The notes under the pieces were generated by a model. It ran no database searches and had not been told where the DNA came from. It saw only the letters and a list, made by a program, of their open reading frames with translations. DNA of 64,000 nt, from the NCBI GenBank assembly GCA_041653955.1, contig JBAZEH010000001.1:53342-117341 (forward strand), written 5' to 3'. Made by a program: the position numbers and the translations under genes. The stretch is from Candidatus Omnitrophota bacterium (GTDB taxonomy: Bacteria; Omnitrophota; Gorgyraeia; Gygaellales; Profunditerraquicolaceae). Numbering within the stretch: position 1 is the stretch's first letter; every line of letters begins with the position of its first letter. Positions 1 through 64,000 of this stretch are shown here, one piece after another.

Positions 1-1210
<1,210 letters not shown>

Positions 1211-1294
1211 TTAAGCTTAATACGGATTAAATTTACGTAAGGTAAAATAGTATAGCACAATTTACAACACGGTCAACAAAAAACCTTTATATAG

Positions 1295-1323
1295 ATTGAC
1301 AGGCGCGCGAAATTATGGTATTT
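1295..1323 (+). promoter_or_regulatory. Candidate sigma70-type promoter for the ftsH-like gene: TTGACA, 17 nt, TATTTA, ending only ~10 nt before the ATG.
   Basis: TTGACA at 1295-1300 and TATTTA at 1318-1323, read directly from the sequence. Confidence 0.35.
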
Positions 1324-1333
1324 ATGAACATTA

Positions 1334-3040
1334 ATGAAGAAGATAAATTCCCGCAAAATAAAACTCTTCTTTAAATTCCACTGGATAGCGATCATCATAG
1401 CACTCCTCGCTAGCATCCTCGCTATCTCATTCATCTATTTCCTGCGCAGCGCCATTTTTGCCTGGAGCACATCAGAATCATATTTTAAAAAAGCGGCCCT
1501 CGCACAATACGGGCTATTCTTCTATATCTTCCTTATATTACAGGTGATCAGCCTCCCTTTAAGCGGGGCATTATGGATATGGCTGATGCGCGGCGGACAT
1601 ATGAAATTCAGCCACCTGCACACAAAGGCGGTAGAAGGCAAGGATATCCGCATCCACTGGCAGGATGTCATCGGGATGGAAGAAGCGAAACAGGAAGCAA
1701 AAGAGGTCGTCAGCCTGGTGGTAGACCGCGCGCAACTACAGCTTATAGGAGGCAAGATCTTAAGGGGTATCCTGATGATAGGGCCTCCGGGCTGCGGGAA
1801 AACTTACCTCGCCAAGGCGATCGCGACAGAGTCTAATCTCCCCTTCCTCTCCATATCAGGCTCGGAGTTCATAGAGATGTTCGTAGGTGTAGGCGCAAGC
1901 CGCGTACGTAAACTATTCAAACAGGCGCGCCAACTGGCTTACGCGGAAGGCGGATGCATCGTATTTATAGACGAGTTGGATGCGGTCGCGGCGCAGCGTT
2001 CCATGGACAGGGGTTTCGGAGGGCAAACCGAATCCAACACTACATTAAACCAGCTCCTTGTTGAGATGGACGGCCTGAAAGACAAGGATTACAACGTGGT
2101 CCTGATAGGGGCTACCAATGCCCCCGAGAGCTTCCTTGACCAGGCATTACTCCGCCCGGGAAGGTTTGACCGCAAGATATATGTGGACCTCCCCAACCTG
2201 GAAGAAAGAGAAGAATTGTTCCGCTACTATATAAAAGATATAAAATACGACCCATCCCTTGATATAGCGCGCCTCGCGCGTATGGCGGTGCGCAAAAGCC
2301 CCGCAGATATCTCCAACCTGATCAGGGAAGCCGCGCTCATCTCGGTGCGCAACAAAAAAGATAAAGTTATGATGAAAGAAATGGTTGAGGCGATGGACAG
2401 GATCGAGATGGGCGTAAAACATAAAGTTGTCTTTAATGAAGAAGAACGCAAAAAAGTAGCTTATCATGAAGCAGGCCACGCCGTTTCCACCTACTTCCTG
2501 CAGCCATTCCATGACGTATTCAAGGCGACTATCACGGCAAGGGGCGGGGCATTAGGGATGATCGTCCCCCATCCGCGCGAAGAGCTGCACGTGCATACGA
2601 AAGAAGAGTGGCTCGGCCAGATAAAATCGTGCCTGGGCTCCTATGTAGCGGAAAAACTTCAGTTCGGGACTACCACCACAGGCGTATCCCAGGATTTCCA
2701 CCAGGCGATGTGGTACGCCCACCAGATGGTATGGCGCTATGGTATGGGTAAATCCGGATTGATCGGAGATTATACCCTGCTTGAGACATCGCATTCCGAT
2801 TACGGTGCATTCCGCGGAGAAAAAGCGTCGTTCCTTTCAGAAAAAATAAAAGAACAGCTAAACCAGGAGACGCAGGATATGCTGCAGGAGTGCCTTAAGG
2901 AAGTTGAGATACTTCTGACGAGAGAGAAACCTATCCTGGACCGTTTCGCCGAAGAGCTACTTAAAAAGGAAGAGCTTGATTACGATGAGATCGAAGCCAT
3001 CTTCAGGGAATTTGGCAAAAACCGCCCTCCTGTTACTTAG
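1334..3040 (+). CDS. FtsH-family AAA+ zinc metalloprotease with two N-terminal TM helices and a short periplasmic region.
   Basis: Walker A GPPGCGKTYLAKAIA, Walker B IVFIDELDA, second region of homology (SRH) ATNAPESFLDQALLRPGRFDR, and zinc motif HEAGHA. Confidence 0.85.
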   Translation: MKKINSRKIKLFFKFHWIAIIIALLASILAISFIYFLRSAIFAWSTSESYFKKAALAQYGLFFYIFLILQVISLPLSGALWIWLMRGGHMKFSHLHTKAVEGKDIRIHWQDVIGMEEAKQEAKEVVSLVVDRAQLQLIGGKILRGILMIGPPGCGKTYLAKAIATESNLPFLSISGSEFIEMFVGVGASRVRKLFKQARQLAYAEGGCIVFIDELDAVAAQRSMDRGFGGQTESNTTLNQLLVEMDGLKDKDYNVVLIGATNAPESFLDQALLRPGRFDRKIYVDLPNLEEREELFRYYIKDIKYDPSLDIARLARMAVRKSPADISNLIREAALISVRNKKDKVMMKEMVEAMDRIEMGVKHKVVFNEEERKKVAYHEAGHAVSTYFLQPFHDVFKATITARGGALGMIVPHPREELHVHTKEEWLGQIKSCLGSYVAEKLQFGTTTTGVSQDFHQAMWYAHQMVWRYGMGKSGLIGDYTLLETSHSDYGAFRGEKASFLSEKIKEQLNQETQDMLQECLKEVEILLTREKPILDRFAEELLKKEELDYDEIEAIFREFGKNRPPVT

Positions 3041-3854
3041 CATCCCCCTCTGTTTAATCTTATCCGGTTGTCAACTTTCCCTTGAGCCTACCTACAAGGA
3101 AAAGGATATCTCCCGGCTCGTAAAACAGATATGCAAGGATGAATACGGGCTTGAGGTGGTAACACATTGCACAAAAACCACCCTCTGGATCTATATGCCC
3201 CTTTCAAAGATGCTGCATCAGGATTATGCCGAAGGATCGGGCAAATTCTTTGATGACGAGCTGATGGATAAATTAAGGAATATAATGACTACTATCGGCA
3301 GGGTCATTTTGAGCGCCGATAAATCCCCGGGGTTCTACGCGCTATGGTCATCGGATATCAATATCGGCATTGACTATATCATCATCGGCAATGTAACGGA
3401 TATAAAAAAATCGTATGCCGGGGTTATCCCTGCTACCGAACTTAACCAAAGGTACGTTATCAGGTTCGGGCTTAACCCCCAGGCGGTAGGAGATGCCGCG
3501 GGAACGCATATGAATTTTTACGATATAACTCTTACTGATTTCCTTGCCCAGCAGATGGCGCAAAGGCTGGTATTCAGAATGCAGGGCGAGGAGATAAAGA
3601 AATATTTCAAGGTGGAAAGTTCAGAGGGGATATTTAAAGACGGCGTCTTTATGCTGGAATATAATATAATAGAGGCGGCTGCGCCTGAAAAATATATAGA
3701 CATAACGCAAGAGGCGCTGGATATCGCCTCTTACTGCGTAAAAACCTATGAATTCCGGGATTTCCTGGGCGTATGGGTAAGAAATATATTAACTAATGAA
3801 GTTGCCGTGCTGGATAAAAATGAGGTGCTGGCAAGGCCTATGCCTGTCAGCTAG
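2985..3854 (+). CDS. Lipoprotein of unknown function. The ORF-track start at 2976 is TTG; the ATG at 2985 is more likely and overlaps the ftsH-like 3' end.
   Basis: Signal peptide with lipobox LILSGC. No recognisable catalytic motifs. Confidence 0.5.
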   Translation: MRSKPSSGNLAKTALLLLSIPLCLILSGCQLSLEPTYKEKDISRLVKQICKDEYGLEVVTHCTKTTLWIYMPLSKMLHQDYAEGSGKFFDDELMDKLRNIMTTIGRVILSADKSPGFYALWSSDINIGIDYIIIGNVTDIKKSYAGVIPATELNQRYVIRFGLNPQAVGDAAGTHMNFYDITLTDFLAQQMAQRLVFRMQGEEIKKYFKVESSEGIFKDGVFMLEYNIIEAAAPEKYIDITQEALDIASYCVKTYEFRDFLGVWVRNILTNEVAVLDKNEVLARPMPVS

Positions 3855-4449
3855 ATATACTTACTTTTCTTCCTTCCAGTTTAAGCCTGCCTTCAACGAA
3901 TAACCTTACTGCTTCGGGGTAAAGACGGTGCTCTATCTTATGGATCTTGCCCTCTAAGGACTCCAGCGTATCGCTTTCTTCTATTTTTACTTCTTTCTGC
4001 AATATTATAGGGCCGTGGTCCATTTTTTCATCTACAAAATGCACGGTGACCCCGGTTACCTTCGCTCCATATTCAAAAGCATCTTTTATCCCGTGGCTGC
4101 CCTTAAAAGAAGGAAGGAGCGCGGGGTGTATATTCAGGATGCGCCCATGGTACCTGCTCACTAACTCCGGGCTCAAAAGCCGCATAAAACCCGCCAGCAG
4201 TATAAGGTCTATTTTATTTTCTTCCAGGTGGCGGATTATAGCTGACTCAAAAGCGCTCTTATCCGGTAGGTCATCAGCTTCTACCAGGGCCACTTTTATC
4301 CCTGCCCTTTTTGCGCGGCCTATAGCAGGCGCCTTAGGATTATCGCAAACCAAAAGGGAAAGCTCCGCCTTAATCAGGCCCTTCTTTACCGCCCTGATCA
4401 GCGCCCCGAAATTCGTACCCCTGCCTGAAGCAAAAACCGCAATCCTCAT
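3847..4449 (-). CDS. purN: Phosphoribosylglycinamide formyltransferase.
   Basis: MRIAVFASGRGTNFGALI N-terminus and NIHPALLPSFKG active-site region. Confidence 0.85.
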   Translation of the reverse strand: MRIAVFASGRGTNFGALIRAVKKGLIKAELSLLVCDNPKAPAIGRAKRAGIKVALVEADDLPDKSAFESAIIRHLEENKIDLILLAGFMRLLSPELVSRYHGRILNIHPALLPSFKGSHGIKDAFEYGAKVTGVTVHFVDEKMDHGPIILQKEVKIEESDTLESLEGKIHKIEHRLYPEAVRLFVEGRLKLEGRKVSISS

Positions 4450-4458
4450 CTTCTTATA

Positions 4459-4532
4459 GGGACGGTTCTCGTGCTAATCGGAAAAGTGTCCCTACTAGGG
4501 GACACTTTTCGCTTTGTCAGCAGAACCGTCCC
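4459..4532. repeat. REP doublet (nested palindrome, BIME-like), copy A. Arms are GGGACGGTTCTC ... GAAAAGTGTCCC / GGGACACTTTTC ... AGAACCGTCCC.
   Basis: Same architecture as copy B at 6569-6642 and as the two halves flanking the RAYT gene at 47565-47599 and 48147-48181. Confidence 0.8.
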
Positions 4533-5340
4533 TGCTTCTCCAGATTTTGTCTTCTTTACAAGCTATTGTCTTGACCGGACAGACCTTAAAACATTCTCCC
4601 CGGTTATCACAGATATTATAATCTATAACTGCGAGGTTGTTAACTATTTTTATGGCTGACACAGGGCATGCCTTCTCGCATTTCCTGCAAGCGATACACC
4701 CGACAGAGCAAGCCTCCATTACTGCCTTACCCATATCAAGCGACTTACAGCGCACCGCGAAAGCCTTATCTGCCGGTACTAAACTGAATAAACCTTTAGG
4801 GCAGGCTGCTACGCATTTACCGCAGGCAGTGCATTTATCTTCATCCACTACCGGGAGCCCCTCCTCATTCATTGTGATCGCTCCGAACGGACAAACATCA
4901 ACGCAGGTGCCGTATCCTATGCAGCCGTAAACACACGCCTTCGGCCCACCCATAACTAGGCTCGCGGACCTGCAATCTTTAGTCCCTTTGTATATAAACC
5001 TGTCCTTAACCCTTTTACTGCCTCCGTGGCAGTGCAGGACCGCTACATCCTTGGCTCTCTTCTTGAATTCTACTCCCAATATGCCTGCTATCTTCTTCCC
5101 TGCCTCTTCACTGCTGACTGTGCAGCGTTCAACTGAACAGGAACCATGAATAAGTCCTTCGGCAAACCCCATACATCCCGGCATACCGCACGCCCCGCAG
5201 TTTGCCCCGGGGAGTTCCGCGAATATCTTTTCTATGCGCGGGTCAACTACTACGCAAAATTTCCTGGCAGCCAAAGCGAGCCCCACTCCAAAAAGTATAC
5301 CCAGGCCGCTTAAAGTAAGTATAGAAGCTATTATTTCCAT
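4495..5340 (-). CDS. rnfB: Rnf complex subunit B (ferredoxin-like). The last 13 codons ([13 protein letters not shown]) lie inside REP copy A.
   Basis: N-terminal TM helix, [14 protein letters not shown] motif and multiple CxxCxxCxxxCP clusters. Last gene of an rnfCDGEAB-order operon. Confidence 0.85.
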
Positions 5341-5345
5341 ATTTT

Positions 5346-5954
5346 TTAAAACCTGAAACCACTGAATCCCATAAATGCCAGGCTCATCAGGGCCGCGACC
5401 ATAAAAGCTATCGGGATACCTTCAAAACACCTGGGCGCGTCATTTACCTGTAAGCGTTCTCTTATGCCGGACATAAGAAGCAATGCCAGGGTAAAACCTA
5501 TCCCTGCGAATAAAGACTGCGTAACGGAAAGAAGAAAACTTAACTGCGCGGGCTTGCCCGAAACAAAAAAATTATCTATATTCAAAACAGTAACGCCCAA
5601 CACGGCGCAGTTAGTGGTTATCAAAGGCAAGTATATCCCCAGTGCCCTGTAAAGGGCCGGTGATTTCTTAAGGATAACCATCTCTACGAATTGGACAAAG
5701 GCCGCGATAACCAAAATAAATGTTATTGTCCTAAGGTATGTTATATGAAAAGGTATGAGGATGAACCGGTAGGCAAGCCAGGTTATTATCCCGGACAACG
5801 TCATCACGAATATTACCGCCATACCCATGCTCATAGCCGGCTTGATATTGCGCGATACCCCAAGAAAAGGGCAAAGGCCCAGGAACTTGGAAAGTATGAA
5901 GTTATTTATAAACACCATACTTATTATAACCGTTAGGAATATCTTAAAATCCAT
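5346..5954 (-). CDS. rnfA: Rnf complex subunit A (membrane).
   Basis: Polytopic RnfA/RnfE-family membrane protein. Position in the operon is after rnfE and before rnfB. Confidence 0.75.
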
Positions 5955-5955
5955 A

Positions 5956-6549
5956 TCAGTTACCTCTATTCTTTATAAGGTTTGTCGCTGCGATAAGCAC
6001 GCCGAGCGTTAACAGCGCGCCCGGGGCCAATACCATTATATTTACAGGGTCAAAACCCTTTACAATAATATGTCCAAACAGCTTTCCGCTACCCAATATT
6101 TCCCTGATAAGCGCAACCGAACATAGCGCCAGGGTGAAACCTAACCCCATACCCAGGCCATCCATAATCGAAGGTAATATATTATTCCTTGAGGCAAAGG
6201 CCTCTGCCCTGCCCATAATAATACAATTGACTACGATAAGGGGCACAAATATCCCCAGGCGTTTCGCAAGAAGGGGCGCGTATCCTGCCATGACCAGCTC
6301 AACGATTGTCACGAATGAGGCGATAACTACGATAAAACATGGTATGCGTATCTTATGCGGGACGACACCCTTTATACCCGAAATTATGGTGTTGGATGCG
6401 ACCAGCACAAAAGTAGCCGCGATCCCCATGCCGACCGCGTTCTCAAGAGAAGTTGATACCGCCAGGGTCGGGCAGAGTCCCAGTACGATTACGAATATCG
6501 GGTTCTCCCTGAATATGCCTTTACTGAATTCTGCGAATATTTTCTTCAT
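5956..6549 (-). CDS. rnfE: Rnf complex subunit E (membrane).
   Basis: RnfA/RnfE-family membrane protein, placed between rnfG and rnfA in the operon order. Confidence 0.75.
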   Translation of the reverse strand: MKKIFAEFSKGIFRENPIFVIVLGLCPTLAVSTSLENAVGMGIAATFVLVASNTIISGIKGVVPHKIRIPCFIVVIASFVTIVELVMAGYAPLLAKRLGIFVPLIVVNCIIMGRAEAFASRNNILPSIMDGLGMGLGFTLALCSVALIREILGSGKLFGHIIVKGFDPVNIMVLAPGALLTLGVLIAATNLIKNRGN

Positions 6550-6568
6550 CTCAATTCTCTAAATTTTA

Positions 6569-6642
6569 GGGACGGTTCTCAAGTCAATCGTAAAAGTGTC
6601 CCTTCTAAGGGACAGTCTTTGCTTTGGCTCCAGAACCGTCCC
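6569..6642. repeat. REP doublet (nested palindrome), copy B, between rnfE and rnfD. The inner arm has diverged to GGGACAGTCTTTGC.
   Basis: GGGACGGTTCTC at 6569-6580 and AGAACCGTCCC at 6632-6642, with inner arms GTAAAAGTGTCCC / GGGACAGTC. Confidence 0.8.
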
Positions 6643-7591
6643 TCCTACCGTAGACGGGGGGCCTTACATATCTGTCTATAAGCGGAACAAAAGCATTCAT
6701 GATCAGGATAGAGAACGATACGCCTTCAGGGTACCCTCCCCACCTCCTGATTATAAAAGTCAGAAGCCCGCAACCTGCGCCAAAAATCAACTGCCCCTTT
6801 CGCGTTAACGGAGAGGTAGAGTAATCGGTCGCCATAAAAAACGCGCCCAATATGACCCCTCCGGAGAGCACCGCGAAAATAGGGTCCCCTTTGGCAAAAC
6901 CCTGCGCTGGGAATAACCAGCTTAACAGCCCCGCGGCGAATATAAAACTAAGAGGTATATGCAAAGATATTATCCTTAAAACAAGCAGTAGCAGCGCTCC
7001 GACGGCCAACGCCAGCACAGCCACTTCTCCGATACAGCCTCCGCGCCTGCCCAGTAACAGGTCCATATAATTTAAACCCATCGCATGGATATCCATACCG
7101 GCATTCTTAAAAAGCCCCAGCGGGGTAGCGGCGGTAACCGCGTCAGGATAGGTGAATGGTTTTGCAAAATCCGTCATATACGTCGGCCATGAAATAATTA
7201 GAAAAGCCCTCCCGGCAAGCGCAGGATTGAATATATTCCTGCCTAAACCTCCGAATACCTGCTTCGCGAAGACAATCGCGAAAAAACTCCCTGCCGCCGG
7301 TATCCATAATGGCGCTTCAGGAGGGAGGTTGTAAGCCAGAAGTAACCCTGTTAACGCGGCGCTGCCGTCAAAGATAGTTACTTTCTTCCTCCTCAACGCC
7401 AGGATGAACGCCTCTGATAATACGGCGCTCAATATGGATATCAATATCAACCATAAAGAAGCAGGGCCGAACGTATATATACCTACGATACCCGACGGTA
7501 TGAGCGCGGCGAATACCATCCACATTATCCAGGGGATATTCTCCTTTTTACGCAGATGCGGAGATACAGAAACAACAAGCCTGCCTTTCAT
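6605..7591 (-). CDS. rnfD: Rnf complex subunit D. The last 12 codons (RDGSGAKAKTVP) lie inside REP copy B.
   Basis: RnfD/NqrB-like polytopic membrane protein. The start overlaps the rnfG stop (ATGA). Confidence 0.8.
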   Translation of the reverse strand: MKGRLVVSVSPHLRKKENIPWIMWMVFAALIPSGIVGIYTFGPASLWLILISILSAVLSEAFILALRRKKVTIFDGSAALTGLLLAYNLPPEAPLWIPAAGSFFAIVFAKQVFGGLGRNIFNPALAGRAFLIISWPTYMTDFAKPFTYPDAVTAATPLGLFKNAGMDIHAMGLNYMDLLLGRRGGCIGEVAVLALAVGALLLLVLRIISLHIPLSFIFAAGLLSWLFPAQGFAKGDPIFAVLSGGVILGAFFMATDYSTSPLTRKGQLIFGAGCGLLTFIIRRWGGYPEGVSFSILIMNAFVPLIDRYVRPPVYGRRDGSGAKAKTVP

Positions 7592-8085
7592 TAGAATATC
7601 TTCTCCATCGTTGCCTTAACCGAACTTACCAGGGCGCTTGAGGATATGGTCGCGCCGGTTATAGTATCAATAGTATCATTTTTATTCTTGCCCTTGAAAC
7701 CATCAAGAAAAACACCTTCTGTTATCTTTGAGCCGATACCGGGTGTCTCATTTTGCTCCAGGATCTTTATAGTCAGCAGCGTTCCGTCCGGCTTGGCACT
7801 CACTACCGCCCTGATAACACTTGAATATCCTTTTGCCTCACAGATAAAAATATACCCGATAAGGGTTCCGCCCTCATCCAGCGCCTCATAATAATTTATG
7901 CCGTTTTTCTCGGCTTCTTTAGTTTGTTTTGCCTGCGGCAGGACCTCTTTAACCGCTTCATCCTCCTGCTCCTGGCGGGCCTTTTCTATGCGCGGCTGGG
8001 TCACGGCATAAGTCGTGCTCAACAAAATAGCGGCCAAGAAAGAAATAATAAAAAGCACCAGAGCGTATCTGACGGTATCCTTCAT
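7591..8085 (-). CDS. rnfG: Rnf complex subunit G (FMN-binding).
   Basis: N-terminal TM helix and FMN-binding motif TGATISS. Confidence 0.8.
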   Translation of the reverse strand: MKDTVRYALVLFIISFLAAILLSTTYAVTQPRIEKARQEQEDEAVKEVLPQAKQTKEAEKNGINYYEALDEGGTLIGYIFICEAKGYSSVIRAVVSAKPDGTLLTIKILEQNETPGIGSKITEGVFLDGFKGKNKNDTIDTITGATISSSALVSSVKATMEKIF

Positions 8086-9359
8086 TTCGCACCTGCCAAT
8101 ATTGATTTAGCATATTTCATATGCTGTACCATATCCCTCTTCGCCGGGCATACATAAGCGCACAACCCGCATTCAATACAGTCAGATACATTGTATGCCT
8201 CTACCAGTTCGCGGTTATTTCTTTCACTCGCCAGGCTTATCATACACGGCATAAGCCCCGCCGGGCACTCCCTGACACATGCGCCGCAGCGTATACAGAA
8301 CTCCTCTTCCGGCACTTTTATCTGTTTCTCTCCCATCAAAATAACACCCGTAGTGGATTTTATCACCGGGACCTTATCCGTATATTGGGCGATCCCCATC
8401 ATCGGCCCGCCTATGATTATTTTAGCGGGTTCTCCTTTCAGGGGCCCGCAAAAATCAATAAGTTCACTTATAAGTGTCCCTATAGGAACCATTATATTTT
8501 TGGGGTTGGATACGCAGCTTCCCGTAACAGTAACTACGCGTTCATATAAGGGCTTATTAAAATAAACAGCTTCGTATATCGCAAAGATCGTGCCGACATT
8601 ATGCACCATTACCCCGACATCAAAAGGCAATTTACCCGAAGGGACCTCCTTCTGCAAGACATTCTTTATAAGCTGCTTCTCTCCTCCCTGCGGATAAACG
8701 GATCTTAAGACTTTAACCGTATATTGCGCAGCCTTCCCCCTAAACTCATTTATGGCTTCCGGCTTATTCTCTTCAATGGCGATATATACACTTTTTATCC
8801 CCAAGCACTTTACCAGGATCCGGATACCCATTATTATCTTATCTGTATTTTCCAGCATAAGGCGGTTATCTCCGGTCAGGTATGGCTCGCATTCCGCTCC
8901 GTTCACGATCAGGGTATCAACGGGCCTGGGTGGATTCAACTTAATATGAGTAGGAAAACTCGCCCCCCCCATACCGACAATACCTGCCTCCCGCACGATC
9001 CGGCGCACCTCATCAGGGGTTAACTTGTCTACCTCCTCCTGCGTCCGGCTGCCGGAATAATTCCGGCTATCTTTCCCATCCCCATCAATGACTATTGCTT
9101 TGCAGCGCCCTGAAACAGGATGAGGCCAATCCTGGACAGAAACAACCTTCCCTGATATGGAGGCGTGTATCGGGGCATAAACATGAGCCTCTACCGCGGC
9201 TATCCTTTGTCCAGCAGAAACGATATCTCCTGCCTTCACTTCAGGAAGGCACGGTTTACCCAGATGCTGGCTTAAAGGTATATAAACACGCGAAGGCAAA
9301 AGAAGCCTCTCTATCGCCTTATTTTCAGTCTCTTTCTTATGTTCTTTTAATTTAACCAT
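8082..9359 (-). CDS. rnfC: Rnf complex subunit C (NADH-binding, 2x[4Fe-4S]).
   Basis: CIRCGACVRECP and CIECGLCAYVCP motifs; RnfC-type SLBB/NADH-binding region. Confidence 0.85.
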   Translation of the reverse strand: MVKLKEHKKETENKAIERLLLPSRVYIPLSQHLGKPCLPEVKAGDIVSAGQRIAAVEAHVYAPIHASISGKVVSVQDWPHPVSGRCKAIVIDGDGKDSRNYSGSRTQEEVDKLTPDEVRRIVREAGIVGMGGASFPTHIKLNPPRPVDTLIVNGAECEPYLTGDNRLMLENTDKIIMGIRILVKCLGIKSVYIAIEENKPEAINEFRGKAAQYTVKVLRSVYPQGGEKQLIKNVLQKEVPSGKLPFDVGVMVHNVGTIFAIYEAVYFNKPLYERVVTVTGSCVSNPKNIMVPIGTLISELIDFCGPLKGEPAKIIIGGPMMGIAQYTDKVPVIKSTTGVILMGEKQIKVPEEEFCIRCGACVRECPAGLMPCMISLASERNNRELVEAYNVSDCIECGLCAYVCPAKRDMVQHMKYAKSILAGAK

Positions 9360-10612
9360 GGGACCTTACGATGATATATAAGATTTATGACTCCCAGAAC
9401 GCTGAATAGACACCCTACTACTACCAGTATCAAAGTATGCGAGAACCTTTCAGCGAGGAGGCCGCTGATGAACATAAAAAGCAGGAAACCCAGGTGCATG
9501 ACTATTTCCATAGAACTGAATATTTTCCCCCTCATATCATTATCGCTGACATTATGGATAATGGTGTTGGAGGCGATCATGATCGGTGAGACAAGGAGAC
9601 CGAGCATCAAAGATAAAAGTGCCGCTATAAGGAAATACGGGTAATAATGTATGGTCAAGGCAAAGATAACCAGCATTATACCGCTTAATATCAGGGAAGA
9701 AAATATGGTCTTATAGTGAGAGAGCCTTTGCCCGAAACGACCATAAACAAGGGAACCCAGGAAAAGGCCTATACCCAGGAACATTATTAATAACCCGAGG
9801 TCCTTGGTGGCGGAATTCAATGTATTCTGCACGAATACTATCAGGACCACATAGATCGCCCCCAGCGCGGACCAAAGCACAAAGGTTACGCCCGCGGTAA
9901 AACGTATATCCTTATTGCGGATAAAATACAGGACTCCCTCCTTGATTTCCTGGAAAACGGACTTCCTGATCACCTCCACTATCTCCCTGCTTACCTTCTT
10001 CAGGCCCGTTATCTTAGCGGAGTTCTTGGTGATCATAAAGATAAACGCTGCCGATACGAGAAAAGTTAAGGCATTCAGGTAGAAACCGCTTCTTGCGCCA
10101 AGCCACTCTACCAATACCCCGCTTACGCCGAATCCCACGATAGCGGCAATCATCCCGGTAATATTCACAAGAGAATTGGCTATCAGGAGATCTTTCTTCT
10201 CCACAAGGTCAGGAATAATAGAGAGTTTTGCCGGCACAAAAAATCGCCCTATACAGAAAACCACGAAGACTATCAGGTATATGGGGCTCATATATTTAGC
10301 GTAAAACAGGAATAAAGGGATAACCATGATAAGCGCCGCCCTTAAAAGGTCGGATATATACATCGTCCGGCGCCTATCCCACCTGTCTACATATACTCCG
10401 GCAAGCGGGCCTATAAGAAATACCGGGATTATGGTAAAAGAGAGTATTTTGGCTATCTCAATCGTTGAGCCGGGGGCCTTAAGATATACAAAACCAATCA
10501 GCGCCATCTGGCCAAGCCTGTCCCCCAGCTGGGAGATTATCTGCCCTACCCAGAGAAAGAAAAAATTGCGGTTCCTTAATACTGCGGTGAATTTAGACAT
10601 ATAATAAGACAT
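9347..10612 (-). CDS. MFS transporter.
   Basis: 12-TM profile; FLWVGQIISQLGDRL MFS signature region. Confidence 0.7.
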   Translation of the reverse strand: MSYYMSKFTAVLRNRNFFFLWVGQIISQLGDRLGQMALIGFVYLKAPGSTIEIAKILSFTIIPVFLIGPLAGVYVDRWDRRRTMYISDLLRAALIMVIPLFLFYAKYMSPIYLIVFVVFCIGRFFVPAKLSIIPDLVEKKDLLIANSLVNITGMIAAIVGFGVSGVLVEWLGARSGFYLNALTFLVSAAFIFMITKNSAKITGLKKVSREIVEVIRKSVFQEIKEGVLYFIRNKDIRFTAGVTFVLWSALGAIYVVLIVFVQNTLNSATKDLGLLIMFLGIGLFLGSLVYGRFGQRLSHYKTIFSSLILSGIMLVIFALTIHYYPYFLIAALLSLMLGLLVSPIMIASNTIIHNVSDNDMRGKIFSSMEIVMHLGFLLFMFISGLLAERFSHTLILVVVGCLFSVLGVINLIYHRKVPWLN

Positions 10613-10614
10613 AT

Positions 10615-10687
10615 AAGCCGACGGGGGGATTCGAACCCTCGACCTAGTGTTTACGAAACACTTGCTCTACCAGCTGAGCTACGTCGG
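10615..10687 (-). tRNA. tRNA-Thr (anticodon CGT).
   Basis: Hand-folded cloverleaf: acceptor GCCGACG/CGTCGGC, D-arm GCTCAGCTGGTAGAGC, anticodon stem AGTGT/ACACT with loop TTCGTAA, and T-loop TTCGAAT. Confidence 0.8.
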
Positions 10688-10782
10688 CATATAAAAACCG
10701 GATTATTATTATACCAACTTTTCCATATTAGTCAACTTATTAGCTTTCAATATATTATGTGAAAAAATAACATAAAAAATGG

Positions 10783-10811
10783 TTGACAAGGGCCAAAAAG
10801 ATGTTATACTT
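10783..10811 (+). promoter_or_regulatory. Candidate sigma70 promoter (TTGACA-16/17-TATACT) about 125 nt upstream of cspA. A long 5' UTR is typical of cold-shock genes.
   Basis: TTGACAAGGGCCAAAAAGATGTTATACT, read directly from the sequence. Confidence 0.4.
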
Positions 10812-10934
10812 ATGCCTGTAACCAGATTCACAAGGAGTAAAGATATTAGTACGCCAAAACAGACCGTAAAGCAAGAGAATAACTAATATGCTTTGCGGTT
10901 TTTTTTGTCGATGAGGGGAGGTGAAAAGTAACAG

Positions 10935-11135
10935 ATGGCAAAAGGTAAAGTAAAGTGGTTCAGCAACCAGAAGGGTTATGGCTTTATTACTTCTGAAAAC
11001 GGTAAAGACGTTTTTGTGCATCACAGCGCGATCAAAGGAGAAGGCTATAAAACCTTGGAGGAAGGCCAGGAAGTAGAATTTGACGTAACCCAGGGCCCTA
11101 AAGGTGAACAGGCAACTAACGTAAGCAAGTTATAA
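10935..11135 (+). CDS. cspA: Cold-shock protein (CspA family).
   Basis: [18 protein letters not shown] ... VFVHHSAI, with RNP1/RNP2 motifs; GGGGAGGTG SD. Confidence 0.9.
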
Positions 11136-11165
11136 GTTAGATAAGTCCCAGTAACCCAAATAAAA

Positions 11166-11201
11166 AAGCCGTTGTTTTTTAAGAAATAACGGCTTTTTTA
11201 T
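11166..11201 (+). terminator. Rho-independent terminator of cspA.
   Basis: GCCGTT ... AACGGC hairpin followed by TTTTTTA. Confidence 0.7.
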
Positions 11202-11221
11202 TTCTATTAAGGGTTGTATAT

Positions 11222-12970
11222 TTACCTGTATTTCTCCAGCATCTCCAGTAATTTAGGGGAAACCTCATACCCTGACCCTAGTGCTATATCGGAATGCCTT
11301 ACGGCCAGTTCATACAGGCCACAGTAATAATACGCCACGGCAAGGTTATTGTGCAGCACCCCTGAATCCGGGGATATCTCAAGCGCCTTTATGAATAAAG
11401 GGATAGCCTCCCTGCTCCTGCCCATAAGCACATAAGTAGTGCCAAGCTCCTCATACACGACTATATCGCGCGGATCCTCCAGGAGCGCCTTCTTATATAA
11501 AATAACTGCTTTAGCGTATCTCGCCTCTTCTTTGTATTTATGCGCCTGTTCATAATACCTGCCGGCCGATAGGGCCTTGATCCTTGCGGCCTTAGCATAA
11601 AGTAATTTTGCCTCGCCCTCCCTGCCGGTAACCCTATAAACGTTTGCCAGGTTAATATAGGCACCGGATGCTGCAGGATTTACGCGTATTGATTCCTTAA
11701 AAGATACCTCGGCTTTCTCATTATCTCCTGAATTGAAATATTCCAAACCAAGCTGATTATGCAATATATAGCTGTCCGGACTATAACTTATCCCCCTTTT
11801 ATATAAAACCTCCTGGTTCTCCCAGTATCTACTTTGCCGGAAGGTCAGAAAAATATACGCCGCGATGATCAACGCCAGGAATACCCTCAAAGAGAAGGTG
11901 GTATATTTTCTCCCGCAAGGGCGGCATAAAAGGCTCGCGAATAAAAGAAACAGCCCGAGAGACGGGGCATAAAGCCAGTGCTCCATCATAAAGGACTCAT
12001 TGACAGGATAAATATTGCTTACGGGTATAAGCATTATCATAAACCAAAGCAATGAGAATGATACCAGGGGTTTCTTTTTTCCGGCAAGAAGAACAATCAG
12101 TACCAGCGCGGATAAAATAACGGCTCCTGATATCGCGCGGGGATCGGAAAAACTGAATAACCTGTTCCCGTAATCAAGGTGCAGGCCGTAAGGGAATATC
12201 AGCAGCCTGGAATACTCTGCCGTAGCTATGAAGAAACCCGGTATCCTCTCTAATGTTGACCCCTGGATAATAACACTGGAAATAAAATCCTCTGATACGC
12301 GGACCCTGAACAGGATATATACAGAAACGATAAAGAAAATCGGCAGGGCCTTCTTTTTCTCCATCCTCCTGCTAAATGCATAATGCAGGGCCAACACCAG
12401 TAAGGGCAGCATAACCGCGTTCTCTTTGGATAAGAGCGCCAGGATAAAAAAGGCCGGGCTTAAAAAATATGTTTTCGCGTTATTGCTTATATAAAATCTC
12501 AAGGATAGCAGTATGAACAGCAGTGAAAGAGGGTCTGAAACTCCCGATATGAAACAGACGCTCTCCGTTTGAATGGGGTGCAGGAGAAAAAGTAAACCCG
12601 CAATAAAGGCAATTATGGAACTCCCGGAAAGAATAGATATGAACCAATAAGCGGCTAACGCGGCCAGGATATGCGCTGTTATGCTGGTAAGCCTATACCC
12701 CCACGGGTTAAGGCCAAAAAGGGAGTAATCTATCATATGGATGAGTGCCTGTAAAGGACGGTAGAAATTAGAAACCGCCCCTCCTCCCGAACCAAAACTC
12801 TCCGTGAATACCTTCCCTATGTTGGACCAGCTCTTTATGTAAGAATCTTGCACTACCAGCCCATAATCATCCCAGACAAATCCCCCTTGCAAAGAATTCG
12901 CGTAAGCCGCTAATCCCAGGATTATTATTGCCGATACCTCAAGGATCACGATCAATCTGCCTTTACGCAT
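11222..12970 (-). CDS. TMTC-like protein: N-terminal polytopic membrane domain (DUF1736/PMT-like) plus C-terminal TPR repeats. Paralog of 37062-38831.
   Basis: YANSLQGGFVWDDY motif shared with the paralog (FNSLSGKFIWDDY); about 11 TM helices followed by TPR-like repeats. Confidence 0.6.
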   Translation of the reverse strand: MRKGRLIVILEVSAIIILGLAAYANSLQGGFVWDDYGLVVQDSYIKSWSNIGKVFTESFGSGGGAVSNFYRPLQALIHMIDYSLFGLNPWGYRLTSITAHILAALAAYWFISILSGSSIIAFIAGLLFLLHPIQTESVCFISGVSDPLSLLFILLSLRFYISNNAKTYFLSPAFFILALLSKENAVMLPLLVLALHYAFSRRMEKKKALPIFFIVSVYILFRVRVSEDFISSVIIQGSTLERIPGFFIATAEYSRLLIFPYGLHLDYGNRLFSFSDPRAISGAVILSALVLIVLLAGKKKPLVSFSLLWFMIMLIPVSNIYPVNESFMMEHWLYAPSLGLFLLFASLLCRPCGRKYTTFSLRVFLALIIAAYIFLTFRQSRYWENQEVLYKRGISYSPDSYILHNQLGLEYFNSGDNEKAEVSFKESIRVNPAASGAYINLANVYRVTGREGEAKLLYAKAARIKALSAGRYYEQAHKYKEEARYAKAVILYKKALLEDPRDIVVYEELGTTYVLMGRSREAIPLFIKALEISPDSGVLHNNLAVAYYYCGLYELAVRHSDIALGSGYEVSPKLLEMLEKYR

Positions 12971-13099
12971 AATTGATAATTATAGCAAAATAATAAATGC
13001 CCGGGCAATAAAAAAGAGGAACTTTCGTTCCTCTTTTCCAATCAATGCGCATAACTCCCCCGTTTGCGCTCGTAATCGGCAGTGACATGCAAAATAAAA

Positions 13100-13171
13100 T
13101 GCCGAGGGAGGGAATCGGACCCCCCACGCCGGCCTTTTCAGGGCCGCGCTCTACCACTAAGCTACCTCGGC
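13100..13171 (-). tRNA. tRNA-Phe (anticodon GAA). No encoded CCA.
   Basis: GCCGAGGTAGCTTAGTGGTAGAGCGCGGCCCTGAAAAGGCCGGCGTGGGGGGTCCGATTCCCTCCCTCGGCA; anticodon stem CGGCC/GGCCG, loop CTGAAAA, discriminator A. Confidence 0.8.
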
Positions 13172-13337
13172 TAAATCTTTTTGTTGGTGAATCCTCTGTC
13201 GCCCCGCCTTCACCTGCTTACCGCGGGCCATCGGAGGAGCTAGCTACCTCGGCTAAATCTTTTTGTTGGCGAATCCTCTGTCGCCCCGCCTTCACCTGCT
13301 TACCGCGGGCCATCGGAGGAGCTAGCTGCCTGGGCTA
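13160..13337. repeat. 82-bp direct tandem repeat, about 2.2 copies with 1 mismatch. The first copy begins with the 12 nt at the 5' end of tRNA-Phe.
   Basis: Copies at 13160-13241, 13242-13323 and a partial third at 13324-13337. Confidence 0.8.
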
Positions 13338-14039
13338 ATGTGCACCATTTAACCTTTTTACCACAAAAGGAGAAAAAAGCAAGTAAATTAAAAGGAACGT
13401 GAATACGGTTACCCCTGTCTTATTCATAATAACCGCTATAAATACCAGCAGGGAGAGGCTTAAAACTACAGCTTTTGCCTTCCCCGGAAACAGCTGTTTC
13501 AACCCATCAAGATTAAGGTATTTAACGTGCGAAACCATCAGGAACGCGAGCAATAATACCATAAATAGGAATATTGCCGGCACATATTGCGGCAAAGGGG
13601 AAAAGTCCCCGCTTTTTCTGAATATGAGGATGAATGATGCCAGGATACCTCCGCTGACGGTCGTAGGCAACCCGTAAAAATGATTAGCCATTTTTTCTTT
13701 AGGAGTAATATTATATTTTGCCAGGCGCATGACACTGCATAATAAGTATATAAATAGCGCCAGCGTAGACCATAGATAAAAATCACGGTAAACAAAAATA
13801 TACCCCAGTATGGAAGGCGCTATACCAAAGCATACCACATCTGCAAGCGAATCCAGTTCTTTGCCGAATTCACTCGGGATAGGGTTCTTCCTGGCGACCT
13901 GACCGTCCAACCCGTCCAGGACCGCAGAAAGCATTATCGCCCAGGATGCGAAAGTAAAATGCCCCTCCACGCATAAGATTATGGATAAGAAACCGAAAAA
14001 TAAACTCAATATTGTTATTAAATTAGCTAAAAATTTCAT
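13335..14039 (-). CDS. pssA: CDP-alcohol phosphatidyltransferase (phosphatidylserine synthase-like).
   Basis: DGLDGQVAR ... GKELDSLADVV motif; membrane protein. Confidence 0.7.
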   Translation of the reverse strand: MKFLANLITILSLFFGFLSIILCVEGHFTFASWAIMLSAVLDGLDGQVARKNPIPSEFGKELDSLADVVCFGIAPSILGYIFVYRDFYLWSTLALFIYLLCSVMRLAKYNITPKEKMANHFYGLPTTVSGGILASFILIFRKSGDFSPLPQYVPAIFLFMVLLLAFLMVSHVKYLNLDGLKQLFPGKAKAVVLSLSLLVFIAVIMNKTGVTVFTFLLIYLLFSPFVVKRLNGAH

Positions 14040-14416
14040 TTTGCCTGCTCCATTATTTTCACGAATATATCCTGCGCTAAATTCATATTAGGAAAATGGT
14101 ATTTTCGCGCCGACACCCTTAACCTTGTAGTGGAAGATGTTATCCTGACCAGCCTTATATATACCCTGCTTGACTCCGCCTCCGCCTCAATATACCCCTT
14201 CATCTTATCTTCATATTTTATCTCTCCGCGTATCCTGCTCACGGTAAAAGCGGCATTCCAAAGGCTCTCATAACTCCTGTCTGTTTCTCCCTGCACGGTA
14301 TCCTTGCTTACCGCGTAACCGCCTAACGCCCCCACGGCCCCTCCTATGATAAGCGGAGCGCATCCATAAATAAATATTGAAAAACAGAGAGCCGCGAACA
14401 ATCCGATCTTCTTCAT
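14036..14416 (-). CDS. Small lipoprotein. The true start is probably MKKIGLFAALCFSIFIYGC; the ORF-track N-terminal extension is unlikely.
   Basis: Signal peptide plus lipobox IYGC. Confidence 0.5.
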   Translation of the reverse strand: MKKIGLFAALCFSIFIYGCAPLIIGGAVGALGGYAVSKDTVQGETDRSYESLWNAAFTVSRIRGEIKYEDKMKGYIEAEAESSRVYIRLVRITSSTTRLRVSARKYHFPNMNLAQDIFVKIMEQAK

Positions 14417-14513
14417 CTTAAATCCTTTCTTGAAAATATATTCACAAAACAAAAAACGATAATCCCTATGATCAAAGCCCAGGAAACAACGAGGAATATC
14501 CATCCTCCGGTTC

Positions 14514-16082
14514 TCATCTCGCCCTTTCTGCCTGCTGCCTTCTACGCCTCCAGGCCGCCTTAACCAGGACTGCAAGCGTAAGAAAAACCAGAAATAACCC
14601 TAATCTTGTCCCTATGACAAAGGCCCGGTCCGCGGCAGAGACATTTCTCATGAATATTATGGGGAGCCACTCCTGCCATAGCCATATACCCAAGATAAGA
14701 AACAGGAACAACGGCGTAATATATTTGATGATGAATTTATATATTCCCGGTACCCGCATATCTGCGCCCTTATGTATCTCATCCCAGGCCTTCTCCATCC
14801 CGAAAACCCAGGCAAAAAGTATAGTCTCTATAGTGGCGAATACTACCAGAAAGAATGTCCCGCCCCAAAAATCCAGCTCATCCAGTACCCCGTTCTTAAG
14901 AAAGAACACCACCGAATGACAAAGTAAAAAAGATATAACACCAAATATGGCGACCGCCTTCTTCCTGCTTATATCAAATTCATCCTCAAGAAAAGCTACC
15001 GCGGGCTGGGAAAGAGAAACCGAAGAAGTGACCCCAGCCAGAAAAAGAAGAAAAAACCAGATAAACCCCATAATTTGCGCGAACGGCAGCTTATTCAATA
15101 CAAGCGGCATAGTGATAAAACCCAGGTTGAATACGCCTGAACGGGCAATAGATTGTATCTCCTGGGGCCCAAAAAAAACAAAAGCAGCAGGTATAACTAT
15201 GCTGGCGCCCAATATGACCTCGGCTACTTCATTGGTGCCGGATGCGGTCAGGCCAGAAAGGACTATATCGTCGCCCTTTGATAGATAACTCGCGTAAGTA
15301 AGTATGACCCCGATCCCTACGCTCAAGGTGAAAAATACCTGCCCTGCCGCCTCAAGCCATACGCGCGCTGATCTAAGAGCTGAGAAATCAGGGTTCCAAA
15401 GAAAACCTAACCCGTTATAAACGCTCCAGGCCGGCCTGGCGGGATCAGGCGCCCCTAATGTCAGGACCCTTGCCATAAGTACTAAAGCAAATAAGAATAA
15501 AAGGGGCATCGCCCATTTGCAGAAACGCTCAATACCTCCCTTTATGCCATGGTATACTACGCATATATTCACTATAAAGGTGGCTAAAAAGAACAGGTAC
15601 GCTGGGCCAAGGCCTTGAAAATACTGGTTTTTCTCCAGCCCCTGGAAGCCGCTTAAGAAACTTTGCATGGACGCCTGGTCCGCCAGCCCATTGTATTTGC
15701 CCGTCAACGAAAAGAAACTGTACGCCAGCGTCCAGGATTCTATATAAGTATAATATATGAAAATGACTAGCGGGCCAAATATACCGATGATACCGAAATA
15801 TTTAATAAAGCGGTTTTTCTGCCAGATACTGTGGAATATACCCGGAGCGGTGCCATGCTCAAAGCCTCCTCCGTAACGGCCTAATGTCCACTCTATCCAC
15901 ATCAGGGGTATCCCCAATAATAGCAGCGATATAAAATAGGGGATCATGAACGCCCCGCCGCCGTTGGATGCCGCCTTGGCAGGGAACCTCAAAAAATTAC
16001 CCAACCCTATGGCGGAACCCGCTACCGCCATGATAATACCAAGACGCGAACCCCAGCTATCCCTTTTTCCTGTCCGCTTCAC
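14514..16082 (-). CDS. Sodium-dependent transporter, neurotransmitter:sodium symporter (NSS/SNF) family.
   Basis: WGSRLGIIMAVAGSAIGLGNFLRFP N-terminal signature; 11-12 TM helices. Confidence 0.8.
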   Translation of the reverse strand: MKRTGKRDSWGSRLGIIMAVAGSAIGLGNFLRFPAKAASNGGGAFMIPYFISLLLLGIPLMWIEWTLGRYGGGFEHGTAPGIFHSIWQKNRFIKYFGIIGIFGPLVIFIYYTYIESWTLAYSFFSLTGKYNGLADQASMQSFLSGFQGLEKNQYFQGLGPAYLFFLATFIVNICVVYHGIKGGIERFCKWAMPLLFLFALVLMARVLTLGAPDPARPAWSVYNGLGFLWNPDFSALRSARVWLEAAGQVFFTLSVGIGVILTYASYLSKGDDIVLSGLTASGTNEVAEVILGASIVIPAAFVFFGPQEIQSIARSGVFNLGFITMPLVLNKLPFAQIMGFIWFFLLFLAGVTSSVSLSQPAVAFLEDEFDISRKKAVAIFGVISFLLCHSVVFFLKNGVLDELDFWGGTFFLVVFATIETILFAWVFGMEKAWDEIHKGADMRVPGIYKFIIKYITPLFLFLILGIWLWQEWLPIIFMRNVSAADRAFVIGTRLGLFLVFLTLAVLVKAAWRRRRQQAERAR

Positions 16083-16527
16083 AGAACCATCTCTCCAGTT
16101 TATCCAAAACCTGGGCCACCTCCGGGCTCAAAGTATCTCCGAAATCAAGGCTCTTGGGCTGGATAATTAAAAGAATTATATCCGCCTTTAAATTGCTTTG
16201 CAAGTAATTTATAATCAATGAGATAGATGCGTTATGCGTAGAGTATAAGCCAGGAGTTTTTATGTTGGTTGCCTCAACAAAACTGAACTCTCCGGGCTTA
16301 CCCCCGAAATCAGCCACGTCAATAAGCACTATGGTATCCGGCGCCTCCCTGACTATCTTACCCAGGTAGTTTTCCGGGCTCTCTCCGGCATCAAATACGG
16401 TAAAGGAGACCTTTTCTTTGATCCTCCCTGCCAAAAGCGAACCAGCGCCGTCATCGCTGCGCAAGGTATTGCCGATACCTACAATTATAACCTTGCCTTT
16501 AAGCCTGGGGATGATGTCTTCATGCAT
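16057..16527 (-). CDS. hycI: [NiFe]-hydrogenase maturation endopeptidase (HycI/HyaD family).
   Basis: IIVGIGNTLRSDDGAGS motif; about 150 aa. Confidence 0.75.
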   Translation of the reverse strand: MHEDIIPRLKGKVIIVGIGNTLRSDDGAGSLLAGRIKEKVSFTVFDAGESPENYLGKIVREAPDTIVLIDVADFGGKPGEFSFVEATNIKTPGLYSTHNASISLIINYLQSNLKADIILLIIQPKSLDFGDTLSPEVAQVLDKLERWFCEADRKKG

Positions 16528-16538
16528 GTAAGGACACC

Positions 16539-16772
16539 TTACATAACCTTGATCGCTTCCTGGATCAACGGCAGGATACCCTCTATTTCCTCTTTTGATA
16601 ACCTTCCTAATTTAGCGAAGGTAGCGTTACCGGTCCTGTCTTTTATCTCTCTTGTGATCTGCACTTTCTTTGTCCCCTTATTATAGGAATGCACGCTCAC
16701 TACAATCTTGCTGTTATCATCCTCCCACGCCTTGCTGAACAACTCTTCATCCAAACTGCTGTCATACGGCAT
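16539..16772 (-). CDS. PC4/YdbC-like putative ssDNA-binding protein (DUF2128-like).
   Basis: WEDD ... VVSVHSYNKGTKKVQITRE ... LSKEEIEGIL pattern resembles bacterial PC4 homologs. Confidence 0.4.
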   Translation of the reverse strand: MPYDSSLDEELFSKAWEDDNSKIVVSVHSYNKGTKKVQITREIKDRTGNATFAKLGRLSKEEIEGILPLIQEAIKVM

Positions 16773-16784
16773 CTCTTCCTCCTC

Positions 16785-17459
16785 CTATCTATTCTTTATT
16801 AAACTAACCGGTAACCCTAAATCCTTTACTACTATCTTCCCGCAATACGCGGGGCCCTCCGCCATAACCATACCGCGTTTCTTAGCCGCGAATGTTACGG
16901 TTTTATCCGCTTTCACGCAGCAACCCAATATCCTTCCCGTAGTCGCGTCTAACCCCGAAGGTATATCCACCGATATAACATACGCCTTTGAGCTGTTGAT
17001 AATTCCGACCAGGTCCCGGTAGACTCCTTTCACTTCCCCTTTTAACCCTGTACCTAAAAGCGCGTCAATAATAAGGCCGTATCTGCGTATTTTATCTTTG
17101 ATCTCCCGCAGATTCCCCGCATTGACCTCAATTACCCTGCGCCTCATCTTAAGGATGATATCCAGGTTTACTTTTGCGTCACCCTTTACTTCTTCAGCGC
17201 TACCGGCCAGAAACAGTTCCGGTTTTATGCCGCGTGTTAAAAGGTGGCGCGCCGCGGCAAATCCGTCTCCGCCATTATTGCCCTTGCCGCAAAATAGGAC
17301 CGCCGCCATGCCTGCGCGTAATAATCTTACGGCCTCCTGCGCCACTCCTATAGCAGCATTCTCCATAAGAAGGAGCCCGGGGATACCGAAAGAATCCAAC
17401 GCCCTCCTGTCTATCTCTTTAGCCCCTTTAGCGGTCAGCAGGTCAGAATTTTTTCCCAT
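16785..17459 (-). CDS. nnrE: NAD(P)H-hydrate epimerase (YjeF N-terminal domain).
   Basis: LMENAAIGVA ... CGKGNNGGDGFAAARHL. Confidence 0.8.
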   Translation of the reverse strand: MGKNSDLLTAKGAKEIDRRALDSFGIPGLLLMENAAIGVAQEAVRLLRAGMAAVLFCGKGNNGGDGFAAARHLLTRGIKPELFLAGSAEEVKGDAKVNLDIILKMRRRVIEVNAGNLREIKDKIRRYGLIIDALLGTGLKGEVKGVYRDLVGIINSSKAYVISVDIPSGLDATTGRILGCCVKADKTVTFAAKKRGMVMAEGPAYCGKIVVKDLGLPVSLIKNR

Positions 17460-17763
17460 GACGGTAAGGGCGGGTCTTATTGTATTCTATCTTCCTGCGC
17501 AGGGTCTTATCCAGGTCAATACCTCTCGCTCCGCAATAATCAAAGATACGGATACAGCAGTCAGCGAGTTCCTCGGCGATATTATCTTTTGTCCCGTGGT
17601 TGCGCATCGCCTCCAGCGCTTCGGATAGCTCAGAATGCATAAGCGCGATGAGTTCTCCGTCGTTACGCTCGCTGTCCCACCACCCCTTATCGCTTGCGAT
17701 AAGATGGCACTCTTTAATAAGTTTAGAGATCCCTGTCTTCTCTTGTTTCTGCTTCTTCGACAT
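17443..17763 (-). CDS. MazG-like nucleotide pyrophosphohydrolase (small all-alpha NTP-PPase).
   Basis: ALMHSELSEALEA ... EELADCCIRIFDY EExxE/D motifs. Confidence 0.6.
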   Translation of the reverse strand: MSKKQKQEKTGISKLIKECHLIASDKGWWDSERNDGELIALMHSELSEALEAMRNHGTKDNIAEELADCCIRIFDYCGARGIDLDKTLRRKIEYNKTRPYRHGKKF

Positions 17764-18199
17764 TTATTTTTACCTCCAGCTCATCCAGCGTGACCTTTCC
17801 TTCCAATACCGAAGTTATCCTATCCGCGACCAGCTCCTTGGCGAAGGTGCTGGGAGAAGATACCTCTATCTGCGTGCTTTTAGCCCCTGTTTCCTTGAAG
17901 AATACGCCTACCACTGTCGTATCGAGCTCCGAAAGATAGAAGGCTATCATATGTTTTGTCTTGCTTTGCGCGTAAATATATGAACGCGTGCGCTTAAGTA
18001 TCTCTTTAACCTTAGCGTACAGTTCGGCGTAATCATAGTCAAACGCCAAAATGACCGCGTCTTTACGTCCTTCCTCCAAAACGCGCGTAGATATGCCCAT
18101 AAATCCCTTCGCGCCCTCCTTTATCGTCGAGCACCCCGCTAACGCCGCGGCAGAAAAGAACAATAACGCGATAACAAAGAAACCTTTCCTTATCTTCAT
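17723..18199 (-). CDS. Lipoprotein of unknown function.
   Basis: Signal peptide plus lipobox LAGC. Confidence 0.5.
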   Translation of the reverse strand: MKIRKGFFVIALLFFSAAALAGCSTIKEGAKGFMGISTRVLEEGRKDAVILAFDYDYAELYAKVKEILKRTRSYIYAQSKTKHMIAFYLSELDTTVVGVFFKETGAKSTQIEVSSPSTFAKELVADRITSVLEGKVTLDELEVKINVEEAETREDRDL

Positions 18200-18210
18200 A
18201 TCATCTCCCT

Positions 18211-20190
18211 CTATTCGCTTATGACCTGCTTTATCTTCTCTAAATTCCTGCGCGCTTCTTCTTCACCCTTGACGGCAAACTCCCTGGCGCGATGCAACTC
18301 CAGCCAAAACATACCTGAAGTATCCGGATGAAGCACGATATCCGCGAGCTGCCCTTCCTTTTTCGCTACTTCAGACTGTAATATCTCAATACTGCTGAAG
18401 ATAATATCCAGTATATTGGTCTTTATCTTCTTCTCGTAATATTTGGCGGATGAGGTTTCCGTGCCCTTTATCTTTTCATACTGCTTCATCACATCTTCCC
18501 GGGAGGGGGTAACATTAACCGCTATTATCTTCCTGACGCCCATCTTGAATAATGGCTCGGTAGGCAGAGGGTTGATCACTCCTCCGTCAAATAAAAGGCT
18601 TTGCCTGAACTTAAAAGGCCTGAAAACCCCGGGCATAGTGCAGCTTGCCATTATCGCGTCTATAAGGAGCCCCTTGTCCATAATGACCGGTTCTTTTCTT
18701 TTCACATCGCTTGCGATTATCTTGAGGGGAAGCTTTACATCATAAAATGTCTTATTACCCAGGTATTTTTTTAAAAATCTGTAAAGCTTATTGCCTTTGA
18801 TGAAACCAAAAAACGGGAAAGTAAGGTCTATCAGGCTCCATATATGTTTTGGTTCTTTGAATTCTTTAGAGGTGATCTCCAGTATCTCGGAACTTGACCT
18901 GCCGGTCACCCACAGGCTGGCGATAAGCGCTCCCACGCTTGAACCAGAGATGACATCTATAGGGATATTCTCCTCTTCTATCACCTTTAACACTCCAATA
19001 TGGCAGAAGCCGTACGCAACGCCTACCCCCAGCGCGAGGCCTACCAAGCGGTCCCCCATCTGGCGCGATATCCTCCTTATTGCCTTGGCATACTCAGAGG
19101 CCGGATCATCCAGCACCATCTTATCCGATGCCTTGAACTCTATCTTAGGCAGCGTAGCGGATATGGGATGGCCCAATATCATTGTTTGTTCTTCGTGGGT
19201 AAGCTCGGAATACTTATATTCATTTATAACGACGTTTATCTTGTCTTCATGAAAATTAAAATCCGATTTAAGCCTGTGGATCAGGCTATGCGTCCTCTTC
19301 AAATCCACTGGTTCAGGGCTGGTCAGCAGGTATACCAGATCAGACTGATTAAGCATATCCAATATGATCCTGTCCATCTCGCTGGGCAAATCAAAGATTA
19401 TATAGTGATAATCATTCACCAGCAGGCTTAAGATATCTCCGAGCTTCTTTACGCAGGATTCCTCCTCCGCCCTGTATGAGAAAGTGGCAAGGTCCACTCC
19501 AAAACTATTTTTGAGTATAAAATCCTTTACCGACCTGGCTTCATAACCGTCTTTAGAGGAGAGGTCGAATACACGGTAAGCGCCTTCGATCTGGAGCCTG
19601 TGAGGAAGACTATGGGGCCTTTCAATAGGAGCAATATCCAGTATTATTACCGACTTAAGCGTTTCTTTGACCAGGCTAAGCGCCAGATTCAGGGCGTAAA
19701 CGGTCTTGCCGGACTGAGAGTAAGAGCTGAATATGGATATCGCGGTGCTTTCAAAGATCGTCTTCTGATGTATATCTTTTCTTTTCAGCCTGCGCGACAG
19801 GCTCCTGCTTAAGTCGATCGCCAGGCGCGGCATCTTCTTAAGCATCAGATCAAAATCTTTCTGATTGATCGTCAAAAGCAGGCAGTCATTTATAGCCCTG
19901 GCAGTCACGGAATGCGGTTCCCCGGTAAGGAGTGAAATGATGCCGAAATATTTACCCCTATGCAGGTATTCTAATATCGTTTCATTGCCGCGCTCATCCT
20001 GCGTATAGATAACTACCCTTCCCAGCACTACCGCGTAAAGAGCTCCGGGCGGCTCGCCTTCGCAATAGATGATCTCACCCTTCTTATACTCCTTGAAGGC
20101 AGCCTTCTCCTGTATGAACCTGCGTTCCGCCCTGGATAGCCCGGAAAATAAAGGTATCTCTTCAAGTATTGCAGGGTCTTTACTGATCAA
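18211..20190 (-). CDS. Multidomain protein: N-terminal cNMP-binding (CAP effector) domain, central ParA/MinD-like domain with a deviant P-loop (SQSGKT), and C-terminal patatin-like phospholipase (NTE-like).
   Basis: cNMP domain (FSGLS ... GEPPGALYAVVLGRV ... GEP); central IFSSYSQSGKTVYALNLALSL ... IIFDLPS; patatin GSSVGAL (GxSxG) and DGG catalytic dyad. Confidence 0.65.
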   Translation of the reverse strand: MISKDPAILEEIPLFSGLSRAERRFIQEKAAFKEYKKGEIIYCEGEPPGALYAVVLGRVVIYTQDERGNETILEYLHRGKYFGIISLLTGEPHSVTARAINDCLLLTINQKDFDLMLKKMPRLAIDLSRSLSRRLKRKDIHQKTIFESTAISIFSSYSQSGKTVYALNLALSLVKETLKSVIILDIAPIERPHSLPHRLQIEGAYRVFDLSSKDGYEARSVKDFILKNSFGVDLATFSYRAEEESCVKKLGDILSLLVNDYHYIIFDLPSEMDRIILDMLNQSDLVYLLTSPEPVDLKRTHSLIHRLKSDFNFHEDKINVVINEYKYSELTHEEQTMILGHPISATLPKIEFKASDKMVLDDPASEYAKAIRRISRQMGDRLVGLALGVGVAYGFCHIGVLKVIEEENIPIDVISGSSVGALIASLWVTGRSSSEILEITSKEFKEPKHIWSLIDLTFPFFGFIKGNKLYRFLKKYLGNKTFYDVKLPLKIIASDVKRKEPVIMDKGLLIDAIMASCTMPGVFRPFKFRQSLLFDGGVINPLPTEPLFKMGVRKIIAVNVTPSREDVMKQYEKIKGTETSSAKYYEKKIKTNILDIIFSSIEILQSEVAKKEGQLADIVLHPDTSGMFWLELHRAREFAVKGEEEARRNLEKIKQVISE

Positions 20191-20194
20191 TTTG

Positions 20195-21415
20195 TTACTC
20201 CAGTCTTCCCGTTGCGCAAACCCGGGAATATCTTTTCGCGCTCTCGCGCACGGTGCGCGCGTAAGTATTGTAATCCACCTCTATGAGCCCAAAACGCGGG
20301 GTAAACCCCTTATCCCATTCATAATTGTCTATCAGCGACCAGTAAATATAACCCAGCAGGTCAACGCCCCCGCGCATTGCCGCATGCATACTTTTAATGT
20401 GGTCGCGTATAAAATCCCACCTAAAGCCATCATTATCGGTGCATATGCCGTTCTCAAGTATAAATACCGGCAATCCATACCTCTTAAGGCCCATAAGCAC
20501 CTCATATAGCCCTTGCGGATATATATCCCATCCCATGGAATTCTTGGCCAGCCTGCTATGGCTGCCATCGCATACATCAAGAGTCAGGTTTTTAACGCCC
20601 CATCCCCGCGTCTCCACCACGCTCCTGGTATAATAATTAACGCCTATGAAATCAAGCGCTCCGGCAGCTATAGACCTTTCTATAAATTCACGGTTAAAAT
20701 ATCTGTCCCTTAAATATGCGGCTAGCCTGTTCCTTAAAGTAGGGACACAGGGCACAAACGCTTGTATATTCTTAGCTATACTTATTAAAGGAGCGCCCGT
20801 CCCGGATCTTTCATATATCCCGCGGATAAGTTCGCAGGCCTTGATATGGGATAATAGCAGGTTCTCTTTTACCTGCCTGGCCTTGCTGAAGGACTTCTCC
20901 TGGGGAGGCCAAAAACCCAGGATATAGGAATGGTATGTATAGACCATCGGCTCATTGATGGTCACCCAGTATTTTACATCTTCAGAGAGGGATGAGACCA
21001 CCTTCTCAACGTAACGCAGGAAATAATCGCAAGCCTTCCTGTTATGCCAGCCCCCTTTTTTCGCGAACCACAGGGGGTTAGTAAAATGATGGAGCGTGAC
21101 TATCGGGGTAAGGCTATACTCCTTTAATGCGGCGATGACATCGCGGTAGTGGCCCAGTTCTTTTTGAGAAAACTCGCCTTCCCGCGGTTCTATGCGGCTC
21201 CACTCAACGGATAAACGATGGGCATTATGCCCCAGGGATTTTGCCAGTCCGAAATCTGTCCTGTAAAGCTCGTAATGACGGCAGGCCTGGCCGGAAGGAT
21301 CTTTAAGGCCAGCCTTTTTCTCCCAATCCCACCAATCGGAGTTTGTGTTATCCCCCTCTACCTGATGGGCAGCCGCAGCCGCCCCCCAGATAAAATCTCG
21401 CGGAAATTGGATCAT
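20195..21415 (-). CDS. Glycoside hydrolase family 1 (beta-glucosidase-like).
   Basis: FIWGAAAAAHQVEG N-terminal signature, TINEP region and I/LENG nucleophile motif (ILENG). Confidence 0.8.
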   Translation of the reverse strand: MIQFPRDFIWGAAAAAHQVEGDNTNSDWWDWEKKAGLKDPSGQACRHYELYRTDFGLAKSLGHNAHRLSVEWSRIEPREGEFSQKELGHYRDVIAALKEYSLTPIVTLHHFTNPLWFAKKGGWHNRKACDYFLRYVEKVVSSLSEDVKYWVTINEPMVYTYHSYILGFWPPQEKSFSKARQVKENLLLSHIKACELIRGIYERSGTGAPLISIAKNIQAFVPCVPTLRNRLAAYLRDRYFNREFIERSIAAGALDFIGVNYYTRSVVETRGWGVKNLTLDVCDGSHSRLAKNSMGWDIYPQGLYEVLMGLKRYGLPVFILENGICTDNDGFRWDFIRDHIKSMHAAMRGGVDLLGYIYWSLIDNYEWDKGFTPRFGLIEVDYNTYARTVRESAKRYSRVCATGRLE

Positions 21416-21443
21416 CCTGTATATAGATAAGTAATGCCGCGGA

Positions 21444-21881
21444 CTATCTGTTCTCCCCCGGCTTGGTAGGCGCGGGATTAAGATATTTACCCAGCACCAT
21501 CCATGTTTTCGGACCGACTTTGCCGTCCGCCTGAAGATTGTTCGCCTTCTGAAAATCCGTTATCGCCTTCTTTGACTGGGGGCCTATCTTGCCGTCTACA
21601 ACCCCGGCATAAAATCCGGCGTTCTTTAAGGCCATCTGTATCTCTTTAGATGTGGGCTTATAAGGCCCGGGGGGAGGCAACTGCTCAAGCTTAACCTCCT
21701 CCACAAAAAGCGCGGGCTCTGGCGTCACGGTTACTGCCGGAGCTGTTGAGACATCGATCCTGCTTAACTCTTCCATAGATATCGGCTCCTGCGTTTCAGC
21801 GATAGGCTGCTGCTTTTTACCGCAACTGGCCAGGCAAACGGTTAACGCTAAAATAAGTACGGTCAATACTGGTCTCCTCAT
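21444..21881 (-). CDS. Lipoprotein with a peptidoglycan-binding (PG_binding_1) domain.
   Basis: Lipobox LASCG; C-terminal GVVDGKIGPQSKKAITDFQKANNLQADGKVGPKTW. Confidence 0.6.
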   Translation of the reverse strand: MRRPVLTVLILALTVCLASCGKKQQPIAETQEPISMEELSRIDVSTAPAVTVTPEPALFVEEVKLEQLPPPGPYKPTSKEIQMALKNAGFYAGVVDGKIGPQSKKAITDFQKANNLQADGKVGPKTWMVLGKYLNPAPTKPGENR

Positions 21882-21972
21882 AGCTATTCCTCCTGTAAGT
21901 TATAAAGACTGCCTCCAAAGGACAACTCTATTTTATTTTAATACTTCCAGCGTAAAAAGCAAATGAAATATA

Positions 21973-23169
21973 TCAGATTCCGCGCAACCGCGGATAGATG
22001 ACATTTATGGTTATGAAAAAAATCAGGCAAACAACTCCTCCGGTAAATACCGTAAGCGATACCCCGATGAAATGGGCCAGGATACCCGCGAACAGATTAC
22101 CGAAAGGCATGAACCCTGCAAAGGTAAGCATAAATACGCTCATCACCCTGCCCCTGTACCTATCCGGGACCAGTATCTGCAACAGCGTATTTACGATCCC
22201 TATCGCCGTGACCGAAGCTCCGCCTACAAATATAAGGATAATAAGCGAGAATAAAAACCACCTGGAGAAGGAAAATAATATAAGCGATATAGAAAATATC
22301 AGCGCGGAAGATACCAGGAGCCTCCCCTTATATTTAAAATCCCCCAGGCGCGCTAATATCAATGCCGCGACAAGGGCGCCTATACCGGTAAAGGACATAA
22401 GCACCCCTAACCCCCCCGCCCCTACCTTAAATACCTCTTCGGCAAAAACAGGCATAAGCACTACGTAAGATACCCCGAAAATGCTGGTCACTGCGACCAT
22501 ACTGATCAACGCGAGTATGATACGGTTATCTTTTATAAACTTAAGGCCGTCTGCCAGGTCCTTAATAAGGAACTTCCCAGGAACCGCCTTAGGCACATTA
22601 TTAATATTTATAAGCAAGAGGGCTATTATCACCGCGAAGAAACTTATCCCATTTACGTAAAAACAACCGCTCATACCTATACCGGCTATAAGCAAGCCTG
22701 CCAGGGCGGGGCCGATTATGCGGGCAGAATTAAAGGCGGCGGAATTAAGGGCGACGGCATTTAAAAGGTGCTCCTTGCCGACAAGCTCCGCCACCACTGC
22801 CTGACGGGCAGGAGCGTCAAAAGCCATGACCACACCGTTAGCTAAAGCGATGAACATTATCTGTAAAGGAGTGATCTTTTTCATATGCGTAAGGACGGCG
22901 AGCAGGAAAGCCAGGAGCATAAAAGCGTGCTGCGTGAACAAAAGTATTTTTCTTTTATTCACCCTGTCAGCCGCTACGCCTCCTAACAGGGCGAGCAGAA
23001 AAACGGGTATATAACTAAGGAAACTGACCAGCCCCAGCAGGAATGTGGAATTGGTCAGGCTGAACATCAGCCAGCTCTGGGCAAAATACTGGACCCATGT
23101 CCCGACGAGGGAGATCAACATCCCCAGCCAATAAAGCCTGAAATTCCTGACCTTCAGGGAAGAAAACAT
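21973..23169 (-). CDS. MFS transporter.
   Basis: 12-TM MFS profile. Confidence 0.65.
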   Translation of the reverse strand: MFSSLKVRNFRLYWLGMLISLVGTWVQYFAQSWLMFSLTNSTFLLGLVSFLSYIPVFLLALLGGVAADRVNKRKILLFTQHAFMLLAFLLAVLTHMKKITPLQIMFIALANGVVMAFDAPARQAVVAELVGKEHLLNAVALNSAAFNSARIIGPALAGLLIAGIGMSGCFYVNGISFFAVIIALLLININNVPKAVPGKFLIKDLADGLKFIKDNRIILALISMVAVTSIFGVSYVVLMPVFAEEVFKVGAGGLGVLMSFTGIGALVAALILARLGDFKYKGRLLVSSALIFSISLILFSFSRWFLFSLIILIFVGGASVTAIGIVNTLLQILVPDRYRGRVMSVFMLTFAGFMPFGNLFAGILAHFIGVSLTVFTGGVVCLIFFITINVIYPRLRGI

Positions 23170-23172
23170 CTG

Positions 23173-23772
23173 TTAAGATTTAAGTACTGCTTCGCGCCTG
23201 CAACGGGGGCAGAGGACCTTCATACGGCCGGAGCGGCCGGGTTCCATCTCCTCTTTAGGCGAGGGTCTATCTTTTGAGGCGAGGCCTAATACTTTTAAAT
23301 AAAACGATATGAGCGATGGATTGGCAAAACAGAGCGGCCCGATCTTCTGCGCTACCCAGAATATCTGGTCATAAGGGACGATACTCTCTGCGCAGCAATC
23401 GCAAACCGCGAGCTCTTTTTCTATGGTTTGCTTCAATTCATCTTTACTGCCAGTAGTAGCCAGGTCAAAAATATTTGAAAGGATGATCCCCTTACCGGTA
23501 ATGCAGTTCGCCTGGCACTGCCCGCAGAATATACACAAGTTCCAGTTAACCGTAAGGACCCTTTTATTCTTTATATCCTGTATATCTATCGCCCTGGCAG
23601 GGCATACATTGGCACATGCTCCGCAGCCCACGCAATCCTCTTCATGGAACTCGGGACGCCCCCTGAACCTCTCAAATGGCGTATGGGGCTGATAAGGGAA
23701 TTTAGACGTATATGGGCCCTTGATCAATGCCCTGACCGCTTCCTTTAATTCTCTTAGTTTAGGGTATTTCAT
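23173..23772 (-). CDS. NuoI/MbhN-like 2x[4Fe-4S] ferredoxin subunit of the hydrogenase, with an extra C-terminal Cys-rich tail (CDCC ... CPRC). Last gene of the hydrogenase-Mrp operon.
   Basis: CVGCGACANVCP and CIFCGQCQANC motifs. Confidence 0.65.
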   Translation of the reverse strand: MKYPKLRELKEAVRALIKGPYTSKFPYQPHTPFERFRGRPEFHEEDCVGCGACANVCPARAIDIQDIKNKRVLTVNWNLCIFCGQCQANCITGKGIILSNIFDLATTGSKDELKQTIEKELAVCDCCAESIVPYDQIFWVAQKIGPLCFANPSLISFYLKVLGLASKDRPSPKEEMEPGRSGRMKVLCPRCRREAVLKS

Positions 23773-24101
23773 TTCTTTTCGTCTTCCGTGTACTTATCGC
23801 AAACCGAACCTTTCCATAACCTTACTCCGGATTTATGCGCGCCCTTTGCCAGCGCGTGCGCGGTAACGGGAGCAGTCAACAAAAGGAACAAGATACAGAT
23901 TATCGCCTTTACTCCTGCGGCGGTGAACCCGAACTTTATGAATACCCCCAGGAGTATCCCGCAGGTACCCAGCGTCACGCACTTGGTAGAAGCCTGAAGC
24001 CTGCTGTATATATCGGGGAGCCTGATCAATCCCAGGCATCCAAAAAGGTCAAAACTTATGCCGACAACTATGAATACGAGCGAGATCATCTCATTCATCA
24101 A
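23769..24101 (-). CDS. mrpG: Mrp antiporter subunit G.
   Basis: LGLIRLPDIYSRLQASTKCVTLG MnhG signature; about 110 aa, 3 TM. Confidence 0.7.
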   Translation of the reverse strand: MMNEMISLVFIVVGISFDLFGCLGLIRLPDIYSRLQASTKCVTLGTCGILLGVFIKFGFTAAGVKAIICILFLLLTAPVTAHALAKGAHKSGVRLWKGSVCDKYTEDEKK

Positions 24102-24429
24102 AATTCCTTCCTTCCAGGAACTTCGCCAGGGCGAGCGTACCGATAAAGCTCTGCAGGGCCCAGGCTATGGCGATATCTATATACCAATCTTTATTAGTGT
24201 AAACCGCCAATATGGCGCAAAAACCTATTATCAGGATGCCGAGTATATCGGTGGCTACCGACCTGTCTGCGGGAGTAGGGCCCCCTATTATCCTGCATAA
24301 GGAAAGCGCGAAACATATAATAAGATATAGCAACAACCTGGTATGAAGCTCTACCTTCAGCACGTGGAATATGAAATATACCGCCGAGCCAAGTATTATA
24401 AGGCCTATAAGCCAGCGCGCGAACTTCAT
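24091..24429 (-). CDS. mrpF: Mrp antiporter subunit F.
   Basis: IIGGPTPADRSVATD MnhF signature. Confidence 0.7.
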   Translation of the reverse strand: MKFARWLIGLIILGSAVYFIFHVLKVELHTRLLLYLIICFALSLCRIIGGPTPADRSVATDILGILIIGFCAILAVYTNKDWYIDIAIAWALQSFIGTLALAKFLEGRNFDE

Positions 24430-24929
24430 TCAAATACCTCTTTCAGTATCTTCTCAAATTTAGAAACGATGATCCCGGATGCCTCTACGATATCCTGTTT
24501 TTTTACGTCAAGCCAGTGTATATAAAGATACCCGTTCTCCCTGTCTATATCCACCGTCAATGTGCCCGGCGTGAGGGTAATGAAATTAGCAAGAAAGGTG
24601 AGGCCTGTCTCTGTTTTTAATATCGTCTTCACCTTAACGATCCCGGGGGTTATCGGCAAACTCGGGGCCAGGACACGGAAAGCGACGTCTATATTCGCCT
24701 TGATACATTCCCAGGAAAATACGAATAAATAAATGAAAAACCATATATAGCGCCTTAAATTAAGCCACTTGCCGGCCTGGTCAGTGAACATATCCCCCAT
24801 GGTCGAGGCGACCAGTAAGGCTGCCAGGAAGCCAACCAGAAGATGCTGCCAGTCAAAGCTAAAAGATAACAGCATCCAGAGTATAAATGAAACCCAAAAG
24901 GTGATTATTCTTGAACGTATGTAACGCAT
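24426..24929 (-). CDS. mrpE: Mrp antiporter subunit E.
   Basis: MnhE-like; ANIDVAFRVL ... ITLTPGT motifs. Confidence 0.7.
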   Translation of the reverse strand: MRYIRSRIITFWVSFILWMLLSFSFDWQHLLVGFLAALLVASTMGDMFTDQAGKWLNLRRYIWFFIYLFVFSWECIKANIDVAFRVLAPSLPITPGIVKVKTILKTETGLTFLANFITLTPGTLTVDIDRENGYLYIHWLDVKKQDIVEASGIIVSKFEKILKEVFE

Positions 24930-24932
24930 ACT

Positions 24933-26411
24933 TTATCCGGCTCCCAGTATTATGGCGGAGTAATTTAGGCCTCCCAGTAGCGCGTCTGCCGCAGGCCTTA
25001 TAACCATATCTATAAAGGGCGCGAAAAACAGGCCCACGGCAATGCATAAAAGTGCGAGCGCTACCATAGAAAATGACATATAGAACGGGGATTCCTTGAT
25101 ACCGCTTATTACCCCTTCTATCTTACGGGTAAAGGCGTATTTCTGCACTTTCAAGAAAGAGGCCAGGGTGACCATCCCTACTACTATACAAACGATACCC
25201 CCTATTATATTGTGCGCCTGGAATGCCGCGATTATGATCATCAGCTTGCTCCAAAACCCGCAGAATGGAGGCACGCCGGCAATAGATAAAGACGCGACCA
25301 GGGAAGTCGTGCTGGTTACCGGCATCTCCTTCGAGAAACCGCCCATCTTATCCAGCTGCCTTGTGCCGGATGCATACTCCAGGGAACCGGCATTAAGGAA
25401 AAGGAGTGATTTAAATAAAGAGTGGTTAAAAAGATGAAATAACCCTCCCATTATCCCAAGCGGCGTACCAAGTCCTATCCCGAATACGACATAACCTATC
25501 TGGCTGATAGAATGATACGCCAGCAGCCTCTTGAAATCCCATTGCCCTATGGCAAGAATAACGCCTACGAACATAGATATGATCCCCAGCCATATAAATA
25601 TATCCGAGATCGTCCGGTCAAAACCTATTATATTGAACATAACCCGCGAAAGGGCGTATACGCCGATAGTCTTTATTACCACTCCCGAAAGCATAGCCGA
25701 CATAGGGGCTGGCGCCGCCGGATGGGCGTCGGGAAGCCAGGCGTGGAAAGGGACTAAGGCTGCCTTCAAACCAAACCCCATTACGAACAGCGCGGTGCAA
25801 TAAAGTATTAAATTCTTTGAAGGCAGCGCCAAAAGAGACTTTCCTATATCCGCCATATTCAGAGTTGAAACGCTCCCCAGTATCATCCCGATAGCAAGAA
25901 GTATCAACGTTGACGCTACGCTTCCCAAGACAAGATACTTAAAAGCCGCTTCCAGGTCTTCCGCTTCCACCCCAAAGGCGACTAACGCGTAGCTCGCTAT
26001 GGAGGTAATCTCAATAAACACGAAAAGATTAAACATATCTCCGCTTATGACTACGCCGTTCAATCCGGCTAATAATAAGGAAAAAAGGGTATAATAAAGG
26101 GCGGGGGAACTGTATTTCTTGATATAATCTATTGAATATACGAGCGCCAGGAACCCTACAAGGTTCACTACCAAAAGCATGAGCACGCTTAAACCGTCGA
26201 GGGTCATGCATATCCCAAAAGGAGGTTTCCAGCCTCCGACGTAATAAACCCTCACCCCTTCCCTGAGCCAGAATATGCTTTTTACGGAAAAAAACAGCAG
26301 CAATAACCCGCCCAGATTAACCAAGAGCGCAGATGAGCCTTTGCGGAATTTGGATACGATAGGTATCAGAAAGGCGCAGGCTAAAGGTATGATCACAAAA
26401 ATAGGCAGCAT
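24933..26411 (-). CDS. mrpD: Mrp subunit D / NuoN-like proton-translocating antiporter-type subunit.
   Basis: NuoL/M/N-family polytopic protein, about 490 aa. Confidence 0.7.
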   Translation of the reverse strand: MLPIFVIIPLACAFLIPIVSKFRKGSSALLVNLGGLLLLFFSVKSIFWLREGVRVYYVGGWKPPFGICMTLDGLSVLMLLVVNLVGFLALVYSIDYIKKYSSPALYYTLFSLLLAGLNGVVISGDMFNLFVFIEITSIASYALVAFGVEAEDLEAAFKYLVLGSVASTLILLAIGMILGSVSTLNMADIGKSLLALPSKNLILYCTALFVMGFGLKAALVPFHAWLPDAHPAAPAPMSAMLSGVVIKTIGVYALSRVMFNIIGFDRTISDIFIWLGIISMFVGVILAIGQWDFKRLLAYHSISQIGYVVFGIGLGTPLGIMGGLFHLFNHSLFKSLLFLNAGSLEYASGTRQLDKMGGFSKEMPVTSTTSLVASLSIAGVPPFCGFWSKLMIIIAAFQAHNIIGGIVCIVVGMVTLASFLKVQKYAFTRKIEGVISGIKESPFYMSFSMVALALLCIAVGLFFAPFIDMVIRPAADALLGGLNYSAIILGAG

Positions 26412-26415
26412 AATA

Positions 26416-26754
26416 TTATCCTCTTAAGCGGCGGATCTCGTCTATATCAAAAGTCCTGTATTTTTCGTATAAGCGTATGGTGATAGCGACCATCAACGCG
26501 GTAACTCCCAGCCCGATCACGATAGATGTCAGGATAAGGGCCTGCGGAAGCGGATCAACGAAATTTACCGCCGCGCCATACTTATCCAGTATAGGCGCCT
26601 CTCCATTATCACGGTAACCAAGCAGTATGAAGAAAAGGTTTATGGCATACTCCATTATGCCAAGGCCTACTATCTTCTTGATAAGGTTCCTTTTGACCAG
26701 CAGGCAATATAAGCCTACGGCGAACAATATCAGGCAGAGTATATAAATGCTCAT
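26416..26754 (-). CDS. mrpC: Mrp subunit C (NuoK-like).
   Basis: 3-TM NuoK-like protein, 112 aa. Confidence 0.7.
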   Translation of the reverse strand: MSIYILCLILFAVGLYCLLVKRNLIKKIVGLGIMEYAINLFFILLGYRDNGEAPILDKYGAAVNFVDPLPQALILTSIVIGLGVTALMVAITIRLYEKYRTFDIDEIRRLRG

Positions 26755-27206
26755 ACCTTCTTTCCTCCGTTATCCTCCACCGGCATCCTGAATATCGCCA
26801 GGGCGATGAATATGGCGAACAGCCCCGCTCCTACTTTTAAGAATATCGCTATATTGCATAGAATAATCATGCCGGAACTGAACAGCTTAAAGGGTTCGCC
26901 TTTAGGCAGTATATTAAAGAAAAAATACCCTCCCGCAAGCCCTAAAAGCGCTATACCCAGGAAGAATACCCCTCCCAAAGATTCAATTATGGATATTGCC
27001 GCCTCATTCAATCTTTTTACGGCGGCTTCCCTGCCAAAGGCAAGCACCAGATGAATAAAAGATAATGCTATGATCACACCTCCGGCGAACCCCCCTCCGG
27101 GAGTAAGATGCCCGTGCAGAAGTATATACACGCCGTAAAGGAATATAAGGCTAACCGTTATTTTGGTGACGCGCTTCACTATCAAAGACATTCCCGCTTC
27201 TCTCAT
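26751..27206 (-). CDS. mrpB: Mrp subunit B.
   Basis: LHGHLTPGGGFAGG MnhB motif. Confidence 0.7.
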   Translation of the reverse strand: MREAGMSLIVKRVTKITVSLIFLYGVYILLHGHLTPGGGFAGGVIIALSFIHLVLAFGREAAVKRLNEAAISIIESLGGVFFLGIALLGLAGGYFFFNILPKGEPFKLFSSGMIILCNIAIFLKVGAGLFAIFIALAIFRMPVEDNGGKKV

Positions 27207-27721
27207 CTCTTCCTTCCCGCTATCCTTAAAACAGCCAGCACCCCTATCACAGAAGTAAACAACACCGTTGCTTCACCCAGGGTATCATAACCCCTGAAAT
27301 CCAGTATTACCGCAGATACTATATTAGCGGCGCCAGTCATTGATAACGCGCTGTTTATATACTGGCTCCCCATCTTCATTATCGGAAAGCCGAAAGCCGG
27401 TAATTGCGCTAAGGCCTTATGGCTGAACACCAGAAATATACCGGTAAATAAGAACGCGAAGGTAAGGTATGCTGTCTTGCTCCTCAATCTCTGGTGAGGG
27501 ATATTCGCCCCTATAGTCACCCTTATCAATATGATCACGGTCAATATCTCTACTACCAGCTGCGTAATAGCGAGGTCCGGAGCCCGCAACAGCAAGAATT
27601 CCAGAGTAAGGCCCATCCCTACCGCTCCGAGAGCGATGACGCTGGAAAGCAGGTCCTCTATCTCCATCGCCACTATCGCCCCTATGATCATCAATATCAA
27701 TACCGCGTGCAACTCTATCAT
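27203..27721 (-). CDS. MnhB-domain protein (MrpA C-terminal-like / MbhD-E-like).
   Basis: NIVSAVILDFRGYDTLGE motif typical of the MrpA C-terminal/MnhB domain. Confidence 0.6.
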   Translation of the reverse strand: MIELHAVLILMIIGAIVAMEIEDLLSSVIALGAVGMGLTLEFLLLRAPDLAITQLVVEILTVIILIRVTIGANIPHQRLRSKTAYLTFAFLFTGIFLVFSHKALAQLPAFGFPIMKMGSQYINSALSMTGAANIVSAVILDFRGYDTLGEATVLFTSVIGVLAVLRIAGRKR

Positions 27722-27722
27722 T

Positions 27723-29612
27723 TTACCTGCCCATAAAAATAAGTAACATAATGATCAGCCCTGCCATACTCCATGCCAGATACTGGTTCAATGCCCCGGT
27801 ATGCGCCTTTCTAAAAACCCAGCTTAAACCCAAAACCAGGTATCCGGCAGCATTGGTCAGATAATATATAAGGCGGTCTATAAAAAGATAGAGGCAGTTC
27901 GCCGAAACGCGTAATAATCCCGACAACATATTGTAAAAGTCTGCCGCCTCCGTCCCTAAAAGACGATACAGCTTATTTATTAAAGGGATAGCGCTGATAC
28001 TCTTATAAAACTCGGTAGCGGGGAATGTCGGTTCAAAATGAGTGGTTTCCCCTCCTATATAATAAGTATCCTTCCTCATATTCCTGCCTGCCGATAGCTG
28101 CCATAATATCAACCCCGCGCACAGGCCAAAGAAAAGAAAGATAAAAGCGAAAATGCTGTTCCATGTGCCGATAAATGATATATCTTTGCCTATCCACGGA
28201 CCGATCAGGTCATTGACGAACAATTTCGGCAATACGCCAAGCAGTACGCAAAGCGCGGCCAATATCAGGAGAGGGGCAGTCATGCTCAAAGGCGCCTCTT
28301 TGGGCTTATCATTACTTTGGCGGTGGTCCTGGCCAAGGAATATCGCGTGGATAAATTTAGCAAAACTGGCTAGCGTAAGGGCGCTTCCGAACATAGCGGC
28401 AACAAGGGCAAAGATATAGACGCAACGCAACCAAAGATTAGGCGTATTAAACATGCCTACCAGCGTCCCCTGGTAAAGCATCCACTTTGAGGCAAAGCCG
28501 TTAAAAGGAGGAACGCCGGAAATAGATAAAGAGAACACCAGGCCCGAAATAAAAGTAAGGGGCATATACACGGCGAGCCCGCCGAGTTTCTCCAATTCAA
28601 ATGTTTTCCCCTTCTCCCCTACCGCCCCCCCTACCAGGAATAATCCGCTTTTATATATGGCGTGGTTGATCATATGGAATATCCCCCCGGCGATACCTAA
28701 GGCAGTGCCCGTCCCGAAACCAAGCACCATATATCCTACCTGGCTTATGGCGTGAAAGGATAATAATTTCCTGAGGTCATGCTGTATCAACGCCATCATT
28801 ACCGCGAATATTATAGTCAAACTTCCGGTTATAAGCAATATACCCATTGCGGCTGCGTTAGGCGCAAAGAAATCTGTGCAGATGCGCGCCAGAAGGTATA
28901 TCCCAAGCAATTTGTCTAAAGACGCCGGGAGAATAGCCATCACCGGGGCCGGGGCATCCTCGGCGGCAGCAGGTATCCATGTGTGAAATGGGCCGCATCC
29001 TGCTTTGGCAAAAGCGCCCACCAGCATCAACAGGAAAGACGCCCATATCACAGGGGTATCCAGCGCTAATCCCGCTTTCTCAGGCATGAGAGTATTGCCG
29101 GTAGCGGCAATATACAGGCATATCCCCAACATCAAAGAAAAATCCGCGAACCCGACAATAGAAAGCGCCTTTTTGGCGCTGTGCCCTGAGCCGATATTCA
29201 AAAGCGCGTAAAGCAGCGCCAAAGTAACACCCCAGGAGAAAACAAAAGTAATAAAATCAGCCGACATGAGCGCCAGGTTAGAAAAAGCTATGAGCCACAG
29301 GAGGTATGAAAAATAAGCTCCCTTCTTTTTCATATAATCCCTGGAATAAAGGCATACCAGCAGACCAAACAGGTTTACGAAAACGACAATTATGCGCGAG
29401 AGCTTATTAAACCCGAGCATGAGGCCGTAATCTCCGATAAGCCCAACTATCTCTAAAGACGGCAGTCTAAAGCAGATATATACCGACCAGAAAAGGCCCG
29501 CCAGGAATATTAATGACGCCAGGTTCTTCTTTACCCGGTCCCCCTTGAAGAAAATAAGGATGAGCCCGGATATTACATGCAATACAATCAGTATAAATAA
29601 GTTCATTCCCAT
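27723..29612 (-). CDS. mrpA: MrpA/NuoL-like antiporter subunit (629 aa).
   Basis: NuoL-family proton-pumping subunit with a long C-terminal extension. Confidence 0.7.
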   Translation of the reverse strand: MGMNLFILIVLHVISGLILIFFKGDRVKKNLASLIFLAGLFWSVYICFRLPSLEIVGLIGDYGLMLGFNKLSRIIVVFVNLFGLLVCLYSRDYMKKKGAYFSYLLWLIAFSNLALMSADFITFVFSWGVTLALLYALLNIGSGHSAKKALSIVGFADFSLMLGICLYIAATGNTLMPEKAGLALDTPVIWASFLLMLVGAFAKAGCGPFHTWIPAAAEDAPAPVMAILPASLDKLLGIYLLARICTDFFAPNAAAMGILLITGSLTIIFAVMMALIQHDLRKLLSFHAISQVGYMVLGFGTGTALGIAGGIFHMINHAIYKSGLFLVGGAVGEKGKTFELEKLGGLAVYMPLTFISGLVFSLSISGVPPFNGFASKWMLYQGTLVGMFNTPNLWLRCVYIFALVAAMFGSALTLASFAKFIHAIFLGQDHRQSNDKPKEAPLSMTAPLLILAALCVLLGVLPKLFVNDLIGPWIGKDISFIGTWNSIFAFIFLFFGLCAGLILWQLSAGRNMRKDTYYIGGETTHFEPTFPATEFYKSISAIPLINKLYRLLGTEAADFYNMLSGLLRVSANCLYLFIDRLIYYLTNAAGYLVLGLSWVFRKAHTGALNQYLAWSMAGLIIMLLIFMGR

Positions 29613-31006
29613 TATCCGGCCACCGCCGATATAAAGTTTAAGGGTAATTTTACCGCGAAGCCAAGAAGCAGCGAAAGCACCCCTAATACCACTACTACGT
29701 ATACCATCAACGAACCTCTGCCCTCTTCGGCCTCTATCTTCAAGCCGCCCAGGAACACCCTGTCAAACAGCCTCATCAGGTAAAAAAGCGTGAATAAAGC
29801 TCCTACTATCGCGAGGATACCTGCATACATATACCCTCCCTGTATAGCGAAAAGAACAGTCATGAACTTGGGCCAGAATCCCAATAAGGGCGGTATACCT
29901 ATAATAGCAAAAGCGCATAAAAGATAGGCCGCCGCGGTATAAGGCATATACTTCAAAAGCCCTCCCAGTTCATTTATATCCTTTGTTCCGGTCTTATGTT
30001 CTATTATCCCTGCGCACAAGAAAAGCCCTGCCTTGGCAATACTATGGGCAAGTATATACAGCATGGCAATCTTAAACGCGATACCGGTACCCAGAGAAAA
30101 AGCAAGTATGATATAACCCAGTTGGCTTACGGTAGAATAAGCAAGTATCCTTTTCATATTACTCTCAACCAGCGCGCAGCCTCCGGCGACTATTATAGTG
30201 GCCACGCTTAAGGCTATTACCGTATCCGTAAAGAATGGCGTCACGGCGAATGTAAAGCAAAAGAACCTGGCAAAGGCATAAACGCCGATCTTGACCAATA
30301 CTGCCGCGTGTAAAAGCGCGGTCACGGGGGTCGGAGCGACACCGGCATCCGGCAGCCAGGTCTGAAGCGGCAGCTGCGCCGACTTTGAGATTATCCCGGC
30401 CAATAAAAGAAACGCTAAGATATTCCCTATAGCCTGGCTTTTTAAAGCTACTAACTCCAGCGTCCCGTAATTAAGGTATATAAGCACGATACCCAGCAAC
30501 ATCAATGACGCCCCGAAGAAAGTTATAAGGAACGCCCTGTCCGCTGCCTTGGTATCCTTCTCTTTCCTGTAAAAACCGATAAGCCTCCATGAACAAACCG
30601 CGGTTACCTCCCAGAAACAGTATATCAAAATAAGGTTACTGGAAAACAACAGCCCCATCATAGCGCCCACAAAAAGGACGGTCCAAAAATAGAATTCATC
30701 CTTATCGGTATATTCTTTCATATATTCCAGAGAATACACGCAGATAAGAAGCGCCACAAAGGAAGATACGACGGCCATGAATATGCTCAACCCGTCCGAT
30801 AAGAAAGAAAGGCTGAACCAGTCAGTAAAATATCTCTGGTAAACAAGCTCTTTACACCTGGCTACTGCAGGGACGGCAAAAACGCTGAAGAGAAATGTAA
30901 GGAAGAGCACGGACACCGAAAGCAGCGGCTTAAACTTTTTGGGGAAAGCTTTTATTATGAAAGCTCCTGCTAAAGGCAAGAATATTATATTTAATACCAG
31001 GTTCAT
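29612..31006 (-). CDS. Third NuoL/M/N (MrpD-like) antiporter-type subunit (464 aa).
   Basis: NuoM/MrpD-family polytopic protein. Confidence 0.65.
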   Translation of the reverse strand: MNLVLNIIFLPLAGAFIIKAFPKKFKPLLSVSVLFLTFLFSVFAVPAVARCKELVYQRYFTDWFSLSFLSDGLSIFMAVVSSFVALLICVYSLEYMKEYTDKDEFYFWTVLFVGAMMGLLFSSNLILIYCFWEVTAVCSWRLIGFYRKEKDTKAADRAFLITFFGASLMLLGIVLIYLNYGTLELVALKSQAIGNILAFLLLAGIISKSAQLPLQTWLPDAGVAPTPVTALLHAAVLVKIGVYAFARFFCFTFAVTPFFTDTVIALSVATIIVAGGCALVESNMKRILAYSTVSQLGYIILAFSLGTGIAFKIAMLYILAHSIAKAGLFLCAGIIEHKTGTKDINELGGLLKYMPYTAAAYLLCAFAIIGIPPLLGFWPKFMTVLFAIQGGYMYAGILAIVGALFTLFYLMRLFDRVFLGGLKIEAEEGRGSLMVYVVVVLGVLSLLLGFAVKLPLNFISAVAG

Positions 31007-31623
31007 CTCTTCGCTTTATTCAGGTTATTCGCGATCTTCCGTATATGATGATAAACGGAGGCTGCGAAATCCAGCATATTCAGGAACATATTACAGGCAA
31101 GGGGAGTGCATACCCCATCCATCATCCTCTGGTCATGGCGCTTACGGTACTCATCCACTAATTTATCTATCTGCTTATCCTGCTTGGCCACCTCGCTCAT
31201 CAGGGAATAATCGTCTTTCTCCATCGCGAAAACCACATCCCCAAGCGCCTTCTCCGCCCTGGAATAAAGGTCGCTGTATTCTTTTACCGCGTCATCGCTA
31301 AAGAGCAGCTTCTCTTCTATCTTTATCTGGACCCTTTCAAGTATATCCTTGCAATAATCTCCGATCATCTCCAGGTCGCCCACTATATCGGCATAAAATG
31401 TTACCTTCTCCTTATCCTTTTTCTGCAAAGAGACCCTGCCAAACTCCACCAATTCCGCGGTTATACCTTCTTCCAGCTTATTCAGGTTTTTCTCTTTTTC
31501 CAATATCACGGAGATAAGGTCCAGGTCCTGCTCCATAAAGACCCTGTAAGTAAGCTGCCACATCTCCAGGGTGACCCTGGACATTGCCGATATCTCCTGT
31601 TTTATCTCACTTAATTGCGGCAT
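31003..31623 (-). CDS. PhoU-domain protein embedded in the hydrogenase-Mrp operon.
   Basis: Two-repeat helical protein; YADIVGDLEMIGDYCKDILE resembles the PhoU signature. Confidence 0.5.
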   Translation of the reverse strand: MPQLSEIKQEISAMSRVTLEMWQLTYRVFMEQDLDLISVILEKEKNLNKLEEGITAELVEFGRVSLQKKDKEKVTFYADIVGDLEMIGDYCKDILERVQIKIEEKLLFSDDAVKEYSDLYSRAEKALGDVVFAMEKDDYSLMSEVAKQDKQIDKLVDEYRKRHDQRMMDGVCTPLACNMFLNMLDFAASVYHHIRKIANNLNKAKR

Positions 31624-32803
31624 TACGCGCCTCCTGCATTCTCCGTGTTTTCTCTTGAGAAAGTTTTATCAGGTCCCATCCGTTCATTATCTTTTTATCC
31701 GTGCCCCTGTCTAAGACTGCCAGCCTCTCCGTACAGCAATAACAGGGGTCTACCGCTGCCAGCGTTATAGCCGCATCCGATATTGTCCCTCCCACGGCGG
31801 CCACTTTATTGGATGCTACATTAGCATAGCTGGGCGCGCGGATCTTATGCCTGACGGGCCTGTTAGTGCCGTCGCTTCTTACGTAATGAAAACACTCTCC
31901 CCTTGGCGCCTCGACGCGGCCTATACCGTCTCCGGGCGGAACATCCTTTATATCAGCGTCGATCTCGCCTTTGGGCATCTTATCCAGGCACTGGCGGATT
32001 ATGCGTATGGATTCATGCATCTCCAATATCCTTACTATGGTTTTGGCAAATACATCTCCGTCCTTCTCGGTGATCACGTTCCAGTCAACCTTATCATATG
32101 CCCCATAAGGATCATCCCTGCGTATATCTATATTTATTCCTGAAGCCCTTGCCGTGGGTCCGACAACACACCAGTCAACCGCCTGCTGTCTGGTCAGGAT
32201 ACCTACCCCTTTAAGGCGCGCCTGTATCACGGGATCATCCATAACAGCCCCCTTAAACATATCTACGGCGCCAGACAGCTCATCCAATACCTTCTTAAGC
32301 GCGGGGATATCTTCTTCTTTTATATCGCGGCGCACCCCGCCGACTTTCATCATGGCGTAATGGTTACGATTGCCGCTGATCATTTCAAACATATTAAGTA
32401 TCGGCTCGCGGTATTTCCATGCCCACATCCAAACCGTATTGTAACCGATAAAATGCCCTGCCAACCCAAGCCACAATAGATGGCTGTGTATCCTCTCCAT
32501 CTCCGCGATAACCGTGCGGATATAAAGCGCACGTTCCGGGACCTGTATCCTTCCTAAGTCTTCCACGGCATTTACATAAGCGAATGGATGTGAAGTAGAG
32601 CATATACCGCAGATACGTTCAACCAGAAATGCCACCTGGTCAAAATGCTTATGTTCGGACAATTCCTCGATCCCCCGGTGCATATAACCGATGACTATAT
32701 CTATATCGACTACCTTTTCCCCTTCCACGTACAGCCGGAAAAACTCCGGTTCCTCCTGCAAGGGATGATAAGGGCCTATAGGCAGGACGATTTTATGACT
32801 CAT
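31607..32803 (-). CDS. Group-4 (energy-converting) [NiFe]-hydrogenase large subunit (NuoD/EchE/MbhL-like).
   Basis: N-terminal RICGIC and C-terminal DPCYCC Ni-Fe ligands are retained; C-terminal tail after DPCxxC fits HycI-type cleavage. Confidence 0.85.
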   Translation of the reverse strand: MSHKIVLPIGPYHPLQEEPEFFRLYVEGEKVVDIDIVIGYMHRGIEELSEHKHFDQVAFLVERICGICSTSHPFAYVNAVEDLGRIQVPERALYIRTVIAEMERIHSHLLWLGLAGHFIGYNTVWMWAWKYREPILNMFEMISGNRNHYAMMKVGGVRRDIKEEDIPALKKVLDELSGAVDMFKGAVMDDPVIQARLKGVGILTRQQAVDWCVVGPTARASGINIDIRRDDPYGAYDKVDWNVITEKDGDVFAKTIVRILEMHESIRIIRQCLDKMPKGEIDADIKDVPPGDGIGRVEAPRGECFHYVRSDGTNRPVRHKIRAPSYANVASNKVAAVGGTISDAAITLAAVDPCYCCTERLAVLDRGTDKKIMNGWDLIKLSQEKTRRMQEARNAAIK

Positions 32804-33227
32804 GGCTGTGCCTCAACGGGTATTTACCTTGCGGCCATTCATCTATCAAAAGCAGGTGCGTAAGGTTGGGGTGGCCGACAAAATCGACTCCCAATAACTC
32901 CCATATCTCGCGCTCTATCCACTCCGCGCCTTTAAAGAGCGAAGCGATAGAGTCTATCCTGGGGTTTTTCTTATCTTCTATCAAAAGGCACACGGAGAAT
33001 ACCTGCCCGGCCTTATCGTAACAAAAATGGTAAAGCATTTCTATCCCCTTGGGGGTATCCTGGCCGGTAGCTATAGAAAACCTTAGTTTCAGTTCGTTGA
33101 ATAGTATGCCCGCGACCTCTTTGATATCCTGGGGCTTTATCCAAAAGTATATCCTTTTGGATGAATGCTCGTTCCAGCCAGTTATCTTGCTTCCCAGTTT
33201 CTCTTTTATCTCTCCGACCATAGACAT
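32793..33227 (-). CDS. Hydrogenase NuoC-like subunit (EchD/MbhK).
   Basis: NuoC/30-kDa-subunit fold; WIEREIWELLGVDFVGHPNL. Confidence 0.75.
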   Translation of the reverse strand: MSMVGEIKEKLGSKITGWNEHSSKRIYFWIKPQDIKEVAGILFNELKLRFSIATGQDTPKGIEMLYHFCYDKAGQVFSVCLLIEDKKNPRIDSIASLFKGAEWIEREIWELLGVDFVGHPNLTHLLLIDEWPQGKYPLRHSHES

Positions 33228-33658
33228 TATTTTTCGCCTCTTACTTTCTTTATTAATTTAGCTATCCCCGCTATCATCGCTTCCGGCTTTGGAGGGCAGC
33301 CGGGTATATAGACATCCACCGGCACAATCTCATCCACCGCGCAGGGAGAATTATAAGAATCCCTGAACATTATCCTGCCGCAGGCGCATCCACCGATAGC
33401 AACGACCACGCAGGGCTTAGCCGCCTGGTCATATATTTTCTTCAGCCTCTCTTTGGTCTTATAGTTAGGCACCCCGGTAACCAGAAGCGCGTCCGCGTGA
33501 CGGACGCTCCCCACAAGCACTATCCCCAGCCGCTCAATATCATAGCGCGGCGTAAGCAGGTCCAATATCTCTATATCGCAATTATTACAGGGAGAACAGG
33601 CAGCGTGGAATACCCATATTGATTTAGTAAGTGCTTTTAATTTAATGCTCATCTTCAA
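33227..33658 (-). CDS. Hydrogenase small subunit (NuoB/EchC/MbhJ-like).
   Basis: Proximal-cluster cysteines: CNNCDIE ... GGCACGRIMF ... PGCPPKPE. Confidence 0.85.
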   Translation of the reverse strand: MKMSIKLKALTKSIWVFHAACSPCNNCDIEILDLLTPRYDIERLGIVLVGSVRHADALLVTGVPNYKTKERLKKIYDQAAKPCVVVAIGGCACGRIMFRDSYNSPCAVDEIVPVDVYIPGCPPKPEAMIAGIAKLIKKVRGEK

Positions 33659-34602
33659 TACCCCGATACGGCCAATCCTACCGCCATAACCGCGAGTATG
33701 GTCATGGGCCCCCAGAAGAATTTCAGCGCCTGGTCAATGCGCAGACGGGGGTTGGTATTTTTGATCAATATAATTACTACCAATAACACGGTATATTTAC
33801 CTATTAAAGCTAACGGGGAAAGGCTGCTTCCCCAGAATAGGGCTACCAATAATAAAGGCATCGTATAAAGCAGGAGCGCCTTGGTCATTTTGAATACGGC
33901 CAGCGGCAGCCCGGAATATTCAATAAGGACCCCCGCCATTATCTCCTGTTCCGCTTCAGATATATCAAAGGGAACGAAACCCAGCTTTGCCTGCATGCAG
34001 AATATGCTTACGATAAACGCCAACGCCCCGGACCAGGATGCCAGGTTAGAACCGAAATTTATCTGGTGGTTAAGTATGGAACCCAGTTGTATGCTTCCCG
34101 CGCTCCTGATCACCACAGCGATCACCGAGAGTATGAACGGGAGTTCATACGCCATGACGAGTTTCATCTCTCTTGACGCGCCCACCGAAGCGAGGGGGTT
34201 ACGCGAACTGGATGCCCCAATTATCATACCTATGGCCGGGATTACCAGAAGGTATAATATAACGATCAGGTCCCCGGTAAAACTCTCAAGGGGAGAGCGC
34301 ACGGTAAGGCCCGTGATAGTAGCTACCATTATAGTGCTCAATAATCCCGCGAAAGGCGCCAAAAGAAAGGTCAATTTTGCCGCGCCCTGGGGTATGATCG
34401 TTTCCTTGCCAAGCAACTTTACTATATCTATAAAATTCTGGTACCACGGAGGGCCCACGCGCCACTGTATTCGGGCGGTAACCTTCCTGTCTACCCATCC
34501 GGCCAAAAGCCCGACGCAGGAGCTGAAAAGAAAACCGGGGAATATCAGATAACTGAATATTATCTTCATCTCTTCTTTATCTGCAGGTCCTCCTTTGACC
34601 AC
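33655..34602 (-). CDS. Hydrogenase membrane subunit (NuoH/HycD/EchB/MbhM-like).
   Basis: NuoH-family 8-TM protein; RKVTARIQWRVGPPW. Confidence 0.8.
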   Translation of the reverse strand: MVKGGPADKEEMKIIFSYLIFPGFLFSSCVGLLAGWVDRKVTARIQWRVGPPWYQNFIDIVKLLGKETIIPQGAAKLTFLLAPFAGLLSTIMVATITGLTVRSPLESFTGDLIVILYLLVIPAIGMIIGASSSRNPLASVGASREMKLVMAYELPFILSVIAVVIRSAGSIQLGSILNHQINFGSNLASWSGALAFIVSIFCMQAKLGFVPFDISEAEQEIMAGVLIEYSGLPLAVFKMTKALLLYTMPLLLVALFWGSSLSPLALIGKYTVLLVVIILIKNTNPRLRIDQALKFFWGPMTILAVMAVGLAVSGY

Positions 34603-35057
34603 TTAAGGGTATGCACCGCCAGATGATCTCCTACAAAATAAATATTTTTCTCCGGGTCCTCTGCGACCTCTTTGACCTCTATCGCCTTCTCTGGGCATGT
34701 GGTTACGCATTTAGGGAGTTTACCGGATACGCCTACGCAATAATCACAACGGGAGTCCAGGTAAGGAATAAAATCCTGGAAGATTATCCCGAAAGGGCAG
34801 GCGACGCTGCAGGACTTGCAGCTTGTGCAGCGCATCTTATAACGCTTAAGATGGCCGTCCGCGGAACGCTCAAGCGCATTATGATAGCAGGAGTTCACGC
34901 AGGGGGCCTCTTCGCAATGACGGCAGATAGTAGCAAAGGTCGCGTATTCGCGCAGCGATGTAACCCCGTTATTCTGCGGATGATAGAAATAATCGCAGGT
35001 TACCTTGCACTCCTCGCATTTAGCGCAAACTTCAAGATCAACGAATAACCTTTTCAT
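34566..35057 (-). CDS. Polyferredoxin-like 4Fe-4S protein (HycB/HydN-like).
   Basis: Several CxxCxxCxxxCP-type clusters across 163 aa. Confidence 0.7.
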   Translation of the reverse strand: MKRLFVDLEVCAKCEECKVTCDYFYHPQNNGVTSLREYATFATICRHCEEAPCVNSCYHNALERSADGHLKRYKMRCTSCKSCSVACPFGIIFQDFIPYLDSRCDYCVGVSGKLPKCVTTCPEKAIEVKEVAEDPEKNIYFVGDHLAVHTLKWSKEDLQIKKR

Positions 35058-35060
35058 AAA

Positions 35061-35876
35061 TCAATCCCAGATATCGTGCGTATCCTTTAATTGGTCATAA
35101 GTAAAGACCGGGCCGTCTTTACAGGTATAATAACTTCCTAAACGGCAATGCCCGCATTTACCAAGGCCGCAGGACATATTCTTTTCCATGGAGAGATATA
35201 TACCCTCCGGGTCAAACCCCAGGTCCAATAATTTCAATGTAACGAATTTCATCATTATCGGAGGGCCGCATACTATACAGACCGCTTTCTTCAGGTCCAC
35301 CGGAACGTCTTTCAATATCGTGGTGACCAGGCCCACATTCCCTTTCCAGCCCGGGGTACCCACGTCCACGGTAGTCACTATATCTACCTTTTTCTTCTTT
35401 GCCCACTGGGGAATAGCTTCCTTGTATATGATGTCGTTTGCCGTGCGCGCGCCGTAGCGCAGGACCACTTTATTATATTTGTCTATTTCCGAAAAGAGGC
35501 TGAAAAGCAGGGAGCGCAGCGGCGCCAGCCCTACCCCTCCTCCCACTATCAGGATATCCTTGCCCGCGAATTTTTCAAGCGGATACCCTTTGCCATACGG
35601 GCCGCGTATCCCTAATGATATATTCTTTTCGCTGGTGTGCAAAATAGAGGTGATCTTGCCGGCCTTCATGATCGTCACATCCATCTTGTCCGTTATATTA
35701 GGGTCGGATGAAGGAGTAAAAGGGGCTTCCCCTATCCCCGGCAGAGTCAGCTCTATGAACTGCCCTGTCCTGAACTCAAATGGCTCCTTAGGCCTTAAGA
35801 CAAATGTCTTAATTGTAGGGCTTTCAATGATTATATCTTCAAGTATCGCTTCCTTGGGAGCGTAAATATTATTCAT
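35061..35876 (-). CDS. FAD/NAD(P)-binding [2Fe-2S] oxidoreductase (AsrB / sulfhydrogenase gamma / PyrK-like).
   Basis: RxFT flavin motif (EFRTGQFIEL), GGGVGLAPLRSL NAD(P) motif and C-terminal CGxGxCxxC [2Fe-2S] motif. Confidence 0.8.
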   Translation of the reverse strand: MNNIYAPKEAILEDIIIESPTIKTFVLRPKEPFEFRTGQFIELTLPGIGEAPFTPSSDPNITDKMDVTIMKAGKITSILHTSEKNISLGIRGPYGKGYPLEKFAGKDILIVGGGVGLAPLRSLLFSLFSEIDKYNKVVLRYGARTANDIIYKEAIPQWAKKKKVDIVTTVDVGTPGWKGNVGLVTTILKDVPVDLKKAVCIVCGPPIMMKFVTLKLLDLGFDPEGIYLSMEKNMSCGLGKCGHCRLGSYYTCKDGPVFTYDQLKDTHDIWD

Positions 35877-36934
35877 TTCGCGCCACCGAGCTTGACAGCC
35901 AGGTCCTTCAATACTTCCCTTATATCTATCTTACCCGGGCATACCTCAATGCACCTGCCGCAGCCGCAACATGCGGGCATACCTAAATTATCTATGAAAA
36001 AATCAAACTTCTTGGTAAATCTGAATCTTAGCCTTTGCGCCCTTAGTTTATTTGGATTTGCCCCGCCCGCTACCCTGGCGTAATTGGCGTATAAACACGC
36101 GTCCCACAACTTGACCTTCTTATTAGTGCTGCCTTCTTTTTTATCCGCCAGCAGGAAACAATGGCAGGTATCACATATAAAATTGCACCCGCCGCATTCA
36201 ACGCAGGTGCTCATGAACTTCTGCCAGGTATCCAGGCTGTAGCCGTCCTTAACCAGCCTTTGCACGCTGTCCTTAGAAACCAGGTGTTGGGGCAGAAGGT
36301 GCTTTTTTAACCGCTCTATGAGGCTCTCTCTCTTTGCCTTACGCGATGCTATCTGGGTATCCCTGGCTGGAGAAAAAAACTCTTTATACTGCTGTATCAA
36401 CTCCTCGCCTTTTTTTGAGCCCACTTCCACAAGATAACCTTCGCTTAAAGGAGAAAGGTTAATGTCGAATCCTTCCGCCGGATGCGGCAATATCTCCCAG
36501 GCAAGGCAATGGCAGACATCCTTAAAGTCAGTGCAGTCGCTTGAGATAATCACCGTATTTTCGCGCCTTAAACGATAGATAGGATCTACCTCTACTCCTT
36601 CCAGGAATACGAAATCCTGGACCTTATGCCCTGCTATATCACACGCCTTGACCCCGAATATAACCACGCGTTCCGGCTGTGCGACAGGCCGGCCTGGCGA
36701 GAAATATTCCGCCGCCTCGTCCTGCGCGTAAGTAAAGAATGATTTAAGGGGTTCGACTGCGCGGTAAGGGTTGAATTGGAAGGGTTCACCTTCGGGAGTC
36801 TCCCTGAAGGAATAATCAGTCCTTTTGGTGAAATTCTGTTCTTTCGCAACCGGAGAGAATACCCTGTACCTTCTCTTCAGGTCATTAAAGAAACTCTCAA
36901 ACCGGCCGGATTCAATATAGTATATATTATACAT
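35873..36934 (-). CDS. AsrA / sulfhydrogenase beta-like FeS subunit. The probable start is the ATG at 36934 (MYNIYY...); the ORF-track extension to 37000 is less likely.
   Basis: CVECGGCNFICDTCHC and CCGCGRCIEVCP cluster motifs. Confidence 0.7.
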   Translation of the reverse strand: MYNIYYIESGRFESFFNDLKRRYRVFSPVAKEQNFTKRTDYSFRETPEGEPFQFNPYRAVEPLKSFFTYAQDEAAEYFSPGRPVAQPERVVIFGVKACDIAGHKVQDFVFLEGVEVDPIYRLRRENTVIISSDCTDFKDVCHCLAWEILPHPAEGFDINLSPLSEGYLVEVGSKKGEELIQQYKEFFSPARDTQIASRKAKRESLIERLKKHLLPQHLVSKDSVQRLVKDGYSLDTWQKFMSTCVECGGCNFICDTCHCFLLADKKEGSTNKKVKLWDACLYANYARVAGGANPNKLRAQRLRFRFTKKFDFFIDNLGMPACCGCGRCIEVCPGKIDIREVLKDLAVKLGGAK

Positions 36935-36943
36935 CCTGGGAGA

Positions 36944-36973
36944 ATTATAAAAAATGGGAGGGATATTATGCAA
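36944..36973 (-). promoter_or_regulatory. Candidate promoter of the hydrogenase-Mrp operon: TTGCAT, 18 nt, TATAAT, then 9 nt to the ATG (near-leaderless).
   Basis: Read directly on the minus strand; a second TTGACA candidate lies near 37026-37031. Confidence 0.3.
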
Positions 36974-37061
36974 AATACCACAAAATAGCCCTGACAACAA
37001 AAAGGTTATAATAAAATACTATATTTACCCCTTATTGTCAAGAAAAAAAACAGTAATCGCG

Positions 37062-38831
37062 CTACTCTCTTGTGCGGTAGGGCTCAAGTAGCCTTAAAAA
37101 CTCGGGGTCTACTGCATTACCCAATTGCAGCACCTTATCGCAATGCCTTACCGCAAGCCTATATTCTCTCTGCTGATAATAGAAGACAGCCAGGTTAAAA
37201 TGCGCTATCGCAAAATCCGGATCGATCTCAACCGCCCTCTCCCATAACGTAATAGCCCTCTTAACTTCTCCGGTATCAGCATATAAGGCTGCCAGGTTAT
37301 TATGGGCCTCAAGGTAAGCAGGGCTTAATTCTATTGCCTTTGAATATGCCTTTACCGCCTCGCTCGCTTCTCCAGCCTTATCATATAAATCTCCCAACTC
37401 ATAATATGCTGAACTTTCTGCGGGCCGCATTCCCAGTAATCTCTGATACGCCGCGATAGCATCTTTATACCTACCCAGCGCTTTATAACATACGCCAAGC
37501 GCCTCATATAGCCTGCTGTTACCCGGCACCCTCCTAATCGCTTCCTTATAATAATCCGCAGCCTCCTTAAAGTTACCCCTATTGTAATACTCTAACCCTA
37601 ACTGTTCATAAAAAACATAGTTATCGGAATATTGCATGGACCTTTTCATAAAAACAATGGGGTCGCTCCAGTAAACATTTTGCCGCGCTGTCAGATAGGA
37701 ATAAAAACACAACAGGGCCACGGTTGAAAATACTGCTGCCGCCTTTAATCTGCTCCCATATAAGGAAACCAGGGACCTCGCCAAAACAAGAAAGAACCCT
37801 ATCGACGGTATATAGAGCCAATGCTCTTTCATAAAGGATTCATTTATCTTATAGATGTTGGCGGACGGCAAAAGCGTTATATAAAACCAGATGACGGAAA
37901 AAAATAATAGCTTATCCTTCCTTCTTCTTTTGAAAGCATATACCGTCAAAAATACCGTTATGGCCATACCTATGATTACCGCGGGATCACTGAAACGAAA
38001 AAGCCGGCTGCCATAATCAACACGCAGATCAAATGGCAAAACCAGGATCCTCAAATAAAAAACAAGGGCCGAGAAAAAACCCGGTATCCTTGAAAAAAAA
38101 GTCCGGGCATCAGGAGTGTAGGGCAGGAGCGATTCGGTTAAAAGGCGGCTTAAAACGGATATCCTTATGATAATATAGCTGAGGCTTACTGCCAGGATGG
38201 ATAAGAATAAACCCGGCTTAATCTTCTTTGTAAAGGTAAAATGATATAATAAGATCAAAAGAGGCGCAATAAGCGCGTTTTCTTTGGATAAAAGCGCGCA
38301 GACAAAACTTAATAGCGTAAGGGCATACAATTTCCTGCTCCCCGAAGAAAGCTGTTTAGAATATAAAATGACCATAACCAGCATAAAGAGCGCAACCAGG
38401 GGTTCGGCCCTGCCGGATATGCTCGCTATGGCTTCTACATGCGCCGGATGCGCTATAAATAATAAGCTCGTGAGAAATGCAACTACCCTTTGTTCAAAGA
38501 GCGCGGTAACCATCCAATAAATGCATAACGATACGATAATATGCAATATCAGATTTATCAGATGGTAACCAAATTCATTGAGCCCCCACAGCGCGTAATC
38601 AATCATATAGGTAACCATCTGAAATGGGCGGTAAAAAAAGGAAGGAACTCCGGATCCTGCTCCTATATCTTCAGTGAATAATCCCGGGAGATAAGAGAAG
38701 CTGGTAATATGGGAGTTATTCTTTACATAACAATAATCGTCCCATATGAATTTTCCGGACAAGGAATTAAAATATACAAGAAAACCCAGGAGCGCAATTA
38801 AGGCAACCTGGGCGTATATTCTCTTTTTCAT
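37062..38831 (-). CDS. TMTC-like membrane/TPR protein (paralog of 11222-12970).
   Basis: FNSLSGKFIWDDY motif, polytopic N-terminal domain, C-terminal TPR repeats. Confidence 0.6.
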   Translation of the reverse strand: MKKRIYAQVALIALLGFLVYFNSLSGKFIWDDYCYVKNNSHITSFSYLPGLFTEDIGAGSGVPSFFYRPFQMVTYMIDYALWGLNEFGYHLINLILHIIVSLCIYWMVTALFEQRVVAFLTSLLFIAHPAHVEAIASISGRAEPLVALFMLVMVILYSKQLSSGSRKLYALTLLSFVCALLSKENALIAPLLILLYHFTFTKKIKPGLFLSILAVSLSYIIIRISVLSRLLTESLLPYTPDARTFFSRIPGFFSALVFYLRILVLPFDLRVDYGSRLFRFSDPAVIIGMAITVFLTVYAFKRRRKDKLLFFSVIWFYITLLPSANIYKINESFMKEHWLYIPSIGFFLVLARSLVSLYGSRLKAAAVFSTVALLCFYSYLTARQNVYWSDPIVFMKRSMQYSDNYVFYEQLGLEYYNRGNFKEAADYYKEAIRRVPGNSRLYEALGVCYKALGRYKDAIAAYQRLLGMRPAESSAYYELGDLYDKAGEASEAVKAYSKAIELSPAYLEAHNNLAALYADTGEVKRAITLWERAVEIDPDFAIAHFNLAVFYYQQREYRLAVRHCDKVLQLGNAVDPEFLRLLEPYRTRE

Positions 38832-38847
38832 CTTGTGAACCTAATGA

Positions 38848-39303
38848 TCAGGAAGATACTCTTGAAAGCCTCTCTTTTACTAAATCGCTAACTAATTTAG
38901 AATCCGCGCGGCCGGCTATCTTCGCGGAAACCTCTTTCATTACCCGGCCCATATCCTTCATACTGGACGCGGAAGTTAACAGGACGGCTTCCTCTATGAT
39001 CTTCCTGACCTCAAGATCGGGAAGCTCTTCAGGCAGGTATGATTTCAGGATAACCAGCTCTTTTATCTCTTTATCGGCCAGATCCTGGCGGTTCCCTTTC
39101 TGGAATTGTTCTATAGAATCCTGGCGCTGTTTTACCTGTTTCTTTATCACCGCTATGCATTCATTATCGTCAAGGTTGTTCTTTTTCTTCTCCAGCGCCG
39201 CGCTCATCATCGCGGCGCGCAGGTAACTAAGCACCGAACTCTTTAACGCGTCCCTGCTCTTCATCGCCTCTTTATAATCATTAAAGATCTTCTCTTCAAA
39301 CAT
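38848..39303 (-). CDS. GatB/YqeY-domain protein.
   Basis: Typical YqeY helical domain; about 150 aa. Confidence 0.7.
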   Translation of the reverse strand: MFEEKIFNDYKEAMKSRDALKSSVLSYLRAAMMSAALEKKKNNLDDNECIAVIKKQVKQRQDSIEQFQKGNRQDLADKEIKELVILKSYLPEELPDLEVRKIIEEAVLLTSASSMKDMGRVMKEVSAKIAGRADSKLVSDLVKERLSRVSS

Positions 39304-39318
39304 AGGTCCTCCCTGATT

Positions 39319-40230
39319 TTAGAATAAGACACATTCGCGCAGCCTTAGCATCCTGCCCCGCAGGTCCTTAAGGGTAAGGCGGCTTGTGCGCTTTAAACCG
39401 AAATCCTCGATATTAAAAGAGGCGGCGGCCGTGCCGTAGGCGATCGCCCTGCGGATCGTATCCGCGTTTATCTTCCCTTTTTGAGACAGATAACCCATAA
39501 AAGCTCCGGCGAATGTATCTCCTGCCCCGGTAGGATCTACCACTTTTTCCGTAGGATAAGCGGGGATGGAAAAGATGAATTTATCGCTGCAGAAGAGTAC
39601 GCCGTGCTCGCCTTTTTTAACCAGGACCATCTTCGGGCCGTAAAAGCGTAAACACCTGGCAGCCCTGATCAGGTTATCCTCTCCGGAAAGTGACTTTGCT
39701 TCCTGGTCATTGGCAACATAAATATCAACCATCTTGAGGAGCCGCTTAAGGGGTCTTAATTTATGGTGTATCCAGTAATTCATGCTATCCAGCCCCACCA
39801 GGCTCGGAGAACGCATACGTAAAAGCAGGTGCCTCTGTATATCCGGGTCTACGTTAGCCAGGAATATATGTTTTATTTTTCTCTGCTCTTCCGAAACAGT
39901 CGGCCTGAACGCCGAAAGCACTCCGAGTTCGGTGTTCAAGGTAAGGGCTGTATTGAGATCACCCTTATATTCTCCTTCCCAGTGGAAAGTCCTGCCATTC
40001 CCTTTGATAAGCGAGGTCAGGATCACGCCTTTCCTGCGCAGGAAATCTATATGTTCAGCGGGGAAATCCTCTCCGATTATGGCTACCAGGTTTACGCTGG
40101 TGAAAAGGCGGCAGGACATAGAGAAGTGCGCGGCCGAACCTCCCAACATGCGCTTTCTTATGCCGAAAGGGGTCTTTACGGTATCCAGTGCTACGGTTCC
40201 TAAAACTATTATAGACATAAATGAGCGCAT
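39319..40230 (-). CDS. PfkB-family carbohydrate kinase (ribokinase-like).
   Basis: DPTGAGDTFAGAF C-terminal signature. Confidence 0.75.
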   Translation of the reverse strand: MRSFMSIIVLGTVALDTVKTPFGIRKRMLGGSAAHFSMSCRLFTSVNLVAIIGEDFPAEHIDFLRRKGVILTSLIKGNGRTFHWEGEYKGDLNTALTLNTELGVLSAFRPTVSEEQRKIKHIFLANVDPDIQRHLLLRMRSPSLVGLDSMNYWIHHKLRPLKRLLKMVDIYVANDQEAKSLSGEDNLIRAARCLRFYGPKMVLVKKGEHGVLFCSDKFIFSIPAYPTEKVVDPTGAGDTFAGAFMGYLSQKGKINADTIRRAIAYGTAAASFNIEDFGLKRTSRLTLKDLRGRMLRLRECVLF

Positions 40231-40311
40231 AACTTACACAACGTTAGTGAACGTAAGTTATTTGCGCGAATTTACCTCCCACCTTATTAATAACCATAAA
40301 AGGGAGAAAGG

Positions 40312-41052
40312 TTAAATAAACAGCAATGTTGCCACCGCGATAATTATACAATAATATCCGAAATAATGCAATTTTGCTTTATCTAAGGCCTTTTTTAATA
40401 TGCCAAGCGATAATAAACCGGATACCAGGCTGAAGATAAAACCGATAACCAGATTACCGGCGCCGATACCGCAGGCCGCCTGGATATCCTTTGCTTCCAA
40501 TATAACTGCTCCCAATACCGCGGGTATCGAGGCAAGAAAGGAGAAACGGAATGCCGTCTGCCTGTTAACACCCCTGAAAAGAAGGGTAGAAATAGTCGCG
40601 CCTGAACGCGATATACCCGGCACGATCGCCAAACCCTGCGCGATCCCCAGAATAAAGGAATCCTTTATATTCAAAGTGTCCCTCTTTTTCTCCATGAATT
40701 TCCTTGCAAGTATAAGTATTATTCCGGTAACGATCAGAGCGGCGGCAACCAGCCGCGGGGAACTGAATAATCCTTCAAAAAGATCTTTCCCGGATATGCC
40801 TATAACCCCCGTGGCCAAGGTAACAACAGCCACGTATAAGATCAGTTTAAAGTCGCGCAATAAAATTAATATATCCTTGAAAAAAAAGATAATTATAGCG
40901 AGAAGTGTCCCTAAATGCAGTATCACGGATACCGCGAGCACCTGCTCGTTCATCCCGAAAAGTTTTTGAGCAATCACCAGATGCCCGGAGCTGCTTACCG
41001 GGAGGAACTCGGTTATCCCCTGGATAATACCTAATATGGCGTATTTCAACAT
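40312..41052 (-). CDS. uppP: Undecaprenyl-diphosphatase.
   Basis: GITEFLPVSSSGHL N-terminal motif; 8-TM BacA fold. Confidence 0.85.
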   Translation of the reverse strand: MLKYAILGIIQGITEFLPVSSSGHLVIAQKLFGMNEQVLAVSVILHLGTLLAIIIFFFKDILILLRDFKLILYVAVVTLATGVIGISGKDLFEGLFSSPRLVAAALIVTGIILILARKFMEKKRDTLNIKDSFILGIAQGLAIVPGISRSGATISTLLFRGVNRQTAFRFSFLASIPAVLGAVILEAKDIQAACGIGAGNLVIGFIFSLVSGLLSLGILKKALDKAKLHYFGYYCIIIAVATLLFI

Positions 41053-43667
41053 GCCAGCTTCATAACCTCCTCTCTTAAGTTAACGGCGATCGTTTCATAG
41101 TCATCTTTGCCTGCTATGCCGCGCTCCATCAGCTCCGCGGCCAAGAAGGGGCGGCCAAAGACGATCTTTAACGGACAGAGGCGGGGTAGTTTCTTCCCCC
41201 TCGGCCACGAACGGTATGAACCCTTGATATACGCGGGGATAACGGGAATATTCAACTCTTTGATCAGTATGCCTACCCCTTTTTTAAACTCTGCCGTATT
41301 CTCGTCTACGGAACGCCGGCCTTCAGGAAATATGCAGGCTATCTTTTTCTTGGCGAGCACAAAAGAAACTGCCTTAAGCGCCCTGACTAGGTTCGTATCG
41401 GGGTCAACCGGTATAAGGCGCGCTGCCTTCGTCGTCGGCTTTATCAAAGGATGTTCAAGGATATCGCTGTAACCTAAAAAAAACACTTCGGCGGCATCAC
41501 GCGCAGGAAGGCTGCTAAAAACAATGAAACCATCCAAATAACTGGAGTGGTTAGGACAGATAAGATACGGCCCATGCGCGGGCAGGTTATCCGCCCCTTT
41601 TATACGTAAAAACCAGAATACCCTGAAAACGGATAAAAATATAATTTTGAGCGCCCACGCGGCTAATCTATCAGGCAAAGAAGGTTTTATCTTTATGCCT
41701 TTGATAAGGTCTTCTTCTGCCGATAAGAGTATTTTCCCCCACTCAACCCCTGTCCCTCCGGCAGGGCTATCCTGCGTCCGCTTATCCCCAAAGAGGGCTG
41801 AAACACCAAGGATCAGCTCTTTAACCGTAGAAGCGCCGTAAAGAACCTCTTCCGGTATCTTAATATTCAAAACACCCTCAAGGCCCAGCCCCAATTCAAC
41901 CTTTGTCAAAGAATCTATCCCGAGGTCTATCTCCAGATGGCTGCGCGGGTAAACAGGCCTTTTAAGTTGCCCGGAAATATAGTTGATGACTTTTTCGGCT
42001 ATATCCTTCCTTACGATATCATTATCATCCTCTGCCGAAGGCGCCCCTCTCATTTCGTCCTGCGCCGCCGAGTAAAGATATTTTTCTTTTACCGCATATC
42101 TTTTGATCTTCCTTAAAGCAGTGCGGGGGAGCTCCTCTTTTGTAATAGTAAAACCCATAACCCGCTTATATGAAGGCATATCCCGGGAACAGTTCTCCAT
42201 CTCCCAGCGTATCCTTGAACGTATATTGCTTTCATTCTTCTGCCTGAAATACTCAAGGTCAGGCACGACTACCGCGTGTAGCGCCTCTACCGGGCCTCCC
42301 GGCCTCTCTTCTCTTCTTTGTATGACGCAGATCTCTTTTATATACGGGCTACCCGCGTAATACTGCTCCAATTCCTCGGGGTAAATATTTTTACCCGAGC
42401 TCAACACAATGACCTCTTTCTTCCTGCCGACGAGGAATAAATAATTCTCTTTATCCATATAGCCCAGGTCCCCGGAATAAAACCATCCATCCTTTATAAC
42501 TGACCTTGTCCAATCTTCATGTTTAAAATACCCCCGCATAAGATTGGGCCCTTTTATCAAGACCTCGCCCGTTCCTGTATTATCCGGGCCAATGATCTTC
42601 ACCTCCACTCCCGGTATAGGCCTGCCGCATGATCCGAATTTTACCTTATTCAATGGATTAAGTGTCACTACCGGTGATGTTTCGGTCAGGCCGTAACCTT
42701 CTATAATCTTTATGCCGGTGAAACGCGATAACTCCCTGCCTATGCAGGGGGCCAACCTCGCCCCCCCGCTCACAAAAAGCCTCAGGTCCCCGCCCAACCG
42801 CAGGCGCGCTTTGGCCCTGATATGCGGCAGAATAAAAGGCAATAAAAAAGAAGGTATTTTTTTTATCCGCTCCGATATCAGCCCGTGCAATATGGAAAAA
42901 AGCTGCGGTACTCCCACAAGGATAGTAACGCGGCCCTCCCTCATCACCCGCGCCATCTCTTCTGATTTAAGGCCCGGGGAATAAGTGACTGTAGCCCCTA
43001 AAAAAAGCGGCACGATAAACGTCACCATAAAGGCGTAGGTGTGGTGCAAAGGGAGCACGGAGAGCGCGTTATCGGATGAAGCCGCTATGTTGAGTTTCGC
43101 GATACTCATATAATTGGCGCATATATTCGCGTGGCTAAGCAGGACTCCCTTGGGCTTTGCGGTCGTGCCGGAAGTATAGATAAGAGAAGCAATATCTTCA
43201 GGCATAACCTCCGGCATCAGGATTTTATCATACGTCATGGAACCCGTATCCATATCCTCAAAGATAACCGCCCTGCTTAAGCTTTCATTTATATTATCTT
43301 TGATCTTATCGGCAAAGATCTCGCGGGAACAAAATACGACCTTTGCGCCGCTGTCAGCGATAAGGTTTTTGATCTCTGCCTTGCTTAACTGCACGTCAAG
43401 AGGGACGCAGGCGCACCCGGCATGGACTATCCCTAAATAAATAACCGCCCATTCCGGGCGGTTCTCCATAATAAGGGCTGCCTTATCCCCTTTTTTTAAA
43501 CCTTCAGTGACCAAGAATCCGGCTATCTTAAACGTGTTCTCTTCCAGCTGCTTGTAGCTGAAACGCAGCCATTTTCCTTCACGCTTGGCCTGCAGCGCGG
43601 TCTTGTCCGGAAACCCTGATACAGCGTGAGCGAATAAACGCGGTATAACCATTCCTTCTTCCATCAT
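41046..43667 (-). CDS. Aas-like tri-domain enzyme: acyl-AMP/acyl-ACP synthetase, an embedded carrier (phosphopantetheine) domain, and a PlsC-type lysophospholipid acyltransferase.
   Basis: YTSGTTAKPKGV AMP-binding motif; DLGIDSL phosphopantetheine site; PNHSSYLDG (HX4D) and FPEGRRS acyltransferase motifs. Confidence 0.75.
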   Translation of the reverse strand: MMEEGMVIPRLFAHAVSGFPDKTALQAKREGKWLRFSYKQLEENTFKIAGFLVTEGLKKGDKAALIMENRPEWAVIYLGIVHAGCACVPLDVQLSKAEIKNLIADSGAKVVFCSREIFADKIKDNINESLSRAVIFEDMDTGSMTYDKILMPEVMPEDIASLIYTSGTTAKPKGVLLSHANICANYMSIAKLNIAASSDNALSVLPLHHTYAFMVTFIVPLFLGATVTYSPGLKSEEMARVMREGRVTILVGVPQLFSILHGLISERIKKIPSFLLPFILPHIRAKARLRLGGDLRLFVSGGARLAPCIGRELSRFTGIKIIEGYGLTETSPVVTLNPLNKVKFGSCGRPIPGVEVKIIGPDNTGTGEVLIKGPNLMRGYFKHEDWTRSVIKDGWFYSGDLGYMDKENYLFLVGRKKEVIVLSSGKNIYPEELEQYYAGSPYIKEICVIQRREERPGGPVEALHAVVVPDLEYFRQKNESNIRSRIRWEMENCSRDMPSYKRVMGFTITKEELPRTALRKIKRYAVKEKYLYSAAQDEMRGAPSAEDDNDIVRKDIAEKVINYISGQLKRPVYPRSHLEIDLGIDSLTKVELGLGLEGVLNIKIPEEVLYGASTVKELILGVSALFGDKRTQDSPAGGTGVEWGKILLSAEEDLIKGIKIKPSLPDRLAAWALKIIFLSVFRVFWFLRIKGADNLPAHGPYLICPNHSSYLDGFIVFSSLPARDAAEVFFLGYSDILEHPLIKPTTKAARLIPVDPDTNLVRALKAVSFVLAKKKIACIFPEGRRSVDENTAEFKKGVGILIKELNIPVIPAYIKGSYRSWPRGKKLPRLCPLKIVFGRPFLAAELMERGIAGKDDYETIAVNLREEVMKLAC

Positions 43668-44941
43668 AACAGACTTCTCTTATCCCGGCGGGGGATAGCC
43701 GGAACACGTAAAAGAAAGATAAATCCCAACAGGATAAATAAAGACAGGCTAATAAGCGTTATACGATACCCCCACTCTCCCATATCCGAAAGCGCCAAAA
43801 GCATGCCACCCCAGAACAAACTCCCCACTATGGCGGAGAGGTATCCTACCAGATTAAAAAGCCCGAATACCTCTCCTACCCTATCTGCGGGCACGATCTT
43901 TATTGCCATGGCGCGTGATACAACCCATGTCGAACCCAGGGAGACCCCTGCTAAAGCCCCAATCACCCAATACATAACGGAGCTTCTGGCGAATGCGCCT
44001 GCTATAAAACAGGCCCCCCATAAAATAAACACCACTAACAGGCAACGCTTATGCCCGATATAGTCGCTGATGAAACCGGAAAACAAACTTCCGGCTATGG
44101 CAAAAATAGTAGAAAAAATGATGAGATTGACCACTTCGTTTTCATTAAATCCGAACGCGCGCGTAGCGTAGACCGACATAAAAAGTATCACCGCATTTAC
44201 CGCACACAGGCCGAAAAAGGAGGCCTTCAGGAAATCCAGCAACCCCGGATATCTATGGGTATCAAAAGCGGTTATCCTCAATCTCCCGAATATCTCCGCG
44301 ACCTTTTCTTTCCTTAAGAAGGGCGCAAGTTTAAACGGCTTTAAGGGGCCCTTGTCTTTTATGAAGATCAGGCAGGGCAAAGAGAATAAAAGGAAGAGAA
44401 TCCCCGTCGGTAAGAAAGTCGCCTGATATCCGCTCTTTAAAACTACCGGCTTAATCAGGTAGAGCGCGACTATCGCCCCGGTATACCCCATCATCTTACC
44501 GAACCCGGAAACCAGGCCGATCTTCGTTTTGGGTGCGATATTGATCATAAGGGCATTATAGAATACTATGGCAGTCTGGCATCCGAAGTTCGCTACCGCG
44601 AAGAATAACAGGCTTAAAAAAATATTATCGGGGATACCCAAGATCATGGTGAATACCACGGAAAGCAGGGTAAGCGCCACGAGAAAAACCCTGCGCCTGC
44701 CCGTTATATCGGAGACCGCCCCCAGCAAAGGAGCGGATACGGCTATGAATAACGTGGATATACCGAATGCTATGCTATAGAAGATATCCGGGGCCCCTCT
44801 CTCCAGAGTGAGCCAGCGCACAAAGTAAAGGGATACTATATTCAGGGCGAAAAACTGGTTCGCCAGGTCATATAGCGCCCATGATAATATAAGAAATACG
44901 TTCTTGGGCTTTTCTGGATCGGATATCATGGGTTTTTGCAA
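43664..44941 (-). CDS. MFS transporter immediately upstream of the aas-like gene. Synteny matches an lplT-aas lysophospholipid transporter pair.
   Basis: 12-TM MFS protein; the stop overlaps the aas-like start. Confidence 0.55.
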   Translation of the reverse strand: MQKPMISDPEKPKNVFLILSWALYDLANQFFALNIVSLYFVRWLTLERGAPDIFYSIAFGISTLFIAVSAPLLGAVSDITGRRRVFLVALTLLSVVFTMILGIPDNIFLSLLFFAVANFGCQTAIVFYNALMINIAPKTKIGLVSGFGKMMGYTGAIVALYLIKPVVLKSGYQATFLPTGILFLLFSLPCLIFIKDKGPLKPFKLAPFLRKEKVAEIFGRLRITAFDTHRYPGLLDFLKASFFGLCAVNAVILFMSVYATRAFGFNENEVVNLIIFSTIFAIAGSLFSGFISDYIGHKRCLLVVFILWGACFIAGAFARSSVMYWVIGALAGVSLGSTWVVSRAMAIKIVPADRVGEVFGLFNLVGYLSAIVGSLFWGGMLLALSDMGEWGYRITLISLSLFILLGFIFLLRVPAIPRRDKRSLL

Positions 44942-45564
44942 AGGAAATCTGCCATATCGCGCGGTAACGGCGCGAGCAACCGCATATTCTTTCCTGTCAT
45001 AGGATGAATAAACTCAATTTTTTCAGCGTGCAGCAGTAGCCGTTTTGCCCTGAGTTTGAAATCGCGGCGGAAAGCGAACTTAGTTTCTCCTACCAACGGA
45101 TGGCCTATGCGCTTAAAGTGTATCCTTATCTGATTGGTCCTTCCGGTTTGAGGCGCGACTTCTACGATACTATAAGCGCCCCTTTCTTCTACAACCCTGT
45201 ACCCGGTAACGGCGCTATGCCCTTCTATGGGATACTGTATCTTGCCTTCCCGGCTGGATAATCTACCATGCGCAAAAGCGGTATATTTCTTTTTTATGCT
45301 CCTGCGCCCGAACGCTTCCATCATCTTTTTTTGCGCAGACTTCCCTTTCGCGTATATGATCAAACCCGAGGTCTCCCTGTCCAGGCGATGACAGGGGTAT
45401 ATGCGGCAAGAAATGCCTTTTATGAGAGCATCATCATTAAGGATACTGGTTAAGGTGCGGGTTTCTTTTCTGGGGGTTGGGATGGTCAGCAAACCTGCGG
45501 GTTTATCTACGACTAAAAACCATTCATCTTCGTAAACAACGGGTATATTGCTTACTTTAAGCAT
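44926..45564 (-). CDS. RluA-family pseudouridine synthase.
   Basis: HRLDRETSGLIIYAK catalytic motif. Confidence 0.8.
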   Translation of the reverse strand: MLKVSNIPVVYEDEWFLVVDKPAGLLTIPTPRKETRTLTSILNDDALIKGISCRIYPCHRLDRETSGLIIYAKGKSAQKKMMEAFGRRSIKKKYTAFAHGRLSSREGKIQYPIEGHSAVTGYRVVEERGAYSIVEVAPQTGRTNQIRIHFKRIGHPLVGETKFAFRRDFKLRAKRLLLHAEKIEFIHPMTGKNMRLLAPLPRDMADFLCKNP

Positions 45565-45566
45565 AC

Positions 45567-46490
45567 CTATACAATCTTCAGCATCATATCTATGGCTTTT
45601 TTGGCGCGTATGCGGACGGAATCAGAGACCTTAACTTCTTCCTTAAGTTCCTCCAGCGCCCAAAGGATCTTCTCCTGCGTAGTGCGCTTCATATTGGGGC
45701 ACACCGCCCTTTCGGAAGCAGGATAGAATTCTTTGGTGGGATTATCCTGTTTAAGGCGGTATATGAGCCCGACTTCGGTCCCGATAATGAACTCCCTGGC
45801 ATCGCTTTCTGCAGCAAGTTTACCCATCCTGCTGGTTGAAAGCACCGCGTCAGCCATAGATACTACTTGGGGGAGGCACTCCGGATGCACCATTACTATA
45901 GCCATAGGGTGAAACTTTTTTTCCCGTTTTATATCTTCCGGGAGTATCTTAACATGAGTAGGGCAGAAACCGTTCCAGGAGATAAGCTCCCTCCCGGTCT
46001 GTTTTGAGACGTAATCAGCCAGGTATTTATCAGGGACGAATATGATCTCCTTCTTGTCTTTAAATGCCTCAACCACCGCCACGGCATTTGTAGAGGTGCA
46101 ACATACATCTAATTCGGCCTTTACCTCGGCGGAGGTATTCACATACCCTACCGCCACGGCCTTAGGGTGTTTCTTTTTCAGGGCCCTGAGGTCATCCGCG
46201 GTGATCATATTCGCCATAGGGCAACCCGCGAAAAGATCTGGCATAATAACCAATTTATGCGGGCAGAGTATAGAGGCGGTCTCCGCCATAAAATGCACCC
46301 CGCAAAAAACAATCACTTTAGCGTCCGTATTGGCCGCGATACGGCTAAGCTCCAGGGAATCCCCGTGAAAATCAGCTACGTCCTGGACTTCGGGAAGCTG
46401 ATAGTTATGCGCCAGGATCACGGCATCGCGTTTTTTCTTAAGCGCCTCGATCTTCCTGGTTAAATCGTCTGAATGGTTTTTTTTCGTCAT
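45567..46490 (-). CDS. nadA: Quinolinate synthase.
   Basis: ILAHNYQ ... three-repeat NadA fold. Confidence 0.85.
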   Translation of the reverse strand: MTKKNHSDDLTRKIEALKKKRDAVILAHNYQLPEVQDVADFHGDSLELSRIAANTDAKVIVFCGVHFMAETASILCPHKLVIMPDLFAGCPMANMITADDLRALKKKHPKAVAVGYVNTSAEVKAELDVCCTSTNAVAVVEAFKDKKEIIFVPDKYLADYVSKQTGRELISWNGFCPTHVKILPEDIKREKKFHPMAIVMVHPECLPQVVSMADAVLSTSRMGKLAAESDAREFIIGTEVGLIYRLKQDNPTKEFYPASERAVCPNMKRTTQEKILWALEELKEEVKVSDSVRIRAKKAIDMMLKIV

Positions 46491-47555
46491 TTATATCATC
46501 CTGTCTATAATGCCTCCGCCTAAAACCTTATCTTTATCGTAGAATACTGCTGATTGCCCCGGTGTTACGGCAAACTGCGGTTCCTTGAACTTTACCCTCG
46601 CCTTATTCCCAGCGAGAGTAACTACTGCGGGTGCCTCGGAATGATTATACCTTATCCTCACCTTCAAGGCAACCTTCTTTTTTTTAAAAGGAAAAATAAG
46701 GTGCGTATCGCGGAGGGTAAATTCATCTGCATAAACATCCTCTTTTCTGCCTACTGTTATGGAGTTGGCGCGCGGGTCTATCTTTGTCACGTATACGGGA
46801 TAACCCATGGCGATACCTAAACCCTCGCGCTGCCCGATAGTGTAAAAAGCTACGCCGTTATGCCGGCCGAGGATATTGCCGTCCCCATCCAGTATGGGCC
46901 CGGGGTTTGCATATTTTTTGGACCGGGCCTTTAAAAAAGAACGGTAGTCGGCATCAGGTATAAAACATATCTCCTGGCTGCCTAATTTTTCCGCCACCGG
47001 AAGCGAAAAATCCCTCGCTATTTTCCTTACCTCATCTTTAGTATATCCCCCAAGAGGGAATAATATACGCTTTAACTGGCGCTGCCCTAAACGGTATAAA
47101 AAATAAGACTGGTCCTTTTTCCTGTCTCTCCCTTTTCTTAATGAATATTTTGAATTTTTAATAATACGCGCGTAGTGCCCGGTAGCAAGATACGCGGCCC
47201 CTAAGAAGGCCGTCCTCTTTAACAAAGCATCAAATTTTATATACTGGTTGCACCGCACGCACGGATTGGGGGTCCTACCTTTTGAATATTCCAGGCAGAA
47301 CTCTTTGACTACCTTCTCCTCTAAAAGCTTCTTAAAATTCAGGGCATAATGCTTTATACCTAATTTATGCGCGACCCTCTTCGCATCCTCTATCCCCCGG
47401 ATACCGCAACAGGACGGCCTCCTGCCGGAAGAATCCGGAAGATTAAAGCATAATGTTATTCCGACGACTTCATAACCATCGCTCTTTAAGAGCGCCGCGG
47501 CCACCGAAGAATCAACCCCGCCGCTCATCGCCACCACCACGCGTTCTCTTTTCAT
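46491..47555 (-). CDS. mnmA: tRNA 2-thiouridylase.
   Basis: VVAMSGGVDSSVAA PP-loop motif and MnmA-like C-terminus. Confidence 0.9.
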   Translation of the reverse strand: MKRERVVVAMSGGVDSSVAAALLKSDGYEVVGITLCFNLPDSSGRRPSCCGIRGIEDAKRVAHKLGIKHYALNFKKLLEEKVVKEFCLEYSKGRTPNPCVRCNQYIKFDALLKRTAFLGAAYLATGHYARIIKNSKYSLRKGRDRKKDQSYFLYRLGQRQLKRILFPLGGYTKDEVRKIARDFSLPVAEKLGSQEICFIPDADYRSFLKARSKKYANPGPILDGDGNILGRHNGVAFYTIGQREGLGIAMGYPVYVTKIDPRANSITVGRKEDVYADEFTLRDTHLIFPFKKKKVALKVRIRYNHSEAPAVVTLAGNKARVKFKEPQFAVTPGQSAVFYDKDKVLGGGIIDRMI

Positions 47556-47564
47556 AGTCCATAT

Positions 47565-48181
47565 ATTATATCAGGGACGGTTCTCACACTAAAGCAAAAA
47601 GTGTCCCCTTTTTACAGTTAGATATGCGCATTACATGCGTCTATTGTAACAGGAGGTGATAAATATGCCAAGAGAAGCCAGGCGTCTTCTGGAAAATGTG
47701 TGTTATCACATATTATCCAGAGGCAACCAGAAACAGAGAACATTTTTTAAAGAAGATGATTATCTCATGTATCTTGAATTGCTTGGAAAATATAAGGTGA
47801 AATTCAAGTTTAAGCTATATGGATTCTGCCTGATGCCAAATCATGTGCATCTAATGGTAGAGCCGCGAATACCCAAAGATATATCAAAGGCAATAGGAGG
47901 ACTGAATCTCTGCTATACCCAGTGGTTTAATAGAGAATACAATAAAGTAGGACACCTTTGGCAGGATAGATTTAAAAGTTTTATAGTAGCAAAAGATCAA
48001 TATCTTATTAATTGCATAAATTATATAGAGTTGAATCCCATCCGGGCTGAAATTATCCACGACCCTATGGAATACAAATGGAGTAGTTATAGGTCAAGAT
48101 TGACCGGAGATAAAAGAAAGCTATTAGATAAACTAAATATTTTTTAGGGGACACTTTTCCGATTGGCGCGAGAACCGTCCC
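47565..48181 (+). mobile_element. REPtron: a RAYT gene flanked by two inverted REP halves (left 47565-47599, right 47147-48181 region i.e. 48147-48181). Together the halves equal one full nested-palindrome copy split by the gene.
   Basis: Left GGGACGGTTCTC ... AAAAAGTGTCCCC; right GGGGACACTTTTCC ... GAGAACCGTCCC. The RAYT stop TAG is the first 3 nt of the right REP (TAGGGGACAC). Confidence 0.8.
47656..48147 (+). CDS. REP-associated tyrosine transposase (RAYT / TnpA_REP, IS200/IS605 Y1 HuH family).
   Basis: HuH motif NHVHLMV and catalytic Tyr region NYIELNPIRA; 163 aa. Confidence 0.85.
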   Translation: MINMPREARRLLENVCYHILSRGNQKQRTFFKEDDYLMYLELLGKYKVKFKFKLYGFCLMPNHVHLMVEPRIPKDISKAIGGLNLCYTQWFNREYNKVGHLWQDRFKSFIVAKDQYLINCINYIELNPIRAEIIHDPMEYKWSSYRSRLTGDKRKLLDKLNIF

Positions 48182-49974
48182 TACCATTCTAATCTTACTC
48201 CGGCCTCAATCCAGCGGCCGGGCTGCGGTATCCCCTCTATCTCCTGATATTCCACGTTCAGGATATTGGTGGCCTCTAAAAATATCTGGGAATTTTTGAG
48301 AAAACCATATGAAAGGCGGGAACTTAAAAGCAGCCACCCGCGGCGCGAAGGCCTCTTTTTATAAGTTACGCCTATGGACTGCACGCCGAAGGGAAACTTA
48401 AAAATAACGGCGTTATTTACCAGATGCTTTATATAATTAGGCCCGTACTTATAAAGATAACCCTGGTCATCCACGCGTTTATTAATGAATGAGTAGTTGG
48501 AATCAACCGATATGACAGGATTTATCCTGAACCTCAAATAATTCTCCATCCCAAATACCCCGGCTTCGCCGATATTCTCCACCTGCCACTTTGCCTGGTA
48601 GGATGAGCGTTTTACCCAATCAATAAGGTCTTCTTCCCTCCTATAAAATAGCGTAAACCCGAACGACAAACCACCCTCTTTATAATCATAACCTGCCTGG
48701 TAATTAAGCGATTTCTCCGCGGAAAGGGAGGCATTCCCGAGCGTCACGGGGTCATTGTAATAAAGTTCCGTAAAGGAAGGGACACGCGCGCTCCGGGATA
48801 CCCCCGCGTGCACAAAAGAGCGGTTTGAAAGCTTATACCTGGAGTTTAGCGAACCGGAGTATATCTCGTCGAAACCTTCAAAATTGTCCATGCGCAGCGA
48901 TAGCCCTAAAGACAGGCTCTCGTCCAATTCTTTGCTATCGTCAAAGAATATACTTTCATGCCTGCGCATATGCCTGCCTAAATTAGTTGAATTTATCCTC
49001 TCTTCTCCGTATTCCACCCCCGAACCTGCCCTCCCTAAAATACCGAGCTCTTTCTGCAGGTATATCTTCGGAGTATATATATCTGTGCGGTGATGGTTAA
49101 GGTAAGAACTCTTACCCTGGGTCTTATCCAGCGCGAATTTATCATAGTGCCTGCGCCATAAGAAAGAAGGCCTTATGATGAGTCCGTCTTTATCCAGATT
49201 CATCCCGGTATTTAAGAGATAAGTCTTAATCCACTCTTTTGAAGGATAATCCAGGCCGGGAGTGTAGAAATCATAAGCCCCGTACTCCTTCTCCTGATAG
49301 CCGAAATTAAGATCGATCCCCCCATCAGGAATATCAAAAGATGAATTCAAGGTAGTGGTAAATTTTTTGAAGTCGGTATCATAGCTAAAGCCATCAGACT
49401 CCTGATTTTCCAGGCTAAGCCTTACGCCCAGCCTATCGGTTTTCTCGCTTATGCTGAATAACCCGGAGAATGTGCGATGCTCCCCTCCCTTTAATTCCAG
49501 GACCGCCCCCTTATCCTCTGGTTTCTTAAGGGTGATATTTACCGCACCTCCCATTGCATCAGGCCCGAACAATGAAGAACCTGCCCCGGGAAGCACTTCA
49601 ATCCTTTCTATATCCTCGCTGGTAAGCGGTATATCGCAATTATAATGGGCTGTCTGGGGGTCATTTATGCGCTCTCCGTTCAAAAGCATAAGGACCCCCT
49701 GGAAGGTGGAGCCACGCAAAGAAAAATCACTCTGTATGCCCCCTTTGGGAGAACGGCTCGCCAAGTCTAAAGGCAATAAATTGAGGGACTCGACAGGCGA
49801 CCCAAAAGGCAGGCCCTTTGAATCTTCAGCGGATAAAGAAAACGGCCTTAAAAGATGGTACCTGCTTTTGGTAACGACTATCTGTTCAAGTTCTGTCCCG
49901 CAATATGCCCGGCCGAAACAAGAGGCGGCCGCGGCAACCAGAAAAAATAAACCGCCCTTTCCTGCATTTAACAT
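48181..49974 (-). CDS. TonB-dependent outer-membrane receptor.
   Basis: Signal peptide, plug region, beta-barrel length and C-terminal aromatic residue (… VRLEW). The stop codon abuts the right REP. Confidence 0.7.
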   Translation of the reverse strand: MLNAGKGGLFFLVAAAASCFGRAYCGTELEQIVVTKSRYHLLRPFSLSAEDSKGLPFGSPVESLNLLPLDLASRSPKGGIQSDFSLRGSTFQGVLMLLNGERINDPQTAHYNCDIPLTSEDIERIEVLPGAGSSLFGPDAMGGAVNITLKKPEDKGAVLELKGGEHRTFSGLFSISEKTDRLGVRLSLENQESDGFSYDTDFKKFTTTLNSSFDIPDGGIDLNFGYQEKEYGAYDFYTPGLDYPSKEWIKTYLLNTGMNLDKDGLIIRPSFLWRRHYDKFALDKTQGKSSYLNHHRTDIYTPKIYLQKELGILGRAGSGVEYGEERINSTNLGRHMRRHESIFFDDSKELDESLSLGLSLRMDNFEGFDEIYSGSLNSRYKLSNRSFVHAGVSRSARVPSFTELYYNDPVTLGNASLSAEKSLNYQAGYDYKEGGLSFGFTLFYRREEDLIDWVKRSSYQAKWQVENIGEAGVFGMENYLRFRINPVISVDSNYSFINKRVDDQGYLYKYGPNYIKHLVNNAVIFKFPFGVQSIGVTYKKRPSRRGWLLLSSRLSYGFLKNSQIFLEATNILNVEYQEIEGIPQPGRWIEAGVRLEW

Positions 49975-49980
49975 GCGTTT

Positions 49981-50008
49981 ATTATAAAAAAGGGGCGGTA
50001 ATTGTCAA
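49981..50008 (-). promoter_or_regulatory. Consensus sigma70 promoter (TTGACA-16-TATAAT) only 6 nt upstream of the TonB-receptor ATG, suggesting a leaderless transcript.
   Basis: TTGACAATTACCGCCCCTTTTTTATAATAAACGCATG on the minus strand. Confidence 0.4.
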
Positions 50009-50143
50009 CTAAATTATATATTAAGGTTTACAATATGCTAATTAACGCCTTTTATGTATATTAATAAGGTTTGGCGTGAGTTCGGACGCATAAGTTATGT
50101 CGATTAGCCAGGCTAATGAAATTCCCATAACTTATCTCCTCGC

Positions 50144-51100
50144 TTATCTGCAATGCGTCACATCCCCGGCCATTACCTTATGTATGAGGCCTGAGTCATT
50201 ACGCACCAGGAGCCCTCCGTCTTCATCTATATCCACAGCATGGCCTTCGATATGCTCGTTGCTAAACGCCACCTTTATCCTCCTGCCGAGGCTCAAATTC
50301 CACTCGCGCCATTTTTCTATTATCGGGCGGCTCCCTTTCTTCTGAAATATAAGGTAATTGTCTTCTATCCTGCGCAATATCTCCTGCAATAACTCCACGC
50401 GGCTTATATCTTCGGCGGCCTGTTCTTTTAAGGATGTTGCCCCTGCAGGAAGGTTTTTCTTGTCATTGTTAACATTCAATCCTACACCCACGACTACAAA
50501 ACGGCTCATATCGGTCTCGGCGTTCAACTCGGTCAATATGCCGCCTAATTTTTTATGGTGTATCAATATATCGTTCGGCCATTTTATCCGGCAGGATAAA
50601 GCCGTCTTCTCCTTTATTGCTTCACATACCCCGACCGCAGCCATCAGGGTAAGCAGGGGTGTCCGGTTAGGGGGGATATTAGGCCTTAATATTAAAGACA
50701 TATATATACCTTTGTATTTCGGAGATGACCATTCCCTCCCAAGCCTCCCTCTTCCTTTTGCCTGGGACTCAGCCAGTATAATGGACCCTTCGGGAGCCCC
50801 TCCCAGGGCCAGCTTTAAAGCGCTGTCCATAGTTGAAGAGAGTGCGTCAAAATAGTATATCTTTTTCCCGATGATCCCTGTATTTAAGCGGCTGCTCACC
50901 TCCGAAGGGAATAACCTGTCGGGGCATGATACGAGCTTATAGCCAAGGTGAGGAACGGCTACGATCTCGTAACCGTGCTCTTTAAGGGCGTGGATATGTT
51001 TCCAAAGCGCCTGGCGCGTTATCCCGAGGCGATGGCTTAACTGATCGCCTGAGACATAATCCTCTTTTCTTTTTAAGAAATCGATTATCTTATCATTCAT
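50144..51100 (-). CDS. birA: Bifunctional biotin-protein ligase / biotin operon repressor.
   Basis: N-terminal wHTH (LSHRLGITRQALWKHI) plus biotin-protein ligase (BPL) catalytic domain (GRGRLGREW). Confidence 0.85.
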   Translation of the reverse strand: MNDKIIDFLKRKEDYVSGDQLSHRLGITRQALWKHIHALKEHGYEIVAVPHLGYKLVSCPDRLFPSEVSSRLNTGIIGKKIYYFDALSSTMDSALKLALGGAPEGSIILAESQAKGRGRLGREWSSPKYKGIYMSLILRPNIPPNRTPLLTLMAAVGVCEAIKEKTALSCRIKWPNDILIHHKKLGGILTELNAETDMSRFVVVGVGLNVNNDKKNLPAGATSLKEQAAEDISRVELLQEILRRIEDNYLIFQKKGSRPIIEKWREWNLSLGRRIKVAFSNEHIEGHAVDIDEDGGLLVRNDSGLIHKVMAGDVTHCR

Positions 51101-51102
51101 AT

Positions 51103-52266
51103 TTATTTCTTTTCATAAAGGGGGGACATGCGGCGCAATTTATCAACTATCCCGGGCAGGTACTCCAAGAGGGAATCAATATCCTCCTTCTTTGTCCATC
51201 TGCCCAGCGTTACCCTTAATGAGCCGTGGGCTATCTCATGGGAAAGCCCTATCGCCAACAATACATGAGATGGTTCCAAAGAGGTGGAAGTGCAGGCAGA
51301 ACCCGTGGACGCGGCTATCCCCAGCATATCCAGGTTAAGCAGGATAGATTCTCCTTCTATATACTTGATGGAGAAATTAACGTTATTAGGGAGCCGTTGT
51401 GTGGGGTGCCCGTTCAGGTATACTTCGGGGATCTTATCTTTTATCTCGTTGATCGTTCTGTCGCGTAATGACGCTAAAAATATGGCTTCATCTTTCATCT
51501 TCTCCCGGCATAATTCTATAGCCTTTCCTGTCCCCACAATACCGGGAGTATTATGGGTAGAGGCCCGGCGGCCATTCTCCTGGTCCCCGCCCCTCAAGAA
51601 ACTCTCTAACCGCGTCCCCTTCCTTATATAGAGGGCGCCTGCGCCTTTAGGCCCGTAGAATTTATGGGCCGACAGGGATAAGAGGTCAACGTTCAGATCA
51701 TTTACGTTTACAGGTATATGCCCTACCGTCTGGACCGCATCGGTATGAAAATATACCCCTTTTCCCCGCGCGATCTTACCAATCTCGGCAATGGGTTGTA
51801 TCGTGCCTATCTCATTATTTGCGTGCATAACAGAGATCAACACAGTCTTGTCGGTAATAGCTTTCTTTATGTCATCGGGAGAGACCAGGCCATATTTATC
51901 AACTCCGATATAGGTAACCTTAAATCCCCTCTTTTCCAGCAGCTTGCAGGGCTCGGCTATGGCGTGGTGTTCAATCGCCGTAGTAATGATATGGTTACCC
52001 TTATCCTCCCTGGCATAGGCCGTGCCATAAACCGCGTAATTATTGGATTCCGTCCCCCCCGAAGTAAATACTATCTCTCCCGGAGCCGCCCCCAGAAATG
52101 AAGCGAGCTCATTACGCGCCTCCTCTATCGCCCCCTTTGCCTCCTGGCCAAAAGAATGGATACTGGATGGATTGCCGAACTTTTCAAAACAATACGGCTC
52201 CATCGCCTTTGAAACTTCGGGGTCGCAGGGTGCTGTAGCGGCATAATCCAAATATACCCTTTTCAT
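51103..52266 (-). CDS. nifS: Cysteine desulfurase (NifS/IscS class).
   Basis: SLSAHKFYGPKGAGALY PLP-lysine motif; ASTGSACTS active-site loop. Confidence 0.85.
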   Translation of the reverse strand: MKRVYLDYAATAPCDPEVSKAMEPYCFEKFGNPSSIHSFGQEAKGAIEEARNELASFLGAAPGEIVFTSGGTESNNYAVYGTAYAREDKGNHIITTAIEHHAIAEPCKLLEKRGFKVTYIGVDKYGLVSPDDIKKAITDKTVLISVMHANNEIGTIQPIAEIGKIARGKGVYFHTDAVQTVGHIPVNVNDLNVDLLSLSAHKFYGPKGAGALYIRKGTRLESFLRGGDQENGRRASTHNTPGIVGTGKAIELCREKMKDEAIFLASLRDRTINEIKDKIPEVYLNGHPTQRLPNNVNFSIKYIEGESILLNLDMLGIAASTGSACTSTSLEPSHVLLAIGLSHEIAHGSLRVTLGRWTKKEDIDSLLEYLPGIVDKLRRMSPLYEKK

Positions 52267-53105
52267 CGTTTTATCACCTCATTTAAGCTGCCTGTGCGGT
52301 AACCTTGCAGATCTACAGTTATATAATTATATCCTAACTTTTTTAGTTTTTCTACTATCTCCTTATCCCGTCCGATAAGGCGCCTTATATCCTTCCTCGG
52401 CACCTCGATGCGGCATAGGCCGTTGTAGTGCCTCAACCTCACCTGGAGAAAACCGGATTTTCTTAAAAAGTTTTCTGCGCTGTTTACTCTTTCCAGAAGA
52501 GGCGCCGTTATCTTTACGCCGTAAGGGATACGGGAAGCAAGACAGGCCATAGCGGGCTTATCCCAGGTAACCAGCCCCAGTTTCCTGCTCAATGACCTGA
52601 TATCGCCTTTGTTAAATCCTGCCTCTTCAAGGGGAGAACGCACCCCCGACTGTTTCCTGGCTTTGCTCCCGGGGCGGAAATCACCTCTATCCGATACACT
52701 GCTGGCATCTGCCACAAAATCCAATTTTGATTTTTTTGCAATATCCGCAAGCCTGCGGAAAAGCTCTCTTTTACAGAAATAGCAGCGTTTAATAGTGTTC
52801 GCGGTAAAATTCCTGTCTTCTAGTTCACGGGTTTTGATCAACTTATGCCTTACGTCAAGGGCGCGCGCGATCTTCCTGGATAATAACAGTTCCTCTTTGG
52901 GGTAAGTTGCCGAATAAGCGGTAACCGCGAGGATCTTGTCCTTAGGTAATACCATCGAAGCTGCCTTAAGCAATAAAGTGCTGTCTGCCCCGGCGGAAAA
53001 AGCAATCAGAACGGACCGCATACCCGAAATTATATCCCTAAGCCGCCTTTCCTTGTCTCTTAATTCCATCGTTAAAACCGCACTTCCATCGCACGCGTGG
53101 GGCAT
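52263..53105 (-). CDS. PP-loop ATP pyrophosphatase of the LarE/TIGR00268 type (putative sulfur transferase).
   Basis: FSAGADSTLLL PP-loop variant; conserved CYFCK region. Confidence 0.6.
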   Translation of the reverse strand: MPHACDGSAVLTMELRDKERRLRDIISGMRSVLIAFSAGADSTLLLKAASMVLPKDKILAVTAYSATYPKEELLLSRKIARALDVRHKLIKTRELEDRNFTANTIKRCYFCKRELFRRLADIAKKSKLDFVADASSVSDRGDFRPGSKARKQSGVRSPLEEAGFNKGDIRSLSRKLGLVTWDKPAMACLASRIPYGVKITAPLLERVNSAENFLRKSGFLQVRLRHYNGLCRIEVPRKDIRRLIGRDKEIVEKLKKLGYNYITVDLQGYRTGSLNEVIKR

Positions 53106-53479
53106 ATCTTAACGCAAAGTTCGCAGGCGATGCATTTATTGTCGTAAAAAAGCACCTTGCGCGTAATAGGGTCAACTACCAGCGCCCCGGTAGGGCATAT
53201 AGGGACACATGCCCCGCAATCCGTGCATTTGCTTTGATTACGGATAACATCCTGGCTTAACGGTTGTATCCTTACGCCGCATGACTGCAGATATTCCACG
53301 CCTTTTTTGAAATTATCCTCTTTACCGGTTAACTCCAGGACCATGAGCCCCTCTTCCTGCGGAGTCACGTAGGCCTTGAGGATATTAAACTGCAGGTCAT
53401 ACTCCTTGACCAGCTTATAAACGATCGGCTGATCAACCAAACGATGAGGAAAATGTAACACTATCCTTTTTGATGGCAT
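53072..53479 (-). CDS. NIL-domain 2x[4Fe-4S] ferredoxin (MA1822-like).
   Basis: N-terminal NIL domain (… LQFNILKAYV …) plus CTDCGACVPICP and CIACELCVKICP. Confidence 0.7.
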   Translation of the reverse strand: MPSKRIVLHFPHRLVDQPIVYKLVKEYDLQFNILKAYVTPQEEGLMVLELTGKEDNFKKGVEYLQSCGVRIQPLSQDVIRNQSKCTDCGACVPICPTGALVVDPITRKVLFYDNKCIACELCVKICPTRAMEVRF

Positions 53480-53494
53480 CTCTATTTCTCCTTG

Positions 53495-54697
53495 CTAAAC
53501 TATCGGCCTTTCTTTTAACGCCTTAAAAGTATACCCTGAATCCGCCTGCGGTAAGGGAGCGACCGGCTCAGTAAGAAGAAAATCCCCTTTCCTGATCCAT
53601 AATTTCAGCTCCTCGGCTATATCCCGCGCCTTGGAATAACTGGAAAGGCTGCCCGTAGGCACCTGTTTCCCGCGCACTGTAATAGTGCCGGATTTTAACT
53701 GCGCGTAGTTTACTTCAGCGAGGCTGCCGGCAACCATTTGCGGGTATGCCTCGGAATAATCCACTACCTGCGTGTAAAGGTCTTCGTCACGTATTGCGGC
53801 ATATTTAACTGTTTCTTCATCCAACACGGGTATTGGGACACCGATACCAACGATCAGGGTCACGCCATATCCCAGCATGCTTGTCCCTACCAGCCACTCC
53901 GGCTTCATCTGTTTCAGGTCTCCTATAACAGCAATAGTGCCCGCGGGGGCCTGCGGCGCGCCATTCTCTTTCCTTTTAACGGCGGGGTTATGCTGCGTGC
54001 CGTGCCAAGCGATATAGCCCACGCCTCCTCCTAAAAATATCTTTGTGCCGACACCCAACGTCTTATAATACGGGTCCTTTAAGAGCGGTGAGAGCTGCCC
54101 CGCGGAACAATAGTTGGCGTTCCCCAGTCTCGGCTTGAGGGCACCCATATAAGTATAGATCATCTTATCCGATAAGTTGACCGCCACATTATAATTCTGG
54201 TAGCAATTGCGGATATTGAACAGGACCGCCTCATTCAGGTTTTTGATATTCAGCAGCGTCTCCAGCTTCTTTCGGGGATAACAATCCGTGCCGTAAGCCG
54301 CAGCCTCCAATCTCACGTCGCGGCCGGATACTATATCATGGATAACATGGCCCCCACCATATTTGAATTCGCCAGGAAATACCTTATTAAGCGGATCATC
54401 ATCAGGCACGGCTGTCGCGCCCAGATAAAAATCCACTGCCGCAAAACCTGTATAGGCAGGCACGTCATTTACCTTGCATGAACCTCCCCCTATCTTGATC
54501 CTCGGTTTTGAATGCCCTACATTAAAATATGCCCCGCTTGAGCACATCGGCCCGAAGGTGCCGGTAGTAACTACATCCACTTCTTGCGCGGCTTTCTTCG
54601 CGCCCTTCCTGCCGACTAAATCGATTATCTCTTCGGCGGTCACGACTACTGCCTCGCCTTTTTTTATCTTCGCGTTTATCTCTTTTATGCTCTTCAC
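53495..54697 (-). CDS. COG1900/DUF39 protein (MA1821-like, implicated in sulfide-dependent homocysteine biosynthesis).
   Basis: N-terminus MKSIKEINAKIKKGEAVVVTAEEIIDL … TGTFGPMCSSGA; adjacent to a NIL-ferredoxin as in methanogens. Confidence 0.55.
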   Translation of the reverse strand: MKSIKEINAKIKKGEAVVVTAEEIIDLVGRKGAKKAAQEVDVVTTGTFGPMCSSGAYFNVGHSKPRIKIGGGSCKVNDVPAYTGFAAVDFYLGATAVPDDDPLNKVFPGEFKYGGGHVIHDIVSGRDVRLEAAAYGTDCYPRKKLETLLNIKNLNEAVLFNIRNCYQNYNVAVNLSDKMIYTYMGALKPRLGNANYCSAGQLSPLLKDPYYKTLGVGTKIFLGGGVGYIAWHGTQHNPAVKRKENGAPQAPAGTIAVIGDLKQMKPEWLVGTSMLGYGVTLIVGIGVPIPVLDEETVKYAAIRDEDLYTQVVDYSEAYPQMVAGSLAEVNYAQLKSGTITVRGKQVPTGSLSSYSKARDIAEELKLWIRKGDFLLTEPVAPLPQADSGYTFKALKERPIV

Positions 54698-54716
54698 CGA
54701 AATCCCTCCTTGATAC

Positions 54717-54938
54717 CTATATAGCGATCACTTCTTTTATCCCCGGGACCTCTTCTTTTAATACTTTCTCAACCCCCATCTTCAAGGTCATCTGGCTCAT
54801 AGGGCAGCAGCCGCAGCTACCGGTAAGCTTTAATTTTACTACGCCCTCCGGGGTAATCTCCACCAATTCTACATTACCGCCGTCCGCCATCAACATGGGG
54901 CGGATCTTATCTAACGCCTGCTCTACTTTTTCTTTCAT
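54717..54938 (-). CDS. NifU-like (Nfu-type) Fe-S cluster carrier domain protein.
   Basis: [14 protein letters not shown] … GSCGCCPMS CxxC motif. Confidence 0.75.
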
Positions 54939-54960
54939 TTCCCCTCCTCCTCACTATATC

Positions 54961-55884
54961 CTATTGCTTGAATAGATCCGTACTCAGATACCTTTCTCCC
55001 GTATCCGGCAATATCACGACCACAAGTTTACCCTTGTTCTCCTTACGCCTTGCCACATCAAGCGCGGCAAAGATAGCGGCCCCTGACGAGATCCCTGCCA
55101 AAATACCCTCCTTCTTTGCCAGATCCTTGGCTGTAGCCAGGGCATCTTCATTAGAAACCTGGATTACCTCATCAACGATCTTTATATTCAATACTTCAGG
55201 CAGGAACCCTGCCCCGATACCCTGGATCTTGTGCGGCCCGGGTTTTCCTCCGGATAATACCGGGGAATCCTTCGGTTCAACCCCGATGACATTGAACGCG
55301 GGATTCCTGGACTTAAGGACCTCGCCTACTCCGGTAATAGTGCCTCCGGTGCCTATACCTGCTACCAGAATATCTGCTTTTCCCTCGGTATCACTCCATA
55401 TTTCTTCTGCCGTGCCCTTACGGTGCGCCCCGGGATTCGCCGGGTTCCTGAACTGCTGCGGCATAAAATAACGTTTATCGCTTTTGACTAACTCTTCGGC
55501 CTTCCTCACTGCTCCCGTCATACCCTCTGAACCGGGAGTCAGGATTATCTTAACTCCGAACGCGGATAAAAGCTGGCGGCGCTCAATACTCATCGTCTCC
55601 GGCATAGTCAAAACCAGTTTATACCCCTTAACCGCGCAGACAAAAGCCAACGCGATACCCGTATTTCCGGAAGTCGGCTCTACGATCACCGTCTCCTTCC
55701 CGATCTTTCCTTCCCTCTCGGCTGCCTCTATCATACCCAGGCCTATCCTGTCTTTTACGGAAGAGCAGGGATTATAAAATTCTAACTTAGCCGCTACGGC
55801 AGCCACGCAGCCCTCGGCGATCCTGTTCAGCCGCACTAAAGGCGTATTGCCGATAAGTTCTGTGATATCGTTAGCGATCTTCAT
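54961..55884 (-). CDS. cysK: Cysteine synthase (O-acetylserine sulfhydrylase).
   Basis: IGNTPLVRL … SSVKDRI PLP-lysine motif … GTGGTITG. Confidence 0.85.
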
Positions 55885-55892
55885 ATATTCTG

Positions 55893-56333
55893 TTATATCT
55901 GGTATACTAACGCAGAATTCAGGTTCTTATTTTTCTTCAGTATATCTTCAAAGGTAATATTGTCAATAATACGATTGGTGCTTTCGGATACCTTGCGCCA
56001 TATATCCCTGAAAACGCACCTGTTTATATCACTGCAGCCTTTGTACCCTCTGCCAACACAGGCGATCGGCTCAATAGGCCCGTCAACAAACTTGATCACC
56101 TCCCCCAGTTTTATCTCTGAAGGTTTTCTGGCTAGAAGGTAACCGCCGACCTTTCCGCGCCTGCTCTCCACAAAACCTCCTCTTTTTAAATCAAGGAGTA
56201 TCTGCTCCAGGAACTTTATCGGTATATCCGCCTGTTTAGCCAGCTCATTAATAGTCACAGGTCCGCTCTGGGAGTGCGAAGCCAGGCCCAGGATCGTTTT
56301 TAAAGCGTAATCTCCTCTATAAGTTATTCTCAT
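55893..56333 (-). CDS. Rrf2-family transcriptional regulator (IscR/CymR-like) with three Cys.
   Basis: wHTH … [22 protein letters not shown] … C-x-C cluster ligands. Confidence 0.8.
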
Positions 56334-56403
56334 ATGTTTTTACCCTATAATCTCTATTATAATAGTAGAGTATACCTTAAAAAAAATATTTGTCAAGTAT
56401 TTT

Positions 56404-57363
56404 CTAACTCAATAAAATTTTGGCCCTCGCCAAAAGCTCATTCATGGATCCTTGATCATTAGGGATAACGCAACCGGCAATATCAAAATGGCCTCCGCCA
56501 TTATAATACTCGGCAACAGCCGCGATATTGATCTTCCCTTTTGACCTCAGGCTGACCCTTAAAGTCCTCTTATCCTTCTCCCTGAACAGGGCCACTATCT
56601 CCACTCCCTGGATGGCGCGTATCTCATCGGCAACGGCATCTATATCCTCATCTTTGCCTTTTATGGAATCAAAATCTTTCTTCCTTATAACCGACCAGGC
56701 GAGCTTGCCCCCCTTAGCGAATTTGCATCTTGCCAGGCTTATGCCTGTTAATACCGCGCTTTCTTTGGTGCGGGACCAGAATATCATATCTACCAGCTTA
56801 TAAAAATCCACACCCTTTTTTATCAGTTCCGCGCAGATCTTGAAAGTAACGGGCCTGACATTAGGAAGCCTGAACGAATTCGTCTCCACGATGACCGAGG
56901 TCAGCAGGTTTTGGGCTATATCGCTGTCTATATCCACTTTTAATCTTTTAAGGAGCATATAAACAAGCTCCCCCACCGCAGCCGCCTTATAATCCACCAG
57001 GAACAGGTTGCCGAAAGGGCGCTTGAATTCATGGTGGTCTATCTCCAGTATATCTTTTGACCTTTTAACTATATTATAGGCCCTGCCCAGGACTTCTTTA
57101 TTGCTGCAATCAACGGCTATAGCAAGGTCGGCTGTTTTATCCGTATGCCTTACAATACGGTTTGCCCCGGGAAGGAACCTGTATCTTGACGGGACACCGT
57201 CAGCGCTGACCATATATACGCGCTTACCCATCTTCTCCATTGCCAGGCCCAGGGACAAAAGAGACCCTATAGAATCACCGTCGGGATTGATATGCCCGGT
57301 AATGACTATCTGTTTTGCTTTTTCGATCTTCGCTTTTACAGCCTTAAAATTGAGCTTCATCAA
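56404..57363 (-). CDS. nrnA: DHH/DHHA1 phosphoesterase (NrnA-like nanoRNase / pAp phosphatase).
   Basis: ITGHINPDGDSIGS … DHH … GGGH motifs. Confidence 0.75.
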   Translation of the reverse strand: MMKLNFKAVKAKIEKAKQIVITGHINPDGDSIGSLLSLGLAMEKMGKRVYMVSADGVPSRYRFLPGANRIVRHTDKTADLAIAVDCSNKEVLGRAYNIVKRSKDILEIDHHEFKRPFGNLFLVDYKAAAVGELVYMLLKRLKVDIDSDIAQNLLTSVIVETNSFRLPNVRPVTFKICAELIKKGVDFYKLVDMIFWSRTKESAVLTGISLARCKFAKGGKLAWSVIRKKDFDSIKGKDEDIDAVADEIRAIQGVEIVALFREKDKRTLRVSLRSKGKINIAAVAEYYNGGGHFDIAGCVIPNDQGSMNELLARAKILLS

Positions 57364-57368
57364 AAGGT

Positions 57369-58271
57369 TTATTTACGTTGGGCCAAATACCTGAACGCGC
57401 TTAACGCGGCCTTAGAGCCCTCGCCCGCGGCGATAATGATCTGTTTCTCGGGGAGGTCGGTAACATCCCCGGCTGCGAATATGCCGGGAATATTCGTTTC
57501 ATTACGGAAATTTACTTTTATCTCATTGTATTGGTTTCTTTCTATATCCCCTGCAAACTCCGAGTTCGGTATAAGGCCTATCTCTATGAATACGCCCTGC
57601 ACATCCAGCTGGCCATCTTCGCCTTCTTTTTCTATCTTTATGGCACTTACCATCTTCTCTCCCAATACGGCAGTTACCCGCGTATTATTAAAAACGGAAA
57701 CTGCACTGCTCTGCGTTACCTTATCCCTCATAACAGCGTCCCCGCCCAGCGCCCCGGTAATATTGATAATATATACATGTTTGGCTATCCTGATCAATTG
57801 CAGAGCCGCGTCTAAAGCGGAGTTGCCTCCGCCGATAACCGCGACATCCCTGCCGGAGAATAAAGGCCCGTCACAGGTAGCGCAATAGGTCAGGCCTTGA
57901 TTCTTGAACTCTTTCTCTCCGGGGACATTCAGCTCCTTTGACCTTTTACCTGAGGCGATAATAACGGTCGCGGCCTCATAAGAGCCTTTATCGCTCGTAA
58001 CCACTATCTTATCGCCTGTTTTCTTAAGGCCTGAAACCAGTTCATTTTCCTTCAGCGCGATATTGAACTTACGCATATGCTCTTCAAATTTTGACGCAAG
58101 TTCCGGGCCAGTTATAAACTGATAACCGGTATAATTCTCTATATCACCGCTCCATGCTGCCTGGCCGCCTATATCCTTACTTATAACCAGGAACTCCATC
58201 TTCCTGCGGGCAGCGTAGACTGCCGCGGTTATGCCTGCGGGGCCGGCGCCGATAATAATCAAGTCATACAT
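57369..58271 (-). CDS. trxB: Thioredoxin reductase.
   Basis: GAGPAG FAD motif; redox-active CATCDG. Confidence 0.85.
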   Translation of the reverse strand: MYDLIIIGAGPAGITAAVYAARRKMEFLVISKDIGGQAAWSGDIENYTGYQFITGPELASKFEEHMRKFNIALKENELVSGLKKTGDKIVVTSDKGSYEAATVIIASGKRSKELNVPGEKEFKNQGLTYCATCDGPLFSGRDVAVIGGGNSALDAALQLIRIAKHVYIINITGALGGDAVMRDKVTQSSAVSVFNNTRVTAVLGEKMVSAIKIEKEGEDGQLDVQGVFIEIGLIPNSEFAGDIERNQYNEIKVNFRNETNIPGIFAAGDVTDLPEKQIIIAAGEGSKAALSAFRYLAQRK

Positions 58272-58276
58272 ATTAC

Positions 58277-58513
58277 TTATATCCCCAATGCTGTTTTTAT
58301 TCTTTCTTTGTCAAATCCTACAATGATATCGCCTTCGATATCCAGGACAGGGACCCCCATCTGGCCGGATACGCGCATCATCTCCTCTGCAGCGGCCTGA
58401 TCCCCTGAAACATTAATATCCTGAAAAACTATATTACTCTCTTTAAGAAATTGTTTAGCCCGGATACAGTATGGACAGGTGGGGGTGCTGTAAACTTTTA
58501 CATTTTTAGCCAT
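58277..58513 (-). CDS. Glutaredoxin-like protein.
   Basis: VYSTPTCPYCIRAK CPYC active site; 78 aa. Confidence 0.8.
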   Translation of the reverse strand: MAKNVKVYSTPTCPYCIRAKQFLKESNIVFQDINVSGDQAAAEEMMRVSGQMGVPVLDIEGDIIVGFDKERIKTALGI

Positions 58514-58524
58514 CTCTTCTCCTC

Positions 58525-59001
58525 TTAAAGGGTAGTTTTCAATTCCTGGAGCTGTTTTAAGTGGCCTTTCTCCTGCGCGATCACTTCGTCCACGATCTTA
58601 TGGCCGTCCGCGGGGACCACCTTCTTCATCCCCTCATAGAAAGTTATAGAATCTTCTTCCGCCTTTATGCCTATACCTATCGCTTCCTGGTCGCTCTTTA
58701 CTTTGGCCGCTATCTCTATACCCTTATCCTTCTGAGTAAATACGCTCCCCTCGGCAAGCGAGCTCATATAGGCGAAATATTCACCCGGATACGCCTCGGC
58801 AGGTTCATATTTTTCTATTGCCCCGAGCAACTCCTGAAAAACCTTCATATGTTCTTCCTCCTGGGACGCGAGGTAATCAAATATCTTTTTTGAATCTTCA
58901 TTCCTGGATTGTTTGGACAGAGTGCCGTAAAAATCTCTCCCGTTCTTTTCGATCTGGATACCTATTTCCACTATTTCGCTTGCGGCAAATATATTCCCCA
59001 T
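58525..59001 (-). CDS. Ferritin-like/rubrerythrin-like diiron domain protein (no rubredoxin domain).
   Basis: ExxH-type pairs (QEEEHMKV … EKGH). Confidence 0.5.
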   Translation of the reverse strand: MGNIFAASEIVEIGIQIEKNGRDFYGTLSKQSRNEDSKKIFDYLASQEEEHMKVFQELLGAIEKYEPAEAYPGEYFAYMSSLAEGSVFTQKDKGIEIAAKVKSDQEAIGIGIKAEEDSITFYEGMKKVVPADGHKIVDEVIAQEKGHLKQLQELKTTL

Positions 59002-59014
59002 ATCTTACACTCCT

Positions 59015-59476
59015 TTATTTTAGATGGCGCGGCGTAAGGTCAACTATATCCTCAACTTCCATAGTGATCATGTATTTTGGCTTCGGGAGAAGAATCTCGG
59101 GGTGCCTGGGATGCCCCCTCTCTTCCCGTATATTCTTCAAAAGCCTCTGCGTTAACCTGCTGGTGATCCTGGCTTCCCACGCCTTGATAATATCAGGCTT
59201 AAGCTCTCCTTCCGGGGTTATCAAGGCCTTGCCCTTAAGGCAATAACCTGTAAATTTATGTTCATCTATGGCCGTAATTGCCATGCCGGGGTCCCTCCTG
59301 AGGTTCTCGTATGTGAAACCGTGGTAAAGGTCAAGAAGATAGACCCTGCCGTTACTGGTTATGTCTATTATCCCCTTGCAGGAACTGTGGGGGAAACCGT
59401 TCCTATCCACGGTAGAGACAATAACGCACCCCTGTTTATGAAAAAACCTGATTATCGATTCACTTAATCTTTTCAT
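59015..59476 (-). CDS. Pyridoxamine 5'-phosphate oxidase-like FMN-binding split-barrel protein.
   Basis: PNPOx-like fold pattern; 153 aa. Confidence 0.55.
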   Translation of the reverse strand: MKRLSESIIRFFHKQGCVIVSTVDRNGFPHSSCKGIIDITSNGRVYLLDLYHGFTYENLRRDPGMAITAIDEHKFTGYCLKGKALITPEGELKPDIIKAWEARITSRLTQRLLKNIREERGHPRHPEILLPKPKYMITMEVEDIVDLTPRHLK

Positions 59477-59515
59477 ATTCTTGCCGTAACAGATTATATC
59501 ACAGTTATCAGTTCC

Positions 59516-59692
59516 TTACCGCATCAATTCCACTATTTTCTTCTCAATCAGCAGCTTATGCTTTGCCTCTTCCTGCGAGAGAAAAAGAAAAATATCCTTC
59601 GCCGCCGGAAAATCATTCATAAATTTATCATACATATCTTTTGCCTCTACTTCCTTTGATAATGCCAGCCGCAACGCCTCTATCGGTCCCAT
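59516..59692 (-). CDS. Small (~58 aa) ferritin-like helical ORF, not in the ORF track. Its ATG overlaps the fprA stop (TAATG).
   Basis: Manual translation gives MGPIEALRLALSKEVEAKDMYDKFMNDFPAAKDIFLFLSQEEAKHKLLIEKKIVELMR. Confidence 0.4.
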   Translation of the reverse strand: MGPIEALRLALSKEVEAKDMYDKFMNDFPAAKDIFLFLSQEEAKHKLLIEKKIVELMR

Positions 59693-60888
59693 TATCCTTC
59701 TCCTTTTATCTTTTTGGCAAAATCACTGCCATATTCATAAGAACGCCTGGTATCTTCGGCATCGGGAACGTATTTTACCGATAAGCCCGGTTGGGAAATC
59801 TCCATGCCGGTGGATTTAAGGATATCTTCTATCTCCTTTACCGCTCCCCCTGCCCACCCGTGCGAACCGAATACACAGGCCTTCCTGCCCTTAAGCGCGA
59901 ACGGCTTCACAAACTGTAAAAACGCGGCCATAGTAGGAAGCATGCCGTTATCATGAGTGGATGAGCCGAATAAAAACCCTCTTGCCTCAAGCATCTCTTT
60001 AGTGACCTCCGTGCGGTCTGCCGCGTTCACGTCAAAAAGCTTCACCTCAACCCCGGCATCTATCATGCCCTCCGCCATCTTCCTTGCCATCTTTTCGGTT
60101 GAGCCCCACATCGTCTCGTAGGCGATAACCACCTTAGGCCTGGTTTCATTATTCGCCCAGGAGGCATAAGCTTTTATTATCTTCATAGGGTCGCGGCGCC
60201 AGATAATACCATGGCTGGGAGCTATCATCTTAATAGGGAGGCCCGTCTTCTGTATCTCTTCCAATTTCCTGAGTATAACCGCGCTTAAAGGCCAAAGTAT
60301 ATTAGAGTAATATTTTGCCGCTTCATCCATAAGCGCGCATTCATCAACCTCATCGTCAAAACGCCCGGAGGTAGCGTAATGCTGGCCGAATGCGTCATTA
60401 GGCATCAATAACTGCTCCTGCGGACAATAGGTGAACATGCTGTCCGGCCAGTGGATCATCGGCGCCTCTATAAAGCTCAAGGTCCTTTTGCCTAATTCCA
60501 GGGTATCCCCTGTTTTAACCGTCTGGAACTCCCAGTCGCCGTAATAATTACGGTATAAACCCTCCTTGCACTTAGCAGTGCCCAATACCTTCGCCTTGGG
60601 GCATAATTTCATTATCGCCGGAAGCGCCCCGGAGTGGTCCGTCTCCACATGGTTTGCTATAACATAATCTATCTTTCCAACGGGCATAACCTCGCTGATA
60701 TTATCTATCAACTCACCCGCGAACGGCCCGTGCACCGTATCTATAAGGACATTTTTTTCATCCGCGATAAGATAGGCGTTATATGTCGTGCCTCTTTTGG
60801 TGCTGTAAGTGTGCCCGTGAAAATTGCGCATGTTCCAATCTATGACTCCCACTGAATAAATACCGGGTAATATCTTTAAAACGGACAT
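59692..60888 (-). CDS. fprA: Flavodiiron protein (rubredoxin:O2/NO oxidoreductase; metallo-beta-lactamase plus flavodoxin domains).
   Basis: HxExDH diiron motif (HVETDHSGAL) and C-terminal flavodoxin domain. Confidence 0.85.
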   Translation of the reverse strand: MSVLKILPGIYSVGVIDWNMRNFHGHTYSTKRGTTYNAYLIADEKNVLIDTVHGPFAGELIDNISEVMPVGKIDYVIANHVETDHSGALPAIMKLCPKAKVLGTAKCKEGLYRNYYGDWEFQTVKTGDTLELGKRTLSFIEAPMIHWPDSMFTYCPQEQLLMPNDAFGQHYATSGRFDDEVDECALMDEAAKYYSNILWPLSAVILRKLEEIQKTGLPIKMIAPSHGIIWRRDPMKIIKAYASWANNETRPKVVIAYETMWGSTEKMARKMAEGMIDAGVEVKLFDVNAADRTEVTKEMLEARGFLFGSSTHDNGMLPTMAAFLQFVKPFALKGRKACVFGSHGWAGGAVKEIEDILKSTGMEISQPGLSVKYVPDAEDTRRSYEYGSDFAKKIKGEG

Positions 60889-60903
60889 TATTTACCTCCT
60901 GTT

Positions 60904-61644
60904 CTAATACCCCTGGAACCTCTCGGTAATAATATTATCTTCTGATAAAGAGAGCTCCTCTAAAAGTATCTTTTGCATCGCCTCTACCATGGAGGGCGGG
61001 CCGCAAAGAAAAAACTTTCTTAAAGAGTAGCCGGGAACCTCATTCTTAATTACCTGGGAGTTGATCAGCCCTATGGTACATTTGAACCCTAAAGCTGGCT
61101 CGCATAGCACATGCGCCACTTTTAATCTCCGGTTCTCTTTCTGCATGGAATCAAGGTCTTCCCTGAAAATAATATCCTTTATGGAACGATTGGCGTAGAC
61201 CAGCACTATATCGGTATCCAGCTTCTTATCCGTAGCATACTTGCATATGCTCCTTACCGGGGTTATTCCTATCCCGCCGGCAAGAAAAGCTACCTTCGAA
61301 TAACCCTCCTGAAGGGTGAAACTCCCCATGGGATATTTTACGATCAACGGGTCTTTCTCCTTCAAATTATCCAGGGCCTTGGAGAAATCGCTCTGGGTGA
61401 TCCTTTTAGTGAATTCAATGTATCCTTTTTCGGTAGGAGAGCTAGATATGGATAGATACCGCCTGCATTCCTTCTCCGTCTTTAGCGAAACGCAGAGAAA
61501 CTGGCCGGACCTGTAATCTATCTCCTTTTCCGTCTTGAGACGGAAACTCTTCACATTAGGCGCCCGCTTAATGACCTCGCTGACCTTTAGTTCCAATTCA
61601 TCCGGCATTACTATCCTTTCAACCCCTTTATTATCTCTCTGCAA
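60904..61644 (-). CDS. FNR-type FAD/NAD(P)H oxidoreductase (possible NAD(P)H:rubredoxin reductase partner of FprA).
   Basis: RRYLSISS (RxYS) FAD motif, GGIGITP NAD(P) motif. Confidence 0.65.
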   Translation of the reverse strand: MQRDNKGVERIVMPDELELKVSEVIKRAPNVKSFRLKTEKEIDYRSGQFLCVSLKTEKECRRYLSISSSPTEKGYIEFTKRITQSDFSKALDNLKEKDPLIVKYPMGSFTLQEGYSKVAFLAGGIGITPVRSICKYATDKKLDTDIVLVYANRSIKDIIFREDLDSMQKENRRLKVAHVLCEPALGFKCTIGLINSQVIKNEVPGYSLRKFFLCGPPSMVEAMQKILLEELSLSEDNIITERFQGY

Positions 61645-62117
61645 AACGCCGGCAGGTCATAAGGGTTGCGGGAAGTAATGAGATTGCCGTCAACCACTAC
61701 ATCCCTATCCACATATTTGGCCCCGGCATTTATAAGATCGTCTTTTATCGCCGAAAAACCGGTTACCTTCTTCCCCTTCAGTATAGAAGCTGAAACAAGC
61801 ACCCATCCTCCGTGGCATATGGCGGCTACGATCTTCCCTCTTTTGAAGATCTCATTTACGAACCTGTTGACCTCTTCATATCTCCTTAAGATATCCGGCG
61901 CATATCCTCCGGGTATGACTACGGCGTCAAAGTCATGCGCACCCGCCTTCTTAATGGATAACTCTTCTTCAGCCGGATACCCCTCCTTACTTTTATATTC
62001 TTTCTTTCCCGTGCCCACCAACACGGCCTCCATCCCTTCTTCACGAAGGCGTAAATAAGGATACCAGACCTCCAGCACCTGATACTGGTCCTCCACTAAG
62101 ACCGCTACCCTCTTCAT
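61611..62117 (-). CDS. DJ-1/PfpI-family protein.
   Basis: Conserved nucleophile elbow AICHGGWVL. Confidence 0.75.
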   Translation of the reverse strand: MKRVAVLVEDQYQVLEVWYPYLRLREEGMEAVLVGTGKKEYKSKEGYPAEEELSIKKAGAHDFDAVVIPGGYAPDILRRYEEVNRFVNEIFKRGKIVAAICHGGWVLVSASILKGKKVTGFSAIKDDLINAGAKYVDRDVVVDGNLITSRNPYDLPAFCREIIKGLKG

Positions 62118-62968
62118 CGTTCTCCCTCCAGATCATCTATGATCTTCGCCATAATAAAATCGTTCTCTGTCAGCCCACCCGCGGCGTGCGTGGTAAGCGT
62201 AACCTTTAATTTATTGTAATTCAGGTTGAAAACAGGATGATGCCCCTGCTCTTCGGCTATCACCGAGAGCAGATCCAGGAAATATTTTGCTTCAATAAAA
62301 TCCTTGAATTTTAACGTCTTGACGAGTTTCCTGTCTTCAACAAGCTCCCAGCCCCTGTATTGGGCGAGCAATATCTCTGCCTTCTCCCTGGGTAACGGAG
62401 CTACACCCCCTTCGCACGGCTTGCAATGAGAAGGTAATCCCTCCTTAACAGGCAGGTCTGGATTATTTATTACTTCCCGGAGGCTCTCCAGCGCGCCTTC
62501 ATAATCAAGCGGGCTGGTAAGCTCCCCGGCAACCTGTATATACCTCAATATATCCCCTTTATCCAGGATAAACACTGCCCGCGCCAAAAGGTTAAGTTCC
62601 TTTACGAGCAATCCATAATTTATACCGAATGAAGAATATTTGTAATCGGAAAGGACGATCTCATTGGCGATCTTGTTGATCTCGCAGAATCTTTTCTGCG
62701 CGAACGGAAGGTCTTTGCTTATGCCCAGGACAACAATATCGGAAGATAAACCTGCTGCCCTCTTGTTAAACTCCTTGACCTGCAGATCACAGACAGGGGT
62801 GTCCAGCGAAGGGAAAGAGCTGATTATTTTTATCTTTCTCCCAAAATCGGATAGGCTTATCTCTTTCAAATCCCCTGAAACCACCCTGAACTCCGGGGCA
62901 GGCGCGCCTGCCGCCAAAAACCTGCCCACCAGGGTCAAAGGGGTGCCCTTAAAGAATACTTTACTCAT
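62114..62968 (-). CDS. Fusion of thiol peroxidase (Tpx) and pterin-4a-carbinolamine dehydratase (PCD/DCoH).
   Basis: N-terminal Tpx (SFPSLDTPVCDLQ peroxidatic Cys); C-terminal PCD motif EEQGHHPVFNLNYNKLKVTLTTH. Confidence 0.7.
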   Translation of the reverse strand: MSKVFFKGTPLTLVGRFLAAGAPAPEFRVVSGDLKEISLSDFGRKIKIISSFPSLDTPVCDLQVKEFNKRAAGLSSDIVVLGISKDLPFAQKRFCEINKIANEIVLSDYKYSSFGINYGLLVKELNLLARAVFILDKGDILRYIQVAGELTSPLDYEGALESLREVINNPDLPVKEGLPSHCKPCEGGVAPLPREKAEILLAQYRGWELVEDRKLVKTLKFKDFIEAKYFLDLLSVIAEEQGHHPVFNLNYNKLKVTLTTHAAGGLTENDFIMAKIIDDLEGER

Positions 62969-62981
62969 ATCTATCCCGATT

Positions 62982-63143
62982 TTAACCTATTTTCTCAAAT
63001 TGGCTTTTGTCTACCCCGCACTCCGGACAGACCCATGTATCGGGCAGGGATGAAAAAGCTGTTCCCGCGGCGATCCCCTGAGTTGAATCTCCGACTGCCG
63101 GATCATAGATATAACCGCACACCTTGCATTTATATTTCTCCAT
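62982..63143 (-). CDS. Rubredoxin (53 aa), found manually because it is below the ORF-track size cutoff.
   Basis: [53 protein letters not shown], with CxxCG … CPxCG motifs and an AAGGAG SD. Confidence 0.85.
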
Positions 63144-63190
63144 CGCTTCTCCTTTTCTGGGACGAAATAAAAACTTGCCCCTATCTTTTT

Positions 63191-63361
63191 TTATACACAG
63201 GCCAATATCTTCGCGCTCTCTTTGGCCGTAAGATTTTCAACCTCATTCAGCAATAATGCCATCCGGTATTGCATCCGCGTATTGCGTCTGGTTATGCTTA
63301 ACGCAAGCCGGTAGACTTTATCCCTGTAATCGTTGAATACCGTTTTTATATCAAAATCCAT
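63191..63361 (-). pseudogene. Short sigma-70/ECF-like fragment (region 2.1-like YRDKVYRLAL fused to a region-4-like HTH). Possibly a gene remnant.
   Basis: MDFDIKTVFNDYRDKVYRLALSITRRN … [17 protein letters not shown]; too short for a complete sigma factor. Confidence 0.25.
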
Positions 63362-64000
63362 TGAGCAGCTCTTTGATCTTAACTTCCGCGCCCACGCGCC
63401 CCGCTGCGGATGCGCCTTTGGAGAAATTATCCTCAAAAGTTGGCGATTCTTTATCATAGAATTTACCCAGGGCTATTGGGGCGTCGGAATTATAATCCCA
63501 CTCCCTGATCTTCCCTAAGGCCTGGTTAAAATCTCCGGAGTTATGTTCTTTCAATTCATACACGCGCTTGTCGTAATACTCATACATATTATAATATGTA
63601 ACGCATACTTGCAATACATCAACCAACGAGAACCCTTTATGCATAATAGCTTCTTTAAATATCTTCTTCAGCAATTCAATGCCGTGGGAGGTCCCGCGCG
63701 CAAGATAGGTAGCTCCGCTTGAAAGCATAAGCTCAAGCGGATTTAAGGGTAATTCTTTTGTCCCCCCGGGAGTAGAGCGGCCGCGGAAACCCTGGGGGGA
63801 AGTCGGGGTATACTGGCCCGTAGTCAGCCCGTATACACGGTTGTTATGTATTATCATCGTAATATCAATATTTCTTTTCGCCGCGAATATCAGGTGTTCT
63901 ATGCCCTCCCCGTAAGCGTCCCCGTCACCGGCAAACCCTATTACCTTGGCTTCGGGACGGGAGATCTTAATCGCTTCCGCCGGAGATACCACCCTGCCAT
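63351..64000 (-). CDS. 2-oxoacid:ferredoxin oxidoreductase beta subunit (TPP-binding). The 5' end lies beyond the window.
   Basis: GFAGDGDAYGEGIEHL TPP motif. The frame stays open upstream of the listed GTG to the window edge. Confidence 0.7.
   Translation of the reverse strand, partial: GRVVSPAEAIKISRPEAKVIGFAGDGDAYGEGIEHLIFAAKRNIDITMIIHNNRVYGLTTGQYTPTSPQGFRGRSTPGGTKELPLNPLELMLSSGATYLARGTSHGIELLKKIFKEAIMHKGFSLVDVLQVCVTYYNMYEYYDKRVYELKEHNSGDFNQALGKIREWDYNSDAPIALGKFYDKESPTFEDNFSKGASAAGRVGAEVKIKELLNGF

Follow-up and report, generated by a model that had tools for sequence, protein, structure and literature searches.

Putative REPIN insertions provide the C-terminal residues and stop codons of RnfB and RnfD in an Omnitrophota rnf operon

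The DNA analyzed in this study, called the window hereafter, is a 64-kb stretch from an uncultured Candidatus Omnitrophota bacterium. Its minus strand carries an operon with the gene order rnfC, rnfG, rnfD, rnfE, rnfA, rnfB and purN, as assigned with Pfam. Two palindromic elements are embedded in the operon, one at the 3' end of rnfD and one at the 3' end of rnfB, and are named REPIN copies B and A on the grounds given below. The features of this region are as follows.

8082-9359, minus strand: rnfC (Pfam)
7591-8085, minus strand: rnfG (Pfam)
6605-7591, minus strand: rnfD, 328 aa (Pfam NQR2_RnfD_RnfE, 4e-115)
6605-6643, minus strand: REPIN-encoded tail of RnfD, with 12 codons (RDGSGAKAKTVP) at 6608-6643 and then TAG at 6605-6607
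6568-6643, minus strand: putative REPIN copy B, a 76-nt doublet between rnfD and rnfE, with arms at 6568-6602 and 6609-6643
5956-6549, minus strand: rnfE (Pfam Rnf-Nqr, 2e-65), start codon 18 nt downstream of copy B
5346-5954, minus strand: rnfA (Pfam)
4495-5340, minus strand: rnfB, 281 aa (Pfam FeS and Fer4 domains)
4495-4533, minus strand: REPIN-encoded tail of RnfB, with 12 codons at 4498-4533 and then TAG at 4495-4497
4458-4533, minus strand: putative REPIN copy A, a 76-nt doublet between rnfB and purN, with arms at 4458-4492 and 4499-4533 and a 6-nt loop
3847-4449, minus strand: purN (Pfam Formyl_trans_N, 1.5e-57), start codon 8 nt downstream of copy A

According to the original prediction, both copies overlap the 3' ends of rnf genes in one orientation, and translation of the region bears this out. 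Both rnfB and rnfD enter the element via an arm of the AAAGC type, in the same orientation and in the same frame (AGG GAC GGT TCT), and both terminate at the TAG located in the hairpin loop. RnfD ends with ...VYGR followed by RDGSGAKAKTVP and the stop, so the proposed origin of its last 12 codons and its TAG from the REP is confirmed. RnfB ends with ...KIWRS, then 12 element-encoded residues and the stop. Thirteen REP-derived codons had been proposed for this protein; their origin from the element stands but the number does not, since the additional Ser codon AGC belongs to the native flank. The further proposal that the two proteins end in the same REP-encoded peptide agrees with the translation and its shared frame. 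On the other hand, the start codon of purN was described as abutting copy A, and this has to be corrected, because the ATG (4447-4449) is separated from the element. The repeat-encoded tails are included in the deposited annotations of RnfB and RnfD (MFA5355840.1 and MFA5355843.1). A protein from an NCBI MAG matches the RnfD of the window with 100% identity.

The 11-mer GGGACGGTTCT is found at six sites in the 64-kb window (4459, 4522(-), 6569, 6632(-), 47574 and 48171(-)), against a chance expectation of 0.69 sites, and six or more sites were reached in 0 of 100 shuffles. A total of six 35-nt arms of the form AGGGACGGTTCT-N18-GTCCC were identified in the window, and a relaxed search of the same sequence revealed no arms beyond these. 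Four of them make up the two 76-nt inverted doublets, which are 82% identical to each other. The remaining two arms (47573-47609 and 48146-48182) are also inverted, but lie 536 nt apart with one ORF between them. Arm-to-arm complementarity reaches 80% in copy A and 76% in copy B. In the mRNA sense, copy A is predicted to fold with -45.9 kcal/mol (z = -7.3) and copy B with -41.0 kcal/mol (z = -5.5), both with the UAG in the apical loop, while single arms fold alone with -10 to -13 kcal/mol (z = -2.5 to -3.1). A consensus fold computed with alifold from 31 family members has an invariant outer stem of 12 bp and compensatory changes at four inner pairs. The covariation across these members is only modest, because MAFFT misaligns arms differing by 1 nt and because the outer 12 bp do not vary. 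An Rfam scan of the window returned two tRNAs only and no match at the elements. Intrinsic terminators were defined as a GC-rich hairpin followed by a U-run in the transcript sense; no terminator-like site was found on the minus strand at either element, and the total number of such sites is not above that in shuffles.

The two arms that are not part of a doublet enclose a transposase gene, and the features of this unit are given below.

47573-47609, plus strand: left arm of the RAYT unit, a REP of the AAAGC type; the start codon of mnmA is 18 nt away
47665-48147, plus strand: RAYT-like Y1/HUH transposase gene, 160 aa (Pfam Y1_Tnp, 1.1e-18), whose TAG abuts the right arm
48146-48182, minus strand: right arm of the RAYT unit, a REP of the AATCGG type that contributes its final 2 nt to the receptor TAG
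48181-49974, minus strand: TonB-dependent receptor ending ...VRLEW and stop (Pfam Plug and TonB_dep_Rec_b-barrel), its stop codon overlapping the REP terminus

The stop codon of the TonB-dependent receptor had been placed at the REP flanking the RAYT gene, and the TAG at 48181-48183 indeed shares two nucleotides with the arm. The transposase gene is the only RAYT gene within the window and is located 41 kb from the two elements. Its product aligns end to end with the NCBIfam model REP_Tyr_transpos, with a score of 65.2 bits that is below the equivalog cut-off of 80 bits, and has no match in PDB by sequence. Among nine REP-flanked transposase homologues, the motifs NH[VI]H and Y-[IV]-E-x-N-P are invariant, as are H60, H62 and Y120. 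The same layout was found in at least eight further Omnitrophota loci, in which the homologues between the inverted arms are 156-175 aa in length and 49-58% identical to the window protein. Among the inverted arm pairs spaced by 450-900 nt, a Y1/HUH transposase gene lies between the arms of ten units in Omnitrophota-type loci. Unrelated ORFs lie between the arms of the remaining pairs, and a DDE transposase was seen in no case. Several of the features by which REP/REPIN-RAYT systems are recognized are found here, namely a repeated palindromic unit of 20-40 nt, inverted doublets, and a Y1 gene between inverted REPs. Judged from sequence, copies A and B therefore appear to be REPIN-type doublets of a REP/RAYT system; the label of REP doublet is justified by the fact that the same arms flank a Y1 transposase gene both in the window and in the further Omnitrophota loci.

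Comparison with orthologues had been proposed beforehand as a test of whether the tails are additions, and it shows the tails of both RnfB and RnfD to be additions. All 119 RnfD homologues listed end with ...VYG and a short unrelated tail, mostly of zero to three residues (KK, TK, R), and an element-type tail is present in none of them (0/119). The 117 RnfB homologues, from which the 99%-identical cluster of the window protein was excluded, end with ...W plus two to four residues or with other short tails, and the RDGS...VP peptide occurs in 0 of these 117. Alignments of RnfD to Pfam, TIGR01946 and the chain 7zc6_D all stop at the element boundary (query residue 315-316); 7zc6_D, a solved RnfD structure, is aligned as far as its residue 308 of 310. 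For RnfB, the matches to the RnfB chains 9eri_B and 7zc6_B extend to query residue 260-261.

In the closest syntenic operon among those found, designated L119, RnfD is 73% identical to that of the window. The gene order of L119 is the same as in the window, including purN, an unknown 294-aa gene and ftsH, and in this operon rnfD/rnfE and rnfB/purN each overlap by 4 nt (ATGA). We removed the 76 nt of each copy in silico, giving the junction sequences ...GGAGAAGC joined to ATAAGAAGATG for copy A and ...GGTAGG joined to AAAATTTAG for copy B. After removal of copy A, RnfB would read ..WRS-IRR and stop, with the TGA overlapping the purN ATG (ATGA); after removal of copy B, RnfD would read ..VYGR-KI and stop, with the rnfE ATG 9 nt later. 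The native ends reconstructed in this way are located as follows.

4446-4457, minus strand: displaced native rnfB 3' end, ATA AGA AGA TGA (IRR and stop), proposed from the empty-site reconstruction and the overlap in L119
6559-6567, minus strand: displaced native rnfD 3' end, AAA ATT TAG (KI and stop), 9 nt before the rnfE ATG, proposed from the empty-site reconstruction

The element boundary is ambiguous by 1 nt, which leaves the reconstructed products unchanged. Under a 74-nt definition, copy B gives a different and longer native end, ..VYGRIKFRELR and stop, with an ATGA overlap. An empty-site allele was not found in any close relative. The tail is borne by all of the nearest RnfB sequences (99% identical, from three assemblies), and since the nearest element-free RnfD among the matches listed is only 73% identical, the insertion is reconstructed rather than directly observed. 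On this reconstruction, the insertions would have displaced three native codons of rnfB and two of rnfD, and start/stop pairs that formerly overlapped or adjoined would now be 45 and 55 nt apart with hairpin-forming RNA between them. The proposal that REP insertion rewrote coding 3' ends is thus supported by the absence of the tails from homologues and by the native-looking ends restored upon removal of 76 nt.

The arm pattern was further scanned in one genome per species, and at least 117 loci were obtained; the 80 listed include at least 20 Omnitrophota assemblies. None of the at least 117 loci listed overlaps the window. Based on these matches, the REPIN family appears to be widespread in Omnitrophota. 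The positions of stop codons were then compiled for 42 distinct doublets with 84 flanks, taken from the genome scan and a metagenome doublet scan. Gene calls in this census are crude ORF calls made with no gene finder, and random windows from the same loci served as the control. For genes reading toward the element, the following classes were obtained.

Stop inside the element: 10.7% of 84 flanks, control 4.9%
Stop is a TAG built with the terminal AG of the element: 9.5% of 84 flanks, control 0.4%
Stop 3-21 nt upstream of the element: 26% of 84 flanks, control 1.5%
Read-through, with the element inside the ORF: 1.2% of 84 flanks, control 26.7%

A stop codon between 21 nt upstream and the element interior is found at 46% of flanks versus 6.8% in controls. 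The doublets of the family cluster at stop codons, and about one fifth of the flanks have a stop inside the element or built from it. Element-encoded ends are therefore not peculiar to rnf. The TonB-dependent receptor in the window belongs to the class with a TAG built from the terminal AG, and its terminal ...EW is kept. Tails encoded by the family range from 4 to about 23 aa and use all three frames, in about five, two and three distinct cases. Because all three frames are used, the identical frame of copies A and B is most simply read as a coincidence, with a chance of roughly 1 in 6 given orientation and frame. In two other species (L019 and L027), orthologous genes that are 76% identical share a REPIN position down to the codon and terminate within the element, so that such tails can persist through speciation.

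We consider it very probable that REPINs of the RAYT system inserted into the ends of rnfB and rnfD, and that the tails are tolerated by-products of these events. The REPIN would be a non-autonomous doublet of 35-nt REPs with inverted arms and a loop of 2-6 nt, combining the two arm types but lacking the transposase gene, and each copy would have entered a junction of rnfCGDEAB-purN with essentially no intergenic space. Copy A would have landed three codons ahead of the original rnfB stop, a TGA overlapping the ATG of purN, and copy B two codons ahead of the original rnfD stop. The upstream frame would then continue through the first arm (AGG GAC GGT TCT ... GTC CCN) to the loop TAG, being in frame by chance, so that each protein loses two or three native residues and gains a hydrophilic tail of 12 residues of the same type. 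By analogy with IS200/IS605 and E. coli TnpA-REP, mobilization by the RAYT may proceed via cleavage and joining of single-stranded hairpins. As a side effect, translational coupling through start/stop overlap would be lost, and the polycistronic mRNA would now include a stable hairpin (about -41 to -46 kcal/mol). The tails most likely lie outside the folded parts of both proteins and are presumably neutral. This reading is the simplest because the tails are short, hydrophilic, located beyond the conserved ends, and variable across the family.

Other origins of the shared ends were also considered. Chimeric joins in metagenome assemblies can arise from repeats, and the junctions might be artefacts of assembly or binning driven by them. 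However, an independent JGI contig is collinear with the window over rnfB-REPIN-purN and carries the identical element, with 1598 of 1601 positions identical (3 mismatches); the 90% cluster of RnfB has three members, each of 281 aa, from independent assemblies (an NCBI MAG, JGI and Logan/ENA); the same tail was read directly in three of three RnfB sequences (that of the window, P0121 and P0242); and the gene order matches L119. An artefact is thus extremely unlikely. The tail could instead be an ancestral or convergent motif of Rnf subunits with an incidental palindrome, as two subunits of one complex share nearly the same terminal peptide. This idea retains practically no probability and is refuted by the orthologue comparison: the tail is missing from every homologue counted above, family models and solved structures end before it, and the same DNA flanks a transposase gene and adjoins unrelated genes in more than 100 loci. 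The elements might also be MITEs of a TA-targeting DDE transposon (IS630/Tc1-like), which would suit the frequent occurrence of TA/GGGAC...GTCCC/TA in the family, where 92 of 124 ends have A at position -1 and 59 have T at position -2. Nevertheless, the flanks of the window copies are TA...TG and TA...TC with no TA duplication, and the reading frame and the ATGA overlap are restored only when the A...T ends are removed together with the element; on the flanks and the empty-site reconstruction, a TA target-site duplication is rejected for copies A and B. Moreover, each arm is itself a small hairpin like REPs, and the transposase genes enclosed by arm pairs are of the Y1/HUH rather than the DDE type, which makes a DDE origin very unlikely.

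A different question is whether the copies, once inserted, acquired a role. By analogy with E. coli, the hairpins may stabilize upstream mRNA, reduce downstream translation, or pause termination at Val-Pro-UAG. In E. coli, REP hairpins are said to stabilize upstream mRNA, REPs within 15 nt of stop codons reportedly lower translation, and a C-terminal Pro reportedly promotes tmRNA tagging. Given the same insertion origin, the copies might have been kept as intra-operon RNA elements setting subunit stoichiometry, possibly through protection from 3' exonucleases, uncoupled translation of rnfE-A-B and purN, or a termination pause at Pro-UAG. Besides the E. coli precedents, such retention is favored by the very stable hairpins with the stop codon in the apical loop, by the presence of copy A in all three independent assemblies, by the tight clustering at stop codons, and by the REPIN that L019 and L027 keep at the identical codon. 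Nonetheless, neither copy coincides with a predicted canonical intrinsic terminator in the mRNA sense, purifying selection against insertions elsewhere in a compact genome explains the clustering equally well, and the variation of family tails in frame and length speaks against a selected peptide, so that we regard retention for this function as unlikely on balance. The stronger proposal, that Omnitrophota REPINs are actively targeted near stop codons and retained as a post-transcriptional device tuning the ratios of operon products, is quite improbable. In such a device, set in compact Omnitrophota genomes with overlapping start and stop codons, the loop stop and the ...Val-Pro-UAG hairpin would break coupling or pause termination. 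The family resembles the stop-proximal REPs of E. coli in the share of flanks with a stop 3-21 nt upstream (26%), but the stop codon of the window copies is inside the hairpin loop. The ribosome must therefore have melted the stem before it terminates, and the stalling mechanism of E. coli need not apply. If it is true that the hairpins modulate expression, they would offer a handle on operon stoichiometry in uncultivable organisms.

The insertion of REPINs with tolerated tails has close parallels in known REP/REPIN-RAYT systems (Nunvar 2010, PMC2817692; Bertels and Rainey 2011; Di Nocera 2013, PMC3733652), which share palindromic inverted doublets, a Y1/HUH gene between inverted units, and units near the 3' ends of genes. 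Unlike in those systems, the terminus here is (T/C)AGGGACGG and does not finish in a GTAG or CGTC tag, the two arm types are consistently different (AATCGG versus AAAGC), the host is an Omnitrophota bacterium, and the RAYT scores below the NCBIfam equivalog cut-off. That REPs supply stop codons and C-terminal residues is already documented: their termini provide TAG stops, some copies end or lie inside coding regions, and REP dimers encode 20-30 amino acids inside genes (Di Nocera 2013, PMC3733652). New in this study are the Omnitrophota host, a family with the terminus (T/C)AGGGACGGTTCT and two arm types, and what appears to be a clean reconstruction of how two elements entered zero-spacer junctions within the same operon. 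A literature search found no paper that pairs Omnitrophota with REPINs, and a phylum-wide REP/RAYT family is documented here in this little-studied phylum. The operon provides a reconstructable example of selfish hairpin repeats that would rewrite C-termini and break start/stop-overlap coupling in a conserved energy-conservation operon. Users of MAG proteomes should be aware that the last 12 residues of such RnfB and RnfD proteins are derived from a repeat.

Two further groups of mobile repeats can be compared. Gene-end MITEs such as Correia/NEMIS, ERIC, RUP and Nezha are likewise non-autonomous inverted repeats that are co-transcribed, form hairpins and occasionally fuse with ORFs. They are, however, derivatives of DDE insertion sequences with duplications, whereas the Omnitrophota family is tied to Y1/HUH and the window copies have no duplication. 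The RPEs of Rickettsia (Ogata et al. 2000, as cited in PMC3733652) are the classic in-frame palindromic elements, mobile repeats translated within functional-looking proteins. RPEs exceed the present elements in length, are not known to be associated with a transposase and mostly lie inside genes in frame; in the window, the copies take the place of the C-terminus and provide the stop codon. An RPE keeps the reading frame on both sides, but the frames of the window end inside the elements. In one locus (L004), queA contains an in-frame family member positioned in a loop, and this is the only copy found that keeps the frame on both sides and is translated in the manner of an RPE.

Family-wide, 8 of 84 flanks (9.5%, vs 0.4% in randomly placed control windows of the same loci) have a gene whose TAG stop codon is completed by the terminal AG of the adjacent element. 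The TonB-dependent receptor of the window is among the genes stopped this way, with its TAG at 48181-48183 and its terminal ...EW kept. In the full RAYT unit, the TAG of the RAYT transposase gene itself (48145-48147) adjoins the right arm at its GGGACAC, and the loop TAGs that end RnfB and RnfD (loops at 4493-4498 and 6603-6608) occupy the corresponding place. Given this correspondence, the loop stop codon of the REPINs may have been left over from the one that ends the transposase gene. A RAYT homologue found elsewhere by the genome scan (L081:129-747) has a frame that runs into its own flanking REP, and its C-terminus (..RTVPAL) is also repeat-encoded.

REPINs were also found at the 3' ends of orthologous genes of about 715 aa from two different species, which share 76% amino acid and 77% nucleotide identity.

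REPINs in the two orthologues
L019, 2740-2825: REPIN at the 3' end of the ~715-aa gene
L027, 4312-4397: REPIN at the 3' end of the orthologue of the L019 gene

The site is the identical codon in both genes (..YNAI|GTVL..), and both reading frames stop within the REPIN. Such an identical position in orthologues of two species implies that the insertion predates the species split.

An in-frame REPIN of the same family as the window copies lies within a gene of the Omnitrophota MAG JAHJGB010000134 (L004:2245-2318). This gene is queA (Pfam Queuosine_synth, 4.5e-132), and the REPIN adds about 15 extra residues (RDGSRANRKSVPQGTGLALAPEPSL region) in a loop, as compared with B. subtilis QueA (1yy3). 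The insertion resembles the RPE-type insertions of Rickettsia.

The 11-mer core of the Omnitrophota REP is also present in Firmicutes (L002, L003, L034, L035, L038, L064 and other loci), including Lachnospiraceae, Eubacterium, Bacillus and Clostridia, where it forms perfect or near-perfect 35-nt palindromes, AGGGACGGTTCT-N11-AGAACCGTCCC. These palindromes may share an origin with the Omnitrophota REP or may have arisen by convergence.

Two other repeats were noted in the window. An 82-nt tandem duplication at 13160-13323, with two copies 99% identical and followed by a degenerate third start, starts inside the minus-strand tRNA-Phe gene (13100-13171), at its 5' end, so that the first 12 nt of the tRNA are copied together with the upstream leader. 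The palindrome at 11158-11203 (23+23 nt), which is flanked by A/T-rich sequence (AAATAAAAAAGCCGTTGTTTTTT / AAGAAATAACGGCTTTTTTATTT) and located in an intergenic gap, has the look of a terminator acting in both directions.

Follow-up and report, generated by a model that had tools for sequence, protein, structure and literature searches.

The minus strand of the window, the whole 64,000-nt stretch of Omnitrophota MAG DNA analysed here, carries 18 co-directional genes between positions 36934 and 23173, whose ORFs were verified (within 37000-23173) and whose junctions range from -17 to +4 nt; all features described below lie on this strand. These genes, hunA to hunP and two extra genes, form a real, tightly packed operon, as the initial annotation had proposed, and Pfam and NCBIfam back nearly all of its domain and subunit assignments. 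The ORF of the first gene is open as far as a TTG at 37000, from which the gene had been read, but the start is most likely the ATG at 36934, since the resulting 353-aa product agrees with the NCBI model and with homologues. The first operon ORF is separated from the TPR gene upstream by 61 bp, which contain a promoter-like TTGACA-17 nt-TATTTT site (37013-37041), the top match (10/12) in a sigma-70-like scan of positions 21300-39000; it is a promoter candidate by consensus match only, and such a match does not prove function. At the other end, the gene string had been taken to stop at 23173, yet it continues 3 nt past hunP with an MFS_3 transporter gene (21973-23169; Pfam MFS_3, 1.6e-66), which is followed by a 91-nt gap before the next gene and is possibly co-transcribed with the operon. 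This gene lies next to hunP in 18 of 35 complete Omnitrophota loci but is no member of the published Hun complex; in Kosmotoga olearia no MFS_3 gene follows hunP, and hycI and hypFCD are found there instead. No hyp or hycI gene was found in the 64,000-nt window.

The first three genes encode the putative electron-input proteins. HunA (35873-36934, 353 aa; Pfam Fer4_22, 1.4e-26) is an AsrA/sulfhydrogenase-beta-like FeS protein that matches the NCBIfam families ShyB (1.3e-52), HydB (2.3e-42) and AsrA (1.1e-31), all under their equivalog cut-offs; its single PDB match is the beta subunit of Pyrococcus furiosus SHI (9nez_B, 1.2e-37), and 15 of its Cys are invariant (n = 54 sequences). HunB (35061-35876, 271 aa; Pfam NAD_binding_1, FAD_binding_6 and DHODB_Fe-S_bind) is an AsrB/sulfhydrogenase-gamma-like flavoprotein with sequence-predicted FAD, NAD(P) and [2Fe-2S] sites, and its residues 30-267 align with SHI gamma (9nez_C, 1.5e-52). 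Little or no variation is seen in the GGGVGLAPLRS, CGPPxMMK and RGPYG motifs or in the four [2Fe-2S] Cys (n = 56). Arg144, which follows strand 2 of the NAD domain and is conserved in 55/56 sequences, might touch the 2'-phosphate, a weak inference. HunC (34566-35057, 163 aa; Pfam Fer4_11) is a HycB/HydN/CooF-like ferredoxin with four Cys4 motifs, all 16 Cys being invariant (n = 63), and its top PDB matches are HycB4 of HDCR (7qv7_B, 9e-13) and E. coli FHL HycB (7z0s_B, 3e-12). The initial assignment of the AsrAB/HydBG-like genes to the operon is borne out: there is a 4-nt overlap at both the hunA-hunB and the hunC-hunD junction (ATGA in the latter), and 3 nt lie between hunB and hunC. Moreover, hunA-C are retained in 35/35 complete loci and in 53/53 related loci with sufficient upstream DNA, and hunD always comes immediately after them, whether in Omnitrophota, Kosmotoga or Elusimicrobiota.

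The hydrogenase genes follow. hunD (33655-34569, 304 aa; Pfam NADHdh, 1.5e-64) encodes a NuoH/MbhM/HycD-like membrane subunit and probably starts at the ATG at 34569, its ORF being open as far as a GTG at 34602. HunE (33227-33658, 143 aa; Pfam Oxidored_q6, 2.9e-26) is the NuoB-type small subunit, with C24, C27, C91 and C121 invariant (73-74 sequences with a residue at each position), and HunF (32793-33227, 144 aa; Pfam Complex1_30kDa, 1.6e-24) is NuoC-like. HunG (31607-32803, 398 aa; Pfam Complex1_49kDa and NiFeSe_Hases), 100% identical to a protein from an NCBI Omnitrophota MAG, is the group 4 [NiFe] large subunit. Its Ni-Fe ligand motifs RICGIC (C65, C68) and DPCYCC (C354, C357) are invariant in 81/81 orthologues, in agreement with the earlier reading as a true hydrogenase rather than an Mbx/Mbs derivative; a 38-aa tail extends beyond DPCYCCTER, and PDB matches include MbhL (6cfw_L, 1.2e-87) and HycE (7z0s_E, 6e-80). 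The last gene of the operon, hunP (23173-23772, 199 aa; Pfam Fer4 families), encodes a NuoI/HycF-like 2x[4Fe-4S] ferredoxin with a Cys-bearing C-terminal extension; the eight cluster Cys as well as C124, C127, C188 and C191 are invariant (n = 43). HunP matches the FHL iron-sulfur subunit in NCBIfam (2.3e-28), and its top PDB match is HycF (7z0s_F, 4e-18), MbsN and MbhN ranking lower.

The genes hunH to hunO make up a complete Mrp-type module that is physically joined to the hydrogenase. Counting one of the two extra genes, the operon encodes the three antiporter-type subunits that had been claimed (464, 629 and 492 aa), all of which carry Proton_antipo_M. The 629-aa HunH (27723-29612; 1.6e-47) is a long MrpA-N/MbsH'/HycC-like subunit that matches NCBIfam PRK08668 over almost its whole length (1.3e-72) and, in the PDB, MbhH (5e-40), MrpA (3e-39), MbsH' (6u8y_X, 3e-38) and HycC (2e-29); its TM5 Glu is replaced by Gly128 in 61/63 sequences, with the Lys residues retained. 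The 492-aa HunL (24933-26411; 2.8e-69) is MrpD/MbhH-like (MbhH 6cfw_H, 1e-80; MrpD 7qru_D, 2e-73), and its Glu134, Lys216, Lys247, Lys334 and Lys389 are invariant in 42/42 sequences. Two genes had been described as MrpB-like: this holds for the MrpB/MbhF-like HunJ (26751-27206, 151 aa; Pfam MnhB, 1.5e-25), which exceeds the NCBIfam PRK08386 cut-off, whereas HunI (27203-27721, 172 aa; Pfam MbhD, 3.4e-16, and MbhE, 4.3e-10) corresponds to the MrpA C-terminal domain, its NCBIfam match covering MrpA-model residues about 600-790. The module is completed by the MrpC/NuoK-like HunK (26416-26754, 112 aa; Pfam Oxidored_q2, 2.5e-28), the MrpE-like HunM (24426-24929, 167 aa; Pfam MNHE, 4e-44), the MrpF-like HunN (24091-24429, 112 aa; Pfam MrpF_PhaF, 1.1e-17) and the MrpG-like HunO (23769-24101, 110 aa; Pfam PhaG_MnhG_YufB, 3.7e-25), which exceeds the NCBIfam NF009314 cut-off.

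It appears very probable (about 0.9) that the locus is an Omnitrophota hun operon encoding a Hun-type respiratory complex with a HydDB 4g-type [NiFe] hydrogenase, in which HunD-G and HunP would form the hydrogenase module and HunA-C a cytoplasmic input module. Hun was described from genomes as a 16-subunit Ni-Fe hydrogenase-Na+/H+ antiporter supercomplex of Atribacteria, Omnitrophica, Elusimicrobia and cultured Kosmotoga, with AsrAB-like HunAB and a HunG of HydDB group 4g bearing diagnostic CGIC...CYCC ligands (Glass et al. 2021, bioRxiv 10.1101/536078). The identification rests on the presence of these ligands and on K. olearia, which carries the same 16 hun genes in identical order, with hycI and hypFCD after hunP; each is a colinear orthologue, at 35-58% identity (58% for HunG), and among 50%-identity cluster representatives that of Kosmotoga is one of the two closest (59-60% identical). 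'Group 4g, Mrp-linked' hydrogenases are also listed in Omnitrophota surveys (PMC8542988, PMC10066038), and AsrAB-like genes adjoin Mrp-linked group-4 hydrogenases in Saganbacteria (PMC6349859) and in group 4b (PMC13582414). The initial annotation did not recognise the composition and called it uncharacterised; since the accessory gene set had already been described, the claim of novelty largely falls, and 'uncharacterised' holds in the biochemical sense only, the searchable literature containing no purified or assayed Hun enzyme.

The locus is a modest variant of known Hun, from whose 16-gene operon it differs by the insertion of two genes between hunG and hunH. One (31003-31623) encodes a 206-aa PhoU-like protein (Pfam PhoU, 7.8e-17, two repeats) and shares 17 nt with hunG. 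The other (29612-31006; Pfam Proton_antipo_M, 6.4e-72) encodes the 464-aa third pump, a NuoL/MrpA-N/HyfD-like antiporter-type subunit (NCBIfam NuoL, 1e-96, and HyfD, 1.3e-90; PDB MrpA 6z16_A and E. coli NuoL, about 5e-57) whose TM5 Glu133, Lys208, Lys239, Lys325 and Lys380 are conserved in 20-21/21 sequences. The PhoU-like gene is absent from Kosmotoga, which has no orthologue of the pump gene either, and both are accessory to Hun, the PhoU-like gene being present in 38 and the pump gene in 16 of the 62 loci in which the hunG-hunH junction is covered. Elusimicrobiota homologues of the pump share 47-52% identity, and the one that was checked, P0524, occupies the same slot in a hun-like operon. 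A three-pump group-4 hydrogenase cluster also occurs at locus L084, and E. coli Hyf is another such cluster. Short-form loci contain only HunA-G, PhoU, HunH and HunP (one, L077, adds a truncated 218-aa g09-like ORF) and combine a Hyc-like membrane arm with the same HunA-C input module. MTHFR, FTCD_C and FolD genes immediately precede hun in one Elusimicrobiota genome.

Gene content, its conservation and that of the metal- and nucleotide-binding residues are direct observations; subunit contacts, donor, ion and direction are inferred. The working mode to which we give roughly even odds combines NAD(P)H input, an FHL-type wire and a gradient-coupled membrane arm. HunB would bind FAD and NAD(P)(H), and electrons would pass from its [2Fe-2S] cluster to the FeS clusters of HunA, the four-cluster ferredoxin HunC, HunP, HunE and finally the HunG Ni-Fe site. 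Hun would then be a formate-hydrogenlyase-type wire with the beta-gamma diaphorase of soluble sulfhydrogenase in place of FdhF, a likeness suggested by the best PDB matches of HunC (HycB-type) and HunP (HycF) and by the Hyc-like arm of the short-form loci. NAD(P)H input, a reasonable suggestion of the initial annotation, is favoured because of the invariant FAD/NAD(P) motifs of HunB and its near full-length match to SHI gamma; SHI beta-gamma is ascribed a role in NADPH oxidation in PMC13582414 (citing Xiao et al. 2025). Since H2 formation from NAD(P)H costs about 18 kJ/mol under standard conditions, the reaction would most likely be coupled to an ion gradient through the membrane arm, and this could run both ways: an inflow of ions may drive NAD(P)H oxidation to H2, or H2 oxidation with NAD(P)H formation may pump ions. 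Against this reading, hun transcripts of K. olearia grown on pyruvate reach only about 40-200 RPKM, versus about 2000 for the Fe-only hydrogenase, so that Hun is not the main H2-evolving enzyme of that organism on this substrate.

In the only published Hun model the donor is ferredoxin instead of NAD(P)H (Glass et al. 2021, bioRxiv 10.1101/536078): HunABC gather electrons from reduced ferredoxin for the Ni-Fe site of an H2-evolving, ion-pumping Mbh-like complex, and the NAD(P)H role of the flavoprotein is nil or minor. We consider this proposal possible but rather doubtful. Group 4g is putatively ferredoxin-coupled in HydDB, the best solved relative of HunG is the ferredoxin-dependent MbhL, and HunC or HunP could offer ferredoxin a docking site irrespective of HunAB. 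A 2-oxoacid:ferredoxin oxidoreductase beta gene lies in the window, and electron flow from ferredoxin to H2, which is exergonic, suits outward pumping by an Mrp module, as in MBH. To our knowledge, all biochemically characterised group-4 hydrogenases use a low-potential donor (ferredoxin, formate or CO), for which the HydDB table is likewise cited. Yet such a complex has no need for the FAD/NAD(P)-binding subunit that is kept so consistently here; MBH functions without one, and Salmonella AsrAB is known as NADH-linked, not ferredoxin-linked. The Rnf operon in the same window would already provide a ferredoxin outlet.

It is improbable that both donors act together, reduced ferredoxin (through HunC/HunP) and NAD(P)H (through HunB) being co-oxidised to H2, or both being formed from H2, while the membrane arm contributes or taps ion-motive force. 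The 15 invariant Cys of HunA suffice for three or more clusters, and for group-4b clusters with SHI-beta/gamma homologues and an inactive Fdh-like protein a branched, bifurcation-type network has been suggested on the basis of AlphaFold models (PMC13582414); a molybdopterin-domain protein is encoded between HunB and HunC in some Hun operons (bioRxiv 10.1101/536078), and Saganbacteria clusters combine AsrAB-like and CooF-like genes with a molybdopterin-containing oxidoreductase (PMC6349859). The Omnitrophota and Kosmotoga operons, in contrast, have no molybdopterin or Fdh-like gene to supply a third redox branch, and an FNR-type fold with one FAD is not known to act as a bifurcating site. That HunAB, with HunC, are mere neighbours of an Mrp-Mbh hydrogenase and work as a separate NAD(P)H-dependent sulfite or polysulfide reductase, as in AsrABC or sulfhydrogenase, is very unlikely: although the best-named NCBIfam families are AsrA/AsrB and ShyB/ShyC, and a sulfur-reductase activity of SHI is cited in the literature, the sub-cut-off scores, the overlapping or nearly abutting genes and their constant position upstream of hunD argue against it, as does the operon's lack of both an AsrC/siroheme gene and any other catalytic partner.

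Altogether, the operon adds a modest variant to a complex whose gene set has been known since 2021. With NAD(P)H as its input, Hun and the Rnf complex, whose operon lies in the window as well, would give this organism a chemiosmotic link between ferredoxin, NAD(P)H and H2.

The window encodes 18 consecutive minus-strand ORFs, running from 37000 to 23173 and joined by junctions of −17 to +4 nt, which bears out the co-directional gene string described in the initial annotation. According to Pfam and NCBIfam, the first three genes encode an AsrA/ShyB/HydB-like FeS protein, an AsrB/HydG-like protein with FAD-, NAD- and [2Fe-2S]-binding domains, and a 163-aa ferredoxin with four Cys4 motifs. They are followed by NuoH-, NuoB- and NuoC-like subunits (genes 4 to 6, same models), by the NuoD-type [NiFe] large subunit (gene 7, 31607-32803, minus strand) and by a PhoU-domain protein with two PhoU repeats (gene 8). 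Genes 9 and 10 specify Proton_antipo_M subunits of 464 aa and then 629 aa (the latter at 27723-29612), genes 11 to 13 an MbhD+MbhE protein, MnhB and MrpC (Pfam and NCBIfam), and genes 14 to 17 a 492-aa MrpD/MbhH-like subunit followed by MrpE, MrpF and MrpG; the string ends with a NuoI/HycF-like ferredoxin (gene 18, 23173-23772), all on the minus strand. Nearly all domain assignments made initially are therefore retained, including the three antiporter-type subunits of 464, 629 and 492 aa, all of which are Proton_antipo_M proteins; the exception is the second "MrpB", which is the MbhD+MbhE protein and corresponds to the MrpA C-terminal domain.

This composition had been thought unrecognised, which does not hold. 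Glass et al. 2021 (bioRxiv 10.1101/536078; Environ Microbiol) had named the same 16-gene operon hun, for a 16-subunit "Ni-Fe hydrogenase-Na+/H+ antiporter supercomplex" found in MAGs of Atribacteria, Firmicutes, Omnitrophica, Elusimicrobia and Bacteroidetes and in Kosmotoga isolates. In that work, HunAB are AsrAB-like and HunG falls in HydDB group 4g, distant from other 4g members and with a CGIC...CYCC signature; "group 4g, Mrp-linked" hydrogenases are also listed in surveys of Omnitrophota (PMC8542988, PMC10066038). All 16 hun genes occur in the window in the published order, with two extra genes inserted after hunG, and the window HunG carries exactly the published CGIC...CYCC motifs. The two systems are thus alike in their 16 products, gene order, motifs and the taxa named (Omnitrophica, Kosmotoga), whereas the PhoU-like protein, the NuoL-like third pump and the abutting MFS_3 gene are absent from the text of the paper (10.1101/536078). 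In the literature searched, the name Hun is used by the original paper only, and no biochemical study of the complex was found.

Kosmotoga olearia links the window to the named family. When clustered at 50% identity, the large subunits of Omnitrophota form a group of their own; the closest cluster representatives share 59-60% identity with them and all others at most 49%, and K. olearia is one of the two nearest clusters. Its complete genome (strain TBF 19.5.1, CP001634.1) contains the 16 core genes in identical order, at approximately Kole_0561-0576, with 16 of 16 colinear matches to the window at 35-58% identity (58% for HunG), and no counterpart of the PhoU-like protein or of the 464-aa subunit. 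The synteny comparison proposed initially thus revealed an accessory gene set that was already known. Gene order, the CGIC/CYCC motif and Kosmotoga orthology all place the window operon in Hun. The observation itself is confirmed, with small corrections, while its central novelty claim fails: the window operon is an Omnitrophota representative of Hun, a family named earlier, with an accessory PhoU-like protein and a third pump subunit. In the K. olearia locus (608398-629606), Kole_0567, which covers the hunH-I-J region (pfam00361+04039+13244), was originally annotated as a pseudogene. The region contains three intact ORFs (599, 178 and 152 aa) matching the split arrangement of Omnitrophota, and the "pseudogene" call is probably an annotation artefact, made because a fused MrpA was expected.

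Translation of the first gene, hunA, most probably starts at the ATG at 36934 (353 aa), as in the NCBI model and in homologues. A sigma-70-like match, TTGACA-17-TATTTT (37041-37013, minus strand), falls in the 61-bp gap 5′ of the first operon ORF; it is the top score of a 17.7-kb scan and a consensus match only. Rfam and tRNA scans detected no RNA family or tRNA in the operon interior, and terminator-like matches were not enriched over shuffled sequence (20 found vs 20.3 expected). An MFS_3 transporter gene (21973-23169, minus strand) lies 3 nt past hunP, the NuoI-like gene, and is followed by a gap of 91 nt. The same gene is found 3′ of hunP in 18 of 35 complete Omnitrophota loci, but not in Kosmotoga, where hunP is directly followed by the maturation genes hycI, hypF, hypC and hypD. 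In the window, the large subunit has a 38-aa extension (residues 361-398) after DPCYCCTER, of the type usually cleaved by a HycI-type endopeptidase, and no hyp or hycI gene was found among the 58 ORFs scanned of the 62 long ORFs in these 64 kb of genome. Genes upstream of hunA in loci carrying a shorter form of the operon had been suspected to be hyp genes; Pfam identified them as the housekeeping genes MnmA, NadA, pseudouridine synthase, PAP2, PfkB and YqeY.

A genome scan with one genome per species recovered relatives of the large subunit in 389 genomes. The best 80 of these 389 loci, nearly all from Omnitrophota, form the comparison set, and the locus frequencies quoted here hold for that sample. 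Among the 120 protein clusters listed as matches to the large subunit, a protein from an NCBI "Candidatus Omnitrophota bacterium" MAG shows 100% identity and the other 118 show 82-89%; the source names given are always Omnitrophota/Omnitrophica or generic enzyme names. The AsrA-like protein, too, is common across Omnitrophota. All 35 loci that cover the full operon retain the three input genes (hunA-C), the four hydrogenase genes plus the NuoH-like gene, the 629-aa subunit and the NuoI-like gene, and 32 of them also retain the MrpB-G genes. The AsrA/AsrB-like pair is present in every locus with sufficient DNA upstream of the NuoH-like gene (53/53), which upholds its proposed place in the operon; 13 loci seem to lack hunA because a contig end cuts them. 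Separate transcription of hunA-C finds no support, given this synteny, terminators at the shuffled level and a best promoter-like site 5′ of hunA.

The short form of the operon, in which MrpB-G are missing in cis, occurs in three Omnitrophota loci of the comparison set (L074, L077 and L080) and, judging from their visible parts, in two more (L052 and L072). It comprises HunA-G, PhoU, HunH and HunP, often with MFS_3, the exceptions being a diverged relative of the 464-aa subunit gene in L072 and a truncated one in L077. Such a complex would in effect consist of a Hyc-like membrane arm joined to the same flavoprotein input module. In the window operon, all Mrp equivalents are present, namely HunH (MrpA-N-like), HunI (MbhD/E, equivalent to MrpA-C), MnhB, MrpC, MrpD, MNHE, MrpF and MrpG; by homology, the operon holds a complete Mrp-type (CPA3) subunit set, with putative Na+/H+ exchange.

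The cysteines of the two catalytic subunits are strictly conserved. The large-subunit motifs RICGIC (C65, C68) and DPCYCC (C354, C356, C357), which contain the Ni-Fe ligands C65/C68/C354/C357, are invariant in 81 of 81 sequences, and small-subunit residues C24, C27, C91 and C121 are invariant in the 73-74 sequences with a residue at each position. Presumed metal ligands are also invariant in the ferredoxin (16 Cys), the NuoI-like protein (8+4), the flavoprotein ([2Fe-2S] Cys) and the AsrA-like protein (15). The cysteine sets predicted for the Ni-Fe site and the proximal [4Fe-4S] cluster of a catalytically competent group 4 enzyme are therefore present, and the initial view of a true hydrogenase, as opposed to an Mbx/Mbs derivative, stands. 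Beyond its two [4Fe-4S] motifs, HunP (23173-23772, minus strand) has four further cysteines (C124, C127, C188 and C191) that are invariant (43/43), two of which form a CxxC in a C-terminal extension; they could represent an additional metal site or a docking element.

The two inserted genes are less constant than the core. Of the 62 loci that cover the junction (from the best 80 of 389), 38 have PhoU and 16 the 464-aa subunit, and both are patchily distributed on a neighbour-joining tree of the large subunit, a tree that is weak because the protein is 76-86% identical throughout. The 464-aa subunit is NuoL/MrpA-N/HyfD-like; like HunL, it keeps the TM5 Glu and the lysines in TM7, TM8 and TM12, the complete charged-residue set expected of a working antiporter-like subunit. 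In HunH (27723-29612, minus strand), Gly128 replaces the TM5 Glu of NuoL/M/N- and MrpA/D-type subunits in 61 of 63 orthologues, while the lysines are retained and TM8 carries an Asp-Lys pair. Orthologues of the 464-aa subunit form about 85 protein clusters in Omnitrophota, with homologues in Elusimicrobiota at 47-52% identity. One Elusimicrobiota locus (L083; GCA_040757695.1, JBFLWK010000019.1) contains a hun-like operon in which a third antiporter-like gene takes the position it has in the window; this operon lies immediately 3′ of MTHFR, FTCD_C and FolD genes, which belong to the methyl branch of one-carbon metabolism. Similar subunits are also found in an unrelated three-pump group-4 cluster devoid of HunAB (L084). 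Because it recurs in Omnitrophota, in Elusimicrobiota and in this unrelated cluster, the possession of three pumps is an accessory state and not a peculiarity of the window. The Elusimicrobiota operon is interspersed with ORFs of 64, 118 and 119 aa that have no Pfam match, a 517-aa CsgG/FlgO-like ORF and a 114-aa ORF of the 23S_rRNA_IVP family.

Hun shares features with several solved complexes. Among these, the P. furiosus MBH (group 4d, 6CFW) is nearest to the large subunit (1.2e-87) and, via MbhH, to HunL (1e-80). Both complexes fuse a NuoBCDHI-type hydrogenase module with MrpB-G-type subunits. MBH reportedly contains a single antiporter-like subunit, lacks an input module and is reduced directly by ferredoxin, whereas Hun has two (core) or three (window) antiporter-like subunits together with HunA-C. 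Gene order also differs, with the hydrogenase genes first and NuoI last in Hun, as does the aligned L2 motif (CYCC vs DPCLSC in MbhL). Hun thus works like MBH in part, but its extra pumps and HunA-C set it outside the 14-subunit MBH/4d type with its single antiporter-like subunit and no input module. The second-best solved relative of the large subunit (6e-80) belongs to E. coli FHL-1 (Hyc, group 4a, 7Z0S), in which HycB resembles HunC, HycF is the best PDB match of HunP, and HycC resembles HunH. Hun differs from FHL in having the HunAB flavoprotein module where FHL has formate dehydrogenase, NuoC and NuoD as separate genes, and a full MrpB-G set. The related Hyf complex (FHL-2) has three antiporter-like subunits, as does the window operon. 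An FHL or CO-linked enzyme of groups 4a-c was rejected, as neither a molybdopterin/Fdh domain nor a CooS domain was found in the 18 genes or the genes flanking them.

The input module has its closest solved counterpart in a soluble enzyme, the group 3b sulfhydrogenase SHI (P. furiosus soluble hydrogenase I, 9NEZ). HunA aligns with SHI beta over residues 15-338 of 353 (1.2e-37) and HunB with SHI gamma over residues 30-267 of 271 (1.5e-52), with conservation of the FAD/NAD(P) and FeS motifs. SHI beta-gamma wire NADPH to soluble group-3 alpha-delta subunits, whereas the partners in Hun are membrane-bound and of the group-4 NuoD/NuoB type; a group 3b enzyme is excluded on this ground, despite the beta/gamma-like genes. 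Matches of ShyA/HydA models to the large subunit are confined to its N-terminal residues ~26-138 (8e-13 and 4e-5). An AsrABC sulfite reductase does not fit either, with no AsrC-like gene in the operon and scores below cut-off for AsrA (110 bits vs 323) and AsrB (215 vs 289). Nor do hunAB appear to be a mere neighbour of sulfite reductase or sulfhydrogenase type, as AsrC and group-3 catalytic subunits are missing, scores fall below cut-off and consecutive genes overlap or lie at most 3 nt apart. P. furiosus MBS/Mbx (6U8Y) shares with the core Hun membrane arm a pair of antiporter-like subunits, MbsH and MbsH′; HunH matches MbsH′ at 3e-38, and nearly all of HunH is spanned by its top NCBIfam model. 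MBS lacks the Ni-Fe cysteines and reduces polysulfide; HunG retains all four ligands, and an Mbx/Mbs-type non-hydrogenase was thus rejected.

Related combinations have been reported before. The "enigmatic" group-4 hydrogenase of Saganbacteria RX5A, with closest relatives in Zixibacteria and Omnitrophica, is associated with Mrp-like subunits and AsrA/AsrB-like genes (PMC6349859), and group-4b clusters contain multiple proton-antiporter subunits and SHI-beta/gamma homologues (PMC13582414). Likened to Hun by gene content, both also have CooF-like or other ferredoxin genes beside the group-4 hydrogenase, but they carry a molybdopterin or Fdh-like subunit that is missing from the window operon. For Thermosphaera, a complex of the Mbx type linked to an NADPH dehydrogenase was put forward as a hypothesis in 2010. 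Because of the hun operon of Glass et al., the Omnitrophota 4g surveys, the Saganbacteria and 4b clusters and the Thermosphaera proposal, the composite architecture must be regarded as already described and named.

The identity of the electron donor is where the window departs from the published model: Glass et al. 2021 assign ferredoxin, while the sequence evidence favours NAD(P)H. The HunB motifs GGGVGLAPLRS, CGPPxMMK and RGPYG and the flavin-side PFTPSS vary little or not at all across 56 sequences, and a passage of PMC13582414 describes SHI beta-gamma as involved in NADPH oxidation. HunC is closest to HycB-type four-cluster ferredoxins, HunP is closer to HycF than to MbhN or MbsN, and the large subunit resembles HycE almost as closely as it does MbhL. 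If two homologous solved assemblies are a guide, electrons would pass from HunB (FAD, 2Fe-2S) through HunA, HunC, HunP and HunE to the Ni-Fe site of HunG. The simplest reading would be an FHL-type wire in which an NAD(P)H-binding diaphorase takes the place of formate dehydrogenase. The short-form loci fit such a wire because they keep HunA-C with just the NuoH-like protein and one HycC-like membrane subunit (L072 and L077 having relatives of the 464-aa subunit in addition).

Taken together, we estimate the probability that Hun is NAD(P)H-linked at roughly one in two. To our knowledge, every characterised group-4 enzyme uses a low-potential donor. Ferredoxin is also the donor in the published model (Glass et al. 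2021, bioRxiv 10.1101/536078); nevertheless, this literature-assigned donor is probably not the one to which the HunB flavoprotein points, and exclusive use of ferredoxin appears unlikely. A complex that accepts both ferredoxin and NAD(P)H seems more improbable still. The Kosmotoga literature yielded expression values and no biochemistry: in K. olearia grown on pyruvate, published values show hun weakly transcribed, at ~40-200 RPKM vs ~2000 for the Fe-only hydrogenase.

The H+/H2 couple (−414 mV) is more strongly reducing than NAD(P)H (−320 mV). If NAD(P)H is the donor, H2 release must therefore be driven, while H2 uptake could pump; for this reason, the Mrp-type arm would couple the reaction to an ion gradient, in a direction set by H2 pressure. 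This leads to the tentative and somewhat doubtful proposal that Hun is a reversible NAD(P)H-linked [NiFe] hydrogenase, obligatorily coupled to an ion gradient and complex-I-like in layout, with a sulfhydrogenase beta-gamma diaphorase as its N-module and the Ni-Fe centre in place of the quinone site. Genes for an Rnf complex (4495-9359) and for a subunit of a 2-oxoacid:ferredoxin oxidoreductase also lie in the window, so that two ion-coupled machines, Hun and Rnf, could connect ferredoxin, NAD(P)H and H2. If the proposal is true, the pair would be a purely chemiosmotic substitute for flavin-based electron bifurcation among the three, and the form with PhoU and a third pump, shared by the window and roughly one in four hun loci of Omnitrophota, would either have a higher ion/electron ratio or be regulated.

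The Rnf operon (minus strand) is complete, with RnfC, an FMN-binding RnfG-like protein, RnfD, two Rnf-Nqr membrane subunits and RnfB; its gene order by Pfam is C-G-D, vs the usual C-D-G. It is preceded by an MFS_3 gene (9347-10612, minus strand), whose stop overlaps the rnfC start by 13 nt, and, further upstream, by a TPR membrane protein gene (11222-12970, minus strand). Hun and Rnf are both flanked by paralogous pairs of this kind, each a multi-pass TPR protein and an MFS_3 transporter: the TPR protein at 37062-38831 (minus strand) is 39% identical to that at 11222-12970 (E 2e-132), and the MFS_3 protein at 21973-23169 is 27% identical to that at 9347-10612 (E 4e-23). Elsewhere in the window, an oxidative-stress gene cluster (57369-62968, minus strand) of this presumed anaerobe encodes a thioredoxin-reductase-like flavoprotein, a flavodiiron protein (ODP and flavodoxin), an FNR-type NAD-binding reductase and a peroxiredoxin fused to a pterin-4a-carbinolamine dehydratase domain.

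What the window adds to the named family is a variant only, defined by PhoU and the third pump. The lasting interest lies in the Hun family itself, which is widespread, has no biochemistry in the literature searched and has a cultured host at hand for the donor question. The hun operon was found in every sufficiently long locus examined among the best 80 of the 389; given this and the occurrence of large-subunit relatives in 389 species-level genomes, Hun may be a principal energy-converting hydrogenase of Omnitrophota, a globally distributed and uncultured phylum. Because K. olearia is a cultured thermophile with a complete genome and the same 16-gene operon accompanied by maturation genes, the donor question is directly testable. 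Should the donor be NAD(P)H, this would establish a new link between the NAD(P)H/H2 couple and an ion gradient, and metabolic reconstructions of Omnitrophota, Atribacterota and their relatives, drawn with a ferredoxin-burning Mbh, would need revision.

Follow-up and report, generated by a model that had tools for sequence, protein, structure and literature searches.

Within a 64,000-nt stretch of a Candidatus Omnitrophota genome (the window), a single-copy gene for a 160-aa Y1 enzyme lies between two inverted 34-nt repeat units, and the same two units, joined tail to tail without the gene, occur at two other sites. The interpretation that we favor, with a probability of roughly 80%, is that this is a core-only enzyme of the TIRYT type (subclass 2.1, Group 1) situated between its own substrate arms, and that it mobilizes the gene-free doublets in trans. 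The relevant features, in window coordinates, are as follows.

4459 to 4532: gene-free tail-to-tail doublet of 74 bp at the rnfB/purN junction; arms 4459 to 4492 (+) and 4499 to 4532 (-), linker 4493 to 4498
6569 to 6642: gene-free tail-to-tail doublet of 74 bp at the rnfD/rnfE junction; arms 6569 to 6602 (+) and 6609 to 6642 (-), linker 6603 to 6608
47574 to 47607, + strand: upstream 34-nt unit, GGGACGGTTCTC-loop-AAAAAGTGTCCC, with a CTAAAGCA-type loop; matches the - arms of both doublets
47618 to 47647, + strand: leader boxes TTAGAT and TATTGT with an 18-nt spacer, conserved in related loci; putatively promoter-like
47651 to 47656, + strand: Shine-Dalgarno sequence AGGAGG, 8 nt 5' of the ATG
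47665 to 48147, + strand: gene of the Y1 HuH transposase, short-form TIRYT/RAYT, 160 aa plus TAG; assigned by Pfam, alignment to 4er8, structural model and TIRYT scores
48148 to 48181, - strand: downstream 34-nt unit, inverted, with a CCAATCGG-type loop; matches the + arms of both doublets

The transposase gene and its flanking repeats

The sequence-only reading had proposed a Y1 HuH transposase with an HVH motif and a catalytic tyrosine in YIELNP, and this identification is borne out. The protein matches Pfam Y1_Tnp (PF01797) with 68 bits against a gathering threshold of 23 (E 1e-18), and both motifs align properly: HVH (residues 60-62, positions 47842-47850) is in register with HMH of the E. 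coli TnpAREP (PDB 4er8), and the tyrosine of YIELNP (48022-48039), residue 120 (48022-48024), is aligned to Y115 of that structure. Across 38 homologues, H60, H62, Y120, N124 and P125 show no variation, and YIELNP carries the YxxxNP signature of class 2 TnpAY1, i.e., RAYTs in the broad sense (Quentin 2018). For the AlphaFold model (pLDDT 85.5), the top PDB match found by Foldseek is 4er8_A, TnpAREP with a bound REP hairpin (E 4.5e-7, TM 0.70, 162 columns), followed by the transposases of ISDra2, IS608 and IS200. Thus, by its sequence and its predicted structure, the window protein is an intact Y1 HuH single-strand-DNA transposase.

The gene, the only copy within the 64-kb window, ends with a TAG stop codon at 48145-48147 and has mnmA and a TonB-dependent receptor gene as neighbors; no tnpB was found at the element. 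An identical protein is on record in several metagenomes as "transposase" (Candidatus Omnitrophota MAG), always between mnmA and the TonB-dependent receptor gene. The leader upstream of the gene is conserved among related loci, with the consensus TTAGAA-N18-TATT(G/A)T, a near-invariant CGTCTATT (47638-47645 in the window), then AGGAGGTG; the boxes are present in 10/10 related loci compared, and the 18-nt spacing in 7/7 loci measured. The possession of its own conserved leader argues for expression of the transposase gene. The G+C content of the window is 47%.

The arms that flank the gene (37 nt, 81% complementary) correspond one by one to the arms of the doublets, each of which consists of both flanking units, tail to tail, via a 6-nt linker. 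The loop of the downstream flank, ..CCAATCGG (..AATCG.), is that of the + arms of both doublets, and the loop of the upstream flank, ..CTAAAGCA (..AAAGC.), is that of their - arms. This arm-by-arm match links the repeat family to the transposase gene, as had been claimed from the sequence alone, and the flanks are indeed the two halves of the palindrome found intact at the other two sites, its length being 74 bp. The proposed nesting of palindromes stood for the doublets, which fold strongly as DNA (-27.4 kcal/mol, z -8.6, at 4459-4532; -23.6 kcal/mol, z -7.9, at 6569-6642), but not for the single halves, which are imperfect palindromes with weak folds (-4 to -7.5 kcal/mol, z -0.6 to -2.9).

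The inner end of the downstream unit abuts the stop codon of the transposase gene, in agreement with the proposed placement of this TAG at the right repeat. A TAG or TAA stands before the right arm at each of the three sites, which reads as the conserved 3' flank C-T-A on the strand of the unit itself. The outer end of the same unit overlaps the TAG stop (48181-48183) of the TonB-receptor gene. A GGGGWSAS-type box, GGGGACAC, is located at 48147-48154, and its complement at 47601-47608, i.e., at the gene-proximal end of each flank. A scan of the 64 kb for GGGAC-N18-30-GTCCC recovered six units, all of them in the flanks and the two doublets and none further, and a search with a 12-mer, allowing up to 2 mismatches, gave 10 matches in the window versus 3.05 expected, a number reached by none of 100 shuffles. 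Further copies of the repeat, beyond those that border the gene, therefore exist. An Rfam search of the window returned only two tRNAs, and a known RNA family was rejected for the transposase locus, where nothing was found even at E up to 1.

Affiliation of the enzyme

The locus had been called a textbook REPtron. The layout agrees: as in the REPtron of Ton-Hoang et al. 2012 (PMC3333891), the Y1 gene has on either side, in opposite orientation, a repeat that is also scattered elsewhere in the genome. "Textbook", however, does not apply. The NCBIfam model REP_Tyr_transpos (NF047646) gives the protein 65.2 bits, under the cut-off of 80, and in a phmmer comparison with the E. coli TnpAREP (4er8) the E value is only 0.25. 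The published alignment of 12 RAYTs and 24 TIRYTs was reconstructed and served as the reference for scoring the window protein. For 19 published TIRYTs (216-255 aa), the scores were 94-143 bits, with 31-40% identity, the best match being Geobacter bemidjiensis 2474 (40% identity over 159 residues); acidobacterial TIRYTs gave 40-47 bits, and the canonical GTAG-REP RAYTs of E. coli, Pseudomonas and Stenotrophomonas gave 15-33 bits. The repeats lack the GT[AG]G head as well: neither GTAG nor GTGG was present at either foot in the 218 units profiled, and the unit, preceded by (T)A, begins with GGGACGG. Membership among the canonical TnpAREP (NF047646; subclasses 2.2 and 2.5) was rejected on these three grounds, namely the score below the cut-off, the 15-33 bits to RAYTs and the missing GT[AG]G foot. 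The CGTC-tagged REP family was rejected, too: in REPs of this type, a terminal CGTC is left unpaired, the stem has 8-9 bp and the loop 4-5 nt (Di Nocera 2013, PMC3733652), whereas in the window units the complement of CGTC lies inside the paired foot (GGGACGG) and the loop has 11-13 nt.

The motifs NHVH, WQ and YIELNP of the window protein agree with the signature NHVH, W[EQ] and YIELNP of Quentin subclass 2.1, and its assignment to this subclass rests on these motifs and on the best hits. Subclass 2.1 corresponds to Bertels Group 1 and to most of the TIRYTs of Di Nocera (PMC6006769, PMC5581495, PMC3733652). It has been reported to be without REPs (Quentin et al. 2018, PMC6006769). According to two surveys, the lineage has no REPs or merely low-copy flanking words (Quentin 2018, PMC6006769; Bertels 2017, PMC5581495); Group 1 is described as the most IS-like RAYT group, and REPINs are tied to Groups 2 and 3 only (Bertels 2017, PMC5581495). 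A GGGGWSAS box has been reported in TIRYT inverted repeats, and some TIR families also recur in the form of singles and dimers (Di Nocera et al. 2013, PMC3733652).

The TIRYTs and their "TIRtrons" are the closest known systems by sequence, with the motifs NHVH, WQ, YIELNP and WSSY in common. As in TIRtrons, the gene is placed between long inverted repeats with GGGGWSAS, represented here by GGGGACAC at the inner ends, and the repeats occur elsewhere as singles and dimers, as is known for some TIR families (PMC3733652). The differences are in size, repeat structure and host. The window protein has 160 aa, compared to about 220-240 aa (median about 238) in TIRYTs, and ends 35 residues past the Y motif, without the C-terminal extension of TIRYTs, an HTH-like domain of ~70 aa ending in GRPRK. 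The window-type unit is self-complementary and forms a hairpin whose stem has a fixed mismatch; such units form strictly tail-to-tail doublets in many species, and the host belongs to Omnitrophota. The close Omnitrophota homologues of the transposase have 156-188 aa, and the nearest 50%-cluster representatives in a library of 1.84 billion proteins are mostly 190-330 aa long. The best relatives in the plasmid collection (39-41% identity, E about 1e-31) comprise YIELNP proteins of 230-235 aa on plasmids of R. rubrum and P. aeruginosa, together with a Sporomusa protein of 295 aa. All of these plasmid relatives, annotated as "transposases", are located between inverted repeats with GGGGTCAG or GGGGACAG, i.e., the GGGGWSAS box; a search for them in the supplementary tables of Quentin et al. 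found nothing.

The TIRYT affinity, the GGGGWSAS box and the lack of GTAG, all seen at the level of sequence, indicate that the locus is better filed as a short-form TIRYT, or "TIRtron", the inverted repeats of which behave like REPs and REPINs.

The repeat family across genomes and in the rnf operon

Scanning species-representative genomes for GGGACGGTTCT-N10-14-AAGTGTCCC, we obtained at least 118 stretches in at least 52 assemblies, compared to about five matches expected by chance in the whole collection. Among the assemblies listed, 35 are labeled Omnitrophota, 12 "uncultured Planctomycetales/Planctomycetia", 3 Firmicutes, 1 Aminicenantales and 1 is unclassified. The 118 loci listed (52 assemblies) hold 220 units. 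All 78 close pairs in these loci are tail to tail, mostly 5-7 nt apart, and none is head to head; seven further pairs, 525-555 bp apart, each enclose a transposase homologue, and about 41 units are true singles. In the listed loci, the singles are more self-complementary than the doublet arms, with G at position -10 in 63% versus 19% and a median DNA fold of -6.6 versus -4.5 kcal/mol.

The unit consensus is GGGACGGTTCT(C/G)AA-loop-AAAGTGTCCC, preceded by (T)A and followed by CT, its invariance being partly imposed by the search pattern. Within the unit, positions 1-5 are paired, position 6 is a G.T and position 7 a G.G mismatch, positions 8-9 are paired, and pairing is variable beyond. There is a systematic difference between the loops of the two doublet arms, which at positions 15-16 and 20-22 have an identity of only 0.14-0.38. 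Of the 218 units profiled, 68% have C at +1 of the 3' flank and 58% have T at +2; at the outer flank, 88% have A at -1 and 64% have T at -2.

The association of gene and repeat recurs between species. The unit-gene-unit layout was observed in 12 other loci by one count, and by a stricter one in 10 other loci from different species plus three partial or one-sided cases. The clear two-sided loci are L030, L034, L057, L067, L084, L095, L124, L126, L136 and L138; at L104 and L106, the flanking unit was checked on one side only. Apart from these, the unit directly borders the gene on either side in all homologue loci examined, the exceptions being L125, which has no copy 3' of the gene, and L137, where the upstream copy is about 230 nt away. 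L080 holds an internally deleted, decayed gene remnant beside one unit. It should be noted that homologue loci found via the protein are unbiased with respect to the repeat, whereas the figure of 52 assemblies with the exact pattern is partly a matter of ascertainment. Of the loci found via the protein, those with 75, 62 and 61% protein identity retain the exact unit core, and those with 54-50% retain the GGGAC...GTCCC foot but have diverged inner stems. On account of these stems, we rejected the idea that the unit is absolutely conserved, and the combination of an exact core in close homologues with diverged stems in distant ones is the pattern expected under co-evolution of enzyme and substrate. 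Among the 118 loci listed, 10 bear the gene, each in a different genome. In L124, the position between mnmA and the TonB-receptor gene is kept, with 75% identity of the transposase and 49% of MnmA. A conserved chromosomal position of the gene was rejected as a general property: it holds for L124, the closest relative, only, and homologues at 61-62% identity are found in other contexts (next to DAO; between recA and cinA), always with flanking units. Carriage of the element by phages was dismissed, too, there being a single match among 2.9 million viral contigs.

Both window doublets are located inside the rnf operon, and three relatives (L132, L133 and L134, with RnfD 69-73% identical to that of the window) keep the order MFS-rnfC-(G)-D-E-A-B-purN-...-ftsH with no repeat. 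In these relatives, rnfD and rnfE, and likewise rnfB and purN, overlap or are separated by 2 nt; in the window, a doublet occupies each of the two junctions. At each doublet, the upstream gene has lost its native stop codon, one arm is read in the same frame, and translation ends at the linker TAG. The resulting repeat-encoded tails are 11 residues in RnfD (DGSGAKAKTVP) and 10 residues in RnfB; the RnfD tail was not found in the other 119 RnfD homologues listed. No TA duplication was seen at either empty-site comparison, where GA and CA stand on the left, and TA on the right in both cases.

Judged by this alignment of junctions, the window doublets are insertions relative to the syntenic relatives. 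That junctions without a doublet in three syntenic relatives carry one in the window indicates movement of the doublet as a single unit. The insertions are not recent, given that RnfD identity to even the closest relatives with empty sites is no more than 69-73%. It is less likely that the empty sites reflect loss of the doublets in three lineages.

Mobilization, alternatives and meaning

Two further systems are informative in this respect. The E. coli REPtron (TnpAREP, YafM, 4er8) offers the best structural match, with the catalytic Tyr and HuH in register. There, too, the inverted repeats flank the gene and also occur as inverted pairs, and the stem mismatch is conserved; furthermore, C-T adjoins the window repeat, similar to the CC↓T and C↓T at which TnpAREP cleaves. 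In contrast, the sequence similarity is marginal, the window repeats have no GTAG head, and the window units are longer, 34 nt with an 11-13-nt loop; E. coli REPs apparently have a much higher copy density than the window repeats, as judged from the 64 kb seen. The Pseudomonas REPIN-RAYT system (Bertels and Rainey) shares a two-unit inverted doublet that forms a long hairpin and behaves as a mobile unit, together with a cognate Y1 gene, present once, that has these units on its flanks. It differs in that its enzyme belongs to another RAYT group and in that the arms of window-type doublets differ systematically in the loop. With respect to the REPIN definition of Bertels and Rainey 2011, we observed folds with z of about -8, 78/78 listed close pairs tail to tail, and empty junctions in relatives.

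Known enzymes of this class suggest how mobilization would proceed; the steps are all drawn by analogy with the E. coli TnpAREP and the IS608 TnpA. The E. coli TnpAREP binds the REP hairpin on single-stranded DNA only, depends on the mismatch in the stem, and has CC↓T or C↓T as its cleavage site. In the window, the substrate would be the 34-nt imperfect palindrome, with the transposase gene between its two arms, and the gene-free 74-bp doublets would be non-autonomous elements moved in trans by the Y1 enzyme, as the association of enzyme and repeats suggests. The enzyme would recognize the folded unit or doublet on single-stranded DNA, e.g., the lagging-strand template, its cues being the GGGAC/GTCCC foot, which is invariant, and the G.T/G.G mismatch conserved in the stem at positions 6-7. 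Cleavage would occur at the conserved CCC↓CT in the linker or 3' flank, Tyr120 forming the 5'-phosphotyrosine bond and His60 and His62 holding the metal, and rejoining of the ends would excise the doublets and reinsert them. Because the C-terminal domain of the closest relatives is absent, DNA recognition by the window enzyme may differ from theirs.

Some of these observations could be accommodated if the 608-bp unit-gene-unit element were an active autonomous insertion sequence of the IS200 type, selfish rather than domesticated, with the doublets as its internally deleted miniatures. The element shares with IS200/IS605 the Y1 HuH fold, the small size, the structured ends and the lack of a target duplication; moreover, its homologues at 61-62% identity sit in unrelated contexts, always with flanking units, its closest annotated relatives are on plasmids, Group 1 is the most IS-like RAYT group (PMC5581495), and the internally deleted gene remnant beside one unit in L080 is the kind of intermediate expected en route to a gene-free element. 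Nevertheless, we consider this unlikely: the window has one copy, the 10 gene-bearing loci among the listed 118 are each in a different genome, one relative retains the gene between mnmA and the TonB-receptor gene although its transposase is only 75% and its MnmA 49% identical, the motif is YxxxNP rather than the YxxxQ of IS200, the ends are inverted and not direct as in IS200/IS605, and there is no tnpB. Membership in IS200/IS605 was rejected for YIELNP in place of YxxxQ, the one copy in the window and the inverted ends.

Alternatively, the doublets could be host structural or regulatory elements under selection (terminators, mRNA stabilizers or protein-binding sites), and the transposase a domesticated maintenance enzyme. 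This would explain why the exact 20-base pattern is kept in at least 52 species-level assemblies while the enzyme is only 50-60% identical, why doublets lie near gene ends, at a median of 4 nt past the upstream stop, and why TAG bounds the units on both strands. However, the window doublets broke overlapping, presumably translationally coupled, rnf junctions and added 10-11 foreign residues to RnfD and RnfB, which looks selfish rather than adaptive, and a terminator within an operon would be harmful. Terminator function was rejected: a consensus scan found 4 versus 3.7 expected, with none at the transposase locus, and both doublets are intra-operonic. A preference for gene context was rejected as well, given that 52/57 doublets are between co-directional genes compared to a baseline of 91% at the same loci, i.e., 91% tandem in both; similarly, the order of the arm types relative to transcription is not fixed (10 to 5, p = 0.30). 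Finally, the distant homologues have diverged units, as predicted by enzyme-substrate co-evolution. Taken together, these observations make a host function of the doublets improbable. It is far less probable still that the doublets are miniature inverted-repeat elements of a TA-duplicating DDE transposase of the IS630/mariner type, in one of which the Y1 gene happened to land. The outer flank (A at -1 in 88%, T at -2 in 64%) resembles a TA target and the element is made of terminal inverted repeats; yet the two empty-site comparisons show no TA duplication (left GA, CA; right TA, TA), no other transposase was found between the repeats, and the Y1 gene is between them in the window and in 10 further loci of different species, with three more partial or one-sided. 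Mobilization of the doublets in trans by the Y1 enzyme therefore remains the interpretation that we prefer.

The partnership of a Y1 enzyme with repeats is itself known; here it is found in Omnitrophota, with a short-form TIRYT and a clear REP/REPIN-like population. In the papers searched, we found one incidental mention of RAYT together with Omnitrophota and no earlier report in this phylum. The dispersed palindromic repeats of an uncultivated phylum are thus tied to a cognate enzyme, with comparative evidence for the doublet as the mobile unit. A lineage called REP-less (subclass 2.1, Group 1) can own a REPIN-like population, which supports the observation of Di Nocera on TIR families (PMC3733652) and blurs the line between TIRYTs and RAYTs. 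For annotation, it is relevant that stop codons are shifted by such repeats and that proteins, in this case RnfD and RnfB, thereby acquire short foreign tails. The 160-aa enzyme and its putative, defined 34-nt substrate make a compact candidate for single-strand-DNA biochemistry. Tentatively, and at somewhat less than even odds, we propose that a core-only TIRYT branch has been co-inherited with a genuine REP/REPIN-like population across much of Omnitrophota, with the 34-nt core in about 50 species and the enzyme 50-60% identical. If true, this phylum-wide co-inheritance would be one of the deepest enzyme-repeat partnerships known, and the two would be a minimal enzyme-substrate pair.

Ends of genes at the repeat elements

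Two doublets, i.e., gene-free 74-bp elements consisting of two 34-nt units arranged tail to tail, lie in the rnf operon, and we found that each of them encodes the end of an Rnf protein:

Window 6605-6642, - strand: repeat-encoded C-terminal tail DGSGAKAKTVP of RnfD (328 aa)
Window 4495-4532, - strand: repeat-encoded C-terminal tail of RnfB (281 aa)

The native stop codons of RnfD and RnfB are displaced by the doublet. The tail DGSGAKAKTVP is absent from the other 119 RnfD homologues among the matches listed, in which a conserved VYG is followed by 1-3 or a few more residues to the C-terminus. In a census of the fetched loci, the upstream gene was found to end within -42 to +16 nt of the doublet in 45 of 58 cases.

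At unit flanks in general, and at window 48181-48183 in particular, the outer flank TA combined with the first G of the unit reads TAG; at the latter position, this TAG terminates the TonB-receptor gene. Read on the opposite strand, the inner flank CTA likewise gives TAG, which supplies the stop codon of the transposase gene.

Decayed, composite and distant elements

One intact unit in L080, a locus fetched from another genome, is adjoined by a 5'-truncated and internally deleted remnant of the transposase gene (7311-7538), which shows that the transposase gene has decayed at this locus and the repeat has been kept. A composite variant was detected at several loci of one species (assembly CAYVIU; L012, L062, L086 and L093), where a complete unit precedes an additional copy of its 3' half alone, GTGAGGAGAAGTGTCCC-AGACTT-GTGAGGAGAAGTGTCCCC.

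Closely similar units of 31-32 nt with a shorter loop, GGGACGGTTCTT..GAGAAGTGTCCC, were found in Lachnospiraceae and Clostridia MAGs:

L105: unit at 3288-3318
L112: units at 1537-1567 and 1651-1681
L113: units at 376-407 and 1260-1291

These units are paired within 1 kb in two cases, and no Y1 gene was found near them. This type of hairpin may extend beyond Omnitrophota.

Other repeats in the window

Window 13160-13323: tandem repeat directly upstream of tRNA-Phe, with two copies of 82 nt that are 99% identical
Window 13100-13171, - strand: tRNA-Phe
Window 40251-40303 and 50048-50100: 53-nt inverted pair, 74% alike, with ACCTTATTAATA..CATAAAAGG

The initial 12 nt of tRNA-Phe (GCCGAGGTAGCT) form the end of each tandem copy. 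The members of the inverted pair lie on either side of a 9.7-kb segment containing the transposase locus, one of them just upstream of the TonB-receptor gene, and the pair could represent a shared regulatory site.

The transposase leader and mnmA

The octamer CGTCTATT of the transposase leader (window 47638-47645) is near-invariant in ten species, being present at the matching position in L030, L034, L057, L067, L084, L095 and L124-L126. Its conservation exceeds what a -10 box requires. The CGTC within the octamer is complementary to the GACG of the unit foot, and the octamer could serve in binding or as a guide, and not solely as a promoter element. The leader also contains a promoter-like site directed at mnmA:

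Window 47671-47643, - strand: TTGGCA-17-TACAAT, with TG upstream

In L059, from a species with an MnmA 58% identical to that of the window, a gene-free doublet (7769-7839) is located 78 bp upstream of mnmA, on the same side of mnmA as the transposase element in the window; the locus covers a further 160 bp. If the mnmA-facing site is used, the upstream repeat unit would fall in the mnmA 5' UTR.

Follow-up and report, generated by a model that had tools for sequence, protein, structure and literature searches.

We found a real and tightly packed operon of eight genes in a 64-kb stretch of DNA from a Candidatus Omnitrophota bacterium (hereafter, the window). The operon is made up of known enzyme families that produce cysteine and homocysteine and mobilise cysteine sulfur, together with one iron-sulfur-type repressor. 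We consider it probable that this is an Rrf2-controlled sulfur operon in which LarE is an ordinary LarE that depends as a client on NifS and Nfu, the presumed suppliers of sulfur and Fe-S clusters, rather than forming part of the enzyme for homocysteine. An earlier note on this DNA, which had described a sulfur-assimilation cluster with LarE as partner of the homocysteine system, is thus borne out in part.

A conserved operon for sulfur assimilation and distribution

All seven open reading frames that the earlier note had placed at 51103-56333 are present at their coordinates on the minus strand, and searches with Pfam and TIGRFAM-type models gave strong scores for each assigned family, i.e., COG1900, NIL-ferredoxin, LarE-like, NifS, NifU-like, CysK and Rrf2 (for the three profiles that the note had named, PF01837, PF09383 and TIGR00268: 508, 60 and 306 bits). 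The transcription unit, however, does not end with these seven genes, but runs on to BirA (50144-51100). The features are:

56369..56396, minus strand: sigma-70-like candidate promoter, TTGACA, 16 nt, TATACT (11/12 consensus positions; a consensus match only)
56345..56370, minus strand: candidate Rrf2 operator CTCTACTATTATAATAGAGATTATAG, a palindrome beginning within the -10 hexamer (predicted binding site)
55893..56333, minus strand: Rrf2-family regulator (PF02082, 125.8 bits)
54961..55884, minus strand: CysK, cysteine synthase A (TIGR01139, 472 bits, cut-off 351)
54717..54938, minus strand: Nfu-type Fe-S carrier of 73 aa, NifU C-terminal domain alone (PF01106, 98.8 bits)
53495..54697, minus strand: COG1900/HcyBio (PF01837, 508 bits, E=1e-152, profile positions 1-349 of 349)
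53072..53479, minus strand: NIL-domain 2x[4Fe-4S] ferredoxin, predicted L-ASST subunit (PF09383, 60 bits, and Fer4 families)
52263..53069, minus strand: [4Fe-4S]-type LarE, PP-loop ATP-dependent sulfur insertase (TIGR00268, 306 bits, cut-off 150)
51103..52266, minus strand: NifS-type cysteine desulfurase (TIGR03402, 573 bits, cut-off 531)
50144..51100, minus strand: BirA, bifunctional biotin ligase/repressor, the final operon gene (TIGR00121, 227 bits, and HTH_11 domain)
46491-47555, minus strand: MnmA, conserved downstream neighbour (Pfam families)
45567-46490, minus strand: NadA, conserved downstream neighbour (Pfam families)

The operon extends from 56333 to 50144 in the order Rrf2, CysK, Nfu, COG1900, NIL-ferredoxin, LarE, NifS, BirA, with successive intergenic gaps of 8, 22, 19, 15, 2, -4 and 2 nt, none of them longer than 22 nt. 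CysK starts 8 nt past Rrf2, the NIL-ferredoxin 15 nt downstream of COG1900 and BirA 2 nt past NifS, while NifS overlaps LarE by 4 nt (ATGA). The LarE reading frame is open back to 53105, but the likelier start is Met13 at 53069, which lies 2 nt past the NIL-ferredoxin stop and gives a protein of 268 aa, as in most homologues. Every gene of the operon except BirA is tied to sulfur or Fe-S chemistry, and the general picture of a cluster for sulfur assimilation and distribution is upheld.

The operon is kept across the Omnitrophota with LarE identities of 55-67%, although LarE, NifS and Nfu are each independently present or absent in some loci of this phylum. BirA comes after NifS or LarE in every locus of the operon variant that carries LarE (variant A), and the order BirA...MnmA-NadA recurs in five further loci (L003, L004, L170, L171, L172); MnmA and NadA are likely to be further clients of the desulfurase and Fe-S supply. 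On a larger scale, Rrf2-CysK upstream of the COG1900/NIL-ferredoxin system is spread over about 10 phyla. The underlying locus scan was built on the closer set of COG1900 proteins (alignment A2), as a set of 12 diverse COG1900 proteins (A1) was too divergent. For this widely conserved Rrf2-CysK-COG1900-NIL operon with its recognisable operator, we found no account in the literature searched.

A three-cysteine Rrf2 regulator and its candidate operator

The operon would be transcribed from a single promoter, for which we found a candidate in the gap of 70 nt that precedes Rrf2. Promoter-like sites are no commoner in the sequence than in shuffled sequence, and a further such site inside rrf2 (55939-55966), which has no operator behind it, was therefore not relied upon. 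Related Omnitrophota loci keep the TTGACA-N16/17-TAtAcT arrangement in front of their Rrf2 gene. The candidate operator CTCTACTATTATAATAGAGATTATAG occurs a single time in the 64-kb window (0 expected from shuffles), the element CTCTACTAA-N5-ATAGAGATTATAG is kept ahead of Rrf2 in the two operon variants of the Omnitrophota, and related CTACTAAT...ATTAGTAG palindromes are found in other phyla. A SAM or other riboswitch was not found.

The regulator has three cysteines (92, 100 and 106), and this triad, already pointed out in the earlier note, is kept in 46 of 52 linked homologues. As the first product of the operon, this three-Cys (Fe-S-type) Rrf2 probably autorepresses the operon via the palindrome overlapping the -10 box. 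One promoter, one candidate operator and the three-Cys Rrf2 agree with the earlier proposal of a single operon under one regulator, and we infer that Rrf2 controls the entire unit. It resembles IscR and CymR in its fold (PF02082), its three conserved cysteines, the AT-rich palindrome overlapping its own promoter and its cysteine and Fe-S gene targets. However, it scores below the curated equivalog cut-offs of both IscR (111.6 vs 207.55) and CymR (90.6 vs 195), passing the Rrf2 superfamily model only, and its operator consensus is a different one. The Rrf2 protein therefore belongs to an uncharacterised subgroup.

Predicted synthesis of cysteine and homocysteine

CysK would convert sulfide into cysteine, from which NifS could then take off sulfur as a persulfide; the latter protein has the expected PLP lysine context (SAHKF) and a catalytic Cys325 in the motif GSACTS. 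The small Nfu protein, in which the CGCC motif is present (Cys42, 44 and 45), may provide [4Fe-4S] clusters for the Fe-S proteins of the operon.

[quoted passage not shown] We infer this function from homology to genetically proven systems. Known examples are MA1821/MA1822 of Methanosarcina acetivorans, Dde_3007, DvMF_1464/DvMF_0262/DvMF_0044 and DET0921-DET0919. With these, the Omnitrophota system shares the catalytic COG1900/PF01837 protein, both conserved cysteines and the neighbouring ferredoxin with a NIL domain and two [4Fe-4S] clusters; the CBS domain is absent, as in Desulfovibrio. The ferredoxin contains two CxxCxxCxxxCP motifs and adjoins COG1900 in nearly all of the 80 genome loci. 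Cys52 (PMCSSG) and Cys139 (TDCYPRK) of COG1900 are invariant in alignment A2. Since MA1821 lies outside this alignment, they are presumed counterparts of its essential Cys54 and its conserved Cys131 (PMC12068725) because the same cysteine motifs are found in P0122, an archaeal-type homologue with a CBS domain.

Two differences set the system apart from the known examples: its genes lie within an Rrf2-CysK-Nfu...LarE-NifS-BirA operon, and a COG2122/UPF0280 homologue is absent from this operon and from any frame of the 64-kb window. The earlier description of a methanogen-type system in a bacterium is correct as to the presence of COG1900 and NIL-ferredoxin, but such a system is not new, having been genetically proven in Desulfovibrio and Dehalococcoides (PMC4045070, PMC5764234).

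LarE as a probable client of NifS and Nfu

Judged by its sequence, the LarE-like protein belongs to the canonical LarEs of the [4Fe-4S] type. It matches the Lactobacillus plantarum enzyme (5UDQ) over its full length (E=5e-50, residues 8-266), and its CxxC...C cysteines (Cys96, Cys99, Cys176) align with the triad of [4Fe-4S] ligands of the non-sacrificial type in 8CNZ. Equivalents of Ser180, Arg181, Arg212 and Arg214 are likewise kept. Ser180, Arg212 and Arg214, which have roles in binding the P2CMN phosphate (PMC9283937), are invariant in the window LarE and in all 18 other COG1900-linked LarEs aligned. The PP-loop is unusual: SAGADS keeps the serine and the aspartate, but replaces the first glycine of the SGGxDS of its relatives by alanine.

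As a catalytic, [4Fe-4S]-dependent enzyme, LarE may adenylate the carboxylate of a phosphorylated nicotinate-type substrate, an oxygen of which would be swapped for NifS-derived sulfur; both the substrate and the sulfur flow from NifS to LarE are predictions. The LarE of Thermotoga maritima was shown to receive its sulfur from IscS (PMC9283937). With this enzyme and that of M. maripaludis (PDB 8CNZ), the window LarE has in common the PP-loop, the CxxC...C ligands and the phosphate-binding Ser/Arg/Arg, but differs from them in the SAGADS loop and in that larB and larC were not found in the window. The desulfurase genes of T. maritima are distant from larE, whereas here the start of NifS and the stop codon of LarE overlap.

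Pairs of a dedicated desulfurase and its client are found in Bacillus subtilis as YrvO-MnmA, NifZ-ThiI and NifS-NadA. The Omnitrophota locus similarly places a NifS-type desulfurase gene beside persulfide- or Fe-S-dependent enzymes, here LarE, MnmA and NadA, but differs in that one desulfurase would serve several clients and is joined with cysteine and homocysteine genes in one regulated unit.

The earlier note had made LarE a partner of the homocysteine system, a view to be given up if the protein grouped with bona fide LarEs linked to larB/larC. Our comparison largely goes that way and does not support the partnership as first stated. The LarE of the window shares 49-50% identity with LarEs from verified larE-larB-larC clusters (L112, L109) and just as much with COG1900-linked LarEs from other phyla, and all active-site features are kept. 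In half of the bootstrap replicates, larBC-linked LarEs fall within the smallest clade that holds the Omnitrophota LarEs. A clade of COG1900-linked LarEs was rejected, as the bootstrap for any such grouping is at most 3% in a tree whose deep nodes are without support. As far as these alignments go, the window LarE is not in a separate subfamily.

LarE is best regarded as a NifS/Nfu client because the Omnitrophota locus L172 has Nfu-LarE-NifS-BirA...MnmA-NadA with neither COG1900 nor NIL-ferredoxin in its 16.7 kb, and because larC is present in COG1900-NILFd-MnmA-LarE loci of Thermodesulfobacteriota (L057, L058, L090, L092). Its location in the operon would then be explained by its dependence on NifS and Nfu, as for the nearby MnmA and NadA.

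We searched for larB and larC with jackhmmer profiles seeded with Pfam-verified LarB and LarC from metagenome loci, and found neither gene in the 64-kb window, nor up to 10 kb away from any LarE of the Omnitrophota; a PurE query, a weak test with an approximate sequence, likewise yielded no LarB-like ORF. This counts against the favoured reading, as about half of LarE genes generally adjoin larC (PMC13082051).

Alternative roles of LarE

LarE, NifS and Nfu could instead form an alternative sulfur delivery to COG1900/NIL-ferredoxin and do the job that COG2122 has in other lineages, a possibility to which we assign a low probability. The proposed route, which we likewise hold to be rather unlikely, would lead from a NifS persulfide, obtained from cysteine, to a fifth sulfide on the [4Fe-4S] cluster of LarE and on to Cys52 of COG1900. 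Both proteins occupy the same slot: in variant A, LarE follows the NIL-ferredoxin after 1-4 nt, while COG2122 follows it after 1 nt in variant B (L019, L086-L088). LarE and COG2122 occur together in none of 93 sequences (92 loci and the window, which has no COG2122). The LarE neighbour counts were drawn from 80 genome loci (metagenome loci), of which 14 have LarE only, 27 COG2122 only and none both (Fisher p=0.0018, a statistic that ignores phylogeny). LarE furthermore adjoins the NIL-ferredoxin in Omnitrophota, Thermodesulfobacteriota, Saganbacteria, Planctomycetota and the unbinned metagenome loci L119, L134 and L143. This shared, mutually exclusive slot and the position of LarE at most about 2.5 kb downstream of the NIL-ferredoxin in at least four phyla also count against LarE as a mere NifS/Nfu client.

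However, L-ASST acts on an aldehyde, and an ATP-dependent activation of a carboxylate is therefore not needed, whereas the residues of LarE that bind the nucleotide phosphate are strictly kept. Besides L172 and the larC-containing Thermodesulfobacteriota loci, there are four Omnitrophota loci (L013, L016, L017, L031) whose COG1900 operon lacks both LarE and COG2122 in its neighbourhood. COG2122 may also lie far from COG1900, for example in D. vulgaris, and its local exclusivity with LarE is therefore weak evidence. If sulfur delivery by LarE were true, homocysteine sulfur in this Omnitrophota lineage would come from cysteine via NifS, with LarE (and Nfu) as the carrier that replaces the COG2122 of sister lineages, Desulfovibrio and methanogens; this would reveal a second role for the LarE family and identify the purpose of COG2122. 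One operon chassis with either COG2122 or LarE-NifS in the slot thus provides a natural experiment on the sulfur donor of COG1900 and the role of COG2122.

Still less probable is that the LarE-like enzyme, as one of several NifS-fed PP-loop enzymes, thiolates another substrate, such as a tRNA nucleoside or a small carboxylate, and functions neither on the nickel-pincer precursor nor in homocysteine synthesis. Its repeated occurrence among the PP-loop tRNA enzymes MnmA, ThiI/NFACT-R protein and TilS, the lack of larB or larC near any Omnitrophota copy and the SAGADS loop would fit such a role, but the protein has no RNA-binding domain, retains the full set of LarE substrate-binding residues, matches LarE end to end far over the curated cut-off and is indistinguishable by sequence from larBC-linked LarEs.

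It is hardly credible that housekeeping genes came to lie side by side by chance, with neither shared regulation nor a functional link: the accessory genes LarE, NifS and Nfu do vary among Omnitrophota relatives and promoter-like sites are as frequent in shuffled sequence, but eight genes, all except BirA related to sulfur or Fe-S chemistry, with gaps of at most 22 nt and start/stop overlaps keep their order at 55-67% protein identity, and promoter and operator are conserved.

If LarE is simply the nickel-pincer enzyme, the finding would amount to ordinary operon bookkeeping. Adjacency of MnmA and LarE is also seen in other phyla, and LarE again lies beside NifS, IscU and MnmA in the unrelated loci L133 and L143; the genes for [4Fe-4S] LarEs are often accompanied by that for their cysteine desulfurase.

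Operon layout and conservation

We found eight successive open reading frames between 50144 and 56333, all on the minus strand, by ORF calling in the window. Pfam and NCBIfam searches bore out every gene family named in an earlier note based on the sequence alone, and added a BirA that was absent from its list.

Genes of the operon, from Rrf2 to BirA
55893-56333, minus: Rrf2 (PF02082, 125.8 bits)
54961-55884, minus: CysK (TIGR01139, 472 bits; cut-off 351)
54717-54938, minus: NifU C-terminal domain protein, Nfu, 73 aa (PF01106, 98.8 bits)
53495-54697, minus: COG1900/HcyBio (PF01837, 508 bits)
53072-53479, minus: NIL and two-[4Fe-4S] ferredoxin (PF09383, 60 bits, plus Fer4 families)
52263-53105 (full ORF), minus: LarE (TIGR00268, 306 bits; cut-off 150)
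51103-52266, minus: NifS (TIGR03402, 573 bits; cut-off 531)
50144-51100, minus: BirA (TIGR00121, 227 bits)

The intergenic gaps are, in this order, 8, 22, 19, 15, 2, -4 and 2 nt, the last lying between the NifS stop and the BirA start. Because most LarE homologues have 268 aa, LarE probably starts at Met13 (53069), 2 nt past the NIL-ferredoxin stop. The next gene after BirA, a TonB-dependent receptor, is preceded by 169 nt of intergenic sequence and by a perfect TTGACA-16-TATAAT site. Between this receptor and MnmA lies a Y1-type transposase (IS200/IS605-like, PF01797; 47656-48147, plus), the sole plus-strand gene of that stretch; in related Omnitrophota loci its place is taken by cold-shock or other genes.

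The contig is present in two public assemblies, and the nearest LarE homologues, 62-74% identical, carry the name Candidatus Omnitrophota or Omnitrophica. The full gene order recurs on other Omnitrophota contigs, with LarE 55-67% identical to that of the window, and is often followed by the TonB receptor, MnmA and NadA.

The homocysteine core

The homocysteine core of the operon is an already known system. [quoted passage not shown] The PF01837 match (508 bits) upholds the COG1900/DUF39 identity proposed earlier. In the alignment, Cys52 and Cys139 fall in the two conserved motifs, and we take them to correspond to the published Cys54 and Cys131. Like the Desulfovibrio protein, the window protein has no CBS domain.

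Scanning species-representative genomes with COG1900 yielded 80 loci spread over roughly twelve phyla, with COG1900 and NIL-ferredoxin as a near-universal core. Where the upstream sequence was long enough (59 loci), Rrf2 precedes COG1900 in 30 and CysK in 31, in phyla that include Omnitrophota, Thermodesulfobacteriota, Spirochaetota, Elusimicrobia, Sumerlaeota, Actinomycetota, Aerophobetes, Chloroflexota, Saganbacteria and Planctomycetota. Further recurring neighbours, all sulfur-related, are COG2122, Thi4, SufC, ThiS/ThiF, CysE, IscU and MOSC. In loci L037, L066, L071 and L076 (Dehalococcoidia and some Planctomycetota), the core is followed a few genes downstream by ThiS-like (C-terminal GG) and ThiF-like genes, and L037, L071 and L076 also carry COG2122; the ThiS/ThiF pair could be another sulfur donor for the homocysteine enzyme. 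Biotin genes also recur: BioY stands beside NIL-ferredoxin in two unrelated loci (L061, 11737-12348; L134, 8797-9564), and in Omnitrophota BirA ends the operon (50144-51100 in the window), with bioB-F-H-C-D-A following it in L004/L005.

Identity and role of LarE

Over its whole length the window LarE matches L. plantarum LarE (E=5e-50) and the M. maripaludis [4Fe-4S] LarE. The CxxC...C triad is present, as are counterparts of Ser180, Arg212 and Arg214, the residues through which LarE holds the phosphate of its substrate P2CMN (PMC9283937), and all 18 other COG1900-linked LarEs aligned have the same residues. Its PP-loop reads SAGADS (residues 24-29; 52981-52998, minus), where the 18 relatives and the solved structures have SGGxDS.

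A metagenome scan with a Thermodesulfobacteriota LarE as query yielded 80 LarE-side loci, of which 13 have Pfam-verified larC (PF01969, 496 bits) and/or larB (AIRC) next to LarE. COG1900 and NIL-ferredoxin occur here in the Thermodesulfobacteriota clade and in four further loci, and several loci carry MnmA, NifS or IscU; L143 reads Rrf2-COG1900-NIL-ferredoxin-LarE-NifS-IscU-MnmA-NadA. The Thermodesulfobacteriota loci L057, L058, L090 and L092 have larC in the same locus (LarC-two lipoproteins-TilS-Rrf2-CysK-COG1900-NIL-ferredoxin-MnmA-LarE). This block continues after LarE with a ThiI/NFACT-R protein (e.g. L092, 3-9555), so that the homocysteine genes stand amid four PP-loop enzymes and larC.

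Judged by sequence, there is no separate homocysteine-type LarE subfamily: the window protein is 50% (L112) and 49% (L109) identical to larB/larC-linked LarEs and 49-52% identical to COG1900-linked LarEs of other phyla, and a neighbour-joining tree with 60 bootstraps left the deep nodes of the family without resolution.

With moderate confidence, we read the gene cluster as an Rrf2-controlled operon for sulfur assimilation and distribution, in which LarE is an ordinary catalytic [4Fe-4S] LarE beside a sulfur donor, NifS, and a cluster carrier, Nfu. NifS would donate sulfur to the adjacent LarE and Nfu would carry clusters for it; the NifS-LarE pairing agrees with the finding that T. maritima LarE takes sulfur from IscS (PMC9283937). 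We go no further than this, since searches of the 64-kb window and of 10 kb around the Omnitrophota LarE genes turned up neither larB nor larC.

LarE, COG2122 and sulfur supply

The alternative, that LarE, NifS and Nfu are the sulfur supply of the homocysteine enzyme, appears unlikely to us, and we retain it as a minority reading because LarE and COG2122 occupy the same slot and never occur together. Of the 80 COG1900 loci, 14 have a LarE no more than 6 kb from COG1900 and 27 carry COG2122 (NF003323; PF27030; 'UPF0280, ApbE superfamily'), with no locus having both (Fisher p=0.0018, uncorrected for phylogeny). Nine of the 14 are from Omnitrophota: the eight with enough sequence have NIL-ferredoxin-LarE followed by NifS and/or BirA, and the ninth (L015) is a 2.7-kb contig ending inside LarE. 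Three are from Thermodesulfobacteriota (NIL-ferredoxin-MnmA-LarE, then a ThiI/NFACT-R PP-loop protein), one from Saganbacteria (NIL-ferredoxin-BioY-unknown-LarE) and one from Planctomycetota. A second Omnitrophota variant, Rrf2-(Thi4)-CysK-HcyBio-NIL-ferredoxin-COG2122, occurs in L019, L086, L087 and L088; in three of these four, COG2122 starts 1-4 nt past NIL-ferredoxin, the position of the LarE start in the first variant. This shared slot is the strongest point for a functional link.

Against such a supply role, COG1900 stands with neither gene nearby in the Omnitrophota loci L013, L016, L017 and L031, and the Omnitrophota contig L172, whose LarE is 67% identical to that of the window, has Nfu-LarE-NifS-BirA followed by MnmA-NadA, with COG1900, NIL-ferredoxin and COG2122 absent within 10 kb upstream and about 6 kb downstream of LarE (to the contig end). 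Nfu-LarE-NifS therefore forms a module of its own, which is kept even without the COG1900 pair nearby. Upstream of it (3400-9730) lie a ThiS-PALP fusion, a small sulfite reductase with ferredoxin domains, TusA, a PALP enzyme, ThiS, ThiF, a stand-alone 79-aa NIL protein and Thi4, a set suggesting that sulfur amino acids are made here by a protein-thiocarboxylate route instead of CysK/COG1900. On another Omnitrophota contig (L089, 9023-12198), CysK-COG2122-MnmA has no adjacent COG1900; in this phylum COG2122 is thus not always COG1900-linked, so that its absence from a locus is a weaker argument.

The earlier view of LarE as a partner of the homocysteine system is accordingly less likely than an ordinary LarE, given the missing subfamily, the L172 module and larC in the Thermodesulfobacteriota loci. 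We found no literature linking LarE to the COG1900 homocysteine pathway.

Probable promoter and regulator

The 70-nt gap upstream of Rrf2 contains TTGACA-16-TATACT (56396-56369) and a candidate operator, CTCTACTATTATAATAGAGATTATAG (56370-56345), which begins within the -10 hexamer. This 26-mer occurs once in the window and never in shuffled sequence, and both layout and element are kept upstream of Rrf2 in the two Omnitrophota operon variants; related CTACTAAT...ATTAGTAG palindromes are found in Spirochaetota, Actinomycetota, Sumerlaeota and Planctomycetota loci. The three cysteines earlier ascribed to Rrf2 are indeed present (Cys92, Cys100, Cys106) and kept in 46 of 52 linked Rrf2 proteins; the protein scores under the IscR and CymR cut-offs. 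We infer that an Fe-S-type Rrf2 represses its own operon. A riboswitch search returned none. A second TTGACA-16-TATACT site (11/12; 55939-55966, minus) within the 3' end of rrf2, about 55 nt ahead of the cysK start, is followed by no operator-like element and could be an unregulated internal promoter or due to chance.

Other genes in the window

Directly upstream of the operon lies an oxidative-stress cluster (57369-62117, minus) of a thioredoxin-reductase-like flavoprotein, glutaredoxin, rubrerythrin, a PNPOx-like protein, a flavodiiron protein, an FAD/NAD oxidoreductase and DJ-1/PfpI, which is syntenic with the operon in L003 and L170 and partly in L086. Farther away, 4495-10612 and 23173-37000 (minus) encode an Rnf-type complex (RnfB-like, RnfD, RnfC-like) and a long second cluster, with few ORFs annotated. 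The latter, which combines NiFe-hydrogenase/complex-I 49-kDa and NuoH-like subunits with numerous small membrane proteins, is probably a membrane-bound hydrogenase or Mrp-type module.
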